From assembly GCA_002238945.1 (NCBI GenBank), contig MPNI01000010.1, positions 971 to 64,970 of the forward strand: a stretch of DNA of 64,000 bases, given 5' to 3'. Shown one piece after another: positions 1 through 64,000 of this stretch. The notes beneath the pieces are model-generated. The model was not told where the DNA came from. It searched no databases and worked only from the letters and a program-made list of their open reading frames with translations. Source of the DNA: Proteobacteria bacterium bin106. GTDB lineage: Bacteria; Bdellovibrionota_B; Oligoflexia; Oligoflexales; Bin106. The translations under genes were made by a program, and so were the position numbers. Numbering within the stretch: position 1 is the stretch's first letter; the number at the start of each line of letters is the position of its first letter.

Positions 1-48
1 CATACTTCTAACTGTGATGGTTTATAGGTTGTTGTATCAGTGTGATCA

Positions 49-972
49 TCAATGGGGAACGATGCGTCGTAAGGTGTGTGTTGGCTGGGGCTTGTGTAGC
101 TTGTGGATAGGTAGACGTGCATCTTTGAGTCCTGTAAATTGATCGGTTCTTACGCCTTGTTTTTTAGCTATCTGGCGGATGATATAACCTTCTTTTTCTG
201 CCATAGGATCTTGCTTGTGCCATTGTTTGAAAGTAGTGATTTCTTGTGAGCTAAATAGCTCATAGGTAGCGTAAGCTTCATGAAGATAGAGCATCATTCG
301 AGCTATATCTCCTCTGGTTTGTGGTGGTGGAGAGAAGGTTTTATCCTGAAAGCTAATGGAGCATTTGTAAGTGGCTTTAGAGGATGAGGCAAGCATTTCA
401 GCAAAGTTAAACCATTTACTCCCTCTGAGTCTGTTGAGCTTTTTAACCACTGGACGGATATTGAACATATCACTTTCAAAATGAGCGAAAAGCTTGATTT
501 TTTTGGTGAGGCATTTACGCCCTAAGGTAGGGCACATAGAGCGCATTAAGGGGCCTATCTTGTGTTGTAGACGCTCTTTTAAACGTTGCATGGGATAGAG
601 ATGATCAAATTCCACTGTTGTCTTTGGCTCATAGAATGCATAATTTTGCCATAACGAACATTTTTCCACATGGGCGTAGGGCATCTTCAAGGGACAGCCG
701 CAATAAAATGATGTAGGAATATATTTATAGATATCTTTGAGGTAGCGCTTTGCGCTACTAAAAGAAGAGTGGCGATGGGAAGCTTTGTTGCTGAGTACAT
801 ATGCTGAAGAGGTATGAGGCTTTGCTGTTTGGCTATCTTTAGTTAAACCTTCTGCTAAACCTTCTGCCAAACAAGGAGATGGGGGGAGTAGTTGTATGTG
901 AATGTAGACAAGAGATAGAGTATATAGAATATAGAAAAAAGAGACATGTATCGATTGAGTAATGATCTTCAT
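49..972 (-). CDS. Endonuclease I family secreted/periplasmic DNase (EndA/Vvn-like)
   Basis: 307-aa ORF. Motifs FYCGC, EFDHLYPM (cf. EWEHVVPA), DMFNIRP..NRLRGSKWF (cf. DLHNLxPxxGxxNxxRSN) and PPQTRGDIARMMLY. Hydrophobic N-terminus. Confidence 0.8.
   Translation of the reverse strand: MKIITQSIHVSFFYILYTLSLVYIHIQLLPPSPCLAEGLAEGLTKDSQTAKPHTSSAYVLSNKASHRHSSFSSAKRYLKDIYKYIPTSFYCGCPLKMPYAHVEKCSLWQNYAFYEPKTTVEFDHLYPMQRLKERLQHKIGPLMRSMCPTLGRKCLTKKIKLFAHFESDMFNIRPVVKKLNRLRGSKWFNFAEMLASSSKATYKCSISFQDKTFSPPPQTRGDIARMMLYLHEAYATYELFSSQEITTFKQWHKQDPMAEKEGYIIRQIAKKQGVRTDQFTGLKDARLPIHKLHKPQPTHTLRRIVPH
845..872. repeat. In-frame 12-bp tandem repeat (aaaccttctgcY x2.3) encoding LAEG-LAEG in the N-terminal region of the endonuclease
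   Basis: Direct reading of positions 845-856 and 857-868, with a partial third copy. Confidence 0.85.
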
Positions 973-1044
973 AGAGATGAGCTTTTAGTGATAAGTGAGC
1001 AGATGAGTAAAACAGGATGAATCAGCGCAAGAGATAGAACATAT

Positions 1045-2244
1045 ATGAATCAGCGGGTAGAAAAAAATATTCACTTTTTGACAAGTACTTATCCTCCTTA
1101 TCGTGGTGGTATCGGTTTTCATACCGTGAACCTTGCCCGTGGGCTTTCTGCTCGCGGCTATCGTGTTTTCATATGGAGTGCTTTTGATAAATCTCAACGT
1201 CAAAAATCTCGAATATTTATAGATGATTTTCCAGTTACACTCAATGATCTGGGTGCAGATTGGAGCTTAGAAGCTTTTAGCAAGGTCCGTAAGGCCATAC
1301 TTGAGTATCCTGGGGATGTGATGATTCAATATCGTCCTCATGCTTTTCAGGTTCGGCAAAGTTATGAGTTGAGAGCTTTTGTAAAAAAACTCTCAAAGCT
1401 GTCATCAGTAAGATTGCATATTGTGGCTCATCGTCTCTTTGAGTGGCCTCAGATACGCAGTGGTTACATGTGGCGACTGTGGGCTCCTCTTTCTCAGTTA
1501 TTGACTTTGCGTCATCTCCTGCGTCACTCACGGTGCTTTTATCTGACATCCACCCATCTCTCTGGGATGGCTAAGGTATGTCTTATGGGCAAAAAAAAGC
1601 AGTATCTTCCTGTGTCAAGTTATATCTATTCCAAAGTGAATGATGTGAAAACAGAGAATCTTAACAAGGCTTTTAGACAACAGAGTTCGTTTATTATTGG
1701 CACTTTTTCGAGTTTCATTGAACTGAGAGTACTCGATATTCTCTCAGCAGTACTGGCGGTCCTTCTAAGACATCATCCTACGTGGAGGTGGTTATTCTTT
1801 GGTCGTTACTCTCAAGGTTTTGTCAAATTTTTGCAAGGTAAATATCCAGCTCTGAGTGAGCGCATGGATTATGCTGGGGAATTGGACCTGCAAGCTTTGT
1901 CAGCTCATATTCAGATTTCTGATGTGATCTTTCAGCCTTACGATCGAGGAGTAAGTACACGGCGTACTACAGCCATGGCTGTTTTAGATCATGGTATTCC
2001 TATGGTGACATCTTCGGGTGTGTATACAGAACCCATATGGTATCAATCAGGTTGTGTGGAGTTAGTGGATGATAATAATGTGGATGGTTTTATTCAAGCC
2101 ATCGAAGGTCTTGCTGGATCAGAAGATAAATGCAAGGAGCTTTCTGTGCGTGCTAGGCAAACATATGAAAAATACTTTTCTTTACAAAAAAGTATGGAGA
2201 TCATCGAAGGATGTTCTGTATCTTCTCGTTCTCGCCTTCTCTGA
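1045..2244 (+). CDS. Glycosyltransferase, GT-B fold (family 4-like)
   Basis: 399-aa ORF. The N-terminus FLTSTYPPYRGGIGFHTVNLARGLSARGYRV is typical of GT4 enzymes. A C-terminal acidic motif region (GIPMVTSS..E..VELVD) is present. Confidence 0.6.
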   Translation: MNQRVEKNIHFLTSTYPPYRGGIGFHTVNLARGLSARGYRVFIWSAFDKSQRQKSRIFIDDFPVTLNDLGADWSLEAFSKVRKAILEYPGDVMIQYRPHAFQVRQSYELRAFVKKLSKLSSVRLHIVAHRLFEWPQIRSGYMWRLWAPLSQLLTLRHLLRHSRCFYLTSTHLSGMAKVCLMGKKKQYLPVSSYIYSKVNDVKTENLNKAFRQQSSFIIGTFSSFIELRVLDILSAVLAVLLRHHPTWRWLFFGRYSQGFVKFLQGKYPALSERMDYAGELDLQALSAHIQISDVIFQPYDRGVSTRRTTAMAVLDHGIPMVTSSGVYTEPIWYQSGCVELVDDNNVDGFIQAIEGLAGSEDKCKELSVRARQTYEKYFSLQKSMEIIEGCSVSSRSRLL

Positions 2245-2331
2245 TAGGACCATACATATGACAAGATAGAATATGTTGAGATGAGATATGTTTAGAGACA
2301 ATACATGATGGAGTCTTGAGGATATGCATCT

Positions 2332-4308
2332 ATGAGTTATCAACTTCATTCACCATTTAAGCCTTGTGGGGATCAGCCTAAGGCTATTAAGAGTATTGTG
2401 TCTTCTTACAAAAAAGGCATAAAAGAGCAAACTTTACTCGGTGTGACCGGGTCTGGTAAAACCTTTACCATGGCTCATGTTATAGCTGCTCTGGGTGAGT
2501 CAGCTTTGATTATTGCACCTAACAAAACTTTAGCAGGCCAGTTATTTGGAGAGTTTTGTGAGTTTTTTCCTGATGATGCTGTGGAATTCTTTATTAGCTA
2601 CTATGATTACTTCCAACCGGAAGCTTATGTGCCTTCCACAGATACTTATATAGCTAAAGATGCTTCCATCAACGATAACATCGATAAGATGCGCCACCGT
2701 TCTACCCAGCATCTTTTTGAAAAGCCGCAAGTGATCATCATTGCCAGTGTGAGTTGTATTTATGGACTGGGTTCTCCGAGTATGTATTCTGAGAAGGCTA
2801 TTCATTTAGAAGTTGGTAAAAGTTTGACACGAAAATCTTTTACCCAAAGACTCGTTGATTTGCGTTACCTGCGCGATGATATGGAATTGAGTCGTGGGCG
2901 TTTTCGGGTAAGAGGAACTGTTTTTGATGTGATGCCTTCAAGTGAAAAAAAGCGTTATATTCGCGTGCAGTTTTTTGGTAGCCAGATTGAGGATATATCT
3001 CTTTTTGATGCTCAAAATCATCATCAGATTGTCTCTTTGAAACAGATATCTATTTATCCTAACTCCCATTATATCTCTTCGAGTACGGATGTGGCGCACA
3101 TGATCAGGAGTATTCAAGAGGAGCTTAAAGATAGGCTGCAGTATTTTCAAAGCAAGAATAAGTTGGTGGAATATCAACGGCTTGAGCAGAGAGTTATGCA
3201 GGATATTGAGTACTTTGACTCCTTAGGCTATTGTCCTGGGGTAGAGAATTATTCGAGATATCTCAGTGGTGCTCTTCCTGGAGAACCTCCTCCTACTTTA
3301 CTGGATTACTTTCCTGATTCTTTTGTGACTATTGTGGATGAGAGTCACTTATCTATTCCTCAAATTGGTGGAATGTATCAGGGTGATAGAGCGCGTAAGC
3401 AGAATCTTGTGGACTTTGGATTTCGCTTACCATCAGCTTTAGATAACAGGCCACTGAATTTTGAAGAATTCAATGACAGGATAGATAAAGTTTTATATGT
3501 TTCTGCCACTCCTTCAGCTTATGAACTGTCTCGCACCCCTCAAGCTATTACCGAGCAGATTATCCGTCCCACAGGCTTGGTGGATCCTCAGGTCGTAGTT
3601 CGTAGGGCTTCCACACAAATCGATGATCTTTACGCAGAGCTTAAAAAGCTCAAACACACAGGTGGTAAAGCCTTTGTTCTGACTCTTACTAAGAAAATGT
3701 CAGAAGATCTCACGCAATACTTTTCAGATATGGGATTGAGAGTGCGGTATTTGCATTCCAATATCAAGACTCTACAAAGAGATGAGCTTCTCAGTGATTT
3801 ACGTCGTGATTGTTATGATGTCTTGGTGGGGATTAATTTGTTGCGAGAAGGTCTTGATGTCCCTGAAATCACTTTGGTGGCTATTCTTGATGCTGATAAA
3901 GAGGGTTTTTTACGTTCTAAAAGTTCTTTGATTCAGATGGTGGGTCGTGCGGCTCGTAATGTGAATTCTCAAGTGATTTTTTATGCTGATTCCATGACAA
4001 AATCTATGGCAGCAGCTATAGAAGAAACCAAAAGACGACGTGATATTCAGTTAGCTTATAATGCACAACATGGCATACAGCCCAAGAGCACATCTAAACG
4101 TATTGCTCCTAACTTGCGTACGGCTTATGGTCTTAGTGACCATAAAGAAGAGGTATCTGTGGAGTGTCCTGAGGACCAAATAGAGTTAGTAAAGTTAATT
4201 GATAGAAAACACAAACAGATGAAAAAAGCAGCAGGACAGTTGCTCTTTGAGAAGGCCCATCACCTTCAAAAAGAGCTGGCTCTCTTGCGTTCCAAACTTC
4301 TTTCTTAG
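2332..4308 (+). CDS. uvrB: Excinuclease ABC subunit B
   Basis: 658 aa. Walker A GVTGSGKTFT, YYDYFQPEAYVP, VDESH, helicase motifs LVGINLLREGLD and GRAARN, and a C-terminal UVR domain. Confidence 0.97.
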   Translation: MSYQLHSPFKPCGDQPKAIKSIVSSYKKGIKEQTLLGVTGSGKTFTMAHVIAALGESALIIAPNKTLAGQLFGEFCEFFPDDAVEFFISYYDYFQPEAYVPSTDTYIAKDASINDNIDKMRHRSTQHLFEKPQVIIIASVSCIYGLGSPSMYSEKAIHLEVGKSLTRKSFTQRLVDLRYLRDDMELSRGRFRVRGTVFDVMPSSEKKRYIRVQFFGSQIEDISLFDAQNHHQIVSLKQISIYPNSHYISSSTDVAHMIRSIQEELKDRLQYFQSKNKLVEYQRLEQRVMQDIEYFDSLGYCPGVENYSRYLSGALPGEPPPTLLDYFPDSFVTIVDESHLSIPQIGGMYQGDRARKQNLVDFGFRLPSALDNRPLNFEEFNDRIDKVLYVSATPSAYELSRTPQAITEQIIRPTGLVDPQVVVRRASTQIDDLYAELKKLKHTGGKAFVLTLTKKMSEDLTQYFSDMGLRVRYLHSNIKTLQRDELLSDLRRDCYDVLVGINLLREGLDVPEITLVAILDADKEGFLRSKSSLIQMVGRAARNVNSQVIFYADSMTKSMAAAIEETKRRRDIQLAYNAQHGIQPKSTSKRIAPNLRTAYGLSDHKEEVSVECPEDQIELVKLIDRKHKQMKKAAGQLLFEKAHHLQKELALLRSKLLS

Positions 4309-4319
4309 TATGTACGCAT

Positions 4320-6269
4320 ATGCAACCAGATGTTCGCACGCGACTTAAGCGTAAGATAGCCTCTCTTCCTTTTGCACCAGGGGTTTATGTTTTTAAAGGA
4401 AAAGACCTTCAGGTTTTGTATGTGGGTAAGGCTAAATCTTTACCAGATCGTCTTAGTAGTTATTTGAGCTCTCCTTTAAGTCAAACACTGAAAACCCAAA
4501 AGCTTGCTGCCCAGGTATGGGATGTAGAAACCATTGTTGTTCAAACAGAGGTGGAAGCTCTCTTACTTGAGCGTTCGTTGATCAAAACTCATGGTCCGCA
4601 TTTTAATATTTTGCTGAGAGATGATAAGCATTATCCTTATATCAAAGTGGATCTTCAGCAAGACTGGCCACGTTTAACTGTGGTTCGCAGACGATCTCAT
4701 GATGGTGCCACCTATTTGGGCCCTTTTAGCTGTGTAGAGAGTCTATATCGCGTATTAAATTTGGTGCATAACATCTTTCCTTTGGTGCGTTGCTCTGAGT
4801 ATGAATTTACTCATTGTCAGCGTCCTTGCAATTATCACAGCATGGGACAATGTTGGGCTCCATGCCATAAGGAAGTGAGTAAGGAAGATTACCATGGCAT
4901 GATTCAAGACGTTTTGGCGTTTATGCGTGGTAAGAACAAAGAACTTACTAAGAGTCTTCGCTCTAAGATGTCAAAAGCTGCAGAAGATGAAGATTTCTCT
5001 CTTGCTGCCTCTTATCGTGATCAACTTAATGCTCTTCAAGAGGTGGCTTTTCAAGAAAAGGCGCTTAATACATCTTTGCAGGAAGCTGATGTGATCGCTA
5101 TGGAGATGGATGATCAGCATAAACGGGTGTTTGTGTATGTGTTACATATCCGTGATTTTTTGATCAGAGGAGGTGGTTTCTTTGAGTTACATAATCCTTT
5201 TAAAGAAGAACAAAATCAGATTATGCACCAATTTTTATTGCAATACTACATGCGTCCTCGTGAATTACCTCAGGTGATTTTGCTATCTTTTGTACTTGAT
5301 GATTTTAAAGCTTTAAGTAAAGCCTTGTATACCCAGTGCTCTTATAAGGATCGGGGAGGTGCCAAGAAGGTCGCTGTGAAATGTGTGAGGTTGAAAGCTG
5401 AGAAGAAAGCCATGGAGACTTGTGTAAATAATTGCAGATTAGCTATTCAACAGAAGCTAGCAGCTCAAGCACAACAGGTGGATTTTATCGAGCAGGTCAG
5501 AAAAGAGCTGCAACTCAGTTTGTCGTTACGTCATGTGGAGTGTATGGATGTGTCACACTTTTCAGGTACAGGCACAGTGGCTTCAAGGGTGGTATTTGAA
5601 AATGGCAAACCTAATAAATCTCTTTATCGTTGTTATCATATCCCTACTGATAGCCCCACATCACAGCACATAGCTGGTGATGATTATGGAGCTATTCGTT
5701 ACGTCATCCGAAGATGGCTTGCAAAGATGGATGAAGATAACGTGCCTGATGCTGTGGTGATTGATGGTGGTAAGGGACAGTTGATGGCAGCTGTGCATGT
5801 TCAACAAGAAGAATTTCCTCATTTGAAGATACCGTTCTTTGCTTTAGCTAAAGCAAAGAACTTCCAATACTCTAAAGCCTATGGCCGCCGCCGCCGCCGT
5901 AAGTCTCATAACCAGAGCCGTCCTAAAGAGCGTCTCTTTCGTTATGGCTACAAGAATGCTGTGGAACTGGAATATGGCAGCTCATCTTATCGTTTCTTTA
6001 CCCAACTCAGAGATGAAGCTCATCGTTTTGCTTTAAGACATCATAAAAAGCGTATGCAGAAGATCAGACATTCATCAAGCTTAGAAAATGTATCTGGACT
6101 AGGTACTGTGTTAAGAAAACGGCTGCTCCAGCGCTTTTCTTCTCTAAAGAATATCCAGGCTGCAAGCCATGAAGATTTAGCCAGTGTACGTGGTATCAGC
6201 CTTGCTAAAGCTAAAGATATCAAGTGTTATCTTAGCTCTAAAGACTTCTCAGACAATGTCGTTAAGTGA
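4320..6269 (+). CDS. uvrC: Excinuclease ABC subunit C
   Basis: 649 aa. GIY-YIG N-terminus (GVYVFKGKD..LYVGKAKSL), UVR domain (FSLAASYRDQLNAL) and C-terminal (HhH)2 (GLGTVLRKRLLQRF..VRGISLAKA). It lies 11 bp after uvrB. Confidence 0.95.
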   Translation: MQPDVRTRLKRKIASLPFAPGVYVFKGKDLQVLYVGKAKSLPDRLSSYLSSPLSQTLKTQKLAAQVWDVETIVVQTEVEALLLERSLIKTHGPHFNILLRDDKHYPYIKVDLQQDWPRLTVVRRRSHDGATYLGPFSCVESLYRVLNLVHNIFPLVRCSEYEFTHCQRPCNYHSMGQCWAPCHKEVSKEDYHGMIQDVLAFMRGKNKELTKSLRSKMSKAAEDEDFSLAASYRDQLNALQEVAFQEKALNTSLQEADVIAMEMDDQHKRVFVYVLHIRDFLIRGGGFFELHNPFKEEQNQIMHQFLLQYYMRPRELPQVILLSFVLDDFKALSKALYTQCSYKDRGGAKKVAVKCVRLKAEKKAMETCVNNCRLAIQQKLAAQAQQVDFIEQVRKELQLSLSLRHVECMDVSHFSGTGTVASRVVFENGKPNKSLYRCYHIPTDSPTSQHIAGDDYGAIRYVIRRWLAKMDEDNVPDAVVIDGGKGQLMAAVHVQQEEFPHLKIPFFALAKAKNFQYSKAYGRRRRRKSHNQSRPKERLFRYGYKNAVELEYGSSSYRFFTQLRDEAHRFALRHHKKRMQKIRHSSSLENVSGLGTVLRKRLLQRFSSLKNIQAASHEDLASVRGISLAKAKDIKCYLSSKDFSDNVVK

Positions 6270-6662
6270 TGTATAGGTCATCTTTGAGGCACTATGATGT
6301 GTCTTTGCTTGTGTGGATAAGCGATAAGTAAAGACAAAGAGACGAGTGCTTTCAGTGCTTATCTGTACGTCTAAGTAGCAAAAACATCTCAAAACGTGAC
6401 TTGCTTAGCTTATTTAGATTACTTAGCTTGCTTAGCTTGGTGGTGTCGTAAGAAGATCAACAGTACGCCTTATGAGTGGAATACTAAAGGGCACAAACTC
6501 CAAACCTGACTCAGTGGATGTATTCATAGGAACATAGTCATAAGCAGATGATGTGTGCTGCTATTTTCTGTATTGTATATAGCGTACAATGAGCTCGTTT
6601 ATAGCACTATGAGGTAGCGCAAACAGGTATTGTTAAATATTATGTTTTTTTATACGAAGTGC

Positions 6663-6691
6663 TTGACTTTTATTTTATGGCAGGCTAGAAT
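6663..6691 (+). promoter_or_regulatory. Near-consensus sigma70-type promoter (TTGACT-17 nt-TAGAAT) with no ORF behind it
   Basis: ttgact at 6663-6668, a 17-nt spacer, tagaat at 6686-6691. An AAGGAG at 6724-6729 is not followed by a start codon. The next credible CDS starts at 7911. Confidence 0.4.
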
Positions 6692-6790
6692 GCCGCAGAT
6701 CAATACCGTTTTGAAACTCTTTTAAGGAGAAAAAGAACACGAATATCTCAGAAGACAAAGATAGATAGGCGTTTGGCCTGATAGCGTGCG

Positions 6791-6844
6791 TAGCTAGTTA
6801 GTTAGTTAGTTAGTTAGCTAGTTAGTTAGTTAGCTAGTTAGTGA
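6791..6844. repeat. TAGT/TAGC tetranucleotide-based tandem array
   Basis: tagctagttagttagttagttagttagctagttagttagttagctagttagtg read directly. Confidence 0.9.
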
Positions 6845-6886
6845 GACTTATGGAGATTGGCTCATACTTGCTGACATAGGCGACTC

Positions 6887-6919
6887 TAGGTTAACTCTTA
6901 GGTTAACTCTTAGGTTAAA
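6887..6919. repeat. 12-bp tandem repeat taggttaactct x2.7
   Basis: Direct reading. Confidence 0.9.
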
Positions 6920-6935
6920 TAGCTATAGTAAACAT

Positions 6936-6959
6936 GAGAACTAGTGAGAGAACTAGTAA
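6936..6959. repeat. 12-bp tandem repeat gagaactagtRa x2
   Basis: Direct reading. Confidence 0.8.
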
Positions 6960-7279
6960 GAGATAACAAGATGAGATCACTTTACTACTTTACTCACAGC
7001 ACAATGAACACAATGAGTCTGTGCCATATTTTAAATGTGAAGTAATGATAGATAGTGATACATAGCTGATACATAGCAAATAAGAATAGCAATAAGAGAA
7101 TAAGAGTGAGTAAAAAGTAAAAGTAATTATAAAGAAAAGAAGCAAATATTGATAATAGATATAAATAATAGAAAAAAGTAAAATCGACCTTGAAATAGAT
7201 GTAAATATAAGTTATGACTAGGTATGATTGATTCAATATGATCCATGATCAAAGGGATGTGAAGTTATAAATATAAAGC

Positions 7280-7318
7280 ACATGAAAAGAACACATGAAA
7301 AGAACATATGAAATAAAC
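7280..7318. repeat. 13-bp tandem repeat acatgaaaagaac x3 (third copy degenerate)
   Basis: Direct reading. Confidence 0.85.
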
Positions 7319-7404
7319 AATCATATAATTATGAGCTTAGTGATTTTGTAGGCGTGCGTGTAAGTAGCTTAAATAGGCTCAAAGTAGTTTAAATAGCTAA
7401 AAAA

Positions 7405-7449
7405 TGACTAAGACAATGACTAAGACAATGACTAAGACAATGACTAAGA
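7405..7449. repeat. 12-bp tandem repeat tgactaagacaa x3.75
   Basis: Direct reading; the copies are perfect. Confidence 0.95.
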
Positions 7450-7910
7450 GTATAGACATACTATAACGAAAGCATGATCTAGAAACTACCTAATTGTGTG
7501 TATATTTTTTTAGATTAATTGTAGAAATAATCTTTAAAATTGTTGCAAAAAAGAAAAGGGAGCTTGCCATACGAAATCACCGCCTAGTTGTTTTATATAT
7601 AAATAATAGAAAAATATCAGCTCTGCGGACTATCCTATAAAATGTTTATAACCATTAACACAAGGAGGCCAGTATAACTAGCTTAGGAGCTAGTTTGATC
7701 TTGATAACATTAGAAAAGTAGGGTGGATTTTCATAGAGATTCAGTAGGCAGTGGTGGTTTCATGTTAGGGGTGTTTTGGTCTTTAATATTTGGAGGCAAA
7801 TGATGGAAAACGTTAGAGAAGCTAAGAAAGTTAAGGAAAAGGAAATAAGTGCAATAAGTACAATGACGTCGGATAATAAACAGTCAGGTATATTTATTTT
7901 TATTAATGCG

Positions 7911-8513
7911 ATGGCAGTGCCAATGAGGTGGTTGCTTTGTGTGAGTGCAGCTTTGTTGTCTACAACAGCTTATGCGTCTTTTGATACAGCTTCAGAGGAT
8001 GTAAATGCTGAATATGAAGAAAATACAACAGCTAATGATGAATTTGGTGAGTATGAGGTCTTATTTAATTCTGATAAGGAACAGAGAGGAATAATTCATA
8101 TTTTTGTAAATAATAATGATCAATTTGGTGATAGTGTGGCTTATCCTTCAGACTTTAATCCTAATTCTGGTTACACTTTTCGGAATGGCTCTGATTTTTA
8201 CGTGTCGTTTGAAGATGATTCATCTGATGTTCGTGGTATTCAAATCATTTACGGTTTGAGCCCAGAAGAAGATGGCTGGAGTATGACACGTAACCAAGTG
8301 ACTGTAGATCAACTACGTGAAGGTTTAGAGAATCTTCGCTATGAAGTTGTTGAGCGTGAGAGTGCTTTGGTAGAAGTAAATTATCAATTGGGATCTGGAT
8401 TTCTTTCTAATGAGCAAAGAGGGGAGCTTATCAGCATTCAAAATCAGCTCAAAGATGAGCTAGCAAGTCGTAAGAATTTGGTTTATCGTATTTCTGAGAT
8501 GGTGAATAGTTAA
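7911..8513 (+). CDS. Hypothetical secreted protein
   Basis: The ORF is open from 7776, but Met at 7911 begins a typical signal peptide (MAVPMRWLLCVSAALLSTTAYA). A strong terminator follows. I recognise no domain. Confidence 0.5.
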   Translation: MAVPMRWLLCVSAALLSTTAYASFDTASEDVNAEYEENTTANDEFGEYEVLFNSDKEQRGIIHIFVNNNDQFGDSVAYPSDFNPNSGYTFRNGSDFYVSFEDDSSDVRGIQIIYGLSPEEDGWSMTRNQVTVDQLREGLENLRYEVVERESALVEVNYQLGSGFLSNEQRGELISIQNQLKDELASRKNLVYRISEMVNS

Positions 8514-8568
8514 TTTGTATTGATGATGTTTTCTTCTGATATCATCAGTCATCAACCTTTTGGAATCT

Positions 8569-8601
8569 AGGATACAGTCCGTTGGGCTGTATCCTTTTTT
8601 T
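8569..8601 (+). terminator. Rho-independent terminator
   Basis: A 9-bp perfect stem, aggatacag (8569-8577) with ctgtatcct (8587-8595), followed by a T7 run. Confidence 0.8.
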
Positions 8602-9579
8602 ATGCATTCTTATTTATACAGTTATGTCTTTATTTTCGAGAATTTGTAAACACGTACGTGTGTCACATATGAACGATGATTGTTTTGTTATTAATAGCTA
8701 TAGATTAGGTTATTTTAGCTTATATTTCGTTAGCTTATATATATTTACAGTGAATTTATATTTTTAGGCTCTGTTGTTATTAGGCAGTGGCATATCATTT
8801 CAACTTGTTATGACGTGTTCCAACAATATTACGTTCTTCTTTGTTAAATACTATGCCTAAAAATTGACGAATCCTTTGTGATCTTAATGTTTTTTAGCAT
8901 TGCGACGATCTTTGATGTGCTGAATAGTATTATTTAAAGCTTTATGTATTGTTTGAGATGATTGTTGAATTTTGAACTCTATAATAAAACCTTGATCTTT
9001 ATATAGCACATTAACATCACTTGCACTAACATTGATGGGCTGTTCAGCATTAAACCCGACACTTGCACCATAAATGTCTGCTTGTAGGTTACGCCTCCAT
9101 CTTCTCAGTGTCAGGAGATGGTAAAGTAGGTGTGGTAAATAGTCAATATGTATGGATTTGATGCTGTCTTTTGATGGCTATCAGTGGCTTGTCTTGGTTT
9201 CGTTAGTGCACATATGAGTGCTGACTTTAGGTTTTTGACTTATCAAATGCATTAAACTTTTTGGGCTATGGTTACGATAAGTTGGTTTGCTCATTGTTGC
9301 GGCGAGTGTTGCGGCTTGTTGCGGTGAGGAGATAGGTTGTTTTCAACTCAGAGTAACTTATAACCATGAAGATGATCTGTAAGGAAGGCTTTGATACTTT
9401 TTATGCAAGACACTGATCCTTATGGGCAGCTGGTTTTTGCTGGTCACTACAAGAGTTTAAAAAAGTCACTTTAGGGCTAAGGTTCTGATATTGTGGCGGT
9501 TTTAGGTGAGAGTTCTGGAATCAGGATATCAAAGTCAGGAAGATGGTATTTTTATTGGCTAAAAAGGGTAATCGCGGTT

Positions 9580-10440
9580 ATGTATCCTTGTATTTTAGAC
9601 AACTGGGTATCCGGCTTGGCTCGTTATGGAAGTGTGCTTTGTGCACTATTTGTGCTTGGATCATGTGGTAATGCTGTTCTCGAGAAAAATACGAAAAGTG
9701 AAGTAGATGGTGCATTTTTTGAAGAAAGCGATGCATTAGGAGAAAAAGCCAAAGATCATTCAAGAATAGTTATATTGCTGTTAGGGGATTCTTTAACGTA
9801 TGGTTATGATTTAAGTGATCCTAAAAAAAATGCTTATCCAGGAGTTGCTACAGATCTCTTATCAAAGAAGGGTTATGATATCACACTAATTAGTGGCCCT
9901 GGTGATCTTGAGACTTTTTTAGCTAAAAATAGAGTCAAGAACTATATGCAAGCTGTTGAGAGTCATGATATCACTTTGATCAATGCCAGTGTTCCAGCAG
10001 TATTAGCAGAATTTGGTGTACAGGCATTGAAGGTGGCACTGAAGTTTTATGAAGAAGCCGGTATAACTCACGTGTTCATTGCCTTGGGTGCTAATGATGG
10101 TTTGAAGCTAGTTTCTGTAAGATTGATCAATAAATTCATTAATGACATCATTAAAGAAGTCAAATATCAGGGAATGAAGCCATTGCTTGGAGGCATGAAG
10201 ATGCCTCCTTCTGATAAATATGTGCACTTTCAGCGATACGATACAGCAGGTTTTGCTGCTATTTTTCCATCTTTAGCCCAAAAGCATAACATTCCATTAT
10301 GGGAATTTATCCTCAAAGATGTAGCTTTAAAGAAGAAATACAATCATGGTGACAAAATTCATCCAAATGTTGAAGGTCATAAGATCATAGGTAGGCATTT
10401 TGCTTCTTTTTTGCAAAAGCATGTGCTCGATTCACGGTAA
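9580..10440 (+). CDS. SGNH/GDSL hydrolase lipoprotein (TesA/arylesterase-like), paralogue 1
   Basis: Block I LLLGDSLTYGY, block III LGANDG, block V GDKIHPNVEGH. Lipobox VLGSC. The ORF is open from GTG 9493; I prefer Met 9580. Confidence 0.8.
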   Translation: MYPCILDNWVSGLARYGSVLCALFVLGSCGNAVLEKNTKSEVDGAFFEESDALGEKAKDHSRIVILLLGDSLTYGYDLSDPKKNAYPGVATDLLSKKGYDITLISGPGDLETFLAKNRVKNYMQAVESHDITLINASVPAVLAEFGVQALKVALKFYEEAGITHVFIALGANDGLKLVSVRLINKFINDIIKEVKYQGMKPLLGGMKMPPSDKYVHFQRYDTAGFAAIFPSLAQKHNIPLWEFILKDVALKKKYNHGDKIHPNVEGHKIIGRHFASFLQKHVLDSR

Positions 10441-10642
10441 TATGGCTTTTGCTATCAGCGGAGATGAAGAATAATGCTGCAACATCGGAAAGAATATTTT
10501 TTGTGGTTCCTATGTGTATGGAAGCTAATTACATGTATGTGTTGAGTCATCTTATATATAGCTAGTTTAACTGGTATTTTGAGGCAGTTCAAAAGATGAG
10601 TGAAGCTTAAAAGCTAGAGACAACAGAGAGGATAGAGGGTTG

Positions 10643-11587
10643 ATGATACGTACAAAGTATCGCAATTTTATGCCATTCTTTGAAAGAGATGGATTGTTTT
10701 GGGGCCTCTTTGTTGCGTTCTTTTTGGTACTGTCATGTGATGGTTCATCTGTTGATGAAGACCCAAATATCCATAAAAAAGGAGATCCTCATCTTCGTGC
10801 TGAAGATAGTGCAAAGAAGAAAGATACAGAAGATATAGAAGAGACAGATAACAATAAAGATACAGGTCAGAAAACAGCACAGAGGGAAGGCAAGAAGAAT
10901 ACAGATCAGAAGAAGGTGGTATTGTTGTTGCTGGGTGATTCTCTTACTTTTGGTTTTATGTTAGGGCAGCCTGCAAAGCATGCTTATCCTGCAATTGCTA
11001 GAAATCTCTTATCAGCGAAGGGCCATAGTATCACCTTGATTAACGATCCTAGTGATCCTTTTAATCTTTTTCAACAAGATAGAGTCAAGAACTATGTGGA
11101 AGCCGTTGAGAGTCATGATATCACTTTGATCAATGCCAGTGCTCCGGCAGTACGTGCAGAACATGGGGTGAGTGCATTGCTTGCGGCACGCGCCTTATAT
11201 GAGGAAATTCAGATAACTCATGTGCTTCTTGCTTTAGGGGCCAATGAGGGGTTAAAGCGGGTTTCAGTGTCTAAGGTTCGTAGTGATATTGATAACATGA
11301 TTCGTGAGGTTAAATCTCTTGGTATGGAGCCATTGCTTGGCGGTATGAAGATGTTTCCTCCAGAGCGATTTCCTCAGTACCAAGAGTACACTCCAGACTT
11401 TGATGCTATGTTCCCAGATTTATCGAATAAGTATGATATTCCGTTATGGGATTTTATTCTTAAGGATGTAGCTTTAAAGAACGAATACAATCTTGTTGAT
11501 GGGATTCATCCTAATATTGAAGGTCATAAAATTATAGGTAGATACTTTGCTTCTTTTTTGCAAAAACATTTACTCAAACCAATATAG
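10643..11587 (+). CDS. SGNH/GDSL hydrolase lipoprotein, paralogue 2
   Basis: The same blocks (LLLGDSLTFGF, LGANEG, VDGIHPNIEGH), lipobox LVLSC. Collinear with paralogue 1, including the 3' flank. Confidence 0.8.
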   Translation: MIRTKYRNFMPFFERDGLFWGLFVAFFLVLSCDGSSVDEDPNIHKKGDPHLRAEDSAKKKDTEDIEETDNNKDTGQKTAQREGKKNTDQKKVVLLLLGDSLTFGFMLGQPAKHAYPAIARNLLSAKGHSITLINDPSDPFNLFQQDRVKNYVEAVESHDITLINASAPAVRAEHGVSALLAARALYEEIQITHVLLALGANEGLKRVSVSKVRSDIDNMIREVKSLGMEPLLGGMKMFPPERFPQYQEYTPDFDAMFPDLSNKYDIPLWDFILKDVALKNEYNLVDGIHPNIEGHKIIGRYFASFLQKHLLKPI

Positions 11588-11888
11588 TTTCATTATATGG
11601 CTACTTCTTTGAGGTATGGAGATGATCTGTATAGGGAAGGTGGAGATCGTGTCTGTCATAAGAGATGTGCAAACAACTCACCATCCTAGACAGCACAATG
11701 TGAGCCATATTGTTTCAAGATCTTTTGTTATCAAGGGGTTATGTTTGATTTATGCTATGAATGTTGTGAAACTTGAGTGGCATGAGTGGGTGTCTTGACT
11801 TTTGACAGGTAATGAGTGTAAGGTACTTCATGAGTTGTGATGTTATATGTCTGTTCATAATGTTTATCTTTGATGAGGAAGTATTGTC

Positions 11889-12110
11889 ATGGCGGTCCCT
11901 AAGTTTCGTACATCTAAGTCTAAGCGTGACTCCCGCCGCTCACATCATCGTTTGAGTTCACCTGTTCATCATGGTTGCAAAGAGTCATGTTCTCAGGCAT
12001 CAAAATTTGCTATGCCTCGAGCCATTTTACGCCATCGTGCTTGTCCGGTATGTGGTCTTTATAAAAACCGTCAAGTGCCTAAAGTCTTTAGTTCACGTTT
12101 CCCTTCTTGA
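11889..12110 (+). CDS. rpmF: 50S ribosomal protein L32 (Cys-containing form)
   Basis: MAVPKFRTSKSKRDSRRSH N-terminus and C..C ... CPVCG zinc-ribbon-like cysteines. GAGGA lies 9 nt upstream. Confidence 0.85.
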   Translation: MAVPKFRTSKSKRDSRRSHHRLSSPVHHGCKESCSQASKFAMPRAILRHRACPVCGLYKNRQVPKVFSSRFPS

Positions 12111-12140
12111 TATCTTTTTTGTCATCATAGGCTATACAAG

Positions 12141-13103
12141 ATGCTATCTTTAGCTATGTTTCCTGGACAAGGAAGTCAGCTTGTGGGGATGGGCAAGGAT
12201 GTCCTTTCTGAATTCCCTTACACTGAGAAGATCTACGAAGAAGCAGAAGATACTGTTCATCTTCCTTTGCGTAAGCTTTGTTTTGAAGGGCCTCAGGAGA
12301 AGCTCAATCAAACCTGCTATGCTCAACCTTGTGTTCTTGTGACATCAGTAGCTATTTGGCATGTGTTGCAACAAGAAACCTCTTTTCAGGCTGCTTATTT
12401 TGCAGGGCACAGTTTGGGAGAGTACACAGCATTGGTGGCTAGTGGTAAAGTGGGACTTGCCACAGCCACAGACCTTGTTTATAAACGCGGTAAAGCTATG
12501 CAAGAGGCTTTTTGTGCGGATAGAGCAGCTATGCTTGCTCTTTTAGGCCCTGTGGATCACAAAAAACTTGAAGATCTCTGCTCCAAGATAACACAGGAGT
12601 GCCGTGATGGTGAGGGAGATCATGATGATATGGTGGCCATAGCTAATATCAATGCTTCTCAGCAGGTAGTGGTTTCAGGTAGTCAGTTGGCTGCAGCAAA
12701 GCTTAAGGCTTCTATGGCTAAAGAACTGGGCCCGTCTATTCGTTCCATTTTTTTATCTGTGAGTGCTCCTTTTCATTGCTCATTAATGAGTCCTGCTCGT
12801 AAAGCGCTAGCTGATACCTTGTATAATACCTCCATTGCGCACTCTCCTTATCAGCTGATTTCTAATGTTACAGGTTTACTTGAAGTTCCCTATACTCCAA
12901 AGCTATTGGTGGAGCAAATTGATGCACCCGTGATGTGGTTGAAAACCTATCATACAGCTCAATCGTTAGGGGTGGAAAGGTTGGTGGAAGTGGGTGCTGG
13001 CAATGTTTTAAGCAAGATGTGGCGCAAAGAGCCAGGCTATTCATCGTTGCAGGTACACAATACGTCTCATTTGCGTGACGTATTGCCGGTATTGCAAAAG
13101 TAA
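12141..13103 (+). CDS. fabD: Malonyl-CoA:ACP transacylase
   Basis: FPGQGSQLVGMG, active-site GHSLGEY, SAPFHCSLM. Confidence 0.93.
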   Translation: MLSLAMFPGQGSQLVGMGKDVLSEFPYTEKIYEEAEDTVHLPLRKLCFEGPQEKLNQTCYAQPCVLVTSVAIWHVLQQETSFQAAYFAGHSLGEYTALVASGKVGLATATDLVYKRGKAMQEAFCADRAAMLALLGPVDHKKLEDLCSKITQECRDGEGDHDDMVAIANINASQQVVVSGSQLAAAKLKASMAKELGPSIRSIFLSVSAPFHCSLMSPARKALADTLYNTSIAHSPYQLISNVTGLLEVPYTPKLLVEQIDAPVMWLKTYHTAQSLGVERLVEVGAGNVLSKMWRKEPGYSSLQVHNTSHLRDVLPVLQK

Positions 13104-13109
13104 CCATAA

Positions 13110-13160
13110 AAGCCAGCTTGAGGGGGTTGTGATTCTTTTAAAGCTGGCTTGTTTGTTTTT
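13110..13160 (+). terminator. Rho-independent terminator after fabD
   Basis: A perfect 10-bp stem, aagccagctt (13110-13119) with aagctggctt (13141-13150), a 21-nt loop, then gtttgttttt. Confidence 0.6.
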
Positions 13161-13183
13161 GCCTGTTGATTGGCAGAAGATGT

Positions 13184-13423
13184 TTAATTGTCTTCGTCGA
13201 TGATTTGGAGAAGATAGCGTTTGGATATTTTTGCAGCAGCACAATTGATAATGGTGCGAATAGCATCAGCGGTGCGTCCTTGGCGGCCAATGACTTTACC
13301 AATATCACTTTTTGCCACTTTGAGCTCAATAATATGTGTTTGATTACCTTGCACTTCAGTGATGTTTATTTTAGAGGCATCATCTACTAAAGACATGGCA
13401 ATACACTTAACCAATTCTTCCAT
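13184..13423 (-). CDS. KH-domain RNA-binding protein (KhpA/UPF0109-like)
   Basis: VAKSDIGKVIGRQGRTADAIRTII is the GxxG KH core. The ORF stays open to 13726, but family members are about 80 aa, so I prefer Met at 13423. Confidence 0.65.
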   Translation of the reverse strand: MEELVKCIAMSLVDDASKINITEVQGNQTHIIELKVAKSDIGKVIGRQGRTADAIRTIINCAAAKISKRYLLQIIDEDN

Positions 13424-13540
13424 GGAAATATCCTCAAGAGAGACCTCTTTAAGAGTTCCGTGGCCAGAATCCGCACCATTTGATCCTGGTGATTCCGGTG
13501 GTGAAGAGTTATGTGTATCTTGGTTTTTGGGGTAACTTAT

Positions 13541-13580
13541 TAGGTCTTCTTTGTTTCCTAGGTCTTCTTTGTTTCCTAGG
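13541..13580. repeat. 18-bp tandem repeat taggtcttctttgtttcc x2.2
   Basis: Direct reading. It lies in the open frame upstream of the KH core and would encode KEDLGN x2. Confidence 0.85.
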
Positions 13581-13956
13581 TTTTTTATAACATCTACCAC
13601 AGTAGCAACTCCTAGATTCGAATGTGCAGCAACAACATGGATCAACAGCAAGTGAGAGCAAAGAACATGGCACATGATAGCATTGAGCATTCCCATCGCG
13701 CTCTTAAGTCTATCACAGTTTTTCAAAGTTAGGCATGAGTTGCAGGGTAGGGATGGGTTTTAAAAAAGAGGAGCTGCAGTAAGACAGAAGAGCCACAAGA
13801 TAAGAGTGGAAAAGAAGCAGGTGTTTAAGATTTGTTTTTCTTAGTACCATCAGGCTATAATGTGTTGCTGTAACATGATTTTAAAGAGATCAGCCACAAG
13901 ATGATGTGACTGGTGATGTATGTTCAACATTTTTTGAGATGAAAGAGTAGACAATT

Positions 13957-14397
13957 ATGGAAACAGTGAGGCGGGAGCATATCTTTTCTGGCTCTATGGA
14001 AAAAGTCTTTTGTGGTATTAGCGATTACGCAGCTTATCCGCGTTTTATCCAAGGAGTGACAGCTGTGGCAGAGGTGGATAAAATCGATCCAAAAGCTACA
14101 AAAGCTTTAAAGTTTGAGCTTCATGTGATCAAGAAATTTCATTATGTACTGGATATGTATGAAGAAGAATTTAGCCAGATTTCTTGGGAGTTGAGAAGCT
14201 CTAATTTTTTATCTCATAATTCAGGCAGTTGGAATCTTTCAGAGCATAGTCCACATTTCACCAAAGTAGTCTATGAGCTTAATATTGGCTTTAAGATCAT
14301 TATTCCCTCTGTGATTATCAAAAAACTGACATCTTCTTCAGTACCTTTGATGTTTAAAGGCTTTCAAAAACTCATCGATTCCCAAAATGTTGACTGA
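13957..14397 (+). CDS. SRPBCC/START-fold protein (RatA/COQ10-like)
   Basis: 146 aa. The size and pattern are typical of the polyketide_cyc2/RatA family. This is a recognition-level call only. Confidence 0.5.
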   Translation: METVRREHIFSGSMEKVFCGISDYAAYPRFIQGVTAVAEVDKIDPKATKALKFELHVIKKFHYVLDMYEEEFSQISWELRSSNFLSHNSGSWNLSEHSPHFTKVVYELNIGFKIIIPSVIIKKLTSSSVPLMFKGFQKLIDSQNVD

Positions 14398-14429
14398 TTG
14401 AGAGAAAGTGAGAGAAAGAAAGAAAAAAA

Positions 14430-17400
14430 CTACGTTGCTGCTTTTTGGATACTCAGAAAGGTAGCAATATCATCAAAGGTAACCTCTTTGAGTGGTTGGC
14501 TTTGGTTTTTCTGTACCATCTCTTTGAGCTCAATGAGGTCCTTGCTAGAATGGATTTGAGATGCAAGAGTTTCTTTTTTCATGTAGTCAGTAAAGGTAGC
14601 AAGGGCTGGACTGAGGGCTGGAACATCGAGAAGATAAATATGGATACGATCACTGAGGTGTAATCCATGATCTTTTCGCATATTTTGAATACGATTTACC
14701 AATTGACGAGCTATGCCTTCACAAATGAGCTCTTCGGTGAGTTCTGTGTTTAAGACCACAGTGAGATGATCTTGAGTGATAGAAAGTAGATCTTTGTGGT
14801 CTGAGTAGCTAATGATGACATCTTCTGGTTGCAGTGTGTAGGCTACTTCACCACTTTCTTTAAGTAAAACCACGTCTTGGTTGTTTTGAAGCTTACTGAT
14901 GCTTTCTTGTCTTAGATGTTTGATTTTTTCAGCCACCTCTTTGGTTTGTCTGCCAAGCTTAGCACCGAGAACAGGAAAGTTAGCTTTGATGCGACGACTG
15001 AGCTTGGTGTCACCGCCATCGAGCCATTGAAGGTCTTTGATATTGGTTTCATGACAGATCATGTCTTTTAAAAATAATCGATCTTTTGAGTTAAGTTTTT
15101 CACTGACTTTGTTTTTAACCACCATGACTTTTGATAGAGGTTGTCTGACACGTATTTTGGCTTTTTCTCTTAAAGAAAGTATTAAAGAGGTGATGGATCT
15201 TGCCAGGTTCATGCGATCTTCAAGAGCTGTATCGATAAAATCACTATCAGAGAAAGGAAAGTTGGTTAGATGGATAGAATCTTTGCTGTTAGGGATGCTA
15301 CTTTTATGTGAGGAGTCATGTTGTATCAAATCGAGATACAAACGCTCAGCTAACATGGGAGCAAAGGGAGCGATCAATCCAGCAAGGGTGTGGAGGCAGG
15401 TGTAAAGGGTACTGTAGGCAGCGAGTTTGTCTGCTGCGGTTGTGTTTGCCCAAAATCTGCGACGACTGAGTCGAACGTACCAGTTGGAGAGTTTATCCAT
15501 GGTAAAACGTTGGATGTATCGTGTGGCCATGGTGGGATCAAAAGCATCTAAAGAAGCCTCAACCTTAGCAGCCATGGTATGAAGTTCTGAAAGAATCCAA
15601 GTATCTAACGCGGTTCTTTTTATGGTGTTGGCTTGATGGCAAAGCTTGGGATCATATTGGTCAAGGTTGGCGTACAGTGCAAAAAAGTGATAGGTGTAAA
15701 AAAGGGTGTCAAAGAATTTTTTGGTGTTTTCTTTAAGTTGCCTCAGATCAAACTTTAGATTTTCCCAAGGCTTAGCATTACTCACCATATACCATCTCAC
15801 CATATCAGCCCCCCAAGTGTTGATGACTTCAAAAGGATCGATGGTGTTACCTAGACGTTTAGACATTTTTTGACCGTGTTTGTCCAGTATCAGGCCATTA
15901 GCAATAACATGTTTATAGGCAATAGAGTCAAAGCATAACGCAGCTATGACATGCAAAGAAAAGAACCAACCACGGGTTTGATCTACGCCTTCAGCAATAA
16001 AATCAGCTGGAAAAGGTACGGTGTGGATGTCTTTATGGCTAAAAGGATAATGCATGGACGCATAGGGCATAGCCCCTGAGTCAAACCAGACATCGATAAC
16101 ATCGTTTTCTCGGTAGAGCGCTTGGCCATCTTTGCCAGATAATATCACTTCATCCACCACAGTGCGGTGCAGATCGAAGTTGCGGTAATGTTCATCAGAT
16201 AGATTTGTGGGATCATAGTTTTCAAGGAAGTTGGTTTTCATAAGGCCAGCTTTGATGGCTCGAGATATCTCCTCTTTGAGCTCAGCTAGAGAACCGATAA
16301 TCCGTGTTTCACTTTTGTCTTGAGAACTCCAAATAGGCAGAGGAATACCCCAATAACGACTGCGCGAAAGATTCCAATCTACCACATGCTTCAACCAATC
16401 TCCAAAACGTGATGTTCCCGTAGAGGCAGGATACCAGTTGATAGTGGCATTTAGTTCGAGTAGCTTTTCTTTGATAGCTGTGGTTTGAATAAACCATGAG
16501 TCCATAGGCATATACAAGATGGGGCCATCGGTACGCCAACAATGAGGGTAATTGTGGAGGTACTTTTCAGCTTTAAAGGCAAGGTTGCGCTCTTTTAAAT
16601 CAATCACCAAATCCACATCCAGAGGACGCTTTGATGCCGTGTTTTTGGGTTGATTTTTTAAGTAGTCATCCTTTACAGCTCGGTTGGCAAATGCACCTAG
16701 AAAAGGACGGTAAAAGCCTTTTTTATCCACAATATCAAGACTGACAATCTTTTCACGCTGACAGACACGATAGTCATCAGCGCCATAACAAGGAGCCATA
16801 TGAACAATACCGGTTCCTTCTTCAGTGCTTACAAAATCATCAGAAACCACACGGTATATATCACCTTCAGGGAGAGGATCTACCAATGAAAATACCGGTT
16901 GATAGCGCACATCAAGCAGATACTTTCCCTTAAAACGTGCATGGATAGTGTAGGAGTTAGGGGTAGGAGAGTTGTCTTTAAAATACCGCTTGAGACAGGA
17001 TTCAGCTAATATGACCTGAACTCTTACCTTGCTGTATGGATGTTCTGTAGAAAGGAGCAGATAGGAGATATCCTTTCCCACACATAGAGCACAGTTGGCT
17101 GGAAGAGTCCAGGGGGTTGTGGTCCAGGCTAGTATGTAGATAGCTTTTGAGCTATCTACAGTCATTTTATTATCCATAAAATGTTCTTTGGTGAGTGTGT
17201 TTAAAAACACGTCGGTGTGAGTGATGGCAAATTGAGCCACAACACTCTGATCACGTACTTCTTTGTAACAGCCCGGTTGATTTAACTCATGGGAGCTTAA
17301 AGCACTTCCTGCTAAAGGAGAATACGGCTGGATAGAGTAGCCTTGATAGAGATAACCTTTTTGAGCAATACGAGAAATCAACCACCACACAGATTCCATG

Positions 17401-17879
17401 TATTTGCTGGAACAGGTGTGGTAAGCCTTATCCATATCCACCCAATATCCCATGGAATAGGTGAGTTGTTGCCAGTCTTTGAGATAGGTGGTGACAGCTT
17501 TAAGACAGTGATCATTGAATTCTTTCACAGAAAGAGTGGTGCCAATATCTTCTTTGCGAATTCCAAGAGAGGATTCCACACTTAATTCAATGGGGAGTCC
17601 ATGAGTATCCCAGCCTGCCACACGTGGTACCGGATGTCCCTTAAGAGCATAGTAACGACAGAAGATATCTTTGAGGGCTCGTCCCATGACATGGTGGATA
17701 CCAGGACGTCCATTGGCTGAAGGAGGTCCTTCATAAAAGACAATGTCGGGTAGCGCTCCCTCTATGTTACGACGCTCAGAAATGGTGCGTTGAAAAATAT
17801 CTTTTTTTTGCCAGTAGTCAAGAATAGACCTTGAAATGTCCGCATAATTAAGAAGACGAGGATATTCTTTGAAGCTCAT
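14430..17879 (-). CDS. ileS: Isoleucine--tRNA ligase, long type-2-like form
   Basis: 1149 aa. PPSANGRPGIHHVMGR (HIGH region), KMSKRLGN (KMSKS), editing-domain WTTTPWTLP. There is no C-terminal CxxC cluster. Confidence 0.97.
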   Translation of the reverse strand: MSFKEYPRLLNYADISRSILDYWQKKDIFQRTISERRNIEGALPDIVFYEGPPSANGRPGIHHVMGRALKDIFCRYYALKGHPVPRVAGWDTHGLPIELSVESSLGIRKEDIGTTLSVKEFNDHCLKAVTTYLKDWQQLTYSMGYWVDMDKAYHTCSSKYMESVWWLISRIAQKGYLYQGYSIQPYSPLAGSALSSHELNQPGCYKEVRDQSVVAQFAITHTDVFLNTLTKEHFMDNKMTVDSSKAIYILAWTTTPWTLPANCALCVGKDISYLLLSTEHPYSKVRVQVILAESCLKRYFKDNSPTPNSYTIHARFKGKYLLDVRYQPVFSLVDPLPEGDIYRVVSDDFVSTEEGTGIVHMAPCYGADDYRVCQREKIVSLDIVDKKGFYRPFLGAFANRAVKDDYLKNQPKNTASKRPLDVDLVIDLKERNLAFKAEKYLHNYPHCWRTDGPILYMPMDSWFIQTTAIKEKLLELNATINWYPASTGTSRFGDWLKHVVDWNLSRSRYWGIPLPIWSSQDKSETRIIGSLAELKEEISRAIKAGLMKTNFLENYDPTNLSDEHYRNFDLHRTVVDEVILSGKDGQALYRENDVIDVWFDSGAMPYASMHYPFSHKDIHTVPFPADFIAEGVDQTRGWFFSLHVIAALCFDSIAYKHVIANGLILDKHGQKMSKRLGNTIDPFEVINTWGADMVRWYMVSNAKPWENLKFDLRQLKENTKKFFDTLFYTYHFFALYANLDQYDPKLCHQANTIKRTALDTWILSELHTMAAKVEASLDAFDPTMATRYIQRFTMDKLSNWYVRLSRRRFWANTTAADKLAAYSTLYTCLHTLAGLIAPFAPMLAERLYLDLIQHDSSHKSSIPNSKDSIHLTNFPFSDSDFIDTALEDRMNLARSITSLILSLREKAKIRVRQPLSKVMVVKNKVSEKLNSKDRLFLKDMICHETNIKDLQWLDGGDTKLSRRIKANFPVLGAKLGRQTKEVAEKIKHLRQESISKLQNNQDVVLLKESGEVAYTLQPEDVIISYSDHKDLLSITQDHLTVVLNTELTEELICEGIARQLVNRIQNMRKDHGLHLSDRIHIYLLDVPALSPALATFTDYMKKETLASQIHSSKDLIELKEMVQKNQSQPLKEVTFDDIATFLSIQKAAT

Positions 17880-17911
17880 AAAGGGGATACTCTCTAGCTA
17901 AAAGGTGGCTT

Positions 17912-17967
17912 GTTTTCATGACTAGTTTTCATGACTAGTTTTCATGGCTAGTTTTCATGGCTAGTTT
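17912..17967. repeat. 13-bp tandem repeat gttttcatgRcta x4.3 in the ileS leader
   Basis: Direct reading. It lies 33 nt upstream of the ileS start. Confidence 0.95.
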
Positions 17968-18161
17968 CCTTATGACTTTCCATGATTTGGAAATGAAGGT
18001 ATTGATGGGTAACTTCGTCAGATTATTTCGGATGCGATGTTCAACCGTTTACGGGGCCGTCTTATTTTGCTTACTCTGTATATGATGTTTTTACAGTTAC
18101 CAAAAAGTTGCGTGCGGTTTTTTATGCTGCACTTTTTTGCCATCCTAAGAAGAATGAGGGA

Positions 18162-19628
18162 CTATGGCGAAGTTTTGCTTGCTGGAGAGTACTCAGCAGT
18201 CTGTTTGAGGTGTTTGTTGTAGTAGGCATCACCATTAAGGTCTATGTTCAACTCCTTAGCTTTTTTATCATTATAGAGAACACCAATAACATGTGGTTTG
18301 TCCACAAAATAGTTTTTAGCGAAAGTTGCGATGTCTTTTAAGGTGATATGTGGTATTTCACGTAAAGAGTATTTGATAAAGCCTAGTCCATGAGATGCCG
18401 CCGTTTCTGAGAGTATAGATTCGATGGTTGTAAAGCTATCACTTGCAGATGTAAGGCTAATATCAATCTGTTGTTTAAGGTTATCAAGCTGTTTTTGAGT
18501 GAAGTAATCCTTTTGGTTGGTCCATAGCTGAGTTTCTTTGAGCATGTCATCGATGGCTTGATCAATATTCTCCGATTCTTGTGTGCCTATATATATGTTA
18601 TAAGTTGGGGCATATGAGTTTGTATTTTCATCGATTCCAGCGTAGTAGTACTTGCCGGATTGGATATATTTCTTGTGGAATCTGGAAGATTTATGACTGA
18701 GGAGTTTTGCTAAGATCTCTCCTGTGATGATATCTTTTGGTTGATCAAAAATTTGAGATCCATCAAATCTGATGTATCCCCCAGCTCCGGTTTGTTCATG
18801 ATGAGCAAAGTTGAAGCGCTGAGATGTGGTGGGAAATGGGGGATTTTCGGCAGTGGGAGGTTTTTGCCAATGGGGTGGAGCTTTCCAGTTTCCAAAGTGT
18901 GAGTCAATGGTTTTTATGACCTGCTGATGATCCACATCTCCTACCACAAATATCCGTGTATTAGCAGGTGCCATGATGGTGTTTGCTAACTCCCTTAGAG
19001 TCTTCTGGTCGGCTTTGTAGATGTTTTCGCTGGTGGTACCGATGGCCGAGTAAGCAAAATGCTGCTTACCTAGTAGGTAATGCATGCTGACACGCCAGAA
19101 GGCAAAGTAGCGTCTGAGCATATGTCGGTTGTACTCATCAATGACCACAGTGATCTCTTCTTTGATCTCACGAGGGTCAAGAGTTAGAGATTGAGCTATG
19201 GTTCCAGCTAATTCACTTACCTCATCTAGATATGCTGAAAGAAAGGTAAAGTGGTAATCCACATAATCTATATAAGTTGTGGCATTAGATGATACTCCAA
19301 GCTCTCGGAGTCGTTTTTTAAACGCGACCTCGGTGGGAGTGAGTTTATTGCCTTTCATAAAAAGGTGTTCAAGCAGATGAGTGAGGCCATCGGTGTCTTT
19401 GGTTTCTGTTTTAGCACCTGCACCAAACTGCACCCTCATTTTGACCAGAGGTGTATTAGATACTTTGGCTGTAATAATGGTCAGGCCATTATCTAGTGTT
19501 GCTTCTTTAAAGTCTAGTGTCGCCCAAGCCTTAAAAGAAAATAACCCGCTAACAAGAAACGAGCCACAAAGAATGATAAGTCGTTTATGAAATCGGGTTG
19601 TGGGCATGTAAAAATCCGTATTAACCAC
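18162..19628 (-). CDS. M16 (pitrilysin/insulinase) family zinc peptidase, secreted, paralogue A
   Basis: HxxEH motif in GLTHLLEHLFMKGN and an N-terminal signal sequence. The start is ambiguous (GTG 19628 or ATG 19607). Confidence 0.85.
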   Translation of the reverse strand: MVNTDFYMPTTRFHKRLIILCGSFLVSGLFSFKAWATLDFKEATLDNGLTIITAKVSNTPLVKMRVQFGAGAKTETKDTDGLTHLLEHLFMKGNKLTPTEVAFKKRLRELGVSSNATTYIDYVDYHFTFLSAYLDEVSELAGTIAQSLTLDPREIKEEITVVIDEYNRHMLRRYFAFWRVSMHYLLGKQHFAYSAIGTTSENIYKADQKTLRELANTIMAPANTRIFVVGDVDHQQVIKTIDSHFGNWKAPPHWQKPPTAENPPFPTTSQRFNFAHHEQTGAGGYIRFDGSQIFDQPKDIITGEILAKLLSHKSSRFHKKYIQSGKYYYAGIDENTNSYAPTYNIYIGTQESENIDQAIDDMLKETQLWTNQKDYFTQKQLDNLKQQIDISLTSASDSFTTIESILSETAASHGLGFIKYSLREIPHITLKDIATFAKNYFVDKPHVIGVLYNDKKAKELNIDLNGDAYYNKHLKQTAEYSPASKTSP

Positions 19629-19787
19629 CCGGAGGCAGTCATGTGCGGTTGCTCATGGACTACCTCTAATGTTCTTGTGTTGATGCTTCCTTATTGTGAG
19701 CTTTGTGTCCGTATTGTTTTTTATTCTTTAGTTAAGTATATGCAGAGTGGTTGTGAAACTTAAAGTATAGGTAAGTGATGAGGACTG

Positions 19788-21305
19788 TTATTTGTTATCT
19801 AGAGAGTATTCGAGATGGGCTTTGAGATGCTTTGCAAAGTAAGCATCACCGTCAAGGTTAACTTTAAGCTCTTTAGCCTTTTCAGCATTGTAAAGAACGA
19901 CCATTGTGTGAGGTTTGTCAATGACATACTTTTGAATATATCTACTCAGATCCTCTAATGTAACGCTTTGCATTCCTTTAAGATAGCCTGCGTAATAGTT
20001 AATATCAGCAGCAGCGGTGAAGTAACTGAGATGACCTTCAAGATCTAAGAAATCATCTGCTTTGACCTTGAATTCCACGCTGAGTTTAAGTTTGACTTCA
20101 TCGAGTTGTGTTTGGGTGAAGTAATCTGGCTTAGCCCATTCTTTAGCTTCATTGAACATATTTTCTATAGCCTGATCTATTTTGTTTGCCTGTGCCGCAA
20201 TTCCCATGTTGATGTATGGGGCAACAGAGGTGGTTAGATAGTACATGTAGCCATCGTAGATTTCACCTGTTTTGATGTATTTTTGATAAAAAGGTGTGCC
20301 CTTATGAGAGAGCAATGTTGAGAAAACATCAGCTACATAAGAATCTTCAGGATTCTCAGATACTTTGAAAGCATCAAAACGTATATTAGCTACAGCTTCA
20401 GTTTGCCGCGGGTGTGAGAAGTTCATCCGCTTGGATGTGCTAGGAAAATCAGGAAATTCCACGTAAGGAGGCTTTTGCCAGCCTTCAGGTGCTTTCCAGT
20501 GGCCGAAGTATTTGTCAATCACTTTAACAGCGTTGTCGTGGTCCACGTTTCCAACCAAATATATCCGCGTATTGGCAGGAGCCATGATGGAGTCTGTTAA
20601 CTTTTTAAGCTTATCTCTGTTGGCCTCAAGAATGTATTTTTTGGTCATGCCAAGCGGAGTTACGCCATAGTACTTGTTTCCATATACCAGATGATTAAGG
20701 ACATTGTTTGAAGCAAAACTTGGTTTGAGGGCATAGCGATTGAATTCATCATTAACAACCCGAATTTCATCTTTGATCTCCTGAGGATCAAGGGCTAAAG
20801 AAAAAACTGAGGCAGCAGCTAACTCCGATGTTTCTTCAAGAAACATCGCAGGGAAGATGAAGTGGTAATCCACATAGTCTCTACCTGTTGTGGCATTACT
20901 GATGATCCCGAGCTGTCTTTCTCTTTTTCTGTATGCCACTTCATTGGGAGCTAATCCATTGCCTTTCATAAAGAGATGTTCAAGCAGATGAGTAAGACCA
21001 TCTGTTTCTTTGGTTTCGGTTTTAGCGCCTGCATCAAATTGCACTTTAAGCATGAGTAAAGGTGTGTAACTCACATTTGCCGTGATGATGGTGAGGCCAT
21101 TATCCAATGTTTCAACCTTATATTCTGCTGCCTGTGCAGTTGAAAGGTATAGCATGCTCAACATAAAACTCAGCACTGTGGATTGTAGGTAGTAGCGGTG
21201 TTTTTTTGTGGCTGAAAATGTGGCTGTAAATGCGGCTGTAAATGCGGCTGTAAATGCGGTTATAAGCCGTTTGCTAAACATAGAGAAAAGAGAGTGCTTG
21301 TGCAT
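19788..21305 (-). CDS. M16 family zinc peptidase, secreted, paralogue B
   Basis: An identical GLTHLLEHLFMKGN motif. Collinear with paralogue A. Confidence 0.85.
   Translation of the reverse strand: MHKHSLFSMFSKRLITAFTAAFTAAFTATFSATKKHRYYLQSTVLSFMLSMLYLSTAQAAEYKVETLDNGLTIITANVSYTPLLMLKVQFDAGAKTETKETDGLTHLLEHLFMKGNGLAPNEVAYRKRERQLGIISNATTGRDYVDYHFIFPAMFLEETSELAAASVFSLALDPQEIKDEIRVVNDEFNRYALKPSFASNNVLNHLVYGNKYYGVTPLGMTKKYILEANRDKLKKLTDSIMAPANTRIYLVGNVDHDNAVKVIDKYFGHWKAPEGWQKPPYVEFPDFPSTSKRMNFSHPRQTEAVANIRFDAFKVSENPEDSYVADVFSTLLSHKGTPFYQKYIKTGEIYDGYMYYLTTSVAPYINMGIAAQANKIDQAIENMFNEAKEWAKPDYFTQTQLDEVKLKLSVEFKVKADDFLDLEGHLSYFTAAADINYYAGYLKGMQSVTLEDLSRYIQKYVIDKPHTMVVLYNAEKAKELKVNLDGDAYFAKHLKAHLEYSLDNK
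21211..21258. repeat. In-frame 12-bp tandem repeat gctgtaaatgcg x3 plus a degenerate copy, encoding AFTA x3 + TFSA in the N-terminus of M16 paralogue B
   Basis: Direct reading. Confidence 0.9.
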
Positions 21306-21397
21306 GATAACATTCCTTTGACGTATTGATGTATGAGTGAATGAAAGTGATGATGGTTTTAAGAGTTAGTAGGTAGCTAAAATACATGAAGCTTATG

Positions 21398-21436
21398 TAG
21401 TTTATAGTTGTAGTTTATAGTTGTAGTTATAGTATA
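21398..21436. repeat. 13-bp tandem repeat tagtttatagttg x2 plus a degenerate copy
   Basis: Direct reading. Confidence 0.85.
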
Positions 21437-21678
21437 TAAAGTTGCGGTTTGTTGTGGTTATTTGTGATGTTTTGCTATTTTCATAAAGTCTTACACGATA
21501 CACATAGTATTACAAGTTACATGATTTAGGTTATATATAACAGCCCCACTGTGGGTACTGTTTTGATGTTTTTGTGTTTTGTTCTTGCGTGCTTTGTTCT
21601 TGTATTTTTACCTGTTTGCTTACCAGCATGTTTCATTGCTTTTAACAAGCAAACAGAAATGGAAACAGTTTAATCAGT

Positions 21679-21720
21679 TATACCCAGTCATACCCAGTCA
21701 GCTATACCCAGTCAGCTATA
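21679..21720. repeat. Nested 10/14-bp tandem repeats (tacccagtca x2, gctatacccagtca x2)
   Basis: Direct reading. Confidence 0.8.
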
Positions 21721-22431
21721 TCAAGAGAAGTCATATGTGAGTCCAGGGTGGTATATAAAAACGTTCCCCATCACCACAAGTCTTACCGAGTGATACAATA
21801 CAAAACATACAGCTAAAAGCAAGGTAAATTTTTGATGGTGTATTGCTATGTAAGAGATGTAGTGAAAAGTCACAAAAAAAAGCAACAGGTATACATCTAG
21901 TGCAATATGCCCAGTGCTTTCTCTAGTTAACCTCGCTTCTTTCTTTTAGTGCTCATGGCTGTTAGTGCTCAAGTAGTGCTCAAGGCTGTCAGAATCTTCT
22001 AGCCTTTTTTCTGTGATGGTGATTAAAGACTTAATGGATTGCGATGATGGTTTTTTAAAAAGGGTGAGTTGTTTTTGCGTAAGATTATTCCATGATGGAT
22101 GGGTAAAAAAGATAGGGACACTTTTATTTTTGAGTATTTTTAAGCGATTTTTTCAGTTGTGTGGATTTGATGATATTTCTTGTATTTCTTTGTTCTGAAA
22201 TGTTTTAGGAGTAGGCGGTTTTATGTTTTGTGGATAGCATTAGATGTTTCTTCTTAGCTGGCTGTACTGTAAGGTTTTACTAACAAAAGTGTTGCAAAAT
22301 CTATTTTTTTTTGAAAAATATCTTTTTAGATAACATTAAAAGCAAAACAAACCTTTGATCATGCTTTGCCTTTAAGGGGTGTCTTGTGTTTGATATTTGA
22401 TAATAATATTTGATAGCATGATAGCGAGAAC

Positions 22432-23832
22432 TCAGATATTTGAAGCTATATCAGCTGCTGAGCCGATATAGGTATGGGGAGTGAGGGAGAGGAGGCGTTT
22501 TCTGTCTTCATGAGCACTTTCTGGTAGTAGAGAAGAAAGATCTTTGCTGATCTGTTGCATGGTTTGAGATGAGATCGGCTTGCCTCGGGTTTTTTCTTTG
22601 AGCTTTTCATAGCCATCATGGATACCGTGTTTGCGTAGGAGGGTTTGTATGGCCTCTGCTAACACTTCGTGGGCCTTGTGGAGATCGTTATCGAGGACTT
22701 CTTGGTTAAGTGCCACTTTAGATAATCCTTTAAGCAGTCCTTGAATAGCCAGGCTGTGATAGCTGACACAACTTCCTAAGGAGCGTAGAACTGTGGAATC
22801 GGAAAGATCTCGTTGATAGCGAGAAATCAGGAGTTTTTCGCTGAGATGAACGCATAAGGAGCTTGCCAGTCCTAAATTTCCTTCAGCGTTTTCAAAATCA
22901 ATGGGGTTGATTTTATGAGGCATGGTTGAAGATCCTACTTCATTTGGTTGCACGTGTTGGCTAAAATAGCCTAAAGAAATATAACCCCACATATCTCGAG
23001 CTAAATCCAAGCATATGCTGTTGATGCGTCTGAGAGTATCTAGGTATTCTGCAAGGGTGTCATGATTTTCTATTTGTGTCACTGTGGGATTGTGTTGAAG
23101 GCCAAGAGAGGTGACAAACTCTTTGCCCCAGTCCTGCCAAGGAACGGAAGGGTAAGCTATTAAGTGAGCATTGTAATTGCCAGTAGCTCCAGCCATTTTG
23201 CCTGTAATCGCTTGTTGTTGAAGAAGATGGTACTGGCGTTGTAAACGGCTGACAAACACGCTGAGTTCTTTGCCCATGGTGGTGGGAGAGGCTACTTGGC
23301 CATGAGTTCTTCCTACCATGGCTGAGCTGGCGTATGTGTGGGCCATGGAGCGTACATTCTTTATAAGAGTATGGAGTTTTGGTAAGATGATGTGGCAGCG
23401 AAGGTCTTTAAGCATTAAGCCATAGGCTAAATTGTTGATATCTTCAGAGGTAGCTGCAAAATGGATAAAAGCTAGAAAATGCTCAGGTGCTTTGTAAGCC
23501 TGTAGTCTTTCTTTGAGGTAGTATTCTACAGCTTTGACATCGTGTTGTGTGGTTTGTTCTAGGGCTTTGATGCGTGCTGTAGCTTCTTTGGCGATGTTTC
23601 CTTGCTGGACCTCTTGAAGAAATGTCACGATAGGGTTTCTGTGTTCAGCAGGAATCAAAGATAGTAAAGTTCCTGGATAGATCTCTTCTTTTTTGGCAAG
23701 ATAGTCAAGCCAATGAGCCTCAACACGTAAGCGATATGTGATCAGTGCTGCCTCAGAGGCATATAGGCTAATGGGTGCTGTGGATGGGCTATAACGTCCA
23801 TCTAGTGGAGAAATAGCATGTAGTGTATCCAA
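22432..23832 (-). CDS. purB: Adenylosuccinate lyase
   Basis: 466 aa. Fumarate-lyase signature SSTMPHKINPIDFEN. Apparent TTG start. Confidence 0.95.
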   Translation of the reverse strand: MDTLHAISPLDGRYSPSTAPISLYASEAALITYRLRVEAHWLDYLAKKEEIYPGTLLSLIPAEHRNPIVTFLQEVQQGNIAKEATARIKALEQTTQHDVKAVEYYLKERLQAYKAPEHFLAFIHFAATSEDINNLAYGLMLKDLRCHIILPKLHTLIKNVRSMAHTYASSAMVGRTHGQVASPTTMGKELSVFVSRLQRQYHLLQQQAITGKMAGATGNYNAHLIAYPSVPWQDWGKEFVTSLGLQHNPTVTQIENHDTLAEYLDTLRRINSICLDLARDMWGYISLGYFSQHVQPNEVGSSTMPHKINPIDFENAEGNLGLASSLCVHLSEKLLISRYQRDLSDSTVLRSLGSCVSYHSLAIQGLLKGLSKVALNQEVLDNDLHKAHEVLAEAIQTLLRKHGIHDGYEKLKEKTRGKPISSQTMQQISKDLSSLLPESAHEDRKRLLSLTPHTYIGSAADIASNI

Positions 23833-23874
23833 AATGGTTTTATCCTTAACTATGTATATGAATGATTTATGTGA

Positions 23875-23939
23875 GCTATCTATAACAGCTATCTATAACA
23901 GCTATTTATAGCAGCTATGAATAACAGCTATGAATATGA
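23875..23939. repeat. 13-bp tandem repeat x5 (gctatctataaca x2, then progressively diverged copies)
   Basis: Direct reading. It lies in the purB-purA divergent spacer. Confidence 0.9.
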
Positions 23940-24294
23940 ATTATTCCTATCCATAATATCCATAGCTGTAGATTAAAAAGGACACATAGAGGCAATGTTT
24001 AGGTAACCAGTTAGCATCATAAGGTGTTTTTTAAAAAAGTAGACATAGTATAAACATTTATAACGGATTAAAGAACAGATTAAAAAACTGAGTTAAGAGC
24101 AAAGAATAAGACAGATTAAGAAGCAAAACACAATCACATTCTGTCACGCTTGTTTTTGCGATCGTTTCTTTTTATACGCATTTCATAGTAGTTAAGTTGA
24201 GATTCTAATCAAGATGTATCTTTCATTTATATGAAGAGCTTGCTTACGAAAAGGATCCAATAAAGGATATAAAGACAGAAAGAGAGGTTGAAGG

Positions 24295-25617
24295 GTGCTA
24301 GAAGTACATATTGTGGTGGGCTGTCAATGGGGTGATGAGGGTAAAGGGAAATGGATTGATGTCCTTTCAGCTGATTGTGATATGGTTGCACGTTATCAAG
24401 GGGGTAATAATGCTGGTCATACGTTATGGATTGAAGGTCAAAAATACGTTTTGAATCATTTGCCATCAGGGGTATTTCGTCCTTCTGTGGTAAATGTGTT
24501 GTTAGCTGGGATGGTGATCAATCCACTGCATTTGCTCTCAGAAATTCGTAGCTTACCCAACACCATCACCCTTGATGAGCATCGTCTGTGGATATCGCGG
24601 CGTTGTCATGTGATCACGCCTTGGCATTTGTGGCTTGATGAGCAAAGAGAATTGCGCCGTCCTTGTGGTATTGGTACCACTAAGAAAGGTATTGGTCCTG
24701 CATATGCTGACAGAACGAGTCGTATAGGGTTGTGTTTAGAGCATGCTGTTGATAGCACAAAAAGGCGTGCTTGGATGGAAGCTATGGCTAAGGAATGGGG
24801 TGAGTTTGAAGGGTTTGTGAAAAGTCATGAAAAGCTCTGGCAGGATTTTGAAGAAGCTCTTGTGTGTCTGTCTCCTTATCTTTGTGATGCAGAGCATCGT
24901 CTTAGACAGAAATGGAAAGCTGGTAAGGATAAGAAACATCAAAAAATTCTTTGTGAGGGTGCACAAGGCACACTTTTGGATGTGTGTCATGGAACCTATC
25001 CTTTTGTGACGTCAAGCCATACCATAGCTGCTGGCGCTTTGGTAAGTCTGGGTTGGGGTTGTGGAGAGTCCATTCACACCATAGGTATTGCTAAAGCTTA
25101 TACAACACGTGTGGGTGCGGGGCCTTTTCCCACAGAACTTACCTGTGCTAATGGCCAGATATTGGCAGAAAAAGGTCAAGAGAAGGGTGCTACCACGGGA
25201 CGTGATCGGCGTTGTGGTTGGTTAGATCTTGTGGCTTTACGTTATAGCTGTGAGGTGAATGGTTTAGATGAAATCTATCTTAATAAGTTAGATATTCTTT
25301 GTTATCTTCCTTCTTTAAAGGTGTGTGTGGGCTATGAGCATCCTCTCCTAGGTAGAATAGATTATTTTCCTAGCGATCATCATATTCTCAGTGAACTCAC
25401 TTGTGTTTATCGTGAATTTCTTAGTTGGGATCTTGATGAACTTACCTCTCTACAGCATGCTTGTAAGCATGCCACTACTCCTGCACAGAGAAGTGTGTCT
25501 TTGCTTGGCTCTTCTATGCTTAACTATATCAGCTTTATTGAAGAGTTTTGTGGTGTTCCTGTGACACGGGTGGGAATTGGTGCTGCAAGAGAGGCTTATT
25601 TATCCAAAGAGACATGA
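24295..25617 (+). CDS. purA: Adenylosuccinate synthetase
   Basis: GCQWGDEGKGK P-loop, GGNNAGHT, TTKKGIGPAY, GATTGR. GTG start. Confidence 0.95.
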   Translation: MLEVHIVVGCQWGDEGKGKWIDVLSADCDMVARYQGGNNAGHTLWIEGQKYVLNHLPSGVFRPSVVNVLLAGMVINPLHLLSEIRSLPNTITLDEHRLWISRRCHVITPWHLWLDEQRELRRPCGIGTTKKGIGPAYADRTSRIGLCLEHAVDSTKRRAWMEAMAKEWGEFEGFVKSHEKLWQDFEEALVCLSPYLCDAEHRLRQKWKAGKDKKHQKILCEGAQGTLLDVCHGTYPFVTSSHTIAAGALVSLGWGCGESIHTIGIAKAYTTRVGAGPFPTELTCANGQILAEKGQEKGATTGRDRRCGWLDLVALRYSCEVNGLDEIYLNKLDILCYLPSLKVCVGYEHPLLGRIDYFPSDHHILSELTCVYREFLSWDLDELTSLQHACKHATTPAQRSVSLLGSSMLNYISFIEEFCGVPVTRVGIGAAREAYLSKET

Positions 25618-26603
25618 TGACAATTAGCAGCAAAACCGCCGTTTGCTGGATTTGTCAAACAATAATAGCTGATATCATTGGTTAAGTTACTTGCTGTGAG
25701 AAATTTCAATAAAGGAGGGATCATCTTTTTGAGATTTTCCACCTGAGTAGCCACTGTGGATTCTTCTATGGGCTCAAACAAAAAAGGCACATATTCCACG
25801 GTTCTTGCTTCATTGTACGTCAGATTTCTGCGTTGTAAGCGCAGTAAGTTTTGTTGGCTCTGGGTGATTCTTTTAAGGAATTTATCCTGGTTATATTTGT
25901 TTGCCCACACCAGTGCAACTCCTGTGCCTATAGCCACAATTCCTAAATTTCGAATAGCTGAAGCTCGTAATTTAAAGCCTTTGAATTCAGCATTGTCGAT
26001 CATGCTTTTTAAAAATTCTTGTGTACTTACATTGAACTCCTTAGATATACGTTCTACTCCAATCTTACGGATAATATATGCTCCTATGCCAACAGAAAAA
26101 GCTAGCAAACTGAGATCGCGTTTTTGCACAGAGTCTGCAAGTGAATTAGCTAGTTCTTTTTCATGAAATTCATTGTTGGCTTTTTCATAAGTTTTTAAAG
26201 CTTGCAGAAATGATTCACGCAGGTTGAACTCTTTATCAAGTGTATTTATGGAGTGGACAAAAACGGGTTGTTTTTGGAAATCATAGAATAATGGATGACA
26301 TGTTTTCCAAAGAGATGTTGTTTCTTTAGATGCTCGCCGGCAAATAATAAATTGGTTTTCATTCTTTTTGGAAACTTTATTGATGGTTTCTACAAAATAC
26401 ACCCCCAAACCACTTTCGTCGTTTACAGCATGCAGTGAACTGCTGTCTTCTGCGTGAGGCTCTTCTGCGTGAGGCTCATTGTTTGAGTTTACTCGGTCAC
26501 CACAGCTAGTCAGGAATAAACACAGGCTTCCAAGGATACTTACTATTTTAAGAGTTGTTAAGGGCATCCATTTGGACTGTGATGTATGAGGTGATGTGAT
26601 CAT
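25596..26603 (-). CDS. Hypothetical lipoprotein with central hydrophobic segments (paralogue of 34844..35716)
   Basis: Lipobox LTSCGD. Shared blocks VYFVE, GIVAIGTGVALVWANKYNQDK and a C-terminal YYCL...C. No known domain recognised. Confidence 0.5.
   Translation of the reverse strand: MITSPHTSQSKWMPLTTLKIVSILGSLCLFLTSCGDRVNSNNEPHAEEPHAEDSSSLHAVNDESGLGVYFVETINKVSKKNENQFIICRRASKETTSLWKTCHPLFYDFQKQPVFVHSINTLDKEFNLRESFLQALKTYEKANNEFHEKELANSLADSVQKRDLSLLAFSVGIGAYIIRKIGVERISKEFNVSTQEFLKSMIDNAEFKGFKLRASAIRNLGIVAIGTGVALVWANKYNQDKFLKRITQSQQNLLRLQRRNLTYNEARTVEYVPFLFEPIEESTVATQVENLKKMIPPLLKFLTASNLTNDISYYCLTNPANGGFAANCHHVSLDK
26446..26475. repeat. In-frame 15-bp tandem repeat tcttctgcgtgaggc x2 encoding EEPHA x2
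   Basis: Direct reading. Confidence 0.9.
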
Positions 26604-26764
26604 CAGTCGTTCTCCTAAAGATAGGTGGTGTGGGTTAAGTAGAGGTTATCTATAGTGAATAAAATAGATGATATATGTTACATATGTCATCATTTTCATC
26701 AGGCGAAGTATATTACACAATACGATAACACACAAGCTTTATTACTTTTTATTTAAGAAAAATT

Positions 26765-28522
26765 TTATGGATCTTGCTGGAAGAAAGAAGAAAATACAGA
26801 AGGAGAAGAAAGAGGAAGAGCGGGTATGATGAGTTGGGCCAGTTCTTTTTTGTGTTGCTGTTGGGTTTCGTAGTGGATTTTGTCAAGGTTGAGCATAGCA
26901 AAGAGTGTGAGATGTGTATCGGTGCGTAGAGCTGTGAGTACTTTGTTAAAAGCAGGGTTGCTTAGAGCATCTGCTAGCCATAAATGATAAGCTGTTTGAG
27001 CAATGGTTGGGATATGAAATCGATAGTGTTTGTTTTGGTTATAGGTTTTAAGCTGCTGTTTTGTTTTGGCTAAGAAAGGCATGAAGATGTTTTGGGAGAC
27101 ATTTTGAAGATGTCCGTTGTGGTGTAAGTTAAGATAGATTTTAGCAAATCGCAGTAGACTATCCCAGTTGGTAGGGTTTTGTTGTAGATCTTTTTTTAAG
27201 GCTGCAGTGAGAGTTTTGAAGAGATTCTTGTTATGATGTGAGTTAGGCGCGATCAGTAAATGGAGAGCTTCGATATCCCATTCGTGCGGATCTTCTCCTA
27301 CAAATCGTTGATAGTTGGTAGCGATGTTTTCAAAGAGTTGTGCCCATTTGTTACGATCTTTGCTTGATTCAGGGCAGTGATAGAGCAAAGCTGAAGATGG
27401 GGAGGAAGATAGATGATGGTGTTTAGAGCAGCGTAGCCATTTTTTTGCCACAGAGCAGCTGCTGTGAGATTTGTGAAAGGCTTTGCGATGTATGGCTTTG
27501 TGTTTTAGGGATTTTGAGCAATCTTTGTAGAGTTCTTTGAAGTAGGAAGTGTTACTTAGGAGTTTAGGTAGAGTGCGTGAGTGTTGATAGATGGCGGTGA
27601 GTTGTTTGGCTCGCTGGAATGTTACAGAATTTTGGGTGTTAAAAAACTGGCGTTTTTGGTGTTTTGGTAAGCGATGTGCGGTTTTGAGGACTGAGATGAT
27701 GGACTGAGCTGTGGAGCCTCTGCCTTGATAGATAATATCTTGTTTAGCGGTGAACATATCGTTGCGTTTGATACTGCTATGATGAATGCCGATAACATCT
27801 CCTTTGGTATCTAAGATAGGAGAGCCACTGCTTCCTGGTAAGCTAAATGCATCGATCATCATATGTCCGTGCCGTAACTGCAGGGTTTCGCCTTGAGAGA
27901 ACTTTTTTAGTGATCCTCGAGGGTGTCCAATTAAGTAGATATTTTGGGATGGTTTAAAAGAGAGTGATCTTGCAAATTTCAGTACATGTGGTGGTTTAAA
28001 AGCAACTTTTTGCCAGGTGCGATCCCAGAGTTGGAAGGTATAGAAGGCCACATCAACATCGTCACGTGCTACAACAGGTAAGAGTTCCATATAGTAATAG
28101 GTAGCTGTCTGTTTGCGACTATAATCAAGGGTTACTTTTACAAAACAACCACTTCTGGCACAATGTCCTAGTCCTGCTACATGGTTATTGGTCATAACAA
28201 GAGTTCTGTGTTTGTATCTGATAAAAGAAGCGGTACCATCTTTGATTTTAAACACCGCTTGTGCAGCTTTTTGGATAGCTTGGCTAGCCTTGGGTATATC
28301 TTTGAGAGGAAAAGAAAGGTCTAAAGAAGATACAGAATCTGTGGTATTTGTTGTACCAATGTGGTTTTGGCCGTAAGCTTGAAAGCTTATGGAGCTTATA
28401 CATATACATCCCCATATGGCAGCACAAAGGGTGAGACATTTTTTTACAAAATGCACTGAAGATAGCAGTAGCTTTGTGGCTTTAATGAGAGGATATATAA
28501 GATGTATGGATACGTGTGTCAT
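26765..28522 (-). CDS. Secreted trypsin-like (S1) serine protease with a long C-terminal extension
   Basis: Triad contexts MTNNHVAG (His), DVDVAFYTF (Asp) and PGSSGSPILD (Ser). About 330 aa of His/Lys-rich helical sequence follow. The ORF is open to 28570, but the extra 16 codons are a tandem repeat, so I prefer Met 28522. Confidence 0.75.
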   Translation of the reverse strand: MTHVSIHLIYPLIKATKLLLSSVHFVKKCLTLCAAIWGCICISSISFQAYGQNHIGTTNTTDSVSSLDLSFPLKDIPKASQAIQKAAQAVFKIKDGTASFIRYKHRTLVMTNNHVAGLGHCARSGCFVKVTLDYSRKQTATYYYMELLPVVARDDVDVAFYTFQLWDRTWQKVAFKPPHVLKFARSLSFKPSQNIYLIGHPRGSLKKFSQGETLQLRHGHMMIDAFSLPGSSGSPILDTKGDVIGIHHSSIKRNDMFTAKQDIIYQGRGSTAQSIISVLKTAHRLPKHQKRQFFNTQNSVTFQRAKQLTAIYQHSRTLPKLLSNTSYFKELYKDCSKSLKHKAIHRKAFHKSHSSCSVAKKWLRCSKHHHLSSSPSSALLYHCPESSKDRNKWAQLFENIATNYQRFVGEDPHEWDIEALHLLIAPNSHHNKNLFKTLTAALKKDLQQNPTNWDSLLRFAKIYLNLHHNGHLQNVSQNIFMPFLAKTKQQLKTYNQNKHYRFHIPTIAQTAYHLWLADALSNPAFNKVLTALRTDTHLTLFAMLNLDKIHYETQQQHKKELAQLIIPALPLSSPSVFSSFFQQDP

Positions 28523-28563
28523 AGTTTTTAACAAATAGTTTTTAACAAATAGTTTTTTACAAA
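28523..28563. repeat. 14-bp tandem repeat (tagtttttaacaaa-type) x3, abutting the protease start codon
   Basis: Direct reading. Confidence 0.9.
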
Positions 28564-28720
28564 GGATCACATATCATAAAGAGCAGCATAAGCAGCATAA
28601 GGAGCACACCAGTGATGGCAGAGCATCACATGTTGTTTAGCTGGATATGTGGAGTAAGGTGATACGTCTGTGTTAGCTTAGTGTTAGGTAGCTTACAGGC
28701 AGAAAATATGGACCAAATGG

Positions 28721-28746
28721 AGAAGAAAACGAAAGAAGAAAACGAA
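28721..28746. repeat. 13-bp tandem repeat agaagaaaacgaa x2
   Basis: Direct reading. Confidence 0.85.
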
Positions 28747-29102
28747 AAGCTTGCTTGCTGGTTTGTAATACTTTGTAGTGGGTGTTTTAACAACAAAGCA
28801 GAGAATGCAGATACGGATACAGAAAAAAAGTTGGGCGTTGGGCTAAAAGTAAAAGAAAAAGTCGAAAACAACGACACGTTGTGAAATGGTTGTGCTGTTG
28901 TGAGTGAGTTGAGTTAGCTAGTTAGAAAGACTAGCTAGTGGGGTATAATACATTTTATAAAGCCCTTTTTCAAGAGAAATCTTTGAAGGAAATCTTTGAG
29001 GGACATCTTTAAATAGACTTTTTGGTAGCCATCTGGTTTGTGATAATAGGTATTTATGGGCTAAGGTAGTAGATATTTGTGAGTTTTTTTTGAGGAATTT
29101 AT

Positions 29103-30266
29103 ATGCATATACATGAGTATCAAGCAAAGGAATTGCTTGCTCAATTCTCTCTTCCTGTGGCTAAGGGGTATTTTGCAACATCTGTTATGGAAGTGGAGTT
29201 TGCTTATCGTAGGTTAGCTACTCCTGTGGCTGTGATCAAAGCCCAGGTTCATGCAGGGGGACGTGGTCAAGGTGGTGGTGTCAAATTAGTGCGTTCAGCT
29301 CAGGAGGCTGCAGCTGTGGCTTCTGCCATGCTCGGTTCAACTCTTGTAACCCAACAAACCGGTGAAAAGGGCAAGGTTGTGCACGGTGTATATGTGGAGG
29401 CAGGTTGTGATATTAGCCATGAATATTATCTATCTTTGTTGGTGGATAGATCTCAAGCCAAGGTGGCTTTGTTGTTTTCTAAAGAAGGTGGCATGAATAT
29501 TGAGGAGGTAGCTGAAAAGTCTCCTGAAAAATTGATCAAGTTGTACTTAGATTATGATAGGGGATTTCGTCCGTATCACAGTCAGCAGTTAAGAGATAGG
29601 GCAGTTATAGACAAAACAGAAATGCCCTCTTTAGTGGCTGTGATTAAGGGATTGTTTGAGGTGTTTAAGCGTTATGACTGTCAGTTGATTGAAATCAATC
29701 CATTGTGTGTTCTCAAAGATGGTCGGCTTTTAGTGTTGGATGCTAAGTTTGATTTTGATGATAATGCTGTGGCTAAGCATGAAAAGATTTTATCGTATAG
29801 AGATTTTAAAGAAGAAGATCCTAGTGAGGTTGAGGCTTCAAAGTATGGGCTTTCTTATGTGGGTCTTGATGGCAGTATTGGTTGTTTGGTAAATGGTGCT
29901 GGTTTGGCTATGGCAACGATGGATATCATCAAGCTTCATGGTGGTGAACCTTTGAATTTTCTTGATGTGGGTGGTGGTGCAACCAGTGATCAGGTTAAGC
30001 AAGCGTTTCGGTTGATTTTGCGTGAAAAGAAACTTCGTGCCATTTTTGTCAATATTTTTGGAGGCATTATGCATTGTGATGTGATTGCCAAGGGTATTGT
30101 GGAGGCTTCTAAAGAATGCGGTGGCATTGATGTTCCTTTAGTGATTCGTCTTGAAGGAACCCGTGTGGAAGAGGGTCGTAAGATTCTTGCAGCCTCAGGT
30201 ATGAACATTGCTTTAGCTAGCTCCATGTCTGAGGGAGCTCAAAAGGTGGTTGAGCTCGCTCGATGA
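29103..30266 (+). CDS. sucC: Succinyl-CoA synthetase beta subunit
   Basis: MHIHEYQAKELL start, ATP-grasp QVHAGGRG, GCLVNGAGLAMATMD, NIFGGIMHCD. Confidence 0.96.
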   Translation: MHIHEYQAKELLAQFSLPVAKGYFATSVMEVEFAYRRLATPVAVIKAQVHAGGRGQGGGVKLVRSAQEAAAVASAMLGSTLVTQQTGEKGKVVHGVYVEAGCDISHEYYLSLLVDRSQAKVALLFSKEGGMNIEEVAEKSPEKLIKLYLDYDRGFRPYHSQQLRDRAVIDKTEMPSLVAVIKGLFEVFKRYDCQLIEINPLCVLKDGRLLVLDAKFDFDDNAVAKHEKILSYRDFKEEDPSEVEASKYGLSYVGLDGSIGCLVNGAGLAMATMDIIKLHGGEPLNFLDVGGGATSDQVKQAFRLILREKKLRAIFVNIFGGIMHCDVIAKGIVEASKECGGIDVPLVIRLEGTRVEEGRKILAASGMNIALASSMSEGAQKVVELAR

Positions 30267-30325
30267 ATATCAATATGCATATCAGTATCTGGTTTTACAA
30301 TTTCTGTTCGAATGTTTAAAGAGGG

Positions 30326-31213
30326 GTGAGTGTGAATCTTCTTGTGGATGAGAATTGTCGTGTGATCACTCAAGGTATAACGGGTAAAAGTGGTCTTTTT
30401 CATACAGTGCAGTCTCATGATTACGCTAAACGTTTTGTGGGTGGTGTCACTCCTGGTAAAGGTGGTCAAACCATTGAGGGCTTCAGTGTATTTAATACGG
30501 TGATGGCAGCAAAAGCCAGTACTGGTGCTAATGCATCGATGGTCTTTGTTCCTCCGTTATTTGCTAAAGATGCATTGCTTGAGGCTATTGAAGCAGAAAT
30601 TGAGTTGATTGTATGTATCAGTGAGGGCATTCCTGTTGCAGATATGCTTATTGTAAAACAGGCTTTAAGGGGATCGAAGTCGCGTTTGATCGGGCCGAAT
30701 TGTCCGGGGATTATTCGTCCAGGCGTTGCAAAAATTGGTATTATGCCAGGCTATATTCATAAGCCAGGCCGAGTGGCTATCGTTTCTAAATCCGGTACCT
30801 TGACTTATGAAGCTGTTGGTCAAACCACAGCTTTGGGTTTAGGCCAATCTTTGTGTGTAGGCATTGGTGGTGATCCTATCATTGGCACGGATTTTTTGGA
30901 CGTGTTACCTCTTTTGGATGCTGATCCAGGTACGGAAGCCATTGTGATGATTGGAGAGATTGGTGGTGAATTAGAAATTGAAGCAGCTGCCTATATCAAG
31001 GATCATATTCATAAGCCAGTGGTGGGGTTTATTGCAGGACAAACAGCTCCTAAGGGCAAACGCATGGGCCATGCAGGTGCTATTGTTTCCGGTTCTTCTG
31101 GAAGTGCTCAAGAAAAAATAGCTGCTTTGCAAAAAGCTGGGGTGGTAGTGGCTATGTCTCCTGCTGATATTGGCAAGGTCACAGCTGAGGTTTTAGGTAA
31201 GGGTGTGTCTTAG
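30326..31213 (+). CDS. sucD: Succinyl-CoA synthetase alpha subunit
   Basis: [17 protein letters not shown], phosphohistidine loop [11 protein letters not shown] start with AGAGGGG upstream. Confidence 0.96.
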
Positions 31214-31285
31214 ATGTCTTACAGAATGACTTGGATAACTCAAGTCAACAAGGTTAGAAGATAACTTGAGAATCGAGGTGTATGG

Positions 31286-32329
31286 ATGCAAAATCTATCT
31301 CTTCAATTTCCTCCTAGTTTGTTAGAACGGCAGCGTTTGGTGCGTCCTAAAAGTTATTTTCAAACCGGTGGTGTTTGTCGGGGTATCTTTGAGCCAAAGA
31401 ATGTTTCTGAGTTATCGCATACTTTAAGGTGGTTTTCTGAGTGTGGTTATCCGTATTTTGTTTTAGGTGCTGGTAGCAATTCTTTGATCAGTGATCTCTC
31501 TTATAAGGGGTATGTGTTATCTATGGCTGGTCTCAATGCTCTTTCCTCTCCTTTGCCAAACACAGTGGCGTGTGGTGCTGGTGTTCCTAATTACTCGGTT
31601 ACAGAATACGCAGCTTCTCAGAATTTGAGTGGGTTGGAGTGGATGCATTGTCTTCCTGGACAAATTGGTGCAACAACCCGTATGAATGCACGTTGTTATG
31701 GATCTGAGATTTCTGAAGTGGTATATACCATCATCACAGTCACAGCAACGGGAGAGCTTCGTCATTATGATGCAAATGATGATGTATTTCATGGTTATAA
31801 AGACACGATCTTTATGAGCAACGGAGAGGTGATTGCTGAGGTTTTGTTGTATTTGCCTGTATCAAAGCCCATTGAAGAGATATGTGCAACTATGGAAAAG
31901 TATCGCTTAGATCGTCGGGCAAAGAAACAGTTTAGCTACCCGAGTTGTGGCTGTGTATTTAAAAACGATTATTCAGAGGATGTGGGAGTAGCAGCAGGGT
32001 TCTTGTTGGATAAAGCTGGAGCAAAATCATTGTCTTACGGTTCAGCGGAGGGCAAGGCCTGGGTTAGTCCTTATCATGGCAATTTTATTTTTCATAAAGG
32101 TGAAGCTTTATCAGAAGATATCATTCAACTCAGTTTAGCTATGCGTGAGCGGGTGTTTTCTTATTGTGGGGTATGGCTTGCTTATGAAATGGAGTTTTTA
32201 GGAGATTTTCCACCAGCATTATGGCAGAAGGTGAAGGAAGAAAGGCCTTTGGATAAAGCTCCTGGCAAACTTGCGGCTTTGAGAGCGGCTCAAAAAGAGT
32301 TTCGTTTGAGATCGTCAAACAGCTTATAA
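31286..32329 (+). CDS. murB: UDP-N-acetylenolpyruvoylglucosamine reductase
   Basis: FAD-binding region FVLGAGSNSL and C-terminal MurB domain (SCGCVFKN). Confidence 0.88.
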   Translation: MQNLSLQFPPSLLERQRLVRPKSYFQTGGVCRGIFEPKNVSELSHTLRWFSECGYPYFVLGAGSNSLISDLSYKGYVLSMAGLNALSSPLPNTVACGAGVPNYSVTEYAASQNLSGLEWMHCLPGQIGATTRMNARCYGSEISEVVYTIITVTATGELRHYDANDDVFHGYKDTIFMSNGEVIAEVLLYLPVSKPIEEICATMEKYRLDRRAKKQFSYPSCGCVFKNDYSEDVGVAAGFLLDKAGAKSLSYGSAEGKAWVSPYHGNFIFHKGEALSEDIIQLSLAMRERVFSYCGVWLAYEMEFLGDFPPALWQKVKEERPLDKAPGKLAALRAAQKEFRLRSSNSL

Positions 32330-32415
32330 TATGATAAATAATATGATCGAAAATGCCGATTACGCCTCCTTAGAAAATTTTGGAATATGGTAGTTTAGGA
32401 TATAAAATAATTTTC

Positions 32416-32443
32416 TTGACTTTGGCTTATCATTGACTATACA
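32416..32443 (+). promoter_or_regulatory. Candidate sigma70 promoter upstream of the dksA-like gene
   Basis: TTGACT (32416-32421), a 16-nt spacer, TATACA (32438-32443). Confidence 0.35.
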
Positions 32444-32640
32444 TTAGCCAGTAAAAAAGTGGGTCGTGGTATTGTGGATATAGATTATGGATGTGGATAA
32501 TTATAACTCATAAAGAGATATACATATATACATTTATAAGTATAAGGATATAAGGAATTAAGCTAGCCAAAGACTAGCCAAAGAAAAAATGAAAGTTTAA
32601 AACAGGGGAAGGTTGAGGACAAAGAAGAGAAAGTCAGGTC

Positions 32641-33246
32641 ATGGGCACACAGAATATGAGTACAGACAAGCCAAAAGCCGATATGGAGGCTTTAAAGCCG
32701 CAAGTAAAATCAGAATCATCATCTTCTCGCCAGGCAGCTGGAACATCCACTGTAATGAGTCCATCTGCTGCCAGTGCATCAGCTAAAGGTGCATCAGCTA
32801 AAGGTGCATCAGCTAAAGGTGCATCAGCTAAAGGTGCATCAGCTAAAAAAATCATTTTAGATGATTATGAAGTTGGTCAGTCAGATATTTTTAAGCCTAG
32901 TGAGATGAGGGCATTTTTAAAAGTTTTGGTAGAGAAAAAGGATGAACTCCTTGCTAAATCCAAAGCTCGGATTGAAAGAGGTGAGATTGTTCTTGATGCC
33001 AATGAGATGTCTGATGAGGTGGATCTTGCTTCAGCTGATGTGGAGCAGGGATTATTGTTAAGTTTGTTGGAGCGTGATCGTAGACTGGTTGCTTTGATCA
33101 ATCGTGCTATTGAAAAGATTGCCACGGGTGAGTACGGTTATTGTGAAGGAACGGGAGAAGAGATTCCTAAAAAACGTCTCGAAATAACCCCCTGGACCCG
33201 TTATAGTGTACGCTATCAAGAGCAACAAGAGAAGTTGAAGAGATAG
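32641..33246 (+). CDS. dksA: DksA/TraR-family RNA polymerase-binding protein with a degenerate zinc finger and a repeat-bearing N-terminal extension
   Basis: Coiled-coil tip DEVDLASADVE (cf. DxxDxA) and C-terminus GEYGYCEGTGEEIPKKRLEITPWTRYSVRY. This aligns to CxxC-N17-CxxC of E. coli DksA, but only the first Cys is retained. Confidence 0.8.
   Translation: MGTQNMSTDKPKADMEALKPQVKSESSSSRQAAGTSTVMSPSAASASAKGASAKGASAKGASAKGASAKKIILDDYEVGQSDIFKPSEMRAFLKVLVEKKDELLAKSKARIERGEIVLDANEMSDEVDLASADVEQGLLLSLLERDRRLVALINRAIEKIATGEYGYCEGTGEEIPKKRLEITPWTRYSVRYQEQQEKLKR
32776..32850. repeat. In-frame 15-bp tandem repeat gcatcagctaaaggt x5 (last copy degenerate) encoding ASAKG x4 + ASAKK
   Basis: Direct reading; four perfect copies. 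Confidence 0.95.
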
Positions 33247-33277
33247 TTCAAACATATTCTTAACATTGGAAGATTTG

Positions 33278-33778
33278 ATGATAGCTTCATGGATACACCA
33301 GCTTAGGCTGCATGCTTGTGCGAACCTATTTGCTGTGGTTGTAGCGGTGTTTTTGAGTACTTCTTGTGCCATGGAAGCATCGGACATTGATGCTCTTACC
33401 ATTCCTTTGTTTAAAAAATCTTTATTCAGTCCACTCAAGCATGTGTCTGTGAAGCAAGTGCATCTTGAACAGTCCAAACTTCAAGGAGAAACCTTGTTGT
33501 TAAGTGGCTATGTGTTGGAGGTGGGTGAGCATAATACGTATTTTGTACTTTCTCAAGGTATGCGTAGGTTGTTGGTGTTGCAGGTGGATATCACCAATTA
33601 TCGTCACCGTGTTCACGTAGGTCATCTTGGTCATTTGGTGAATGTGATGGGTGAGTTGAAGTCGGCTAAAAAAGGGTTGCCTTCGTTGTATGCTTCTGTT
33701 GTGGATGTTAAGAGATCTAAAGACACCCCTACTTATGCTTCTCATCGGTCTAAGATATCTCCCGATCAAAGTTATTGA
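33278..33778 (+). CDS. Hypothetical lipoprotein
   Basis: Signal peptide plus lipobox LSTSC. No domain recognised. TTG 33266 is an alternative start. Confidence 0.45.
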   Translation: MIASWIHQLRLHACANLFAVVVAVFLSTSCAMEASDIDALTIPLFKKSLFSPLKHVSVKQVHLEQSKLQGETLLLSGYVLEVGEHNTYFVLSQGMRRLLVLQVDITNYRHRVHVGHLGHLVNVMGELKSAKKGLPSLYASVVDVKRSKDTPTYASHRSKISPDQSY

Positions 33779-33884
33779 TAGTGCTTGTGTTGTCAGTATT
33801 CCGTCTTATTGTATGACAGTATTACAGCATACGACTTATGTGTAAGTTGGCTATGTTGATGTTTCTTTTTCTTAAGAGGTAAGA

Positions 33885-34646
33885 GTGGTGATACAACTCT
33901 TTGAGCGTTGGCTTGAGCGTTGGCGTCGCCATCGTGAGAAAGGTTATGAAAAGCGAGTGAATGCTTACGCTAAGGTTATTCGCAAGGATAATGTTCATAA
34001 GCAAGAGAGAAAAGCGGCTATTGATTTTTTTTGCATGCTAGAAGATTCTTCCATAGCGGTATTGCATCTGTTGAAACGGTTTGATTTTTCTGATGAAAAT
34101 TCCATTGTGGATTCTAAAGAAAAAGAAGCTGCCTTGGCTGGAATCATCTCTCATGGTCAAGATGCTATACCTATTATCAAAGATTATTTACATAAAACGG
34201 AGCGTATTGCTTGGCCGCTGAAAGCTTTGTTAAAACTAGCTGGTGAAGAAGAGGTGGTATCTGCGTTGGATGCTTGTTTGGATCTTGGCAAAGTGGATTT
34301 TGATCAAAGTAAGGTGGAGAAGAATTTTGATGTTTTATGTCACTTTCTTGATTATGAGCATATTCCCAATTTGGCAAACATTGCTCATTTTATCGATGAT
34401 CGTGATGAGCGTATTCGTTATGCAGCTGTAGAGATCGTCACCGAAAAAGGTGGCAAGGAGTATTTATCTAAGTTAGAACCTTATATCTTTGATGAATTAG
34501 CAGAGAACACGCGTATTCGAAATGTGGTACTTGAAGCGTATGTTCGTCATAAATGGCTCATTAAAGATCTTGATCGTATCTCTTCTCTAAAAATTCCTGG
34601 TTATTCCTTATCATCTAAGGGTTTGGTTACCAAAGTGTCAGGTTAG
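33885..34646 (+). CDS. HEAT-repeat-like protein
   Basis: 253 aa, helical, with DDRDERIRYAAVEIV resembling HEAT/PBS-lyase repeats. GTG start. Confidence 0.45.
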   Translation: MVIQLFERWLERWRRHREKGYEKRVNAYAKVIRKDNVHKQERKAAIDFFCMLEDSSIAVLHLLKRFDFSDENSIVDSKEKEAALAGIISHGQDAIPIIKDYLHKTERIAWPLKALLKLAGEEEVVSALDACLDLGKVDFDQSKVEKNFDVLCHFLDYEHIPNLANIAHFIDDRDERIRYAAVEIVTEKGGKEYLSKLEPYIFDELAENTRIRNVVLEAYVRHKWLIKDLDRISSLKIPGYSLSSKGLVTKVSG

Positions 34647-34843
34647 TTTGAGATGATGTATTTTGCAGTGTTTTGTGTTATCAAAGCACTGTTAAAGCCA
34701 GCAGAGATTTATTTAAGAAAAAAATGGATCTTTCTTAGAGTATTTGTTAGTCTCCTTTGCAGCATGGTTGCTGGGGTGGTGGCACTTTGATGTTAGCTAC
34801 AAACCATGATTTATTTTCTAGTTGATTTTTGTATTGAGGTCTT

Positions 34844-35716
34844 ATGAAAAAATATAATGGGTTTTGTTGGTTTTTTTGCAGTTGTGTTCTTTTTCTGAAC
34901 TTTGCTTGTGGTGAGAACAAAACAGAGATGATGGTTGAAAATCCATCAAAATTATCTGTGTTAATGACGGAGCAATACACCATTCAGTTTAAACAAAAGA
35001 ATGTAGGTAATAAGGAGGTTTATTTTTTTGAGGTATGTCTCAATAGTGAGCCATTTAGATCTTCTAAAAAAAGTTGTGTGAATGCTTTTAGAAGAAAAGA
35101 TAAAGAGCTTACTTTTGAGCACGTTCTTTATGATGGATTCGATGAGCATTTCAGAAGTACGGTAAAATATTATGGTGACGATGATTTTTATTTAGAAGCT
35201 GTGCCGGTTATTGCCTCTTTAGTTATGGCAAGTCCTATCCATTTTTTATCGCAGTTTGTTGATCTTGGTGCAAAGCTTAATGGACCAAGTGCTGGTGTTG
35301 TGAAAAAAAGCCTTCTTGGAGTTATTCTTGCAACAGGAGCCGTAACGTATTTTGCCACGAAATCTTATTATATAAATAAACAGAAAAAAGACCTATCACA
35401 AGCTCAAATAGATCTTACTCTATCTCCAAATAAGCCAAAAATACGTGTTAGTTTAGATCAATCAAGTAGTTTACGAAGCAGTGTTTTTCAACTGTCAGCT
35501 ATTTCTCAGCGCTCTTTGGTTAAGACTTATGATGAGATGTCTGTGATTCTTTCAAGCTTAGGTGCTTTTTTAAAAGCTTGGGGGGTGGTCACTGAAGATG
35601 AACTGCAGTATTACTGCTTACCTGTTATTGATGCATATGCAGCCATTGTGTCTTCTCAGTGTGATGCTATTGGCAGCTCTCAGTTATCTGAGTGGTTGGA
35701 TGCACAACCTCAATGA
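34844..35716 (+). CDS. Hypothetical lipoprotein (paralogue of 25596..26603)
   Basis: Lipobox NFACGE. Shared blocks VYFFE, GVILATGAVTYFATKSYYINKQKK and a C-terminal YYCL...C. Confidence 0.5.
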   Translation: MKKYNGFCWFFCSCVLFLNFACGENKTEMMVENPSKLSVLMTEQYTIQFKQKNVGNKEVYFFEVCLNSEPFRSSKKSCVNAFRRKDKELTFEHVLYDGFDEHFRSTVKYYGDDDFYLEAVPVIASLVMASPIHFLSQFVDLGAKLNGPSAGVVKKSLLGVILATGAVTYFATKSYYINKQKKDLSQAQIDLTLSPNKPKIRVSLDQSSSLRSSVFQLSAISQRSLVKTYDEMSVILSSLGAFLKAWGVVTEDELQYYCLPVIDAYAAIVSSQCDAIGSSQLSEWLDAQPQ

Positions 35717-35848
35717 TATAGAACATTCTGTAGTAGTTGCTATAAAGCTCTAAATATCACTACGATTTTGGCTAGATTTCGGCTATGGTTTTTAAAGTTT
35801 TAAAAATCCATTTTAGAAGTGATATCTCTGTAAATATCGGTTTTGGGT

Positions 35849-37273
35849 TTATGGTGAGTTTTCATCTGATGTATAGATCACTTCAATAGACGTATCTTCT
35901 TTTTCTTCTTGAGGTAAGACATCACTGTTAAAGGTGATGGTATTTCCTTCCACAGTGTAGTTGCTGGAGGCTATTTCTTGGCCATTGATGAACACACTGG
36001 AAATGGAAGAAGCACTGTATTCTAGAGTGTATTGAGGTTTCACAGATTGCACTACAGATCTAACCATAAAGTCAAAATAGTTGCTCCAGTCTTGTTTGCA
36101 AATATCAAATAGAGCACCTGCAATATAGTTTCTGATGAGGTCGTAGTAGACTTCACCATCCATACGTACGTTTTGAGCACAGGCCTTTTCGGTATCTTTG
36201 GAAGCTATTTGGACGAAGTTCTCTTGGCGTTGTATAGCTGTGTTGGGGATTCCCACAAAGCCAAAAAAACGCACAGTGTTTAGATCAAAATTTTTCTCAA
36301 GATCTGTGACAAATGACCTTGAAGAATAATCAAGAGAATCTTCATCACTTACCATAATGAACACTTTGAGAGAAGACTCTCTAAAGAAGCTTTTACCATC
36401 TGCGAGAACTCTTCCCGAGTTGTCAACCAGTTGGCCGTTGATGTAGTCAGAAGCTAGCACTAAGCCATTGTATGATCGCACTCTTCTATTGATCTTTATC
36501 ACGGGATTTGAAGTAGGGATTTGAATATGGCTTAGAGGCGCGCTAGAATCATCCAATCCAGGATCAAAAGAGGAAAGAATTCCTACCTTGGCCTTGGTAT
36601 ATCTTGAGATATGATCCATAAAACGCATGAGATTATTTTGTACTTGTGCAATCTCGTAGCTCATAGAATAGCTGTTATCAATAATAATCAATACATCCAC
36701 AGGTTTTTCAACGGTATCAAAGACGATGTTAAACGTTTGCGTCACACGTTTAGGCGGTGTTGGCTCTGGAGCTGGAGGTACGTATGTAATAACGGTTTCT
36801 GGACTGTTTGATCGCATGTCTTCACTGGGCTTTTCTTCTATAACCGTAGGGGCAGGAGCACGAACTACCACTGGGGGTTTCTCAACCACCTCTTCAACTT
36901 CGTCTGCCTCCTCTACTTCTTCTGTCTCCTCTATTACCTCTACTTCTTCTGCTACCTCTTCAGGTTCAGGTTTTTCTTCCACTTCTTCTGGCTCTTCTGC
37001 TGCTGCTTCCACAGGTTCTGCAGCAGGTTTTTCGGGAACTTTTTCTTCTACGGCAGGAGGAGGCGGATCTTCTGTTTCGGTATTGCCATACTCGGTTCTT
37101 TCCTCACGGCGTGGTTCGTTACCACTTAAAAATTCTGCAGATCCACATTGCGTTATACCAGCAGTGATGAAAAGCAATACTAAGGGTTTAGATATAATCC
37201 CAATCAAGTTATGTGCACTCATGAGCCCCTCGTTGTGTTGATGATGAGTTTTAGGATGTTTGCTACGATACAT
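35849..37273 (-). CDS. vWA-domain lipoprotein with an acidic Glu/Pro/Val-rich linker
   Basis: MIDAS-like VLIIIDNSYSMS (DxSxS). N-terminal signal with Cys (ITQCGS). An alternative start is Met 37222. Confidence 0.65.
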   Translation of the reverse strand: MYRSKHPKTHHQHNEGLMSAHNLIGIISKPLVLLFITAGITQCGSAEFLSGNEPRREERTEYGNTETEDPPPPAVEEKVPEKPAAEPVEAAAEEPEEVEEKPEPEEVAEEVEVIEETEEVEEADEVEEVVEKPPVVVRAPAPTVIEEKPSEDMRSNSPETVITYVPPAPEPTPPKRVTQTFNIVFDTVEKPVDVLIIIDNSYSMSYEIAQVQNNLMRFMDHISRYTKAKVGILSSFDPGLDDSSAPLSHIQIPTSNPVIKINRRVRSYNGLVLASDYINGQLVDNSGRVLADGKSFFRESSLKVFIMVSDEDSLDYSSRSFVTDLEKNFDLNTVRFFGFVGIPNTAIQRQENFVQIASKDTEKACAQNVRMDGEVYYDLIRNYIAGALFDICKQDWSNYFDFMVRSVVQSVKPQYTLEYSASSISSVFINGQEIASSNYTVEGNTITFNSDVLPQEEKEDTSIEVIYTSDENSP

Positions 37274-37698
37274 GTGATGATACGAAACAAATGTGTGAAT
37301 GTGAACACATATTAAAAAAATAAAAAATAATAAAGAAGAGCTGTGTGGTTAAATGGTTGATAGATATACCAAGCTGTTTTGAGTTTTATATGGTTTTATA
37401 TACTTGTAACGTGTTCTATATGCTCGTTTTGCTGTGTTTTTTACTGTGTTACTTGCTGTACTTTGCTGTGCTTTGCTGTGCTTTTTGTTGCTGTACTGCG
37501 CGATAGCTTTACGTGAGAGTCCTACTCGCTTGTTTGCGATGTCTGCATCCTCTATTTGCCGTAGTCACGTTAGATAGTGTGGACTGCTACGTGAAGCTTA
37601 AGGTCTAGCCGTTAAAAACTTAATGCAATTTTAGCATAGTCGACTTGTGCTAAACAACTCACTATCTTTTTTCCATCAAAACCCAACGCTATATTTTA

Positions 37699-37741
37699 TA
37701 GCTGTATGAATAGCTGTATGAATAGCTGTATGAGCTGTATG
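37699..37741. repeat. 12-bp tandem repeat tagctgtatgaa x3 plus a truncated copy
   Basis: Direct reading. Confidence 0.9.
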
Positions 37742-37975
37742 TTTTGTGTGGCTCGTTTAAGTGCTAAAAGAACACTGATCTTTATCACACATTAAAGGAT
37801 GGATTTAGTGTTCTTTAGTGTTCGGCTGTTTGCACGTCATGTCTTTGCTATCTATACCTTAAGCTTTGTTTATGGTTTATCATCCTATGAGTTCTATTGT
37901 TGTTATCTGATCAAACAATCAGCTAATGAGCTTATCGGTTGAAGAGTCTTTTGAAGTTAAAAAGAATATGGATCA

Positions 37976-40744
37976 TCATTTCTTAGTGACAATATTGATC
38001 ATTTTGTTTGGGATGATGATCCATTTGGTGATGGCTTTGCCTTTAAGAATATGGTGAAATTTTTCGTGTTGTTGGATCTGTTTTTGAATGCTTTCTTTGT
38101 TTTCATCCAGCTGAAGCGGTAGAGTGAATTTTACCTTGCCGTTGATAGCAACTGGTGCATTCCAGGTATTGTTTAATAGAAAATCTTCGTTGTAGTCAGG
38201 GAGTTTGCCGTGTTTGAAGAGGGAAGGTACTTTTGTTGATTCTAAACGTGCATAGAGTTCTTCGGCAATATGAGGCGCGTAAGGTGCTAGTAAGATGGTG
38301 AGAGGCTTGAGGATGTGGTATTTTCGTATCTCTTGACGGGTAAGAATGTTGGTTACAGACATCATAGCTGATATAGCTGTGTTGAATTGATAATTCTCAG
38401 TACTACGCCTGACTTCATAAATGGTTTTATGCAGTAAGGTGAGTTCTTTATCTGTGAGTTCTTCATCAGATACGTGCCATTCTCCTTGACGAAAGAAGAG
38501 TCGCCAAAAACGCTTTAAAAATCGATGCACTCCTTCAATCTTAGTCACTGACCAAGGCTTTGTCTGCTCAATGGGACCTAGAAACATTTCATAGAGTCGT
38601 AATGTATCAGCTCCATAGTCATCAATAACCTCATCAGGACTCATGGTATTGAATAGCGATTTGGACATTTTTTCTACTACTTCTTCACACAAAAAGTGTC
38701 CGTTGTTATTGCACTGAAATGTTGCTGTGGCGTATTCACTACGCCACGCTTTGAAAGCTTCAATATCTAAATGCCCTTGGCGAAATAGCCGGATATCCAC
38801 AGGAATTCTTTGGGTATCATGGCTTCTTGTAAGATCGTAAGAAATAAAAGTGTTTGTTCCTTTGCTGCGATGAGCATATTGGGAAGTGCCAAGAATCATG
38901 CCTTGATTGATCATCTTTTGGAAAGGTTCCTGTGTTGGTGCTAGGTCTATGTCGTGAAGGAACATATGCCAAAAACGTGCATAAATAAGGTGTCCAGTGG
39001 CATGTTCAGATCCACCAATGTACAGATCCACGTTTTGCCAATAAGAGAGCGCTTCCTTGCTGGCCAAAGCATGTGTGTTGTGTGGGTCACAGTAGCGGAG
39101 AAAATACGCGGAAGATCCAGCAAAACCAGGCATGGTATTGGTTTCTAAGGGGTGGCCATGTTTGTTTGTCCAATGATCTGCTCGTGCTAAAGGAGGATCT
39201 CCCTGGGGTGTGGGATGGTAGGAATCAATATCAGGTAAAAGCAGAGGTAAATCTTTTAAAGGCAAAGGGTAAGGAATGTGGTTTTTATAGTATATGGGTA
39301 TAGGTTCTCCCCAATAACGCTGTCTAGCAAAGATGGCATCTTTGATCTTGTAGTTGATCCTGCGTTTAGGCTTACTGGTAGTGCTATCTGTGTTAGTTAA
39401 AATGGTGTAGATTTTCTCGATAGCCTCTTGGGTATGAGAACATGATTCTAGAGGAGTACCAACAGTGTGGTTTTCTATGATAGGGAGGTTAAAGCATTGA
39501 GCAAATTTGCGATCTCTTTCATCATCAGCCGGTACGGCCATGATAGCTCCATGGCCGTAATCCATTAAGACATAGTCAGATATCCAAATGGGTATTTTAT
39601 GGCCAGTGAGAGGATGGATAGCAAAAGAACCACTCAAAACACCTGTGGTGTTTTGAGTGCCATGAGGAGCTTCAAGTTTTTGAGCTGTTCTGTTGAGATA
39701 TTTCTCAACAGAAGCTTTTTGCTCGTGAGTTGTGACCACTTTAACGAGAGGGTGTTCAGGGGCAAGAACAAGGAAAGTCACTCCGTAGATAGTGTCTGCA
39801 CGAGTGGTGTAAATTTGGATAGAATGAGAAGACGTTGAAAGAGGGAAATGAATATCCATTCCATGACTTTTACCAATCCAATTTCTTTGGACGGTTTTCA
39901 TGGATTCACTCCAGTCAAGACTATCCAAACCAGAGAGTAGTCTTTCTGCATATGCTGTAATGCGTAATTTCCACTGTTTCATGTTCTTTTGTGTGACAGG
40001 ATGCCCACCTCTTACCGATAGGCCATCTTGAATTTCATCATTGGCTAGCACAGTACCCAATGCTTCACACCAATTCACCGAAGCTTCTTCTTGATAGGCA
40101 AGACGGTAGTTGAGAAGATAACGATCTTGCTCTTCTGAGTTAAGCTTTTGCCACTCATCAGCACTAAGTGAAGGTGTTTTATCATGGCTGTGAGTAGCAG
40201 CATATGATAGGTGAGTGCCATGACGAGCAAAAAGTTCTTTAAGCTCTTCTATGGGACGAGCTTTTTGAAGCTTTTTATCAAACCAGTGTTGAAATAAGCC
40301 AATAAAGGCCCATTGAGTCCAATGATAGTAGGAGGAATCACATGTTCTAATCTCTCGTGACCAGTCATAAGATAGTCCCATTCGTTTGAGCTGTTTTTTA
40401 TAGCGTTCGATATTGTTTTTTGTGGTAATAGCAGGGTGTTGCCCGGTTTCTATGGCGTATTGTTCAGCAGGTAAACCAAAAGCATCAAATCCCATAGGGT
40501 GTAATACATTGTAGCCTTGGAGGGTTTTGTAGCGAGCGATGATATCTGAGGCAATAAAACCTAGTGGATGTCCCACATGCAATCCAGCACCAGAAGGATA
40601 TGGAAACATATCAAGGGTGTAGTATTTCGGTTTATGTGGATCAATATCTACTTTGTAGACTTCATGATCTTGCCACCATTTTTGCCATTTAGACTCTATT
40701 GCTGCAAAATCATAGATATCGTGTCTATCTTTCATGCTCTCCAC
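37976..40744 (-). CDS. leuS: Leucine--tRNA ligase
   Basis: 922 aa. FPYPSGAGLHVGHPLG (HIGH), KMSKSLFN (KMSKS). Confidence 0.97.
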   Translation of the reverse strand: MESMKDRHDIYDFAAIESKWQKWWQDHEVYKVDIDPHKPKYYTLDMFPYPSGAGLHVGHPLGFIASDIIARYKTLQGYNVLHPMGFDAFGLPAEQYAIETGQHPAITTKNNIERYKKQLKRMGLSYDWSREIRTCDSSYYHWTQWAFIGLFQHWFDKKLQKARPIEELKELFARHGTHLSYAATHSHDKTPSLSADEWQKLNSEEQDRYLLNYRLAYQEEASVNWCEALGTVLANDEIQDGLSVRGGHPVTQKNMKQWKLRITAYAERLLSGLDSLDWSESMKTVQRNWIGKSHGMDIHFPLSTSSHSIQIYTTRADTIYGVTFLVLAPEHPLVKVVTTHEQKASVEKYLNRTAQKLEAPHGTQNTTGVLSGSFAIHPLTGHKIPIWISDYVLMDYGHGAIMAVPADDERDRKFAQCFNLPIIENHTVGTPLESCSHTQEAIEKIYTILTNTDSTTSKPKRRINYKIKDAIFARQRYWGEPIPIYYKNHIPYPLPLKDLPLLLPDIDSYHPTPQGDPPLARADHWTNKHGHPLETNTMPGFAGSSAYFLRYCDPHNTHALASKEALSYWQNVDLYIGGSEHATGHLIYARFWHMFLHDIDLAPTQEPFQKMINQGMILGTSQYAHRSKGTNTFISYDLTRSHDTQRIPVDIRLFRQGHLDIEAFKAWRSEYATATFQCNNNGHFLCEEVVEKMSKSLFNTMSPDEVIDDYGADTLRLYEMFLGPIEQTKPWSVTKIEGVHRFLKRFWRLFFRQGEWHVSDEELTDKELTLLHKTIYEVRRSTENYQFNTAISAMMSVTNILTRQEIRKYHILKPLTILLAPYAPHIAEELYARLESTKVPSLFKHGKLPDYNEDFLLNNTWNAPVAINGKVKFTLPLQLDENKESIQKQIQQHEKFHHILKGKAITKWIIIPNKMINIVTKK

Positions 40745-40984
40745 TTCTTTGACTAGAGGTAAGGGTGTGCTGAGTTTATGGAATGCGTATCGCTACTTGA
40801 ATACATTATACAAAAGCTATAAGGTGAAAACATATCAAATGTTGACTGATATCATGTGTTTTTTTCAGATATGCTTGATTGTTTTTAATGTCTATCGAGC
40901 TATAATGCTTTTTGATGTGCTTGACCACGACCAGGTTATGATCAGTTCCTTAAACGAAATCCAAAATGGACTCAAAACTCATAT

Positions 40985-42073
40985 GTGGAAAAAATGAATC
41001 ATCAGAAATTGACATGCACCGATCCTACTTGTAGTGAAGTCAGCTGTAACACAGTGGGTCATCATAAAGATGGCAATAAGGATCGTATGGAAGAAACATT
41101 TGAAAATCCTGGTATGGCTTTTAGTGAAAGCTTTTTATATTCTTGGCTTTTATCGTTAGGTATGAGTGATGAGGATAGCAAAAAGGTTAAGTCAAAGGAT
41201 ATATTATCTTTGTTGGATAAGCACACAATCACAGATAGCAATACATTTATCTCTTTGGCTGTGGAGTTTGTCAATAACAAAACCCCATGGCTAACCCTTG
41301 AGCTAATCGATCGAAATACATCTATCTATAAGACTCTTGATGATATCAATCTTTTTAAGATCTATTTGATAGAAGGTGTGGCTTGCATGGCTATGGATAG
41401 TGATGAATCGCCAGTTGATTACCTCAGAGCTGAAAAGTCTTTTAAGATGGCTCATCAAATTTTTAATGATGAATCAGCGCCTATCGTTAATCTTGTGGAA
41501 CTTTATATTCATCAAAAATCTTTTCAAGAAGCTTTCCTGTGGTTGGATCCAGGACTGAGTGCACATCCTCACAATGTTCGTCTGTGGGGTTTGTATATTG
41601 AATATGTTTTTGGATTAGGTATAAAAGAAAAAAAGGATGTTATGGATATGGCTCATAAGATGTGGCGTAGTAAAAATTCATGGGTAGGTTGTTCTTATGT
41701 TTTTGATGCTGAAATATCTTTTGAGATGGAAAAAGACCCTCCACCAGATAATCAGAAGATTCAAGAGTTGCAACAAGCTAAACTTAAAGAATTTGATTTA
41801 TTTTTTGGCGCAGGTGAGTCAGATCAAGAGTTTTTATTAGAATATACAGGAATTATGGGATCATTAGGTGAGTTTTCTAAGATACCTGCCATTATTTGGC
41901 AAAAGAAATCATCAGGTGAAAAAATATCATGGAGACTCAATACTCATTTATTGCAGTCACATCTAGCACTAAATCAAATAAGCGAAGCTAAAGCTATATA
42001 TCAACATTTGAAGTCTGATCCAGATATTTCAGAGCAAAATCAAAAGTATTTAGCTTTAATTATGAAAGGATAG
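40985..42073 (+). CDS. Hypothetical helical (TPR-like?) protein
   Basis: A 362-aa ORF of ordinary composition. No confident motif. Confidence 0.4.
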   Translation: MEKMNHQKLTCTDPTCSEVSCNTVGHHKDGNKDRMEETFENPGMAFSESFLYSWLLSLGMSDEDSKKVKSKDILSLLDKHTITDSNTFISLAVEFVNNKTPWLTLELIDRNTSIYKTLDDINLFKIYLIEGVACMAMDSDESPVDYLRAEKSFKMAHQIFNDESAPIVNLVELYIHQKSFQEAFLWLDPGLSAHPHNVRLWGLYIEYVFGLGIKEKKDVMDMAHKMWRSKNSWVGCSYVFDAEISFEMEKDPPPDNQKIQELQQAKLKEFDLFFGAGESDQEFLLEYTGIMGSLGEFSKIPAIIWQKKSSGEKISWRLNTHLLQSHLALNQISEAKAIYQHLKSDPDISEQNQKYLALIMKG

Positions 42074-42760
42074 CCTCTATCATATCAATTATGTTTCATT
42101 ACAGGCTGGCTATTCTAGTATGATTCATTTATAATGTCATTTTTTGAAAAAACAAAGTATATTATCAGAATATATCTCACATACTTACTTAATAACTTCT
42201 TATTTTCTCTTATTTTCATTACAGATAACTTAAGTCATGATCTTTTCGCTAGTATGTCACAATAATAGATTATAAACCAAGTTCTTACAATTTTTTACAG
42301 ACTCTATAGAGATCAAAGATCATTCTATGATCACCTCAAGAACAAAGAAGTTATTGCAAAATAATGTTAATGGGCTTTATTATGGGTCTTTTAAAATACG
42401 AAATAAGTTCCAAGGAAGCCAAGTGCTCTTATATGCATCTTAGTCGACTTGAAAAAGCCTTAGGTTTCTTAAGGTGGTAGATATTAAAGTGAGGCTTGAA
42501 GAGAGAGTGAAGGTGCATGTATTTCTTTGTGTATGATCTTACTTATGTAAAATGGTATATGAGACAAGCATTTAAACCGAGATTACTTGTTTCACCACTC
42601 TTTTGCAAGAAGAAGCATTCGAACAACTCATAATGAAACTTAACCAGAAATCCTAGACAGCAAGTTCTTTGCTCTAATTCTTCAAAACCTTTTTATTATC
42701 AATGAGTTACATTTGTTTTTATTATAAACTTTACGAAACTTCTGCAACAACAAAAAGATT

Positions 42761-42789
42761 TTGCATTAAACGACTGACTATGCTATAGT
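42761..42789 (+). promoter_or_regulatory. Candidate sigma70 promoter (TTGCAT-17 nt-TATAGT)
   Basis: ttgcat at 42761-42766, a 17-nt spacer, tatagt at 42784-42789. Confidence 0.4.
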
Positions 42790-42899
42790 CGGCCAGTGGA
42801 TCTTGATGGGGCACTGGATGAAACGATAGTCATCACCCACGCTAAGGTCATATAGCTAAGGCTACATAAGAGACTGGATAAAACTTGTTGATAAAGATT

Positions 42900-42928
42900 C
42901 AAAAGTTAAAATCGACTTTTGGTTTTTG
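42900..42928 (+). terminator. Weak hairpin plus T-run (possible attenuator or sRNA terminator)
   Basis: caaaagt (42900-42906) pairs with acttttg (42915-42921), followed by gtttttg. The 7-bp stem is AT-rich. Confidence 0.25.
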
Positions 42929-42982
42929 TCATTATAACATGATGTTAGCATCGAAATTAATTAACATAAGGAACAATTAGCC

Positions 42983-43888
42983 ATGAGATACGCTATGTAT
43001 AATCGAGCAGCATTTTTTAGTCTTAAAAAAATGTTAGGTATATTATTTGTTTTTGTGATTATATCTACAATATTTGTCAATATTTTATATGCTCAGGAAC
43101 CAACACCAGCTAACTATATTCCACCTCAATGGAGATCTTCTTTTAACTGTGAATATGAAATAAATTCAAAAATTTCAGTTACTGGTATTAAGTTTAAAGC
43201 CGGACCTTATGCAACTACAATATTTGCGAAGCGGTCAAGGAATTTTAATAGTTCTTCATCACAAAAAGAAGAAAAATTAACTAAATTTGACATACTTGGT
43301 GCTAAGTTTAGCTATCGTCACGTTGAGGGTAAAGCAGATAGCTATACGTTTACTAGTAACGATATTGCTCCTTTTATTATAGAAGGCGGACAGGTCTATC
43401 GAGCTAAGAGAGTTCACAACTATTCTGCTGGGGAATCGGTTGTGCGAGATTCTGTCCTTAGAATGAAACGTGGAACGATAGCTAGAAATGCTAGAGATCC
43501 TTACGGTGATTTTGATACAGCAAAAAGTTCATCTTTTGCAGACCGGTTATTGTATGTTTCCGGCTTATCATCAAAGCATAATCGCGTCATAGGACATGGC
43601 TTACCTCTTTCGATAAAAGAGGACAGTGATGATGGTAGATGGCGATTTAGAAGATGGGATGGTTCAAGATTTGTGATGGATTACGCACTTTTTACTCACC
43701 ATAACGAGGCTTGTTTAGTGCATTACTTTCCTGAAAACCCTAGTGATATTCAATGGGATGGTAAAGTAAAAGTTGATAAGGTTTGGATACAAGGATATAG
43801 AGATGCTGATAACAAGTGGCGGTTTATATTCTTAGTGTTAAATCACACAGACAAAGATGTATTTAATTTTTACCAAGAGCCTTGGTAA
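42983..43888 (+). CDS. Hypothetical secreted protein (low-GC island)
   Basis: 301-aa ORF. N-terminal hydrophobic segment ending YAQE. No domain recognised. Confidence 0.45.
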   Translation: MRYAMYNRAAFFSLKKMLGILFVFVIISTIFVNILYAQEPTPANYIPPQWRSSFNCEYEINSKISVTGIKFKAGPYATTIFAKRSRNFNSSSSQKEEKLTKFDILGAKFSYRHVEGKADSYTFTSNDIAPFIIEGGQVYRAKRVHNYSAGESVVRDSVLRMKRGTIARNARDPYGDFDTAKSSSFADRLLYVSGLSSKHNRVIGHGLPLSIKEDSDDGRWRFRRWDGSRFVMDYALFTHHNEACLVHYFPENPSDIQWDGKVKVDKVWIQGYRDADNKWRFIFLVLNHTDKDVFNFYQEPW

Positions 43889-44384
43889 GTAAAAAATGTT
43901 TTATGCTTTAATTCAAAGCATATTGTGGGTCGATCATTATAAGAATGTTTTGTCTTTATTTATTGTCAAAAAAACATCATTTACGATGTCTTGATTACAC
44001 ATAAGATAAATATATTTATTACTGATAAGGTTAACCGTTTTAAAAACTGTTAATCTTATTTGCGTTGATTTTTTTGTGTAACCTCAATTTGAGTGTTTAA
44101 TGCCAAAAGTTTTATAGATATTTTAAAATATGTCTTCGTAAATCCAGCTTTGATGTTGTCGAAGACAGCATAGCGACTAACTTCTTTTAAATTTAAATAA
44201 GCTTAATGCTTTTTTATAGACTTGAATGAAACCAGATTAATTAGATATTTATTGACAGAAGTTTCACAAAATTTGTGGATTGATAATAGATGTTATTAAG
44301 TGTTTTTAGGACATGATAACCTTTAACGGCATGCATTTTTATAAATGATAAAACTTATGGTTATTTAATGTGCATTTTATATTT

Positions 44385-45008
44385 TTAATAAGCATCTTGT
44401 TGTTTAGCTTTTAACGATTTGGGGAAAAGTGAGGAGCAAACTTTTTGCACAGGGTGATCAGTATCATTTAGGTCTTCTGGACTATCGTTTAAGTAAGCCG
44501 TATTTATGTCTTTTTTTGTTTTTATTTGTTCTATGGCATCATTTAGATGATTTTTGCAATGTTCTTGATTCTCTAAGCGCACATTGCAGAGATATTTAAT
44601 ACCACAGTAGCGTTGAGAAAAAATAAGTTCTTCGGGATCGTCGTGAAACCAAAGAATACAGTCTAAGAATTGATAATGTTTACTTAAATTATTTTTTGCA
44701 AAAAGTTCTGATCGAGATATATCCGTAATCTTGTTTTTTGTTACAATTTTTCTGGTAGGTTCTATTTCTTTCGTTTTGTTACATTGAAGATATTGATAAT
44801 AGTAGGCAAAGCCTGGTAAAGTTTCTGCGTTAATATTGCGGTGTTGATCTCCTGATTCACCAGTAACTTCCATGGCCTTAACGCCTGAATGGTTAGTCTT
44901 TGCTTCTTGGCAGGCAATAGTAATGCATAATATGGCTAAGAAGTGTGCTGTATTATTTAAGGAGTAATAACAGCTCTTGGTTGGTATTTTTTTGTATGCA
45001 TGATTCAT
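44385..45008 (-). CDS. Hypothetical Cys-rich lipoprotein (low-GC island)
   Basis: Lipobox ITIACQE; several Cys residues in the mature part. Confidence 0.45.
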   Translation of the reverse strand: MNHAYKKIPTKSCYYSLNNTAHFLAILCITIACQEAKTNHSGVKAMEVTGESGDQHRNINAETLPGFAYYYQYLQCNKTKEIEPTRKIVTKNKITDISRSELFAKNNLSKHYQFLDCILWFHDDPEELIFSQRYCGIKYLCNVRLENQEHCKNHLNDAIEQIKTKKDINTAYLNDSPEDLNDTDHPVQKVCSSLFPKSLKAKQQDAY

Positions 45009-45063
45009 CGTGTTTCTTTTCGTTTAATTGTAAAATAACTGACTACATAAGATGTTCATTTTA

Positions 45064-46890
45064 TTATCGACAATCAAGTTCACTAATTGAATAATCATCA
45101 CTTTGTCTTGTAGTTACTTTGTGATTGCTACCATCTCTTTCATTGCTATCATTTGGTTCGTCATCTTCTTGCTTTTGGTTTTCTGGTTGTTGTGTTTCTT
45201 GAGGTTTGTCTGCTATTTGAATGTCTTCTCCATTATTATCATTTTTTTCTTCTATTGCAGGTGTGTGATCTTGAGGATTATTGTTTGGTTGTTCGATGTC
45301 TCTTGTATCATCACCGGTACGTCTATTGCTACTAGGTGGACTTACAGATGGAATAGTGACCTTAGAGTTTGAGCGTGGTGTTTCATCGTCATCATCACTG
45401 GGTCGGGTTTTATCAGATCTCCGGTTTTTTTTAATTCGGCTATAACTATAAGCTGGGTCAATAGGTCCATGAGATGTGCTGTATTCTTGATTGTTTTTGG
45501 AATACAGGGCTGCTATTATATCATAGCCTTTATTTTCATTTCCAACAATTAATAATGATCCACTAGAACCTTGCTTAATTTCTGTATTTGAAAATACTAG
45601 AGATATTCCCCAATGTCTGATAAAAATAGATGATATTCTACCAAATAGCTCTATAGAGCTATTATTATTGCCTGGTTGATTTTTGTTGTAATTGAGTTGT
45701 AAATTTTTATAACGATAAGCTTTGTCGTTGTTATCTTTATAGAATGTTAATAAGCGAATTTCGTATTTTTCATATCTGCCACCTAGTTCATATACAGTTA
45801 CTTTGAAATCATCCTCTTCATCTGCTGTGCCATGATTAATCTCGGCTTCTACGTCTTTGTAAGTTTGCTGCATAATATCTCTAAATGCCAATTTGTGTTG
45901 CTTTTCAATTTCTGATTCTGACCTCTCATTCTGTTGTTCGTCATAACTATTTGCTAAGAGTGCTTCTTCGTGAAATGATATAACGGATTTATTCCATGTT
46001 GATTGACGTTGAAGATGTTTACCTATATTCAAAGGAAGATATATAATTTCTTTTTTTGAGTTTTGGGTTGTTAAGTGAGATTCTTTCAAGCAGTTATGAG
46101 TCGATTTCGAGTTAAGGTAAAATGTGTCTAAATTGATCTTAAAAAATACAACATCATTTGAAAGAAAACAGGCATTAGCATATGTACTTTGAGTATCTTG
46201 ATGTTCTTGTTTTGATTCATTTATAAAAGCATCAAATCGTTTATAGTTAGAGCTTTCCGCGCTTGTTTGAGAATGCAAAGAAGAGGTGGTACAAGCCTTG
46301 CGATCAAAATCTATGTTGAAACTTTTAATATTTTTGACTATATCATCTGAGATTTTGGTGTTTTTTTGAAGCTCTCTAATCATCGAAGTATCATCAGGGT
46401 TGGCAATGTTTAAGGTTTTTTCTAACCATATTCTGTCGTGATCAGCCATGTTGATGGATGGATCTTGTCTTTTAAGATCTTGGATTTTTTGATGGAGTTT
46501 TATGAGGTAGTCTGAATCCTCAATCTTAAAGGGAACTCTGACGGAATATGCCTTTCTGCCTTCTTGTGTTTGGCATTCTGAGTCAGAGGCAACATTGATG
46601 TAGAGAGCAAGTTTACTCTCTTTTTCAGTGTTGTATTGATCTACCATGTTGCGAACACAGTGATATGCCGTTCCGATATATGCACTGAGTTCTCCGTCCT
46701 CTTCTTCAAGAGAGACAATGGAGCCACAAGAATTGATGCTAGCTGCGTCATCTGTCCAGGTTATATATGCCCCATAGCTGAACTCATTATAAACACTCAG
46801 AGGTACTTCAGCTTCCGCATCGTGATGATCAGTAGCAAGTCTCGTATCACCACAAGGTAATGCTGCGGTGCCTCCTCTCTGAGGACTCAA
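45064..46890 (-). CDS. S1-like serine protease with large insertions and a disordered acidic C-terminus (body of an apparently frameshifted gene)
   Basis: GTAYHCVRN (His), NDVVFFKI (Asp), QGSSGSLLIV (Ser). The only available start is a TTG that overlaps the stop of the upstream 61-aa ORF. Confidence 0.55.
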   Translation of the reverse strand: MSPQRGGTAALPCGDTRLATDHHDAEAEVPLSVYNEFSYGAYITWTDDAASINSCGSIVSLEEEDGELSAYIGTAYHCVRNMVDQYNTEKESKLALYINVASDSECQTQEGRKAYSVRVPFKIEDSDYLIKLHQKIQDLKRQDPSINMADHDRIWLEKTLNIANPDDTSMIRELQKNTKISDDIVKNIKSFNIDFDRKACTTSSLHSQTSAESSNYKRFDAFINESKQEHQDTQSTYANACFLSNDVVFFKINLDTFYLNSKSTHNCLKESHLTTQNSKKEIIYLPLNIGKHLQRQSTWNKSVISFHEEALLANSYDEQQNERSESEIEKQHKLAFRDIMQQTYKDVEAEINHGTADEEDDFKVTVYELGGRYEKYEIRLLTFYKDNNDKAYRYKNLQLNYNKNQPGNNNSSIELFGRISSIFIRHWGISLVFSNTEIKQGSSGSLLIVGNENKGYDIIAALYSKNNQEYSTSHGPIDPAYSYSRIKKNRRSDKTRPSDDDDETPRSNSKVTIPSVSPPSSNRRTGDDTRDIEQPNNNPQDHTPAIEEKNDNNGEDIQIADKPQETQQPENQKQEDDEPNDSNERDGSNHKVTTRQSDDYSISELDCR

Positions 46891-47072
46891 GCCTGATTCA
46901 AGCTGATGCTGATCAAAAGCATCACAAGGCTTATGGGGAGAGAAGGATATTTGTTGTGTTTATTGGAAAGATATGTCCTCAATAGATATGAAATCATGTG
47001 TATACAGTTGATAATATTAACCTTGAGGTTAACTAGAGAAGGTACTGGGAATGGTCTTCTCATAGAAAGCAT
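46887..47072 (-). pseudogene. N-terminal, signal-peptide-bearing fragment belonging to the protease gene 45064..46890, in a different frame
   Basis: A strong SD (GGGAGG, 5-nt spacing) precedes ATG 47072. The product ends in a hydrophobic segment, LPISLVMLLISISLNQA, immediately before the stop. The stop overlaps the TTG of the protease ORF (TTGA). Confidence 0.45.
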
Positions 47073-47191
47073 GAAAACCTCCCAACAACGTCTTTATCGG
47101 ATTTCGCATTGTGAGACTTAATGAGAGACTCAGCTCACATTGTGTTGATGAATGTCTTTTTACAGTGCAGCACAAAAGGTTTTTCAGACTG

Positions 47192-47995
47192 TTAAGATGA
47201 TGATTCTTTTATATCTTGTTGCCAAGAGTAGATGATGTTGGAGGTGTGAGCTTGATGGGTTTGTCCTGAGTGAACACTCGCATAAAGATAACTATCTATC
47301 TTGGGATATTGTTTCACTGCCATATTGACAATGCCGGGTTCATTTTCGATATAGATGCATTTTTGAAAATTGTTTTGGATGTTTTTTAGGTAGGTGCCTT
47401 TATAGGTAATGTCACATGTGTAGGTGGTAGGCTTAAGGTAAAGGCGGACTCTATTGTGTTTATGGGGATGTGGAAGTTGGTGATGATCCAGAGAGGTGAG
47501 TGTTCCTCTGGATAAAGCTTTTTCACAGCGTGCTGTAAGATAAACAACAGCTACATGTTTTTGTTGATATATCTTATTAATAAATGCTTTTGCACCTGCA
47601 TAAAGCTTGTCATGGATAAGCCAATCAGAATGAAAAAATCGCTCTCGCCAGTAATCTCTTAGGATTTTTTCTAAGATAGATGGCGAAGAAATTTTAGGCT
47701 GAATATGGTGGTTGAGGAACTCTATTGGATCATAGATTTCTTTGGTATCGCCTAGTTGCTGCATGCTCTGGCATATGTTGCCAAAACGTTGGATGTGTTC
47801 TAAGTTGCGACTAAAAGATTGAAAAATAGCAGTACTACGATGTTTGGTATTGAAAAGAGTGGAATCTAGATCAAAGATGACAGCAACAGATGGCTGAGTA
47901 TTTTTTGGTCTTGGATTATGAGTTTTGTATTTTTCAATACATAAAAGAATGGCCTGGAGACATGTTTTGCTCTCAGGCCATTTTGGGTGATGCAT
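47192..47995 (-). CDS. HAD-superfamily hydrolase
   Basis: Motif I VIFDLDSTLFNT (DxDxT). Confidence 0.6.
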   Translation of the reverse strand: MHHPKWPESKTCLQAILLCIEKYKTHNPRPKNTQPSVAVIFDLDSTLFNTKHRSTAIFQSFSRNLEHIQRFGNICQSMQQLGDTKEIYDPIEFLNHHIQPKISSPSILEKILRDYWRERFFHSDWLIHDKLYAGAKAFINKIYQQKHVAVVYLTARCEKALSRGTLTSLDHHQLPHPHKHNRVRLYLKPTTYTCDITYKGTYLKNIQNNFQKCIYIENEPGIVNMAVKQYPKIDSYLYASVHSGQTHQAHTSNIIYSWQQDIKESSS

Positions 47996-48029
47996 AATAG
48001 GCAGCGTGATAGGGAGTGTGTGTAATGGA

Positions 48030-49973
48030 TTATTTGAGCTGGTCTACAATGGCCTGATAATCCTCAGCTTTTCCTACCACTTCTTTAGATCCTATAAGAG
48101 CTAATTTGTAATTTTTAAGATACTTTTGAGCTAACTCTTGAATGTCTGTTGGAGTGATTTTGCTAATATCCACAGGATAGTTGATGTAAGAGTTAATGTC
48201 TCTATAATAATGATAATAATGAGCTATATTAGATGCGATAAAATCAGGGGAAGAAGATCGATAATAAAATACAGTAAACTCAAAGTTTCGATATTCATTG
48301 AGTTCATCTCTATCTAATTTTTGGGTTTGAAGCTTTTTGATTTCATCAACCATCAATTGAAGAGCTTTCTTGGTGTATAAGGTGGAAACTTCTAGATAAG
48401 AATGGCCAAGTTCTCCAGCGGAATACACAGCATGGGGAGCATAACTTAGTGAGTGTTTTGAGCGAACACTTTCACCCACTTTTGCATTGAGAATACGGTG
48501 CAGTATGGCAAGACCCACATTGACCTTTGCTGGAGAGCGTTTGCCAGGAACAAGCGATTTAAGTACGGCGTAAGCAGTATCACCTTTTCCTGCATTTTCT
48601 AAATGTTGAACCACAACATCTTCTTTTGATGGCTTAGGGTTTCTTATTGCAATTGCAGCAGATTTGTCTTTGCTATACCAGAAATTTAATTTATCAAAAC
48701 GCGTATTAAGTTTTTGGTCCATATATTTAGCTGGTATAGAAGTTAGAGATATAATTGATGATCGTCTTCCATTAAGAAAGAGACGGTAATAATTGTTCTC
48801 TACTTTTGCCTTGCTGGTGCGTTCAAGAGTTTGTTGCAGTTCCTCGTGAGTGGAGTAATAAGGGTGAGCCATATCATAATAGATAGTGTTAACTAAACTG
48901 TTGACTTGAGTAGACAAGCTACTCTTACAACTACTACTAATAGCGGCTTTAGCATTTTTCACAACTATATCGTATTCTTCTTGATCAAAAGAAGGTTCTA
49001 AGATAACAGAAGAAAATACGTCCAGTCCCTCATCGATATATTCTTTGTCCACAGTCATAGAACACTGCAGCTGAGTAAAAGCATTGCTGCAATTAAATGA
49101 AGGAGAACATGAGAGCGATATAGCATATTTTTCTGTGGCTTCAATAAGCTTTTGTCTAGGATATTTACTACTGCCTTTAGTGATGAGTGCAGCTGCTATA
49201 TAAGGATCAAGACGTGCGTCCTTTGCTAATTCACTGGGGCTTATGTCTATGGAAAATCTCAGATAAGCGATATCAGAATCAATGGTTTTATGAATAGAGG
49301 CTAAGCCAGGTTTTAAAAGCGATACAGTAACACTATCGTCAAATTCATCCATAAACTTTTGAGGAATGCTGATTTCAGGAGTTTTATATTCTGGAGCTTT
49401 CTTTTTGGTCTCCATATCATCACCTGAAGTGGCATCAGCGGATGCTGTCATGTCTTTTGTTGCTTCTTTTGTGGAACTGTTACCGTCTTTCTTGGCTTCT
49501 TTACCTGCCTTAACAGTAGATTGTTTCGCTTGAGGCTCATTTTTTTCTTCTTCGCTGCCAGTACTTGTCTTATCGTTGCTAGCACTGGTTTTATCGCTAC
49601 TAGTACTAGCTTGCTTGGTCTTGTCAGTGTCTTCCTGGCTATTGTCAGCTACTTCAGTGTCAGCTACTTCAGTGTCAGCTACTTCGGCCTTATCTTTTTT
49701 TGTATTCTCATCTACATCTTTTTTTGCTGTTTCTTCTTGGCTAGCTTTAGTACTTTTGGTCTTAGTGTTGTTAGCATTTTGGTCGAGTTTGGTGTAGCCG
49801 TTATTGTCATCTTTCGATGTCTTATTTGATGCTTCATCTGTTGTGTTACCTGATTGTTCTGCTGATTGAGCAGAGCTACATGATACGACCACTGCAAAGA
49901 GAGTCAAAAATATGCTTGTTTTTATCAGCTTGATAAGTCCGTGAGTGGTGTTAAGGTTTCGATAATGTGCCAT
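48030..49973 (-). CDS. M16-like lipoprotein lacking the HxxEH zinc motif, with a Lys/Asp/Thr-rich N-terminal linker
   Basis: Lipobox VVVSCSS. M16-like fold pattern (..ITKGSSKYPRQKLIEATEKYAISL..) with IAAAL in place of HxxEH. The ORF is open to 50018. Confidence 0.55.
   Translation of the reverse strand: MAHYRNLNTTHGLIKLIKTSIFLTLFAVVVSCSSAQSAEQSGNTTDEASNKTSKDDNNGYTKLDQNANNTKTKSTKASQEETAKKDVDENTKKDKAEVADTEVADTEVADNSQEDTDKTKQASTSSDKTSASNDKTSTGSEEEKNEPQAKQSTVKAGKEAKKDGNSSTKEATKDMTASADATSGDDMETKKKAPEYKTPEISIPQKFMDEFDDSVTVSLLKPGLASIHKTIDSDIAYLRFSIDISPSELAKDARLDPYIAAALITKGSSKYPRQKLIEATEKYAISLSCSPSFNCSNAFTQLQCSMTVDKEYIDEGLDVFSSVILEPSFDQEEYDIVVKNAKAAISSSCKSSLSTQVNSLVNTIYYDMAHPYYSTHEELQQTLERTSKAKVENNYYRLFLNGRRSSIISLTSIPAKYMDQKLNTRFDKLNFWYSKDKSAAIAIRNPKPSKEDVVVQHLENAGKGDTAYAVLKSLVPGKRSPAKVNVGLAILHRILNAKVGESVRSKHSLSYAPHAVYSAGELGHSYLEVSTLYTKKALQLMVDEIKKLQTQKLDRDELNEYRNFEFTVFYYRSSSPDFIASNIAHYYHYYRDINSYINYPVDISKITPTDIQELAQKYLKNYKLALIGSKEVVGKAEDYQAIVDQLK
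49644..49688. repeat. In-frame 15-bp tandem repeat gtcagctacttcagt x3 encoding (A/T)EVAD x3
   Basis: Direct reading. Confidence 0.9.
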
Positions 49974-50656
49974 TTGCGCTCCTTGTGATCCTGAAAAATT
50001 AACAGTACTAACTTGCAACTATACAGATGATGGCAACAAGCACCAGGTATATATTGCTAAAAAAAGAATAAGTAATAGGTGTCTTTGATGATTCGAATAG
50101 TCATTTGTTTGATATGTAATGGTTGTCTAGGTGTTTAGTAGAAAATTTGTCTATGTGTGCTTATTTTATTACGCTTGCTTACTAATGCTTACTAGATTTG
50201 TTATATTGTGTTTTTTCGCTGTTCTCTGAAGTTTGAAGGTTCTTGTTAAGGTGTAGCTTGTAAAATTATTGTTATGAGGGTTAGCAGATTGTAAGAAGTT
50301 GTTATAAATAAGTTGTGTGAAATCCGGTGTGTTAGTTTCACACTTTAGCTAAACATACTATATATTTTCTGAGTCAGTGTAAAGGCATAAGTTATAACAA
50401 TAAAAAAGAAAGCCGTAGAGAGGATACATCTGTCAGTGAATGGGGAGTGAGTGGGGTGCTTTGTTATACTGACATGAGGTCTCAGTGAGTGCCAGTGAGG
50501 GGAAAAGATAGAAAGTGTAAAGATGACAGGATTTTGTCTGTATTTTCAGTATGTTCCAGTGTACACATAGATTTGAAAGTTTGCTGTGTTGGATGAGGTA
50601 GTGATATGGGGTTGATGTTTTGGGGCTGATATAAAGCTAGAAAAAAAAGGACTACT

Positions 50657-51613
50657 ATGAGTGATCGTGCACAAGAGGTGATGTTATTTGCTGGTTCATC
50701 TCATTTGCAGTTGGCTAATAAGGTTGCTACACATTTGGATATCCGTTTAGGAAATGCTTTGGTAACCACATTCTCTGATGGAGAAACCCGTGTGGAATTG
50801 CGTGAGAATGTGCGAGGAGCGGATATCTTTATATTGCAATCTACGGGCTATCCAGCAAATCATCATATTATGGAGGCATTGATCATGGCTGATGCGTGTC
50901 GTCGTGCTTCTGCCAATAAAATCACTCTTGTGACTCCCTATTTTGGCTATGCTCGTCAGGAGCGCAAAAATACGCCTCGTACGCCTATTACAGCTAAGTT
51001 GGTTGCTGATTTGATTGAGAAAGCAGGTATAGATCGTTTGGTGGCTATGGAGTTACATACAGGTGCTATCCAGGGATTTTTCACTGTGCCAGTGGATCAT
51101 CTTTTTGTGAAGCCGGTTTTTGTGGAATATCTTCAAAACACTTTATCTGATGATAAACAGGTGGTGGTGGCTCCTGATGCAGGAGGTGTGGAACGAGCTC
51201 GGGCATATTCTAAGTATTTCGGTAATTCTCTTGTGGTTATGGATAAGCGTCGTGAGCGCCCCAATGAAAGTTCGATCCATCATATTATTGGTGATGTGGA
51301 GGGCAAACACTGTTATGTTGTAGATGATATTGTTGATACAGCAGGAACTTTAGTAGCTGTGGCACAATCACTGATGGATCATGGTGCTTTAAGTGTGAGA
51401 GCTGCTATTGCTCATGCGCTTTTAAGTGGTAAAGCTATTGAAAAAATTGAGGCATCTGCTTTAGGAGAGCTTGTGGTATCTGATTCTTTGCCACTTTCTA
51501 AGGAAGCACAGGCTTGTACGAAGATCACTCAACTGTCAGTGTGTGGTCTAGTGGGGGAAGCCATTAAGCGTATTCATAATCAACAGTCGGTGAGTGCCTT
51601 GTTTATAGAATAG
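50657..51613 (+). CDS. prs: Ribose-phosphate pyrophosphokinase
   Basis: FSDGE, VVAPDAGGVERA, PRPP-binding VVDDIVDTAGT. Confidence 0.95.
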   Translation: MSDRAQEVMLFAGSSHLQLANKVATHLDIRLGNALVTTFSDGETRVELRENVRGADIFILQSTGYPANHHIMEALIMADACRRASANKITLVTPYFGYARQERKNTPRTPITAKLVADLIEKAGIDRLVAMELHTGAIQGFFTVPVDHLFVKPVFVEYLQNTLSDDKQVVVAPDAGGVERARAYSKYFGNSLVVMDKRRERPNESSIHHIIGDVEGKHCYVVDDIVDTAGTLVAVAQSLMDHGALSVRAAIAHALLSGKAIEKIEASALGELVVSDSLPLSKEAQACTKITQLSVCGLVGEAIKRIHNQQSVSALFIE

Positions 51614-51660
51614 TTTATAGAATAGTTTATAGAATAGTTTATAGAGTAGTTTATAGAGTG
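51601..51660. repeat. 12-bp tandem repeat gtttatagaRta x5; the first copy contains the last prs codons and its TAG stop
   Basis: Direct reading. Each copy repeats ttt-ata-gaa-tag in the prs frame. Confidence 0.95.
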
Positions 51661-51982
51661 AGAACATAGAGTTTGATTCCAGGTGAATAGGCAAAGGTGT
51701 GCAGCTTTTTGGGCTGATTTCTGCTATGATACGTGGTAATGGATGTAGCTTGTTTGGAAATAAGGAAACGAAAAGATGAGTTGATAAAATGGGAAAAACG
51801 GAGAACTTGCCCGTACATACAGCTCACTCATACATTCACATATACATACAAAAAAACAAAAATAAGTCAAATCAGTAAAAAATCGTAACAACAACATGCA
51901 AAACAAGCAAGCCGAGCTTGGTGTTGTTGATGTTTAGAGACATTAGGGACAAAGATATTTCATATCATAGGAGAAATGACAC

Positions 51983-52402
51983 ATGAATATGTTGACTTCG
52001 GATGCATCAACGGAAGATCCGGTTGGAGAAGGCGTTGCTTTGGAACAAAATCTAGCAACACCTGCAACACATAACAACAATAATAAGGAATCGAGTGTGA
52101 GTGTTGATGTGGCCAAAGAGAAAGAGTTGGTAGTGGAAGCTGTAGTTCGCAAGCAGCTTGGAAAATCAGTTGCTCGCAAATTACGTCGTCGTGGTATGTT
52201 ACCGGCTAATATATTACTTAAGAAGGGATCTCTTCCCATTGAGCTTCATCCAAAGTGGTTAGCAAAAATATGGGGAGATGGTGGACACTTTGTACTGCGT
52301 CTTGATGGAGAAGACAAAAGAGTGCGTATTCATGAGATCCAATTGCATCCTGTGAAGCGTGTGCCTGTACATGTGGATCTGGTTTATTCTCCGACTGCTT
52401 AG
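51983..52402 (+). CDS. rplY: 50S ribosomal protein L25 (short form) with an N-terminal extension
   Basis: The core VVRKQLGKSVARKLRRRGMLPANIL...HPVKRVPVHVDLV matches L25. AGGAGA lies 9 nt upstream. Confidence 0.8.
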   Translation: MNMLTSDASTEDPVGEGVALEQNLATPATHNNNNKESSVSVDVAKEKELVVEAVVRKQLGKSVARKLRRRGMLPANILLKKGSLPIELHPKWLAKIWGDGGHFVLRLDGEDKRVRIHEIQLHPVKRVPVHVDLVYSPTA

Positions 52403-52432
52403 TTGTTTCTATAGAATCAGGAAATATCATTG

Positions 52433-53068
52433 ATGACGCTGATGCTTGTGGGACTGGGTAATTATGGAGAAAAGTTCGAACATACCCGTCATAATGTTGG
52501 TGCTATTCTTTTGCGAGAAATAGTAAGACAACAAGGTGGACAGTGGAGTTCTTTTAAGTCTCAAGGATCATCTGGGCGAGATTCTTTGAGAAGATCTCGT
52601 TTATTTTTTGATAAAAGCCGTGTTAGAGATAAGGGCAAGAAGGTTATAGCCCAGATCAGTGCTTTTTCGATGTTTTCTCAAAAAGTTTTGGCAGTGATTC
52701 CATGTTCGTTTATGAATGAGTGTGGTGCTTTTGTGGCACCTGTACGCGATTATTACCGCGTAGATCCTAAGTCTGTGGTAGTGATTCATGATGATCTTGA
52801 TATGCAGCCTGGTACAATCAAGTCAAAAAAAGGGGGAGGAGGTACTGGGGGGCATAATGGTATACGTTCTTTGCAGCATTCTTTTGGCGATGGGGATTTC
52901 TCGCGTATCAAGATCGGTATAGGTCATCCTTCAGCACTCGTTTCTTCTCGTGGTGTTCTGCAGGTCAGTGATTGGGTGGTTTCGCCTCTATCAGATGAAG
53001 AATTGGAACATATTTGTGGTGCATTAGTGGATCAAGCTACTCATCGTATTGCTCAATTGCTAAGCTAG
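52433..53068 (+). CDS. pth: Peptidyl-tRNA hydrolase
   Basis: LVGLGNYGEKFEHTRHNVG, FMNECG, GTGGHNGIRS. Confidence 0.93.
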   Translation: MTLMLVGLGNYGEKFEHTRHNVGAILLREIVRQQGGQWSSFKSQGSSGRDSLRRSRLFFDKSRVRDKGKKVIAQISAFSMFSQKVLAVIPCSFMNECGAFVAPVRDYYRVDPKSVVVIHDDLDMQPGTIKSKKGGGGTGGHNGIRSLQHSFGDGDFSRIKIGIGHPSALVSSRGVLQVSDWVVSPLSDEELEHICGALVDQATHRIAQLLS

Positions 53069-53433
53069 CTTAGCTCAAAAGTCTTAGCAGCGCTATGGTT
53101 GAAAACTTAACTAAGAGTGCTAGAAGCGAGAAGCTAGACTAAAAACTATAAAGAGAACCATAAGAACTATAATATAAAAAAGACAATAATGTATAAAATT
53201 GTTCATTTGAGTGAAAACACAGAGCGAGACAATGGCAAATGTGGTAGATTAGGCTTGAATATGTGTGTATGTTTGTTTGGTGTGATCCAAATCGTGTTTT
53301 GTGGATGGCTATGAGGCTTACTACAGACAACTATAGAGATAAAGAATCTGTAGTAAACTCTAAGTGGATGTATAGCTGTATTATAAATCTGTATAAACCC
53401 GTATGAGCTTATAACTTATAACAAGAAATGGCT

Positions 53434-53463
53434 GCTGAGATAACTGAGGCTGAGATAACTGAG
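53434..53463. repeat. 15-bp tandem repeat gctgagataactgag x2
   Basis: Direct reading. Intergenic by my annotation. Confidence 0.85.
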
Positions 53464-53612
53464 GCTAAGAAAACAAAAGCAAAGAAAGCAAAAGCTAAGA
53501 AAACAAGAGGAAGCATGCCTGTAACGGTGGTTTCTTGTCATGATAGATGTGTGTGCTTTTGAGAAAACAGAGAGAATGATAAAATCATCGCCAGCATAGG
53601 GAGGTAATAGAG

Positions 53613-54164
53613 TTGCTTAAAGAGTATGAATTTACTGTGATTACTTCAGTACAAATACCAGAAACAGAGGCTAAAGCCGCGCTTAAAAAGTATGAAGATA
53701 TGTTTACTGTTGATGGTGGTCTTGTGGTAGAAAAGGATGAATGGGGTGTGATGCGTTTAGCTTATCCCATAAAAAAACAATTTAAGGGACGTTATGTTTG
53801 CTACAAGCTTGCAACTACGCACACAGCCATTGCTGCAGCTGAAAAGCTTATGCGTATTGATCAGTGCATTTTGCGTTATTTGAATATTAAGCTTGCTGAT
53901 AGTTTTGATCCATCTTCTATCCCTGCTGATTCTGTTTCATCCCCACAAACTGCAGCTAGTTCTGCAGATAGCTCAGCAGCTAGCTCAGCAGCTAGCTCAG
54001 CAGATAATGCGAAAGCTCTTGAGGAGCCAACTTCAGAGGATTCTGAGCAGCCTGTTTCTGCTCCTGATGATAATTCTGCTTTTGGCGAAGAAGTTACAGA
54101 ACTTTATAGTTCTGATAACACAGATACTCATACAGATACTCCTAAAGACACTCCTAAAGAATAA
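53613..54164 (+). CDS. rpsF: 30S ribosomal protein S6 with an acidic/Ser-rich C-terminal tail of about 85 aa
   Basis: An S6-like core (YEFTVI...WGVMRLAYPIKK...GRYV). TTG start with GGGAGG 9 nt upstream. Confidence 0.85.
   Translation: MLKEYEFTVITSVQIPETEAKAALKKYEDMFTVDGGLVVEKDEWGVMRLAYPIKKQFKGRYVCYKLATTHTAIAAAEKLMRIDQCILRYLNIKLADSFDPSSIPADSVSSPQTAASSADSSAASSAASSADNAKALEEPTSEDSEQPVSAPDDNSAFGEEVTELYSSDNTDTHTDTPKDTPKE
53959..54006. repeat. In-frame 12-bp tandem repeat gctcagcagcta x3-4 encoding SSAA repeats in the S6 tail
   Basis: Direct reading. Confidence 0.85.
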
Positions 54165-54326
54165 TTGACGTGTGTATGTGAAAACATGTTGGTATCTGTT
54201 TGTATGAACAGAAAGTGTGAAGAGGGTGTGGATAGAACTAGATGTAATAGAAGAAACAGAAGAGAAAGAAGAGACAGAAGAAAGAGTATGAACAGTGTAT
54301 CTTAAGATAAAATATGGAGAATGTGA

Positions 54327-54836
54327 ATGAAGGTGATTCTCACCGAAGAGGTACGTAAATTAGGCAAAGTAGGTGATGTGGTAGCTGTAAAAAACGGTTA
54401 TGGACGCAATTATCTCATTCCTAGCGGTAAAGCTATTTTAGCTAATGCATCTAACAAAGCTGAGCTTGAGCATCACAGGCGGGTATTTGAGGCGCGTCGT
54501 TTAAAGTTAAAGCGTCGTGCTGAAGATGTTGCTGATGCTTTGCGTGCTGTGGAGTTGAAGTTTTTGAAAAAAGTGGGTGCTGAAGATAAGATTTTTGGTA
54601 CTGTAACCACTGCTGAGGTGATGGCAAAATTGAAAGATGCTGGCTTTGATGTGGATAAGCGTAGTATCAAGTTACCTGCTGATATCAAACATGTTGGTCT
54701 CTATACTGCAGTCATTTCTTTACCTTCTCAAGTGAGTGCTGAGGTACGTATTCATGTGGAAGCAGAAGGTGGGGTTGCCTTGGATGTTTCATCAGAGCTA
54801 GCTACAGAACAATCACAAGATCAAGATAGTGTATAA
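54327..54836 (+). CDS. rplI: 50S ribosomal protein L9
   Basis: MKVILTEEVRKLGKVGDVVAVKNGYGRNYLIP is a canonical L9 N-terminus. Confidence 0.92.
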   Translation: MKVILTEEVRKLGKVGDVVAVKNGYGRNYLIPSGKAILANASNKAELEHHRRVFEARRLKLKRRAEDVADALRAVELKFLKKVGAEDKIFGTVTTAEVMAKLKDAGFDVDKRSIKLPADIKHVGLYTAVISLPSQVSAEVRIHVEAEGGVALDVSSELATEQSQDQDSV

Positions 54837-55047
54837 AGCTGCTTTTATGCAGTGTAGATCAAGCAGATGTTGCCAAATGTTACCAGGCGTGGTAGAGGTA
54901 AATCTGTGTGATTTTGTATGGATTTTGCATAATGTGCTTTGTTTTGAGGAGGCGTTTGTTAGATTCGTGATGATGTATCATCGCCTGTTACCTTGGTTGA
55001 TGGTGGTATTTATGTTTTTCCATCTTCATAGTTGATTACCTTCTTTT

Positions 55048-56571
55048 ATGAAAACACCTCCTTTTTCCACATCTTCTTCTTTAACTCCCACTCCTTCGAG
55101 TCGTTATCAGAGACATTCAGGACGTTCTCGTCAGCAGCAAGGTCAGTCATCACAGGTTAAAGTGCCTTTTTCGGCTCAAGCAGAAAAAGCTTTGCTTGGT
55201 GCTATCTTATCGGATGGTGAATATCTGGTGGAAATAGCCAGTGAGGAGCCATTGTTAGCAGAGCATTTCTTTTCAACCCCTCATCAACACATTTTTCGTG
55301 CTCTTCAGTGGTTACATGGAGGGGGGCATGCCACAGATTTTATATCTGTGTTGGAGGAGTTGAAGAATCAGGAAAAATATCCTTTAGAGATTCGTGATGA
55401 GTATGTGATCAGTTTATTACAAGCTGCACCTATTAGTGAAAATATCCTTTATCATGCCAAGATCATACGTCATACCTATCAATTGCGTCAGATTATACAA
55501 ACCTGTGAACTCACACGTGATCTTGCTGCTCGTCAATCTTATGAGCATATTGAAGGTCTTCTTGATACCCTTGAGCAAGAGATTCTTAAGATTCGTTCTG
55601 AGAAGCTTCGTGGTGGTTTGATAAGTGGTTCTGTGATTTTGGAATCCACGGTTTTAGCCATTGAAAAGCGCATGAGATTGGAAGGTAAGTTACCGGGAGT
55701 GACGAGTGGTTTTTATGATCTTGATAGTATCACCGGTGGTTTTCAGGCATCGGATTTGATTATTTTAGCGGCTCGTCCGGGAATGGGTAAAACCGCTCTT
55801 GCTTTGAACTTTGCATCCGCTGCTTTAAGAGATGAAACAGAGAAGCGGGTGGCTATTTTTTCATTGGAGATGAGCAAAGAGCAATTGATGGAAAGACTGC
55901 TTGCCTCTCAAGGAAAGATTGATTCTTCACGACTCAGACGAGGTGCTTTAAGTGGTGCTAAGGACACGAAAAATCTTTTAGGCGCTGTACGGGATGTACG
56001 CGAGTACACAGAACGTCTTGTGGTAGATGATAGTGCTGGTTTGAGTATAAACGAACTTGGTGCCCGTATACGACGTTATCATCGTGATCAAGGTCTTGAT
56101 TTGGTGATTGTGGATTATCTTCAGTTGATGGTGGGATCGCAAGAAGCGCGTAAACAGGGGCGCCAAAGAGAGGTTTCAGAGATTTCCATGGGTCTGAAAG
56201 CTTTAGCTAAGGAATTATCGGTACCGGTGGTTGCGGTGGCTCAATTGAATCGTAGTCCAGATAGTCGCCCAGATAAGCGTCCTCGTATATCAGATTTACG
56301 TGAGTCAGGCTCTATGGAACAGGATGCGGATTTGATTATGTTTGTTTATCGAGATGAGTATTACAATCCTCATTCTCAATTCAGTGGTCAAGCTGAGGTG
56401 ATTATTGGTAAAAACAGACATGGTCCTTTATCCATGGTCCGTCTTGCTTATTTGCCCAGTTTTGTCTCTTTTCGCAATCTTGTTCTTAGCGAAAAATATT
56501 CTTCAGCTTCTGCAGTGCTTCCTGCCACATCTAAGACTTCAGCTTCTAAAGCTGGCACTGCCAAACAGTAG
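55048..56571 (+). CDS. dnaB: Replicative DNA helicase
   Basis: AEKALLGAIL, Walker A ARPGMGKTALAL, DYLQLM, RESGSMEQDADL. A Ser/Gln-rich N-terminal extension of about 35 aa. Confidence 0.96.
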   Translation: MKTPPFSTSSSLTPTPSSRYQRHSGRSRQQQGQSSQVKVPFSAQAEKALLGAILSDGEYLVEIASEEPLLAEHFFSTPHQHIFRALQWLHGGGHATDFISVLEELKNQEKYPLEIRDEYVISLLQAAPISENILYHAKIIRHTYQLRQIIQTCELTRDLAARQSYEHIEGLLDTLEQEILKIRSEKLRGGLISGSVILESTVLAIEKRMRLEGKLPGVTSGFYDLDSITGGFQASDLIILAARPGMGKTALALNFASAALRDETEKRVAIFSLEMSKEQLMERLLASQGKIDSSRLRRGALSGAKDTKNLLGAVRDVREYTERLVVDDSAGLSINELGARIRRYHRDQGLDLVIVDYLQLMVGSQEARKQGRQREVSEISMGLKALAKELSVPVVAVAQLNRSPDSRPDKRPRISDLRESGSMEQDADLIMFVYRDEYYNPHSQFSGQAEVIIGKNRHGPLSMVRLAYLPSFVSFRNLVLSEKYSSASAVLPATSKTSASKAGTAKQ

Positions 56572-56610
56572 CAGCAGCTTTCACATAAACCGTGTTACAG
56601 CCTGGGCTTT

Positions 56611-56645
56611 TTATCTGCTTATTTTATCTGCTTATTTTATCTACT
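56611..56645. repeat. 13-bp tandem repeat ttatctgcttatt x2.7
   Basis: Direct reading. Confidence 0.9.
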
Positions 56646-56693
56646 CGTACTCAGGCTAGAGTTTATGGTTGGTTGGTTTTTGGATGAATATTT

Positions 56694-57152
56694 TTAGCAA
56701 AATCCGTTGATATCAAGGCCGTAGAATTTGATCTTTTTTGATAAGGTGAGGCGATTGATGCCGAGGATTTTGGCTGCTTGGACTTGATTGCCGCCGGTAC
56801 GTTCAAGCACTTTTCGAATAAGTGGTTTTTCCATTTTACGCATCATCACTTGATGAAGTTTTTCAGGATAGAATCCAGCTACTTGTTGAAAAAACTGTTC
56901 AAATTTGAGCTCAATAAGATCTTCAAGAGATTGATGAGCTAAGGAATGTGTGAGGGTATCTTGATGAGTACTGCTAGGGGCCGTATCCGTCGTGTTTTGC
57001 GTATTGATAGCGCTTTGAGTATGAGTAGATGCTGATGTGGTAGCAGTCGGTGTGAGTTGTGGTGTAAGAAAGGATTGTGATGTGTGTGGTGCGTTCTTCA
57101 CGGCAACAAATCCTAGTAAGTGGCATGACAGTGGTGTGTTTTTTGTGATCAC
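56694..57152 (-). CDS. Fis-type HTH DNA-binding protein with a Thr/Ser/Gln-rich N-terminal region
   Basis: The C-terminus VLERTGGNQVQAAKILGINRLTLSKKIKFYGL matches the Fis/NtrC-type HTH. The start is uncertain (GTG 57152). Confidence 0.6.
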   Translation of the reverse strand: MITKNTPLSCHLLGFVAVKNAPHTSQSFLTPQLTPTATTSASTHTQSAINTQNTTDTAPSSTHQDTLTHSLAHQSLEDLIELKFEQFFQQVAGFYPEKLHQVMMRKMEKPLIRKVLERTGGNQVQAAKILGINRLTLSKKIKFYGLDINGFC

Positions 57153-57506
57153 GTTACAAGTGTGTCATAACATTTTTAGCTGTTTATTATGAAAAGTACA
57201 AGTAGAGTCGGTTATTTGTTTTGTTGTTCTCGTTGTTCTCATTTTGTGATCTCTGCTTTTTATTGACATGCTCTTTTTTGGGTTTAGACTTTTCTAGGAG
57301 TGTGTCAAGCATGTATGTATGTGTTACTTTTCTCAAAAATTTCATCTTAAAAGAAGCTCCACTCTTTTATAAAGATACTTGAATCACTGTAAGAAACAAG
57401 CTTGGAGATGACTTTAAAAAATAGAGAGTGCATGTTTTATGTGCTTTAGTTGATTTATTCTGTGTTTTGGATGAATGTGAAAACAATACTATGAAGGCGG
57501 GGTCAT

Positions 57507-58205
57507 GTGGATATGAAGATGCATGAAGAAGATATGAAGCGGAATGAAGAAGAGAAGCTAGAGCCATCAACTTCAGAGCAGCAACCTCCTCCTTTGCCTG
57601 TTGAGGGTGATGAGATGGAAGCAGAAGATTTAGATGACTCACAAGATACGCAAAATTCTCGTGAAGATACAGCTTGTGAAGATACAGCTTGTGAAGGTAC
57701 AGAAAGCTCTTCTTACGTATTGCTTAAGCAGCAATATGATGATCTTGTTTCTCAAAGAGAGCAAGAAAAAGAGCAGTTTATGTTGTTTCGTGCAGACACA
57801 GAGAATCTGCGCCGGCGGCTTAATCGAGAAAAAACAGAAGCACTGCGTTATGCTTTAGAAGCTTTATTTAAAGAAATACTGCCTTGTTTAGATAGTTTTG
57901 AGCAAGCTCTTAATCAGGATCGTAGCTTGGATGCTGGGGCTTTGTTTCAGGGAGTTGAGCTGGTGCATAAAAAGTTGATGGATATTTTAGGACGCCATGG
58001 CTTGAAGCGAGTTGAGGCTTTGAGTCAAGAATTTGATCCCAATATTCATCAAGCTGTGCGTAAAGAAGAATCAGAGGAGGTATCTTCTGAGGTGGTAAGT
58101 GAGGTGTATCAGACGGGTTATTATTTTCACCAACGATTGCTTCGTGCAGCGGTGGTGAGTGTATTAACGCCTCAAGAGTCCCAAGAGTCTGGGCCAGATC
58201 TCTAA
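57507..58205 (+). CDS. grpE: Nucleotide exchange factor GrpE
   Basis: FRADTENLRRRLNREK, FDPNIHQAV. Acidic N-terminal extension. Confidence 0.9.
   Translation: MDMKMHEEDMKRNEEEKLEPSTSEQQPPPLPVEGDEMEAEDLDDSQDTQNSREDTACEDTACEGTESSSYVLLKQQYDDLVSQREQEKEQFMLFRADTENLRRRLNREKTEALRYALEALFKEILPCLDSFEQALNQDRSLDAGALFQGVELVHKKLMDILGRHGLKRVEALSQEFDPNIHQAVRKEESEEVSSEVVSEVYQTGYYFHQRLLRAAVVSVLTPQESQESGPDL
57663..57702. repeat. In-frame 15-bp tandem repeat gaagatacagcttgt x2.7 encoding EDTAC x2 in the GrpE N-terminus
   Basis: Direct reading. Confidence 0.9.
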
Positions 58206-58248
58206 CTATTCTGAGGCCATAAGATCGTTAACATCTTATGGAACATCG

Positions 58249-58860
58249 ATGAGTGTTGATGTTGATGAGGATAATCAAACACCTCTTGGTTGCCAAGATC
58301 AAGATGCTGCTGGTTGTAAAAAACAGCTGGATCATACACAAAATCATACATTAACAGAGCGTTCTTTGCAGTCGAGCGGAGAGGTGCGTCCAGCTCAGAA
58401 TCATTCTGATCAAAAAGATCTGGATGTGAATCTTCCTTTATCTTCTGTTTTAAAAAAAACGTCATCATCTCTAAAATCTTCGCCTGTGATGTCTGATGAA
58501 GACGTGCAAGCTCTTGAGGATTTTTGCCAAGAGGTTTCTTTTGATGATATGAGCTTTGCTCGATTTCAAAAGGTGGGAAATGATTTGGATTTACGGATAC
58601 CTATGTCGTTATCTAAAGAAGATTGTGATAGTGAGGGGCAGTGTCATGTGGAGTATACACGCACCTTAAAACGCCTTTGTGGTAAGAGAGTGGAGCTTAC
58701 TAGGCAGAGGGTACGATGTAAAGTTTGCTATCCTGATAAGCCGTTTGTGGGTCAAGAAATCACTTTACTGGGTATGGGAGATCAAGATCCACAGGGGCGT
58801 TGTGGAGATCTTGTGATTGTCTTACAACCAAAACCATCATCACTAAAGGGGGCAAGGTAG
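58249..58860 (+). CDS. DnaJ C-terminal-domain-like protein lacking a J domain
   Basis: FQKVGNDLDLRIPMSLSKE...EITLLGMGDQDPQGRCGDLVIVLQPKP resembles the DnaJ/CbpA CTD pattern (F.R.GNDL...I.L...G.G......GDL.V...V..P). No HPD motif is present. Confidence 0.45.
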   Translation: MSVDVDEDNQTPLGCQDQDAAGCKKQLDHTQNHTLTERSLQSSGEVRPAQNHSDQKDLDVNLPLSSVLKKTSSSLKSSPVMSDEDVQALEDFCQEVSFDDMSFARFQKVGNDLDLRIPMSLSKEDCDSEGQCHVEYTRTLKRLCGKRVELTRQRVRCKVCYPDKPFVGQEITLLGMGDQDPQGRCGDLVIVLQPKPSSLKGAR

Positions 58861-58963
58861 GAAGCATTTATCTTCTCTAGGGGTTGAGCAATGCGGGGCA
58901 TTTTCCGAGATAATGAAGTGTCAGAAGTTGCGGCATGGAAATCGTTTTTCTAGAGAGGATTTA

Positions 58964-61627
58964 ATGGTTAAGAATAGAGAGGTGCGAGCGGCAAAGACAA
59001 CGCAAGAAAGCAATTCAGACCATGATATTAAAGAGGAGCAGCGCCAGTTAATTCCTCTGTTGCCTCTTAAGGATATCGTGGTTTTCCCTCATATGATCGT
59101 GCCTGTCTTTATTGGTGAGAGTGTTTGCATCAATGCCGTTGAAGAGGCTTTGAGTTCAGACAAGAAGCTTTTTCTTTCGGCGTTTAAAGTTGCAGGAGTG
59201 GATTCAGATCATCTGTTGTGCACTCAAGAGCCTCCTTTTGATGTTTACAATGTGGGTACAGTATGTGCGGTGATGCGTGCCCGTAAACTTCCTGATGGTA
59301 GGATGAAGGTATTGGTGCAGGGCTTAAAGAAGGGATATCTGCACCAGATTGTCTCCACAGTGAAATTTCCTTTAACTCATGTCACTTCTTATCCTGGAGA
59401 AGAGGCAACAGACTTAGGGTCTAAAGATGTGGATCAGCCATCAGCAGATGTGCCACTGGAAGCTCAAGTTGAGGCTATGATCCGTTCTGTGCGGGAAAAT
59501 CTTGAAAAGATTGTGAATTTAGGCAAGATCCTATCTCCAGATATTTTGCTTATTGTAGAAGATGTTAAGGATCCAGCACGGCTTGCAGATCTTGTGGCAT
59601 CGAATCTCGGTTTGAAGGTTCAGGATGGTCAGGAGATTTTAAGTGCTGCTACCCCTTTAGCCAGTTTGAAAGCTGTAAACACCTATCTTTTAAGAGAGAT
59701 TGAGGTGTATCAGATGCAGATGCAGATTCAGTCTCAGGCTAAAGAAGAGATTGGTAAGATGCAACGTGAGCATTATTTAAGAGAACAGATTCGTGTGCTC
59801 AAAAGTGAGTTAGGAGATAATGATGTCAAAGACGAACTAGAAGTTTTTTGGCAGAAGTTAGAAACAGTGGCCATGTCTCAGGAGGCTAAAGAAGAGGTAG
59901 CTCGTCATCTTAAGCGTTTGCAGCGTATGCATCAAGATTCATCAGAGGCGGTGTTGAGTCGTACTTATGTAGAGACCATGCTTTCTTTGCCTTGGGGTAA
60001 GACTTCTGATGACAATCTGGAATTGAAATGGGTTTCAGAGGTGCTTGACCAGGACCATTATGGCTTGGAATCGGTAAAAGAGCGGATCTTGGAGTATCTT
60101 GCTGTTAAAAAGCTCAATCCTACTTTGAAATCGCCTATTCTCTGTTTTGTGGGCCCTCCTGGTGTGGGAAAGACATCTTTAGGTCGTTCTATTGCTCGGG
60201 CTATGAATCGTAAATTTGCACGTATTTCTTTGGGCGGTGTGAAAGATGACGCTGAAATCCGTGGTCATCGCAAGACCTATGTGGGTGCTTATCCTGGTCG
60301 TATTATTACGGCTATTAAAAACGCTCAAGTGGTTAATCCGGTGATTATGCTTGATGAGATTGATAAAGTCACACAGGATCATCGTGGTGATCCAGCTGCG
60401 GCATTGTTGGAGGTTTTGGATCCTTCTCAAAATCATACATTTCAAGATCATTACTTAGGTGTGCCTTTTGATGTTTCGGATGTGATGTTTATTGCCAATG
60501 CTAACTCTTTAGAAATTATTCCTTATGCACTGCGAGATCGCTTGGAAATCATTGAAGTGAATGGTTATTCTTTTGATGAAAAGCTTTCTATTGCTCAAGG
60601 TTTTTTGGTACCGAGACAAATTGAAGAAAACGGCTTAAATGGACAAGGCATACGTTTTTCTAAGTCAGCTTTACAAAGTCTTATTCAAGGCTATACCCGT
60701 GAGAGTGGTTTGAGGATGTTAGAAAAAAAGATTGCATGTGTCTGTCGTAAACAGGCTCGCAAGCTTGCTGAATTATGGGAGAGTGCGGAGTCTTCATCTG
60801 CTGAAAGCTCCAAGCCTTCTAACGATACTGAAGTAAGGTCTGCTGTTAAGAAGACTGGCAAGGTGGGTAAAGAGGATAAAGAAACAGAAAGCGTTGCTGT
60901 AGAGTCTGTTGCAGTTCATACGCCTACGCGTTGTCCGGTGCGTATCACCTCTGCTCATGTGGAAAAGTTTCTTGGTGCTCCGTCTTATGCTGATGATTTT
61001 TATCATCTTGAATCCACGGTGGGTGTGGCTTTAGGAATGGCTTTTACTTATTTTGGCGGTGAGATATTAGCTATTGAAGTGAATATCATGCCTTCAGCGA
61101 GTGCCAAGATGGTTCTTACGGGACAGATTGGTGATGTGATGAAAGAGTCAGCTTCAGCTGCTCTCAGTTACTTGCGTGCTAATCAAGAGTCTTTTGGTAT
61201 TGCCAAAGGTTCTTTTGATCGTCGAGAATTTCATATTCATGTTCCAGCTGGTGCCATTGCTAAAGATGGTCCTTCAGCTGGTATTGCCATAACCACGGCT
61301 TTGCTTTCTGCTCTTCTTAATGAAGCACCGCGTGCTAAAACATGCCTTACCGGTGAACTTACCTTACACGGCAAGGTTCTTCCCATTGGTGGATTGAAAG
61401 AAAAGATTTTAGCAGCTCAACGTGAGGGTATTGATTTGGTGATAATTCCAGAAAAAAATCGCAGTCAGTATCTTCATCTGCCTCTAGCGGTGAAGCGCAA
61501 GCTCAAAGTCCAGTTTGTTAATAACTATGGAGAAGTTTTTCCTTTAGTCTTTAGCAAAGATGGCGAAGGTAGTAAGGATATTCCATTACCTCAAGATTCT
61601 GTACTGCCTCATAAGGTTGCAGGATAG
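58964..61627 (+). CDS. lon: ATP-dependent Lon protease
   Basis: Walker A GPPGVGKTS, Walker B MLDEIDK, protease Ser in KDGPSAGIA. I prefer Met 58964 (GAGAGG 5 nt upstream); the ORF is open from 58913. Confidence 0.96.
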   Translation: MVKNREVRAAKTTQESNSDHDIKEEQRQLIPLLPLKDIVVFPHMIVPVFIGESVCINAVEEALSSDKKLFLSAFKVAGVDSDHLLCTQEPPFDVYNVGTVCAVMRARKLPDGRMKVLVQGLKKGYLHQIVSTVKFPLTHVTSYPGEEATDLGSKDVDQPSADVPLEAQVEAMIRSVRENLEKIVNLGKILSPDILLIVEDVKDPARLADLVASNLGLKVQDGQEILSAATPLASLKAVNTYLLREIEVYQMQMQIQSQAKEEIGKMQREHYLREQIRVLKSELGDNDVKDELEVFWQKLETVAMSQEAKEEVARHLKRLQRMHQDSSEAVLSRTYVETMLSLPWGKTSDDNLELKWVSEVLDQDHYGLESVKERILEYLAVKKLNPTLKSPILCFVGPPGVGKTSLGRSIARAMNRKFARISLGGVKDDAEIRGHRKTYVGAYPGRIITAIKNAQVVNPVIMLDEIDKVTQDHRGDPAAALLEVLDPSQNHTFQDHYLGVPFDVSDVMFIANANSLEIIPYALRDRLEIIEVNGYSFDEKLSIAQGFLVPRQIEENGLNGQGIRFSKSALQSLIQGYTRESGLRMLEKKIACVCRKQARKLAELWESAESSSAESSKPSNDTEVRSAVKKTGKVGKEDKETESVAVESVAVHTPTRCPVRITSAHVEKFLGAPSYADDFYHLESTVGVALGMAFTYFGGEILAIEVNIMPSASAKMVLTGQIGDVMKESASAALSYLRANQESFGIAKGSFDRREFHIHVPAGAIAKDGPSAGIAITTALLSALLNEAPRAKTCLTGELTLHGKVLPIGGLKEKILAAQREGIDLVIIPEKNRSQYLHLPLAVKRKLKVQFVNNYGEVFPLVFSKDGEGSKDIPLPQDSVLPHKVAG

Positions 61628-61673
61628 TATATAGTTCTTATAATGTGAGTATGGTTTTTGGGTAAATTCTGTT

Positions 61674-61705
61674 GCGTTTACTGATGCGTTTACTGATGCG
61701 CTTAC
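61674..61705. repeat. 12-bp tandem repeat gcgtttactgat x2.6
   Basis: Direct reading. Confidence 0.9.
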
Positions 61706-61801
61706 AAAGAATTCAGCACGCTCGTGGTGTATGGTGCTTGACATATAAGATGTAGACATACATAAGAATAAAGGACCTAGGAGCGCTGATAGTAAGACAC
61801 A

Positions 61802-61865
61802 GTTAAGAGAGGTTAAGAGCAGTTAAGAGCAGTTAAGAGGTTAAGAATAGTTAAGAGAATTAAGG
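61802..61865. repeat. gttaagag motif x7 at 8-10-bp periodicity
   Basis: Direct reading. Confidence 0.85.
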
Positions 61866-61941
61866 TCGATAACATTGACCACATGGATCATAAGTATTAT
61901 GGTCTTAAGAGTTGAAGAGATGTTGAATAGGCGATGATATC

Positions 61942-62148
61942 ATGGGACTTCCAGAAAGAATTGTTAAGTATTTGATTCAGATTATTGTATGGACGGTGAT
62001 TTTTTCGATCCCTTATAAAGATGGGCGGTTGTTTGATTTTAGTCGATCCATTCTCTTTGAAAACGCTGTGGTAGAGACATTTACAAACAGTACTTCTGAA
62101 GTTTTTGATGGTCTTAAAGAATTCTATACGAAGTACCTCAATAGCTAG
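61942..62148 (+). CDS. Possible small membrane protein (68 aa)
   Basis: Non-repetitive composition with one hydrophobic helix (IVKYLIQIIVWTVIFSIP). Weak SD. It competes with an antisense ORF at 61897..62223. Confidence 0.3.
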   Translation: MGLPERIVKYLIQIIVWTVIFSIPYKDGRLFDFSRSILFENAVVETFTNSTSEVFDGLKEFYTKYLNS

Positions 62149-62202
62149 CAGCAAACCATAGCAGCAAACCATAGCAGCAAACCACATTAGCAAGCCATAG
62201 CA
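62148..62202. repeat. 13-bp tandem repeat gcagcaaaccata x3 plus a degenerate copy, starting at the stop codon of the 68-aa ORF
   Basis: Direct reading. Confidence 0.9.
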
Positions 62203-62344
62203 CACAAGAATACAAGACATCACAAAAAAAGATCTTTTCTTTCTTTGCCGTTGAAGGTATAGCTAGCTAGTAACTATGTTTACATGTAGCTGGATGTAAT
62301 GACTCACATATAGCTCATTTGTATGGATTATTTTGGAGTGTGAT

Positions 62345-62890
62345 GTGTTGGAGATAGTGAGTTGGCCTCATCAGGCTCTTGAGACAAAAGCTGAGGTGGT
62401 CCGTGAATTTGATGATGCCCTTAAGTGTCTTTCTGAGGAAATGCACACTACTATGGATGTTGCTGGTGGTATTGGACTTGCTGCCAATCAGGTGAATATT
62501 CTCAAAAGAGTGATCACCATTTTTATTCCTCTATCTCAAGAAGATACTCCAAAAAAGCCTTGGCATGATCAAGCTCATTCACAGTTGCGTCCTTGGCATA
62601 ATAAGAGATATACCTTTATCAATCCTAAGATGGTGAAATATAGTGGTAAAGTCACTTATCTTGAAGGATGCTTGAGTTTTCCAGGCATGATGGATAATGT
62701 GGATCGTCATGCTGAAATCACTGTGGAGTATCAGGATATTCATGGGCATGTTCAGTCTTTAAGTTGTGATGGTTTGATGGCGATTTGTTTGCAGCATGAG
62801 ATTGATCACATTAATGGTGTGGTGTTTATTGAGCGGATGGATGAACGGGTGGGGCGAAGTATTCGCGAGCGTATGTTAGCTCGAGCTTAA
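62345..62890 (+). CDS. def: Peptide deformylase
   Basis: GIGLAANQ, EGCLSFPG, QHEIDHINGV. I prefer GTG 62345 (GGAG 6 nt upstream); the ORF is open from TTG 62333. Confidence 0.93.
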   Translation: MLEIVSWPHQALETKAEVVREFDDALKCLSEEMHTTMDVAGGIGLAANQVNILKRVITIFIPLSQEDTPKKPWHDQAHSQLRPWHNKRYTFINPKMVKYSGKVTYLEGCLSFPGMMDNVDRHAEITVEYQDIHGHVQSLSCDGLMAICLQHEIDHINGVVFIERMDERVGRSIRERMLARA

Positions 62891-62959
62891 AACGACAAGA
62901 GAATGCTGTGTTAGCTTTTTGTTATGGTATCAGTAGCTCTTTTTTTTTGAGATCATGAC

Positions 62960-63661
62960 ATGGATCATCAAAAAATTCTTATTGCTCCATCTTTGTTATC
63001 TGCTGATGTGATGAGGTTAGGTGCTGAAATTGCAGACGTTGAGGCTGCAGGTGCGGATCTTCATCATATTGATGTGATGGATGGACATTTTGTTCCAAAT
63101 CTCACTTTTGGTTTGCCTCTTGTGGAAGCATTGAAAAAATCTGCTAACTTGCCCTTAGATGTGCATTTGATGGTATCTAATCCTGATGCTGTGGTGGCTG
63201 ATTATTTAGCAGCTGGAGCTGATTGGTTAAGCTTTCATGTGGAGGCTGCCGTTCATGCTCATCGTTTGATTCAGACTATTCGTAAGGCAGGAAAAAAGCC
63301 AGGTATTGTGGTTAATCCTGGTACATCTGTGCAGTCTATTTTTCCTTTATTAGAAGATGTGGATTATGTGCTTTTGATGAGTGTTAATCCGGGATTTGGT
63401 GGTCAGCAATTTATTTCTTATACAGAAGAAAAATGTCGTATTTTAGCAAATGCCTTAGTGCAACGTTCTTTGGCAGATAAAGTGTTGATTGAAGTGGATG
63501 GAGGCATCACCCAGTATACGATTGCAAAGATGGCTATTGCGGGTGTGCGGGTGTTTGTGGCTGGTTCAGCTATTTATGGTAAAAAGGAGCGTTGCAAAGC
63601 TATTGCAGCATTAAGGGATGCAGCTCACAGCAGAGATAACTCCTTTTCTGTGAGTGGTTGA
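62960..63661 (+). CDS. rpe: Ribulose-phosphate 3-epimerase
   Basis: HIDVMDGHFVPN, MSVNPGFGGQ, VDGGI. Confidence 0.95.
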   Translation: MDHQKILIAPSLLSADVMRLGAEIADVEAAGADLHHIDVMDGHFVPNLTFGLPLVEALKKSANLPLDVHLMVSNPDAVVADYLAAGADWLSFHVEAAVHAHRLIQTIRKAGKKPGIVVNPGTSVQSIFPLLEDVDYVLLMSVNPGFGGQQFISYTEEKCRILANALVQRSLADKVLIEVDGGITQYTIAKMAIAGVRVFVAGSAIYGKKERCKAIAALRDAAHSRDNSFSVSG

Positions 63662-63913
63662 TGGTTGTTTCAGAGAATATATAAGTCCACAGTATTTACA
63701 GAGTACAGACAGAGTAAAGTCAGTGTACAATGAAGATGTATGTTATACAGAAATGTATCATGGATTGTTTCTAGACTAGAGCATGTATAAGTTATAAGTG
63801 TATAAAGAGCACACAAAGACTATAGAAAGACTATAGAAAACCATGCTCAGGATTTCAGACTGTGGGGTTAAAGCGACATGATGCCAGTGATGACAAAGCT
63901 AACAACCATAATT

Positions 63914-63952
63914 CATAACAGTTATAACAGTTATAACAGCAGTCATAACAGA
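63914..63952. repeat. 9-bp tandem repeat YataacagY x3 plus a spaced fourth copy
   Basis: Direct reading. Confidence 0.8.
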
Positions 63953-64000
63953 TGGTGCTTTCATATTGTGGTCTATGTATGTGCTGTGATGGCAGCAAGT

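Follow-up and report, generated by a model that had tools for sequence, protein, structure and literature searches.

Locus-specific short tandem repeats, in frame within genes, across a chromosome segment of an uncultured sponge bacterium

A 64-kb piece of the chromosome of an uncultured bacterium residing in the sponge Aplysina aerophoba (hereafter the window, meaning the whole 64,000 nucleotides analysed) is densely populated by short tandem-repeat arrays, each locus having a unit of its own. The best explanation, to which we assign a probability of about 0.7, is that these arrays are products of genome-wide and unusually frequent replication slippage, shaped by purifying selection. With a coding density of 78% and a GC content of 40%, the window encodes UvrB/C, IleS, LeuS, PurA/B, SucC/D, MurB, DnaB, Lon, GrpE and ribosomal proteins, and thus matches its initial description as a chromosome segment rich in core genes.

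Arrays were detected with Tandem Repeats Finder (TRF), and non-redundant arrays were counted by score cut-off. At scores of at least 30, 50 and 80 the window contains 95, 38 and 12 arrays, respectively, against 12.9, 0.37 and 0.03 in dinucleotide shuffles (n = 30), the excess being approximately 100-fold at a score of at least 50. Perfect repeats, defined as at least two units with a period of at least 7 and a length of at least 20 nt, number 39 in the window and 0.25 in the shuffles. Compared to 80 unrelated bacterial loci (1.29 Mb in total) the array density is about 15-fold higher (0.594 versus 0.041 per kb), the richest control locus reaching 0.30 per kb, and each third of the window lies between 0.47 and 0.70 per kb. 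The window is clearly richer than both shuffled and bacterial controls, which confirms the pervasive repeats of the original prediction. All 27 arrays listed there (20 as spacer and 7 as coding arrays) were recovered by TRF with coordinates within a few bases and matching unit lengths (Table 1), while the statement that almost every spacer has an array is overstated: 17 of 30 spacers of at least 100 bp contain one at a score of at least 40, and 21 at a score of at least 30.

Table 1. Tandem-repeat arrays of the window as detected by TRF (aa, amino acids of the encoded protein).
Position	Strand	Unit and copies	Location and remarks
844..872	-	12 bp x2.4, LAEG	coding; aa 34-43 of Endonuclease_1 protein, N-terminal of domain
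6400..6439	.	9 bp x4.4	intergenic
6791..6842	.	4 bp x13, TAGT-based	intergenic
6883..6918	.	12 bp x3.1	intergenic
6936..6963	.	12 bp x2.3	intergenic; TRF score 49
7046..7077	.	11 bp x3	intergenic; polymorphic, +1 unit (TGATACATAGC) in three other assemblies
7279..7313	.	13 bp x2.7	intergenic
7403..7449	.	12 bp x3.9, perfect	intergenic
13541..13581	.	18 bp x2.3, perfect	intergenic; upstream of KhpA-like gene
17912..17967	.	13 bp x4.3	intergenic; upstream of ileS
21210..21259	-	12 bp x4.2, AFTA	coding; aa 16-32 of M16-family protein, ahead of domains
21396..21433	.	13 bp x3	intergenic
21574..21602	.	15 bp x1.9	intergenic
21675..21720	.	10 bp and 14 bp, overlapping	intergenic
23874..23931	.	13 bp x4.5	intergenic; purB/purA spacer
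26446..26477	-	15 bp x2.1, perfect, EEPHA	coding; aa 43-53 of 335-aa protein
28521..28563	.	14 bp x3.1	immediately upstream of Trypsin_2 protease gene, 2 nt into start
28721..28747	.	13 bp x2.1	intergenic
28976..29010	.	13 bp x2.7	intergenic
32774..32847	+	15 bp x4.9, perfect, ASAKG	coding; DksA N-terminal extension; polymorphic
36889..36933	-	18 bp x2.5, acidic EEVEE-type	coding; aa 114-129 of 474-aa protein
37453..37484	.	10 bp x3.2	intergenic
37698..37733	.	12 bp x3, perfect	intergenic
38439..38467	-	15 bp x1.9, DEELT/DKELT	coding; LeuS aa 757-766; weakest coding case
49552..49607	-	21 bp x2.7	coding; N-terminal linker of M16-like lipoprotein
49643..49685	-	15 bp x2.9, perfect, EVADT	coding; same linker as 49552 array
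51601..51657	.	12 bp x4.8	begins in prs last codons and stop; polymorphic, -1 unit in two assemblies
53434..53506	.	two neighbouring 15-bp arrays	intergenic
53952..54003	+	12 bp x4.3, SSAA	coding; C-terminal tail of ribosomal protein S6
54122..54160	+	12 bp x3.2, TDTP/K	coding; extreme C-terminus of S6
56609..56642	.	13 bp x2.6, perfect	intergenic; convergent spacer
57510..57553	+	21 bp x2.1	spans GrpE start codon and aa 1-14
57661..57702	+	15 bp x2.8, EDTAC	coding; GrpE N-terminal tail, domain from aa 70
61669..61705	.	12 bp x3.1	intergenic; downstream of lon
61801..61864	.	10 bp x6.7, alternatively 28 bp x2.1	intergenic
62146..62202	.	13 bp x4.4	intergenic; polymorphic, +1 unit in two assemblies
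63815..63839	.	11 bp x2.3, perfect	intergenic
63915..63939	+	9 bp x2.8, perfect	inside called 267-aa gene starting at 63878

Units measure 9-18 bp with a mode of 12-13 bp and occur in two to five near-perfect copies that degenerate at the edges; arrays range from 25 to 75 bp in length, and units above 18 bp are almost absent, though they would be easier to detect. In an all-against-all comparison the similarity between units of different loci stays at the level of shuffled units, no k-mer common to the units is significant after multiple testing, and dispersed copies of the units do not exceed chance. These three results support the earlier view of locus-unique, locally generated units that do not belong to a dispersed family. 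Identity to the array consensus is 97.7% for inner copies and 91.6% for edge copies, in agreement with the degenerate terminal copy described before, and 43% for the next flanking unit length, compared to about 27% for random sequence.

Arrays were assigned as genic or intergenic using a 47-gene map from gene calls on identical contigs. At a TRF score of at least 50, unit lengths divisible by three (3n) are found in 13 of 13 genic versus 9 of 24 intergenic arrays (Fisher p=2.3e-4), and among perfect repeats in 9 of 9 versus 8 of 29. The intergenic fraction of about one third is the unconstrained expectation. The proposed 3n-only rule for genic arrays thus holds, although the original list of seven coding arrays, all of them found, was short, and the array at 63914, listed there as a spacer array, falls in a called gene, its 9-bp unit leaving the rule intact. 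Array density is 1.7 per kb in spacers and 0.26 per kb in genes, a 6.5-fold deficit in genes that is still 2.5-fold when 3n units alone are counted and that indicates net purifying and not positive selection. Both the modulo-3 pattern and the densities accord with the prediction of one mutational process acting everywhere, followed by selection.

The coding arrays of the Endonuclease_1 protein, the M16-family protein (hyp505), the M16-like lipoprotein, S6, GrpE and a GDSL lipase lie outside Pfam domains; the S6 domain, for instance, ends at residue 93, ahead of the SSAA array. The tails of S6, GrpE and the M16-like protein are of low complexity as judged by eye. The N-terminal extension of DksA is lineage-specific, all homologues compared being devoid of it, and is predicted to be disordered (modelled pLDDT <50, no secondary structure). 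That coding arrays translate into perfect amino-acid repeats within such hydrophilic tails, that on the coding strand their units are rich in A and poor in T (0.36 and 0.20, respectively, versus 0.30 and 0.29 in all CDS), as in the Borg elements of Methanoperedens, and that unit lengths span a narrow range might hint at a specific mechanism, the spacer arrays then being side products of a system dedicated to generating repeats, e.g. a special polymerase or nuclease. We consider this unlikely, given the rarity of coding arrays described above. Furthermore, hydrophilic residues alone would yield the A/T shift, the proteins concerned have housekeeping roles and their homologues function without the tails, and no dedicated enzyme was identified.

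Within spacers, array density is similar for divergent, tandem and convergent orientation (2.3, 3.0 and 2.3 per kb, respectively) and scales with spacer length (r=0.77), which argues for a neutral mutational origin over promoter function. Functional regulatory elements, i.e. contingency or phase-variation loci, modulators of promoter spacing, or arrays that act as regulatory RNA or bind protein, whose copy number would be selected to tune the expression of neighbours, are accordingly a distinctly improbable source of the arrays as a class. Since every locus has a different unit, a common binding factor is impossible, and since coding arrays are always 3n, so is on/off switching of genes by frameshift; the neighbouring genes have housekeeping rather than surface or virulence functions, the 3n fraction of intergenic arrays is the neutral one, and the array edges are decayed. 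On the other hand, four arrays are polymorphic in copy number, a regulatory-RNA role has been suggested for intergenic Borg repeats (PMC9879509), and the arrays located exactly at gene boundaries (28521 before the protease start, 51601 with the prs stop, 57510 over the GrpE start) leave room for local functional effects.

The polymorphism emerged when assemblies of this organism from different pipelines and separate runs (NCBI MAG, JGI, Logan and ENA k141) were compared. Several of these assemblies share the sponge species of origin, and some also the specimen, so that the sampled population is narrow. Outside one variable gene, 0-2 mismatches per locus are observed and SNPs are essentially zero. 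The sole indels fall at arrays and comprise whole units: relative to the window, 11 bp are gained at 7055 and 13 bp at 62184, and 45 bp are lost at 32774 and 12 bp at 51601, each allele being present in at least two assemblies; in DksA, five ASAKG copies give a protein of 201 residues and two copies one of 186. Indels restricted to whole units among otherwise near-identical, independent assemblies show ongoing turnover, as originally proposed, and rule out an assembly artefact. Tandem repeats are a recognised cause of assembly error (PMC9879509, section 2.1.1; PMC6868369), but the idea that short-read metagenome assemblers created the arrays or their copy-number differences is effectively refuted: the arrays are base-for-base the same across the compared assemblies, every array, being <75 bp, is below the read length and k-mer used, and long-read assemblies of a relative are equally dense, with identical arrays in two samples.

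This relative (L106/L107; UvrB 64% identical, GC 0.48) has 0.55 arrays per kb, and the repeat-rich trait is thus present in at least one organism besides the one studied here. Two further relatives are moderately repeat-rich (0.18 per kb in L108, 0.23-0.25 per kb in L110/L113), and as these densities correspond only to about the 95th percentile of the control loci, a clade-wide trait is supported in part. In the Bdellovibrionota outgroup L112, which matches the window in GC content (0.395), 22 kb contain no arrays.

Replication slippage would generate such arrays by strand misalignment that duplicates a local segment of 9-18 bp, whereupon further slippage would add or remove whole units, keeping the interior of the array homogeneous while its edges decay. 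As slippage would act everywhere, frame-breaking units would be purged from genes by purifying selection, in-frame arrays would persist only in tolerant low-complexity protein tails, and the spacers, which are long here, would collect arrays of whatever unit length. For Borg repeats an origin by slippage has been discussed (PMC9879509), and slippage-prone symbiont genomes have been tied to the loss of recombination functions (PMC4948707). We infer that a heritable trait in the replication or repair machinery of this lineage is the cause. It may consist in the loss of helicases or single-strand exonucleases that normally suppress slipped intermediates with loops beyond the reach of mismatch repair, or in a polymerase of low processivity; weak selection, in a population that is clonal and confined to its host, would help the arrays to persist. 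The window encodes intact UvrB, UvrC, DnaB and Lon and hence gives no sign of general repair decay within its 64 kb. Generic slippage does not predict the narrow range of unit lengths in detail, and a more specific mechanism could contribute.

Among the closest parallels are the Borgs (Schoelmerich et al. 2023, PMC9879509), which share locus-unique units derived from local sequence, near-perfect copies with flanking partial copies, exclusively 3n genic units (intergenic 3n fraction 14-38% there, 28-38% here), copy-number variation within populations, low-complexity amino-acid repeats in protein tails, and repeat-free relatives (the host for Borgs, the outgroup here). In contrast to the window, about half of the Borg arrays are genic (about one third here), mainly extracellular proteins are affected, and arrays that are perfect, at least 50 nt long and of at least three units occur at about 0.056 per kb, compared to one per 64 kb (0.016 per kb) here (PMC9879509). 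Moreover, Borgs are archaeal extrachromosomal elements, and their repeats are A-biased, whereas the A-enrichment of spacer units in the window is not significant (z=1.4).

Ehrlichia ruminantium belongs to an unrelated lineage, the nearest named UvrB relatives of the present organism being Oligoflexales/Bdellovibrionota (56-59% identity). Its genome is AT-rich, the window having a GC content of 40%. According to PMC10710844, citing Collins 2005 and Frutos 2006, E. ruminantium is likewise a host-associated bacterium with long spacers, in which non-coding tandem repeats actively expand and contract and vary in copy number between isolates, but its coding density is about 64%. In the nascent symbiont Candidatus Sodalis pierantonius (Clayton et al. 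2016, PMC4948707), polymerase slippage at short repeats dominates the indel spectrum, which the authors attribute to lost recombination and repair components; there, deletions in G+C-rich repeats and the inactivation of genes prevail, whereas here AT-rich arrays build up in spacers, and intact genes carry in-frame ones. Contingency loci, VNTRs and simple-sequence repeats also change copy number by slipped-strand mispairing and are polymorphic between isolates. They are few per genome, usually with units of 1-8 bp, and lie within surface or virulence genes or ahead of them, switching expression by frameshift, in contrast to the hundreds of arrays per Mb observed here, with units of 9-18 bp, which lie beside and within housekeeping genes and never break their frame. 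On the chromosome of marine Beggiatoaceae, short direct repeats likewise form numerous intergenic arrays, yet there a single heptamer (TAACTGA) is found at all loci (PMC4679880). The analogies to Borgs and E. ruminantium drawn in the original prediction are apt, with the reservation that the arrays are much shorter, that spacer units lack a significant A-bias and that coding density is higher. The sponge bacterium is a real bacterial counterpart of these repeat-rich genomes, with shorter arrays.

Tandem Repeats Finder (TRF) returns 111 rows for the window, which correspond to 95 non-redundant arrays of short head-to-tail repeats and include, with the same coordinates and unit lengths, the complete set of 20 spacer and 7 coding arrays of the original prediction. 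At TRF scores of at least 30, 50 and 80 the window holds 95, 38 and 12 arrays, respectively, versus means of 12.9, 0.37 and 0.03 in 30 dinucleotide-preserving shuffles, and perfect repeats (at least two units, period of at least 7, length of at least 20 nt) number 39 versus 0.25. Ordinary bacteria were represented by 80 loci (1.29 Mb) from unrelated phyla, taken around UvrC proteins of 30–36% identity among the matches listed in a genome scan. At score ≥50 these controls carry 0.041 arrays/kb (0.044/kb for those with a GC content below 0.45) and no control locus of at least 15 kb lies above 0.30/kb, compared with 0.594/kb in the window, where each third reaches 0.47–0.70/kb. The predicted excess over shuffled and ordinary sequence is hence confirmed, and its interpretation as one mutational process filtered by selection is supported by the data described below.

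As had also been proposed, the arrays reside on a bacterial chromosome segment full of core genes, with a GC content of about 0.40. It encodes uvrB, uvrC, ileS, leuS, purA, purB, sucC, sucD, murB and dksA as well as prs, pth, dnaB, grpE, lon, def, rpe and the ribosomal proteins L32, L25, S6 and L9. Its UvrB has a 100% identical counterpart in the NCBI MAG GCA_026712765.1 ("Proteobacteria bacterium"), the next relatives being only 60–66% identical and the proteins of Oligoflexales, Bdellovibrionota, Pseudobacteriovorax and Oligoflexus 56–59%. Contigs identical to the window were found in the runs SRR8093131, SRR6214543 and SRR8092756, which according to a preprint are metagenomes of the sponge Aplysina aerophoba. 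The GC skew is positive throughout (+0.07 to +0.30 per 2-kb window, except for one at +0.035) whatever the gene orientation, which places the whole segment on one replichore with an unusually strong strand-specific mutation bias.

Features of the window and of related loci, with their coordinates
Feature	Nucleotide position	Array (aa)	Observation
Indel	7055		+11 bp, one unit; three assemblies
Indel in DksA (ASAKG array)	32774		−45 bp, three 15-bp units; DksA 201 vs 186 aa; two ENA assemblies and NCBI protein
Indel	51601		−12 bp, one unit; two assemblies
Indel	62184		+13 bp, one unit; two assemblies
Perfect array ≥50 nt with ≥3 units	32774–32847		only one in the window
Endonuclease_1		34–43	domain matched aa 116–273
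M16-family protein (hyp505)		16–32	domain from aa 74
M16-like lipoprotein		97–141	domain aa 263–348
S6		114–131, 170–183	domain ends aa 93
GrpE		1–14, 50–63	domain from aa 70
GDSL lipase		60–69	domain from aa 95
N-terminal extensions of DksA and GrpE	32641–32850, 57513–57720		lineage-specific, low-complexity, 55–70 aa
rpsF (S6) and rplI (L9)	53613–54836		directly adjacent
GDSL-lipase gene pair	9580–11587		adjoining paralogues, tandem gene duplication
Putative promoter	6663–6692		TTGACT-17 nt-TAGAAT, by eye
Hypervariable gene	45064–46890 (−)		608 aa, no Pfam domain, GSSGS motif, acidic C-terminal tail
Low-GC stretch	42000–46000		contains the hypervariable gene
ACIII molybdopterin subunit gene	6523–9118 of L112 (GCA_041391425.1); 3866–7587 of L106		several ORFs

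On a 47-gene map derived from gene calls on identical contigs, the coding fraction is 78.3%, the median spacer measures 200 bp and four spacers extend over 0.9–1.5 kb. The number of arrays follows spacer length (r=0.77). The claim that almost every spacer contains an array is somewhat overstated, as 17 of the 30 spacers of at least 100 bp have one at score ≥40 and 21 at score ≥30. Divergent, tandem and convergent spacers are alike in density (2.3, 3.0 and 2.3/kb), and among these spacer types of the window no preference for promoter-containing ones is seen. A sigma-70-like promoter is discernible in the 1.5-kb spacer between uvrC and hyp237, just upstream of a cluster of eight arrays; to judge from its sequence, a long transcript, untranslated or non-coding, might start there.

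The frame rule of the original prediction, by which genic arrays have only unit lengths divisible by three (3n) and intergenic arrays are mixed, is borne out: at score ≥50, 13/13 genic but only 9/24 intergenic arrays (38%) are 3n (Fisher p=2.3e-4), and a further array, at the stop codon of prs, is likewise 3n. Perfect repeats give 9/9 versus 8/29 (28%), and at score ≥40 the figures are 15/16 and 16/38, with the lone genic exception, a 17-bp unit of 73% match in an M16 gene, at noise level. Eight non-3n genic rows with scores of 30–49, this one included, and about two imperfect copies were not counted as exceptions, because they lie at the chance level defined by the 12.9 rows of the shuffles at score ≥30. 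The intergenic 3n fraction equals the neutral one third. Spacers contain 1.7 arrays/kb and genes 0.26, and even when 3n units alone are counted, genes remain about 2.5-fold poorer than spacers, so that selection also acts against in-frame insertions.

A regulatory or contingency role of the arrays is disfavoured by these distributions: no two loci have the same unit, all spacer types are equally dense in arrays, the genes next to the arrays are housekeeping genes and units within genes are 3n without exception. Classical contingency loci, on the other hand, act on specific surface or virulence genes, whose reading frame or promoter spacing changes with the repeats.

Intergenic, and hence unconstrained, units measure 9–15 bp with a mode at 12–13 bp, apart from one of 18 bp and one of 28 bp; longer units are nearly missing although they are easier to detect. 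Arrays comprise 2–5 copies and span 25–75 bp. Over all unit pairs the best circular match averages 0.615 versus 0.600 for shuffled units, no 3- to 5-mer is significantly shared after correction for multiple testing, and units are not repeated elsewhere in the window more often than by chance, in agreement with the proposal of locus-unique units rather than a dispersed family. TAG/ATAG, frequent by eye, and AAGAA were considered as common motifs and rejected, since neither TAG (16 units, 8.4 expected) nor AAGAA (7 units, 1.2 expected) is significant over 64–1024 tests. REP, MITE and other dispersed families are excluded because the same sequence does not recur across loci, and CRISPR arrays because the units follow each other head to tail without spacers, with no sign of a CRISPR-cas locus in either Rfam or the gene calls. 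As tRNA and Rfam scans of the window returned no matches, none of the arrays belongs to a known RNA gene. In arrays of at least 2.9 copies, inner copies are 97.7% and edge copies 91.6% identical to the consensus, which is the degenerate terminal copy noticed earlier, and the next unit-length of flank still shows 43% identity versus about 27% for random sequence. Such a gradient is the expected product of repeated internal slippage with decaying edges.

The window was set against 25 loci of its own organism, drawn from independent assemblies (an NCBI MAG, three JGI samples, six Logan runs and three ENA assemblies). Outside the hypervariable gene, each locus differs by 0–2 mismatches and there are four indels in all, each a gain or loss of whole units within an array, which corroborates the recent or ongoing turnover that had been suspected. 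Every copy-number allele is present in at least two assemblies, and the allele combinations define at least three haplotypes; some of the runs stem from one sponge specimen, however, so that only a narrow population is covered. Polymorphic arrays never have fewer than three copies, and three of the four are intergenic or at a gene boundary. An origin as assembly artefacts is excluded, since the arrays are shorter than reads and k-mers, identical across pipelines and equally dense in long-read assemblies of a relative. A metagenome contig scan with a lineage-specific GT4-like protein found no relatives or additional population samples.

For the hypervariable gene itself, 484 residues align with a JGI contig from this organism, and over that length the two versions are separated by 97 nt, 58 aa and three in-frame indels. 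Apart from the unit indels in the arrays and the 0–2 mismatches per locus, the assemblies agree over the rest of the 64 kb. Contigs break at this gene in several assemblies, including the NCBI MAG. Diversifying selection could be responsible, as could recombination among paralogues or strains.

The coding arrays of six proteins lie outside the Pfam domains. The second GDSL-lipase gene carries an in-frame 9-bp array of three copies ahead of its domain, and the acidic C-terminal tail of S6 (about 90 aa) is partly built of two arrays; rpsR and ssb/priB, which usually intervene between the S6 and L9 genes, are absent. In DksA the fivefold ASAKG repeat is located within an N-terminal extension of about 55 residues that is missing from 10–11 homologues, the close ones (55–65% identical) having mostly 144–155 aa. 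The AlphaFold2 model is confident for the DksA body but gives residues 1–67 pLDDT values below 50 without any secondary structure. The model supports disorder of the extension but does not prove it, because the alignment is uninformative over this segment. Repeats have given rise to low-complexity tails even in housekeeping proteins that are conserved universally, the DksA tail being predicted to be disordered. Positive selection for disordered regions, as discussed for Borgs, the repeat-rich extrachromosomal elements of Methanoperedens, is possible for individual tails; against it as a general cause, coding arrays are depleted overall, and their A-rich, T-poor units (A 0.36 and T 0.20 on the coding strand) are expected from hydrophilic residues anyway.

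Loci of about 22 kb around UvrB or DksA were taken from relatives and assessed at score ≥50. The window is matched in repeat density by at least one relative: L106 and L107, two long-read assemblies with UvrB 64% identical and a GC content of 0.48, contain 0.546 arrays/kb, mainly intergenic and with units of 11–16 bp. L108 (UvrB 65% identical, GC 0.47) with 0.18/kb and L110 and L113 (one organism, GC 0.29–0.31) with 0.23–0.25/kb (shuffles about 0.03) are moderately dense in arrays, close to the 95th percentile of the controls. The nearest named outgroup with the same GC content, the Bdellovibrionota MAG locus L112 (UvrB 58% identical, GC 0.395), shares the ACIII-uvrB-uvrC synteny with the window and is free of arrays even at score ≥40. 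From genome to genome the arrays differ in both locus and unit, and therefore the propensity is inherited and not the arrays. Between L106 and L107 no repeat polymorphism was detected; they differ by one mismatch and nine indels of 1–2 bp, mostly in short homopolymer runs and most likely sequencing errors. The ACIII gene is intact in L107 (1158 aa), and its splitting in L106 is most likely due to the same kind of long-read error.

The comparison with Borgs and Ehrlichia ruminantium made in the original prediction holds for the kind of repeat, while array size, replicon and coding loss differ. Locus-unique units, partial copies flanking the arrays and the 3n rule are shared with Borgs, in which all genic units and about 14–38% of intergenic units are 3n (PMC9879509), the latter fraction being 28–38% here. 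Likewise, copy number varies within the population, repeats are the main indel site and low-complexity protein tails are created, the DksA tail being predicted disordered and absent from homologues. Contrary to Borgs, where perfect arrays of at least 50 nt and three units occur at about 0.06 per kb and make up 0.6% of the genome (PMC9879509), the arrays here are short and low in copy number, with one such case in the window (0.016/kb). The strong adenine enrichment of Borg units is weak and not significant in the spacer units (A 0.346 versus 0.311 background, z=1.4; T 0.297 versus 0.345, z=−1.9), and a bacterial core-gene segment replaces a giant linear extrachromosomal element. For E. ruminantium, the comparison rests on a 2023 summary (PMC10710844), which describes long spacers and non-coding tandem repeats that expand and contract, with copy number differing between isolates; its coding fraction of about 64% is more extreme than the 78% found here, itself below that of typical bacteria. 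E. ruminantium belongs to the Anaplasmataceae, whereas the UvrB relatives here (56–66%) are labelled Oligoflexales, Bdellovibrionota or "Proteobacteria bacterium", or are unlabelled MAGs. A literature search that did not specifically pair the two topics found no description of this architecture in sponge-associated Bdellovibrionota-like bacteria. The window is a bacterial, chromosomal, short-array counterpart of the Borg and E. ruminantium repeats and involves no new principle.

Strand misalignment combined with purifying selection is the most economical reading. Frequent misalignment at replication would duplicate short local segments, further misalignment would alter their copy number, purifying selection would remove frame-breaking and domain-disrupting events, and the products would build up in the long spacers of a clonal, host-associated population. 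In E. coli, work by Lovett and co-workers and by Viguera et al. in 2001 (cited in PMC9879509) reportedly established that loops of more than about 4 nt escape MutS, that slippage between close repeats is RecA-independent and that single-strand exonucleases suppress it. A lineage-specific loss or change of such slippage-suppressing functions, or of polymerase processivity, may be the cause; UvrB/C, DnaB and Lon are intact in the window. Slippage as proposed would not account in detail for the narrow unit range of 9–18 bp.

More tentatively, at a probability of roughly 0.3, this sponge-associated lineage related to Bdellovibrionota/Oligoflexia may be in a heritable "tandem-repeat mutator" state, in which a specific change in replication or repair would have made 9–18 bp slippage the dominant mutation class, building spacers and adding low-complexity, probably disordered tails even to S6, GrpE and DksA, in mechanistic convergence with Borg repeat formation. 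If so, repeat-rich and repeat-poor relatives would expose the responsible gene or genes. A Borg-like repeat architecture on a bacterial chromosome, apparently shared by a small clade, can be set beside an array-free outgroup of the same GC content. This natural comparison lends itself to finding the genes or polymerase features behind the repeats, and bears on how fast tandem repeats arise and turn over in prokaryotes. In a clonal symbiont population, gain and loss of units can outpace point mutation as a source of variation, and the arrays could serve as strain markers for sponge symbionts.
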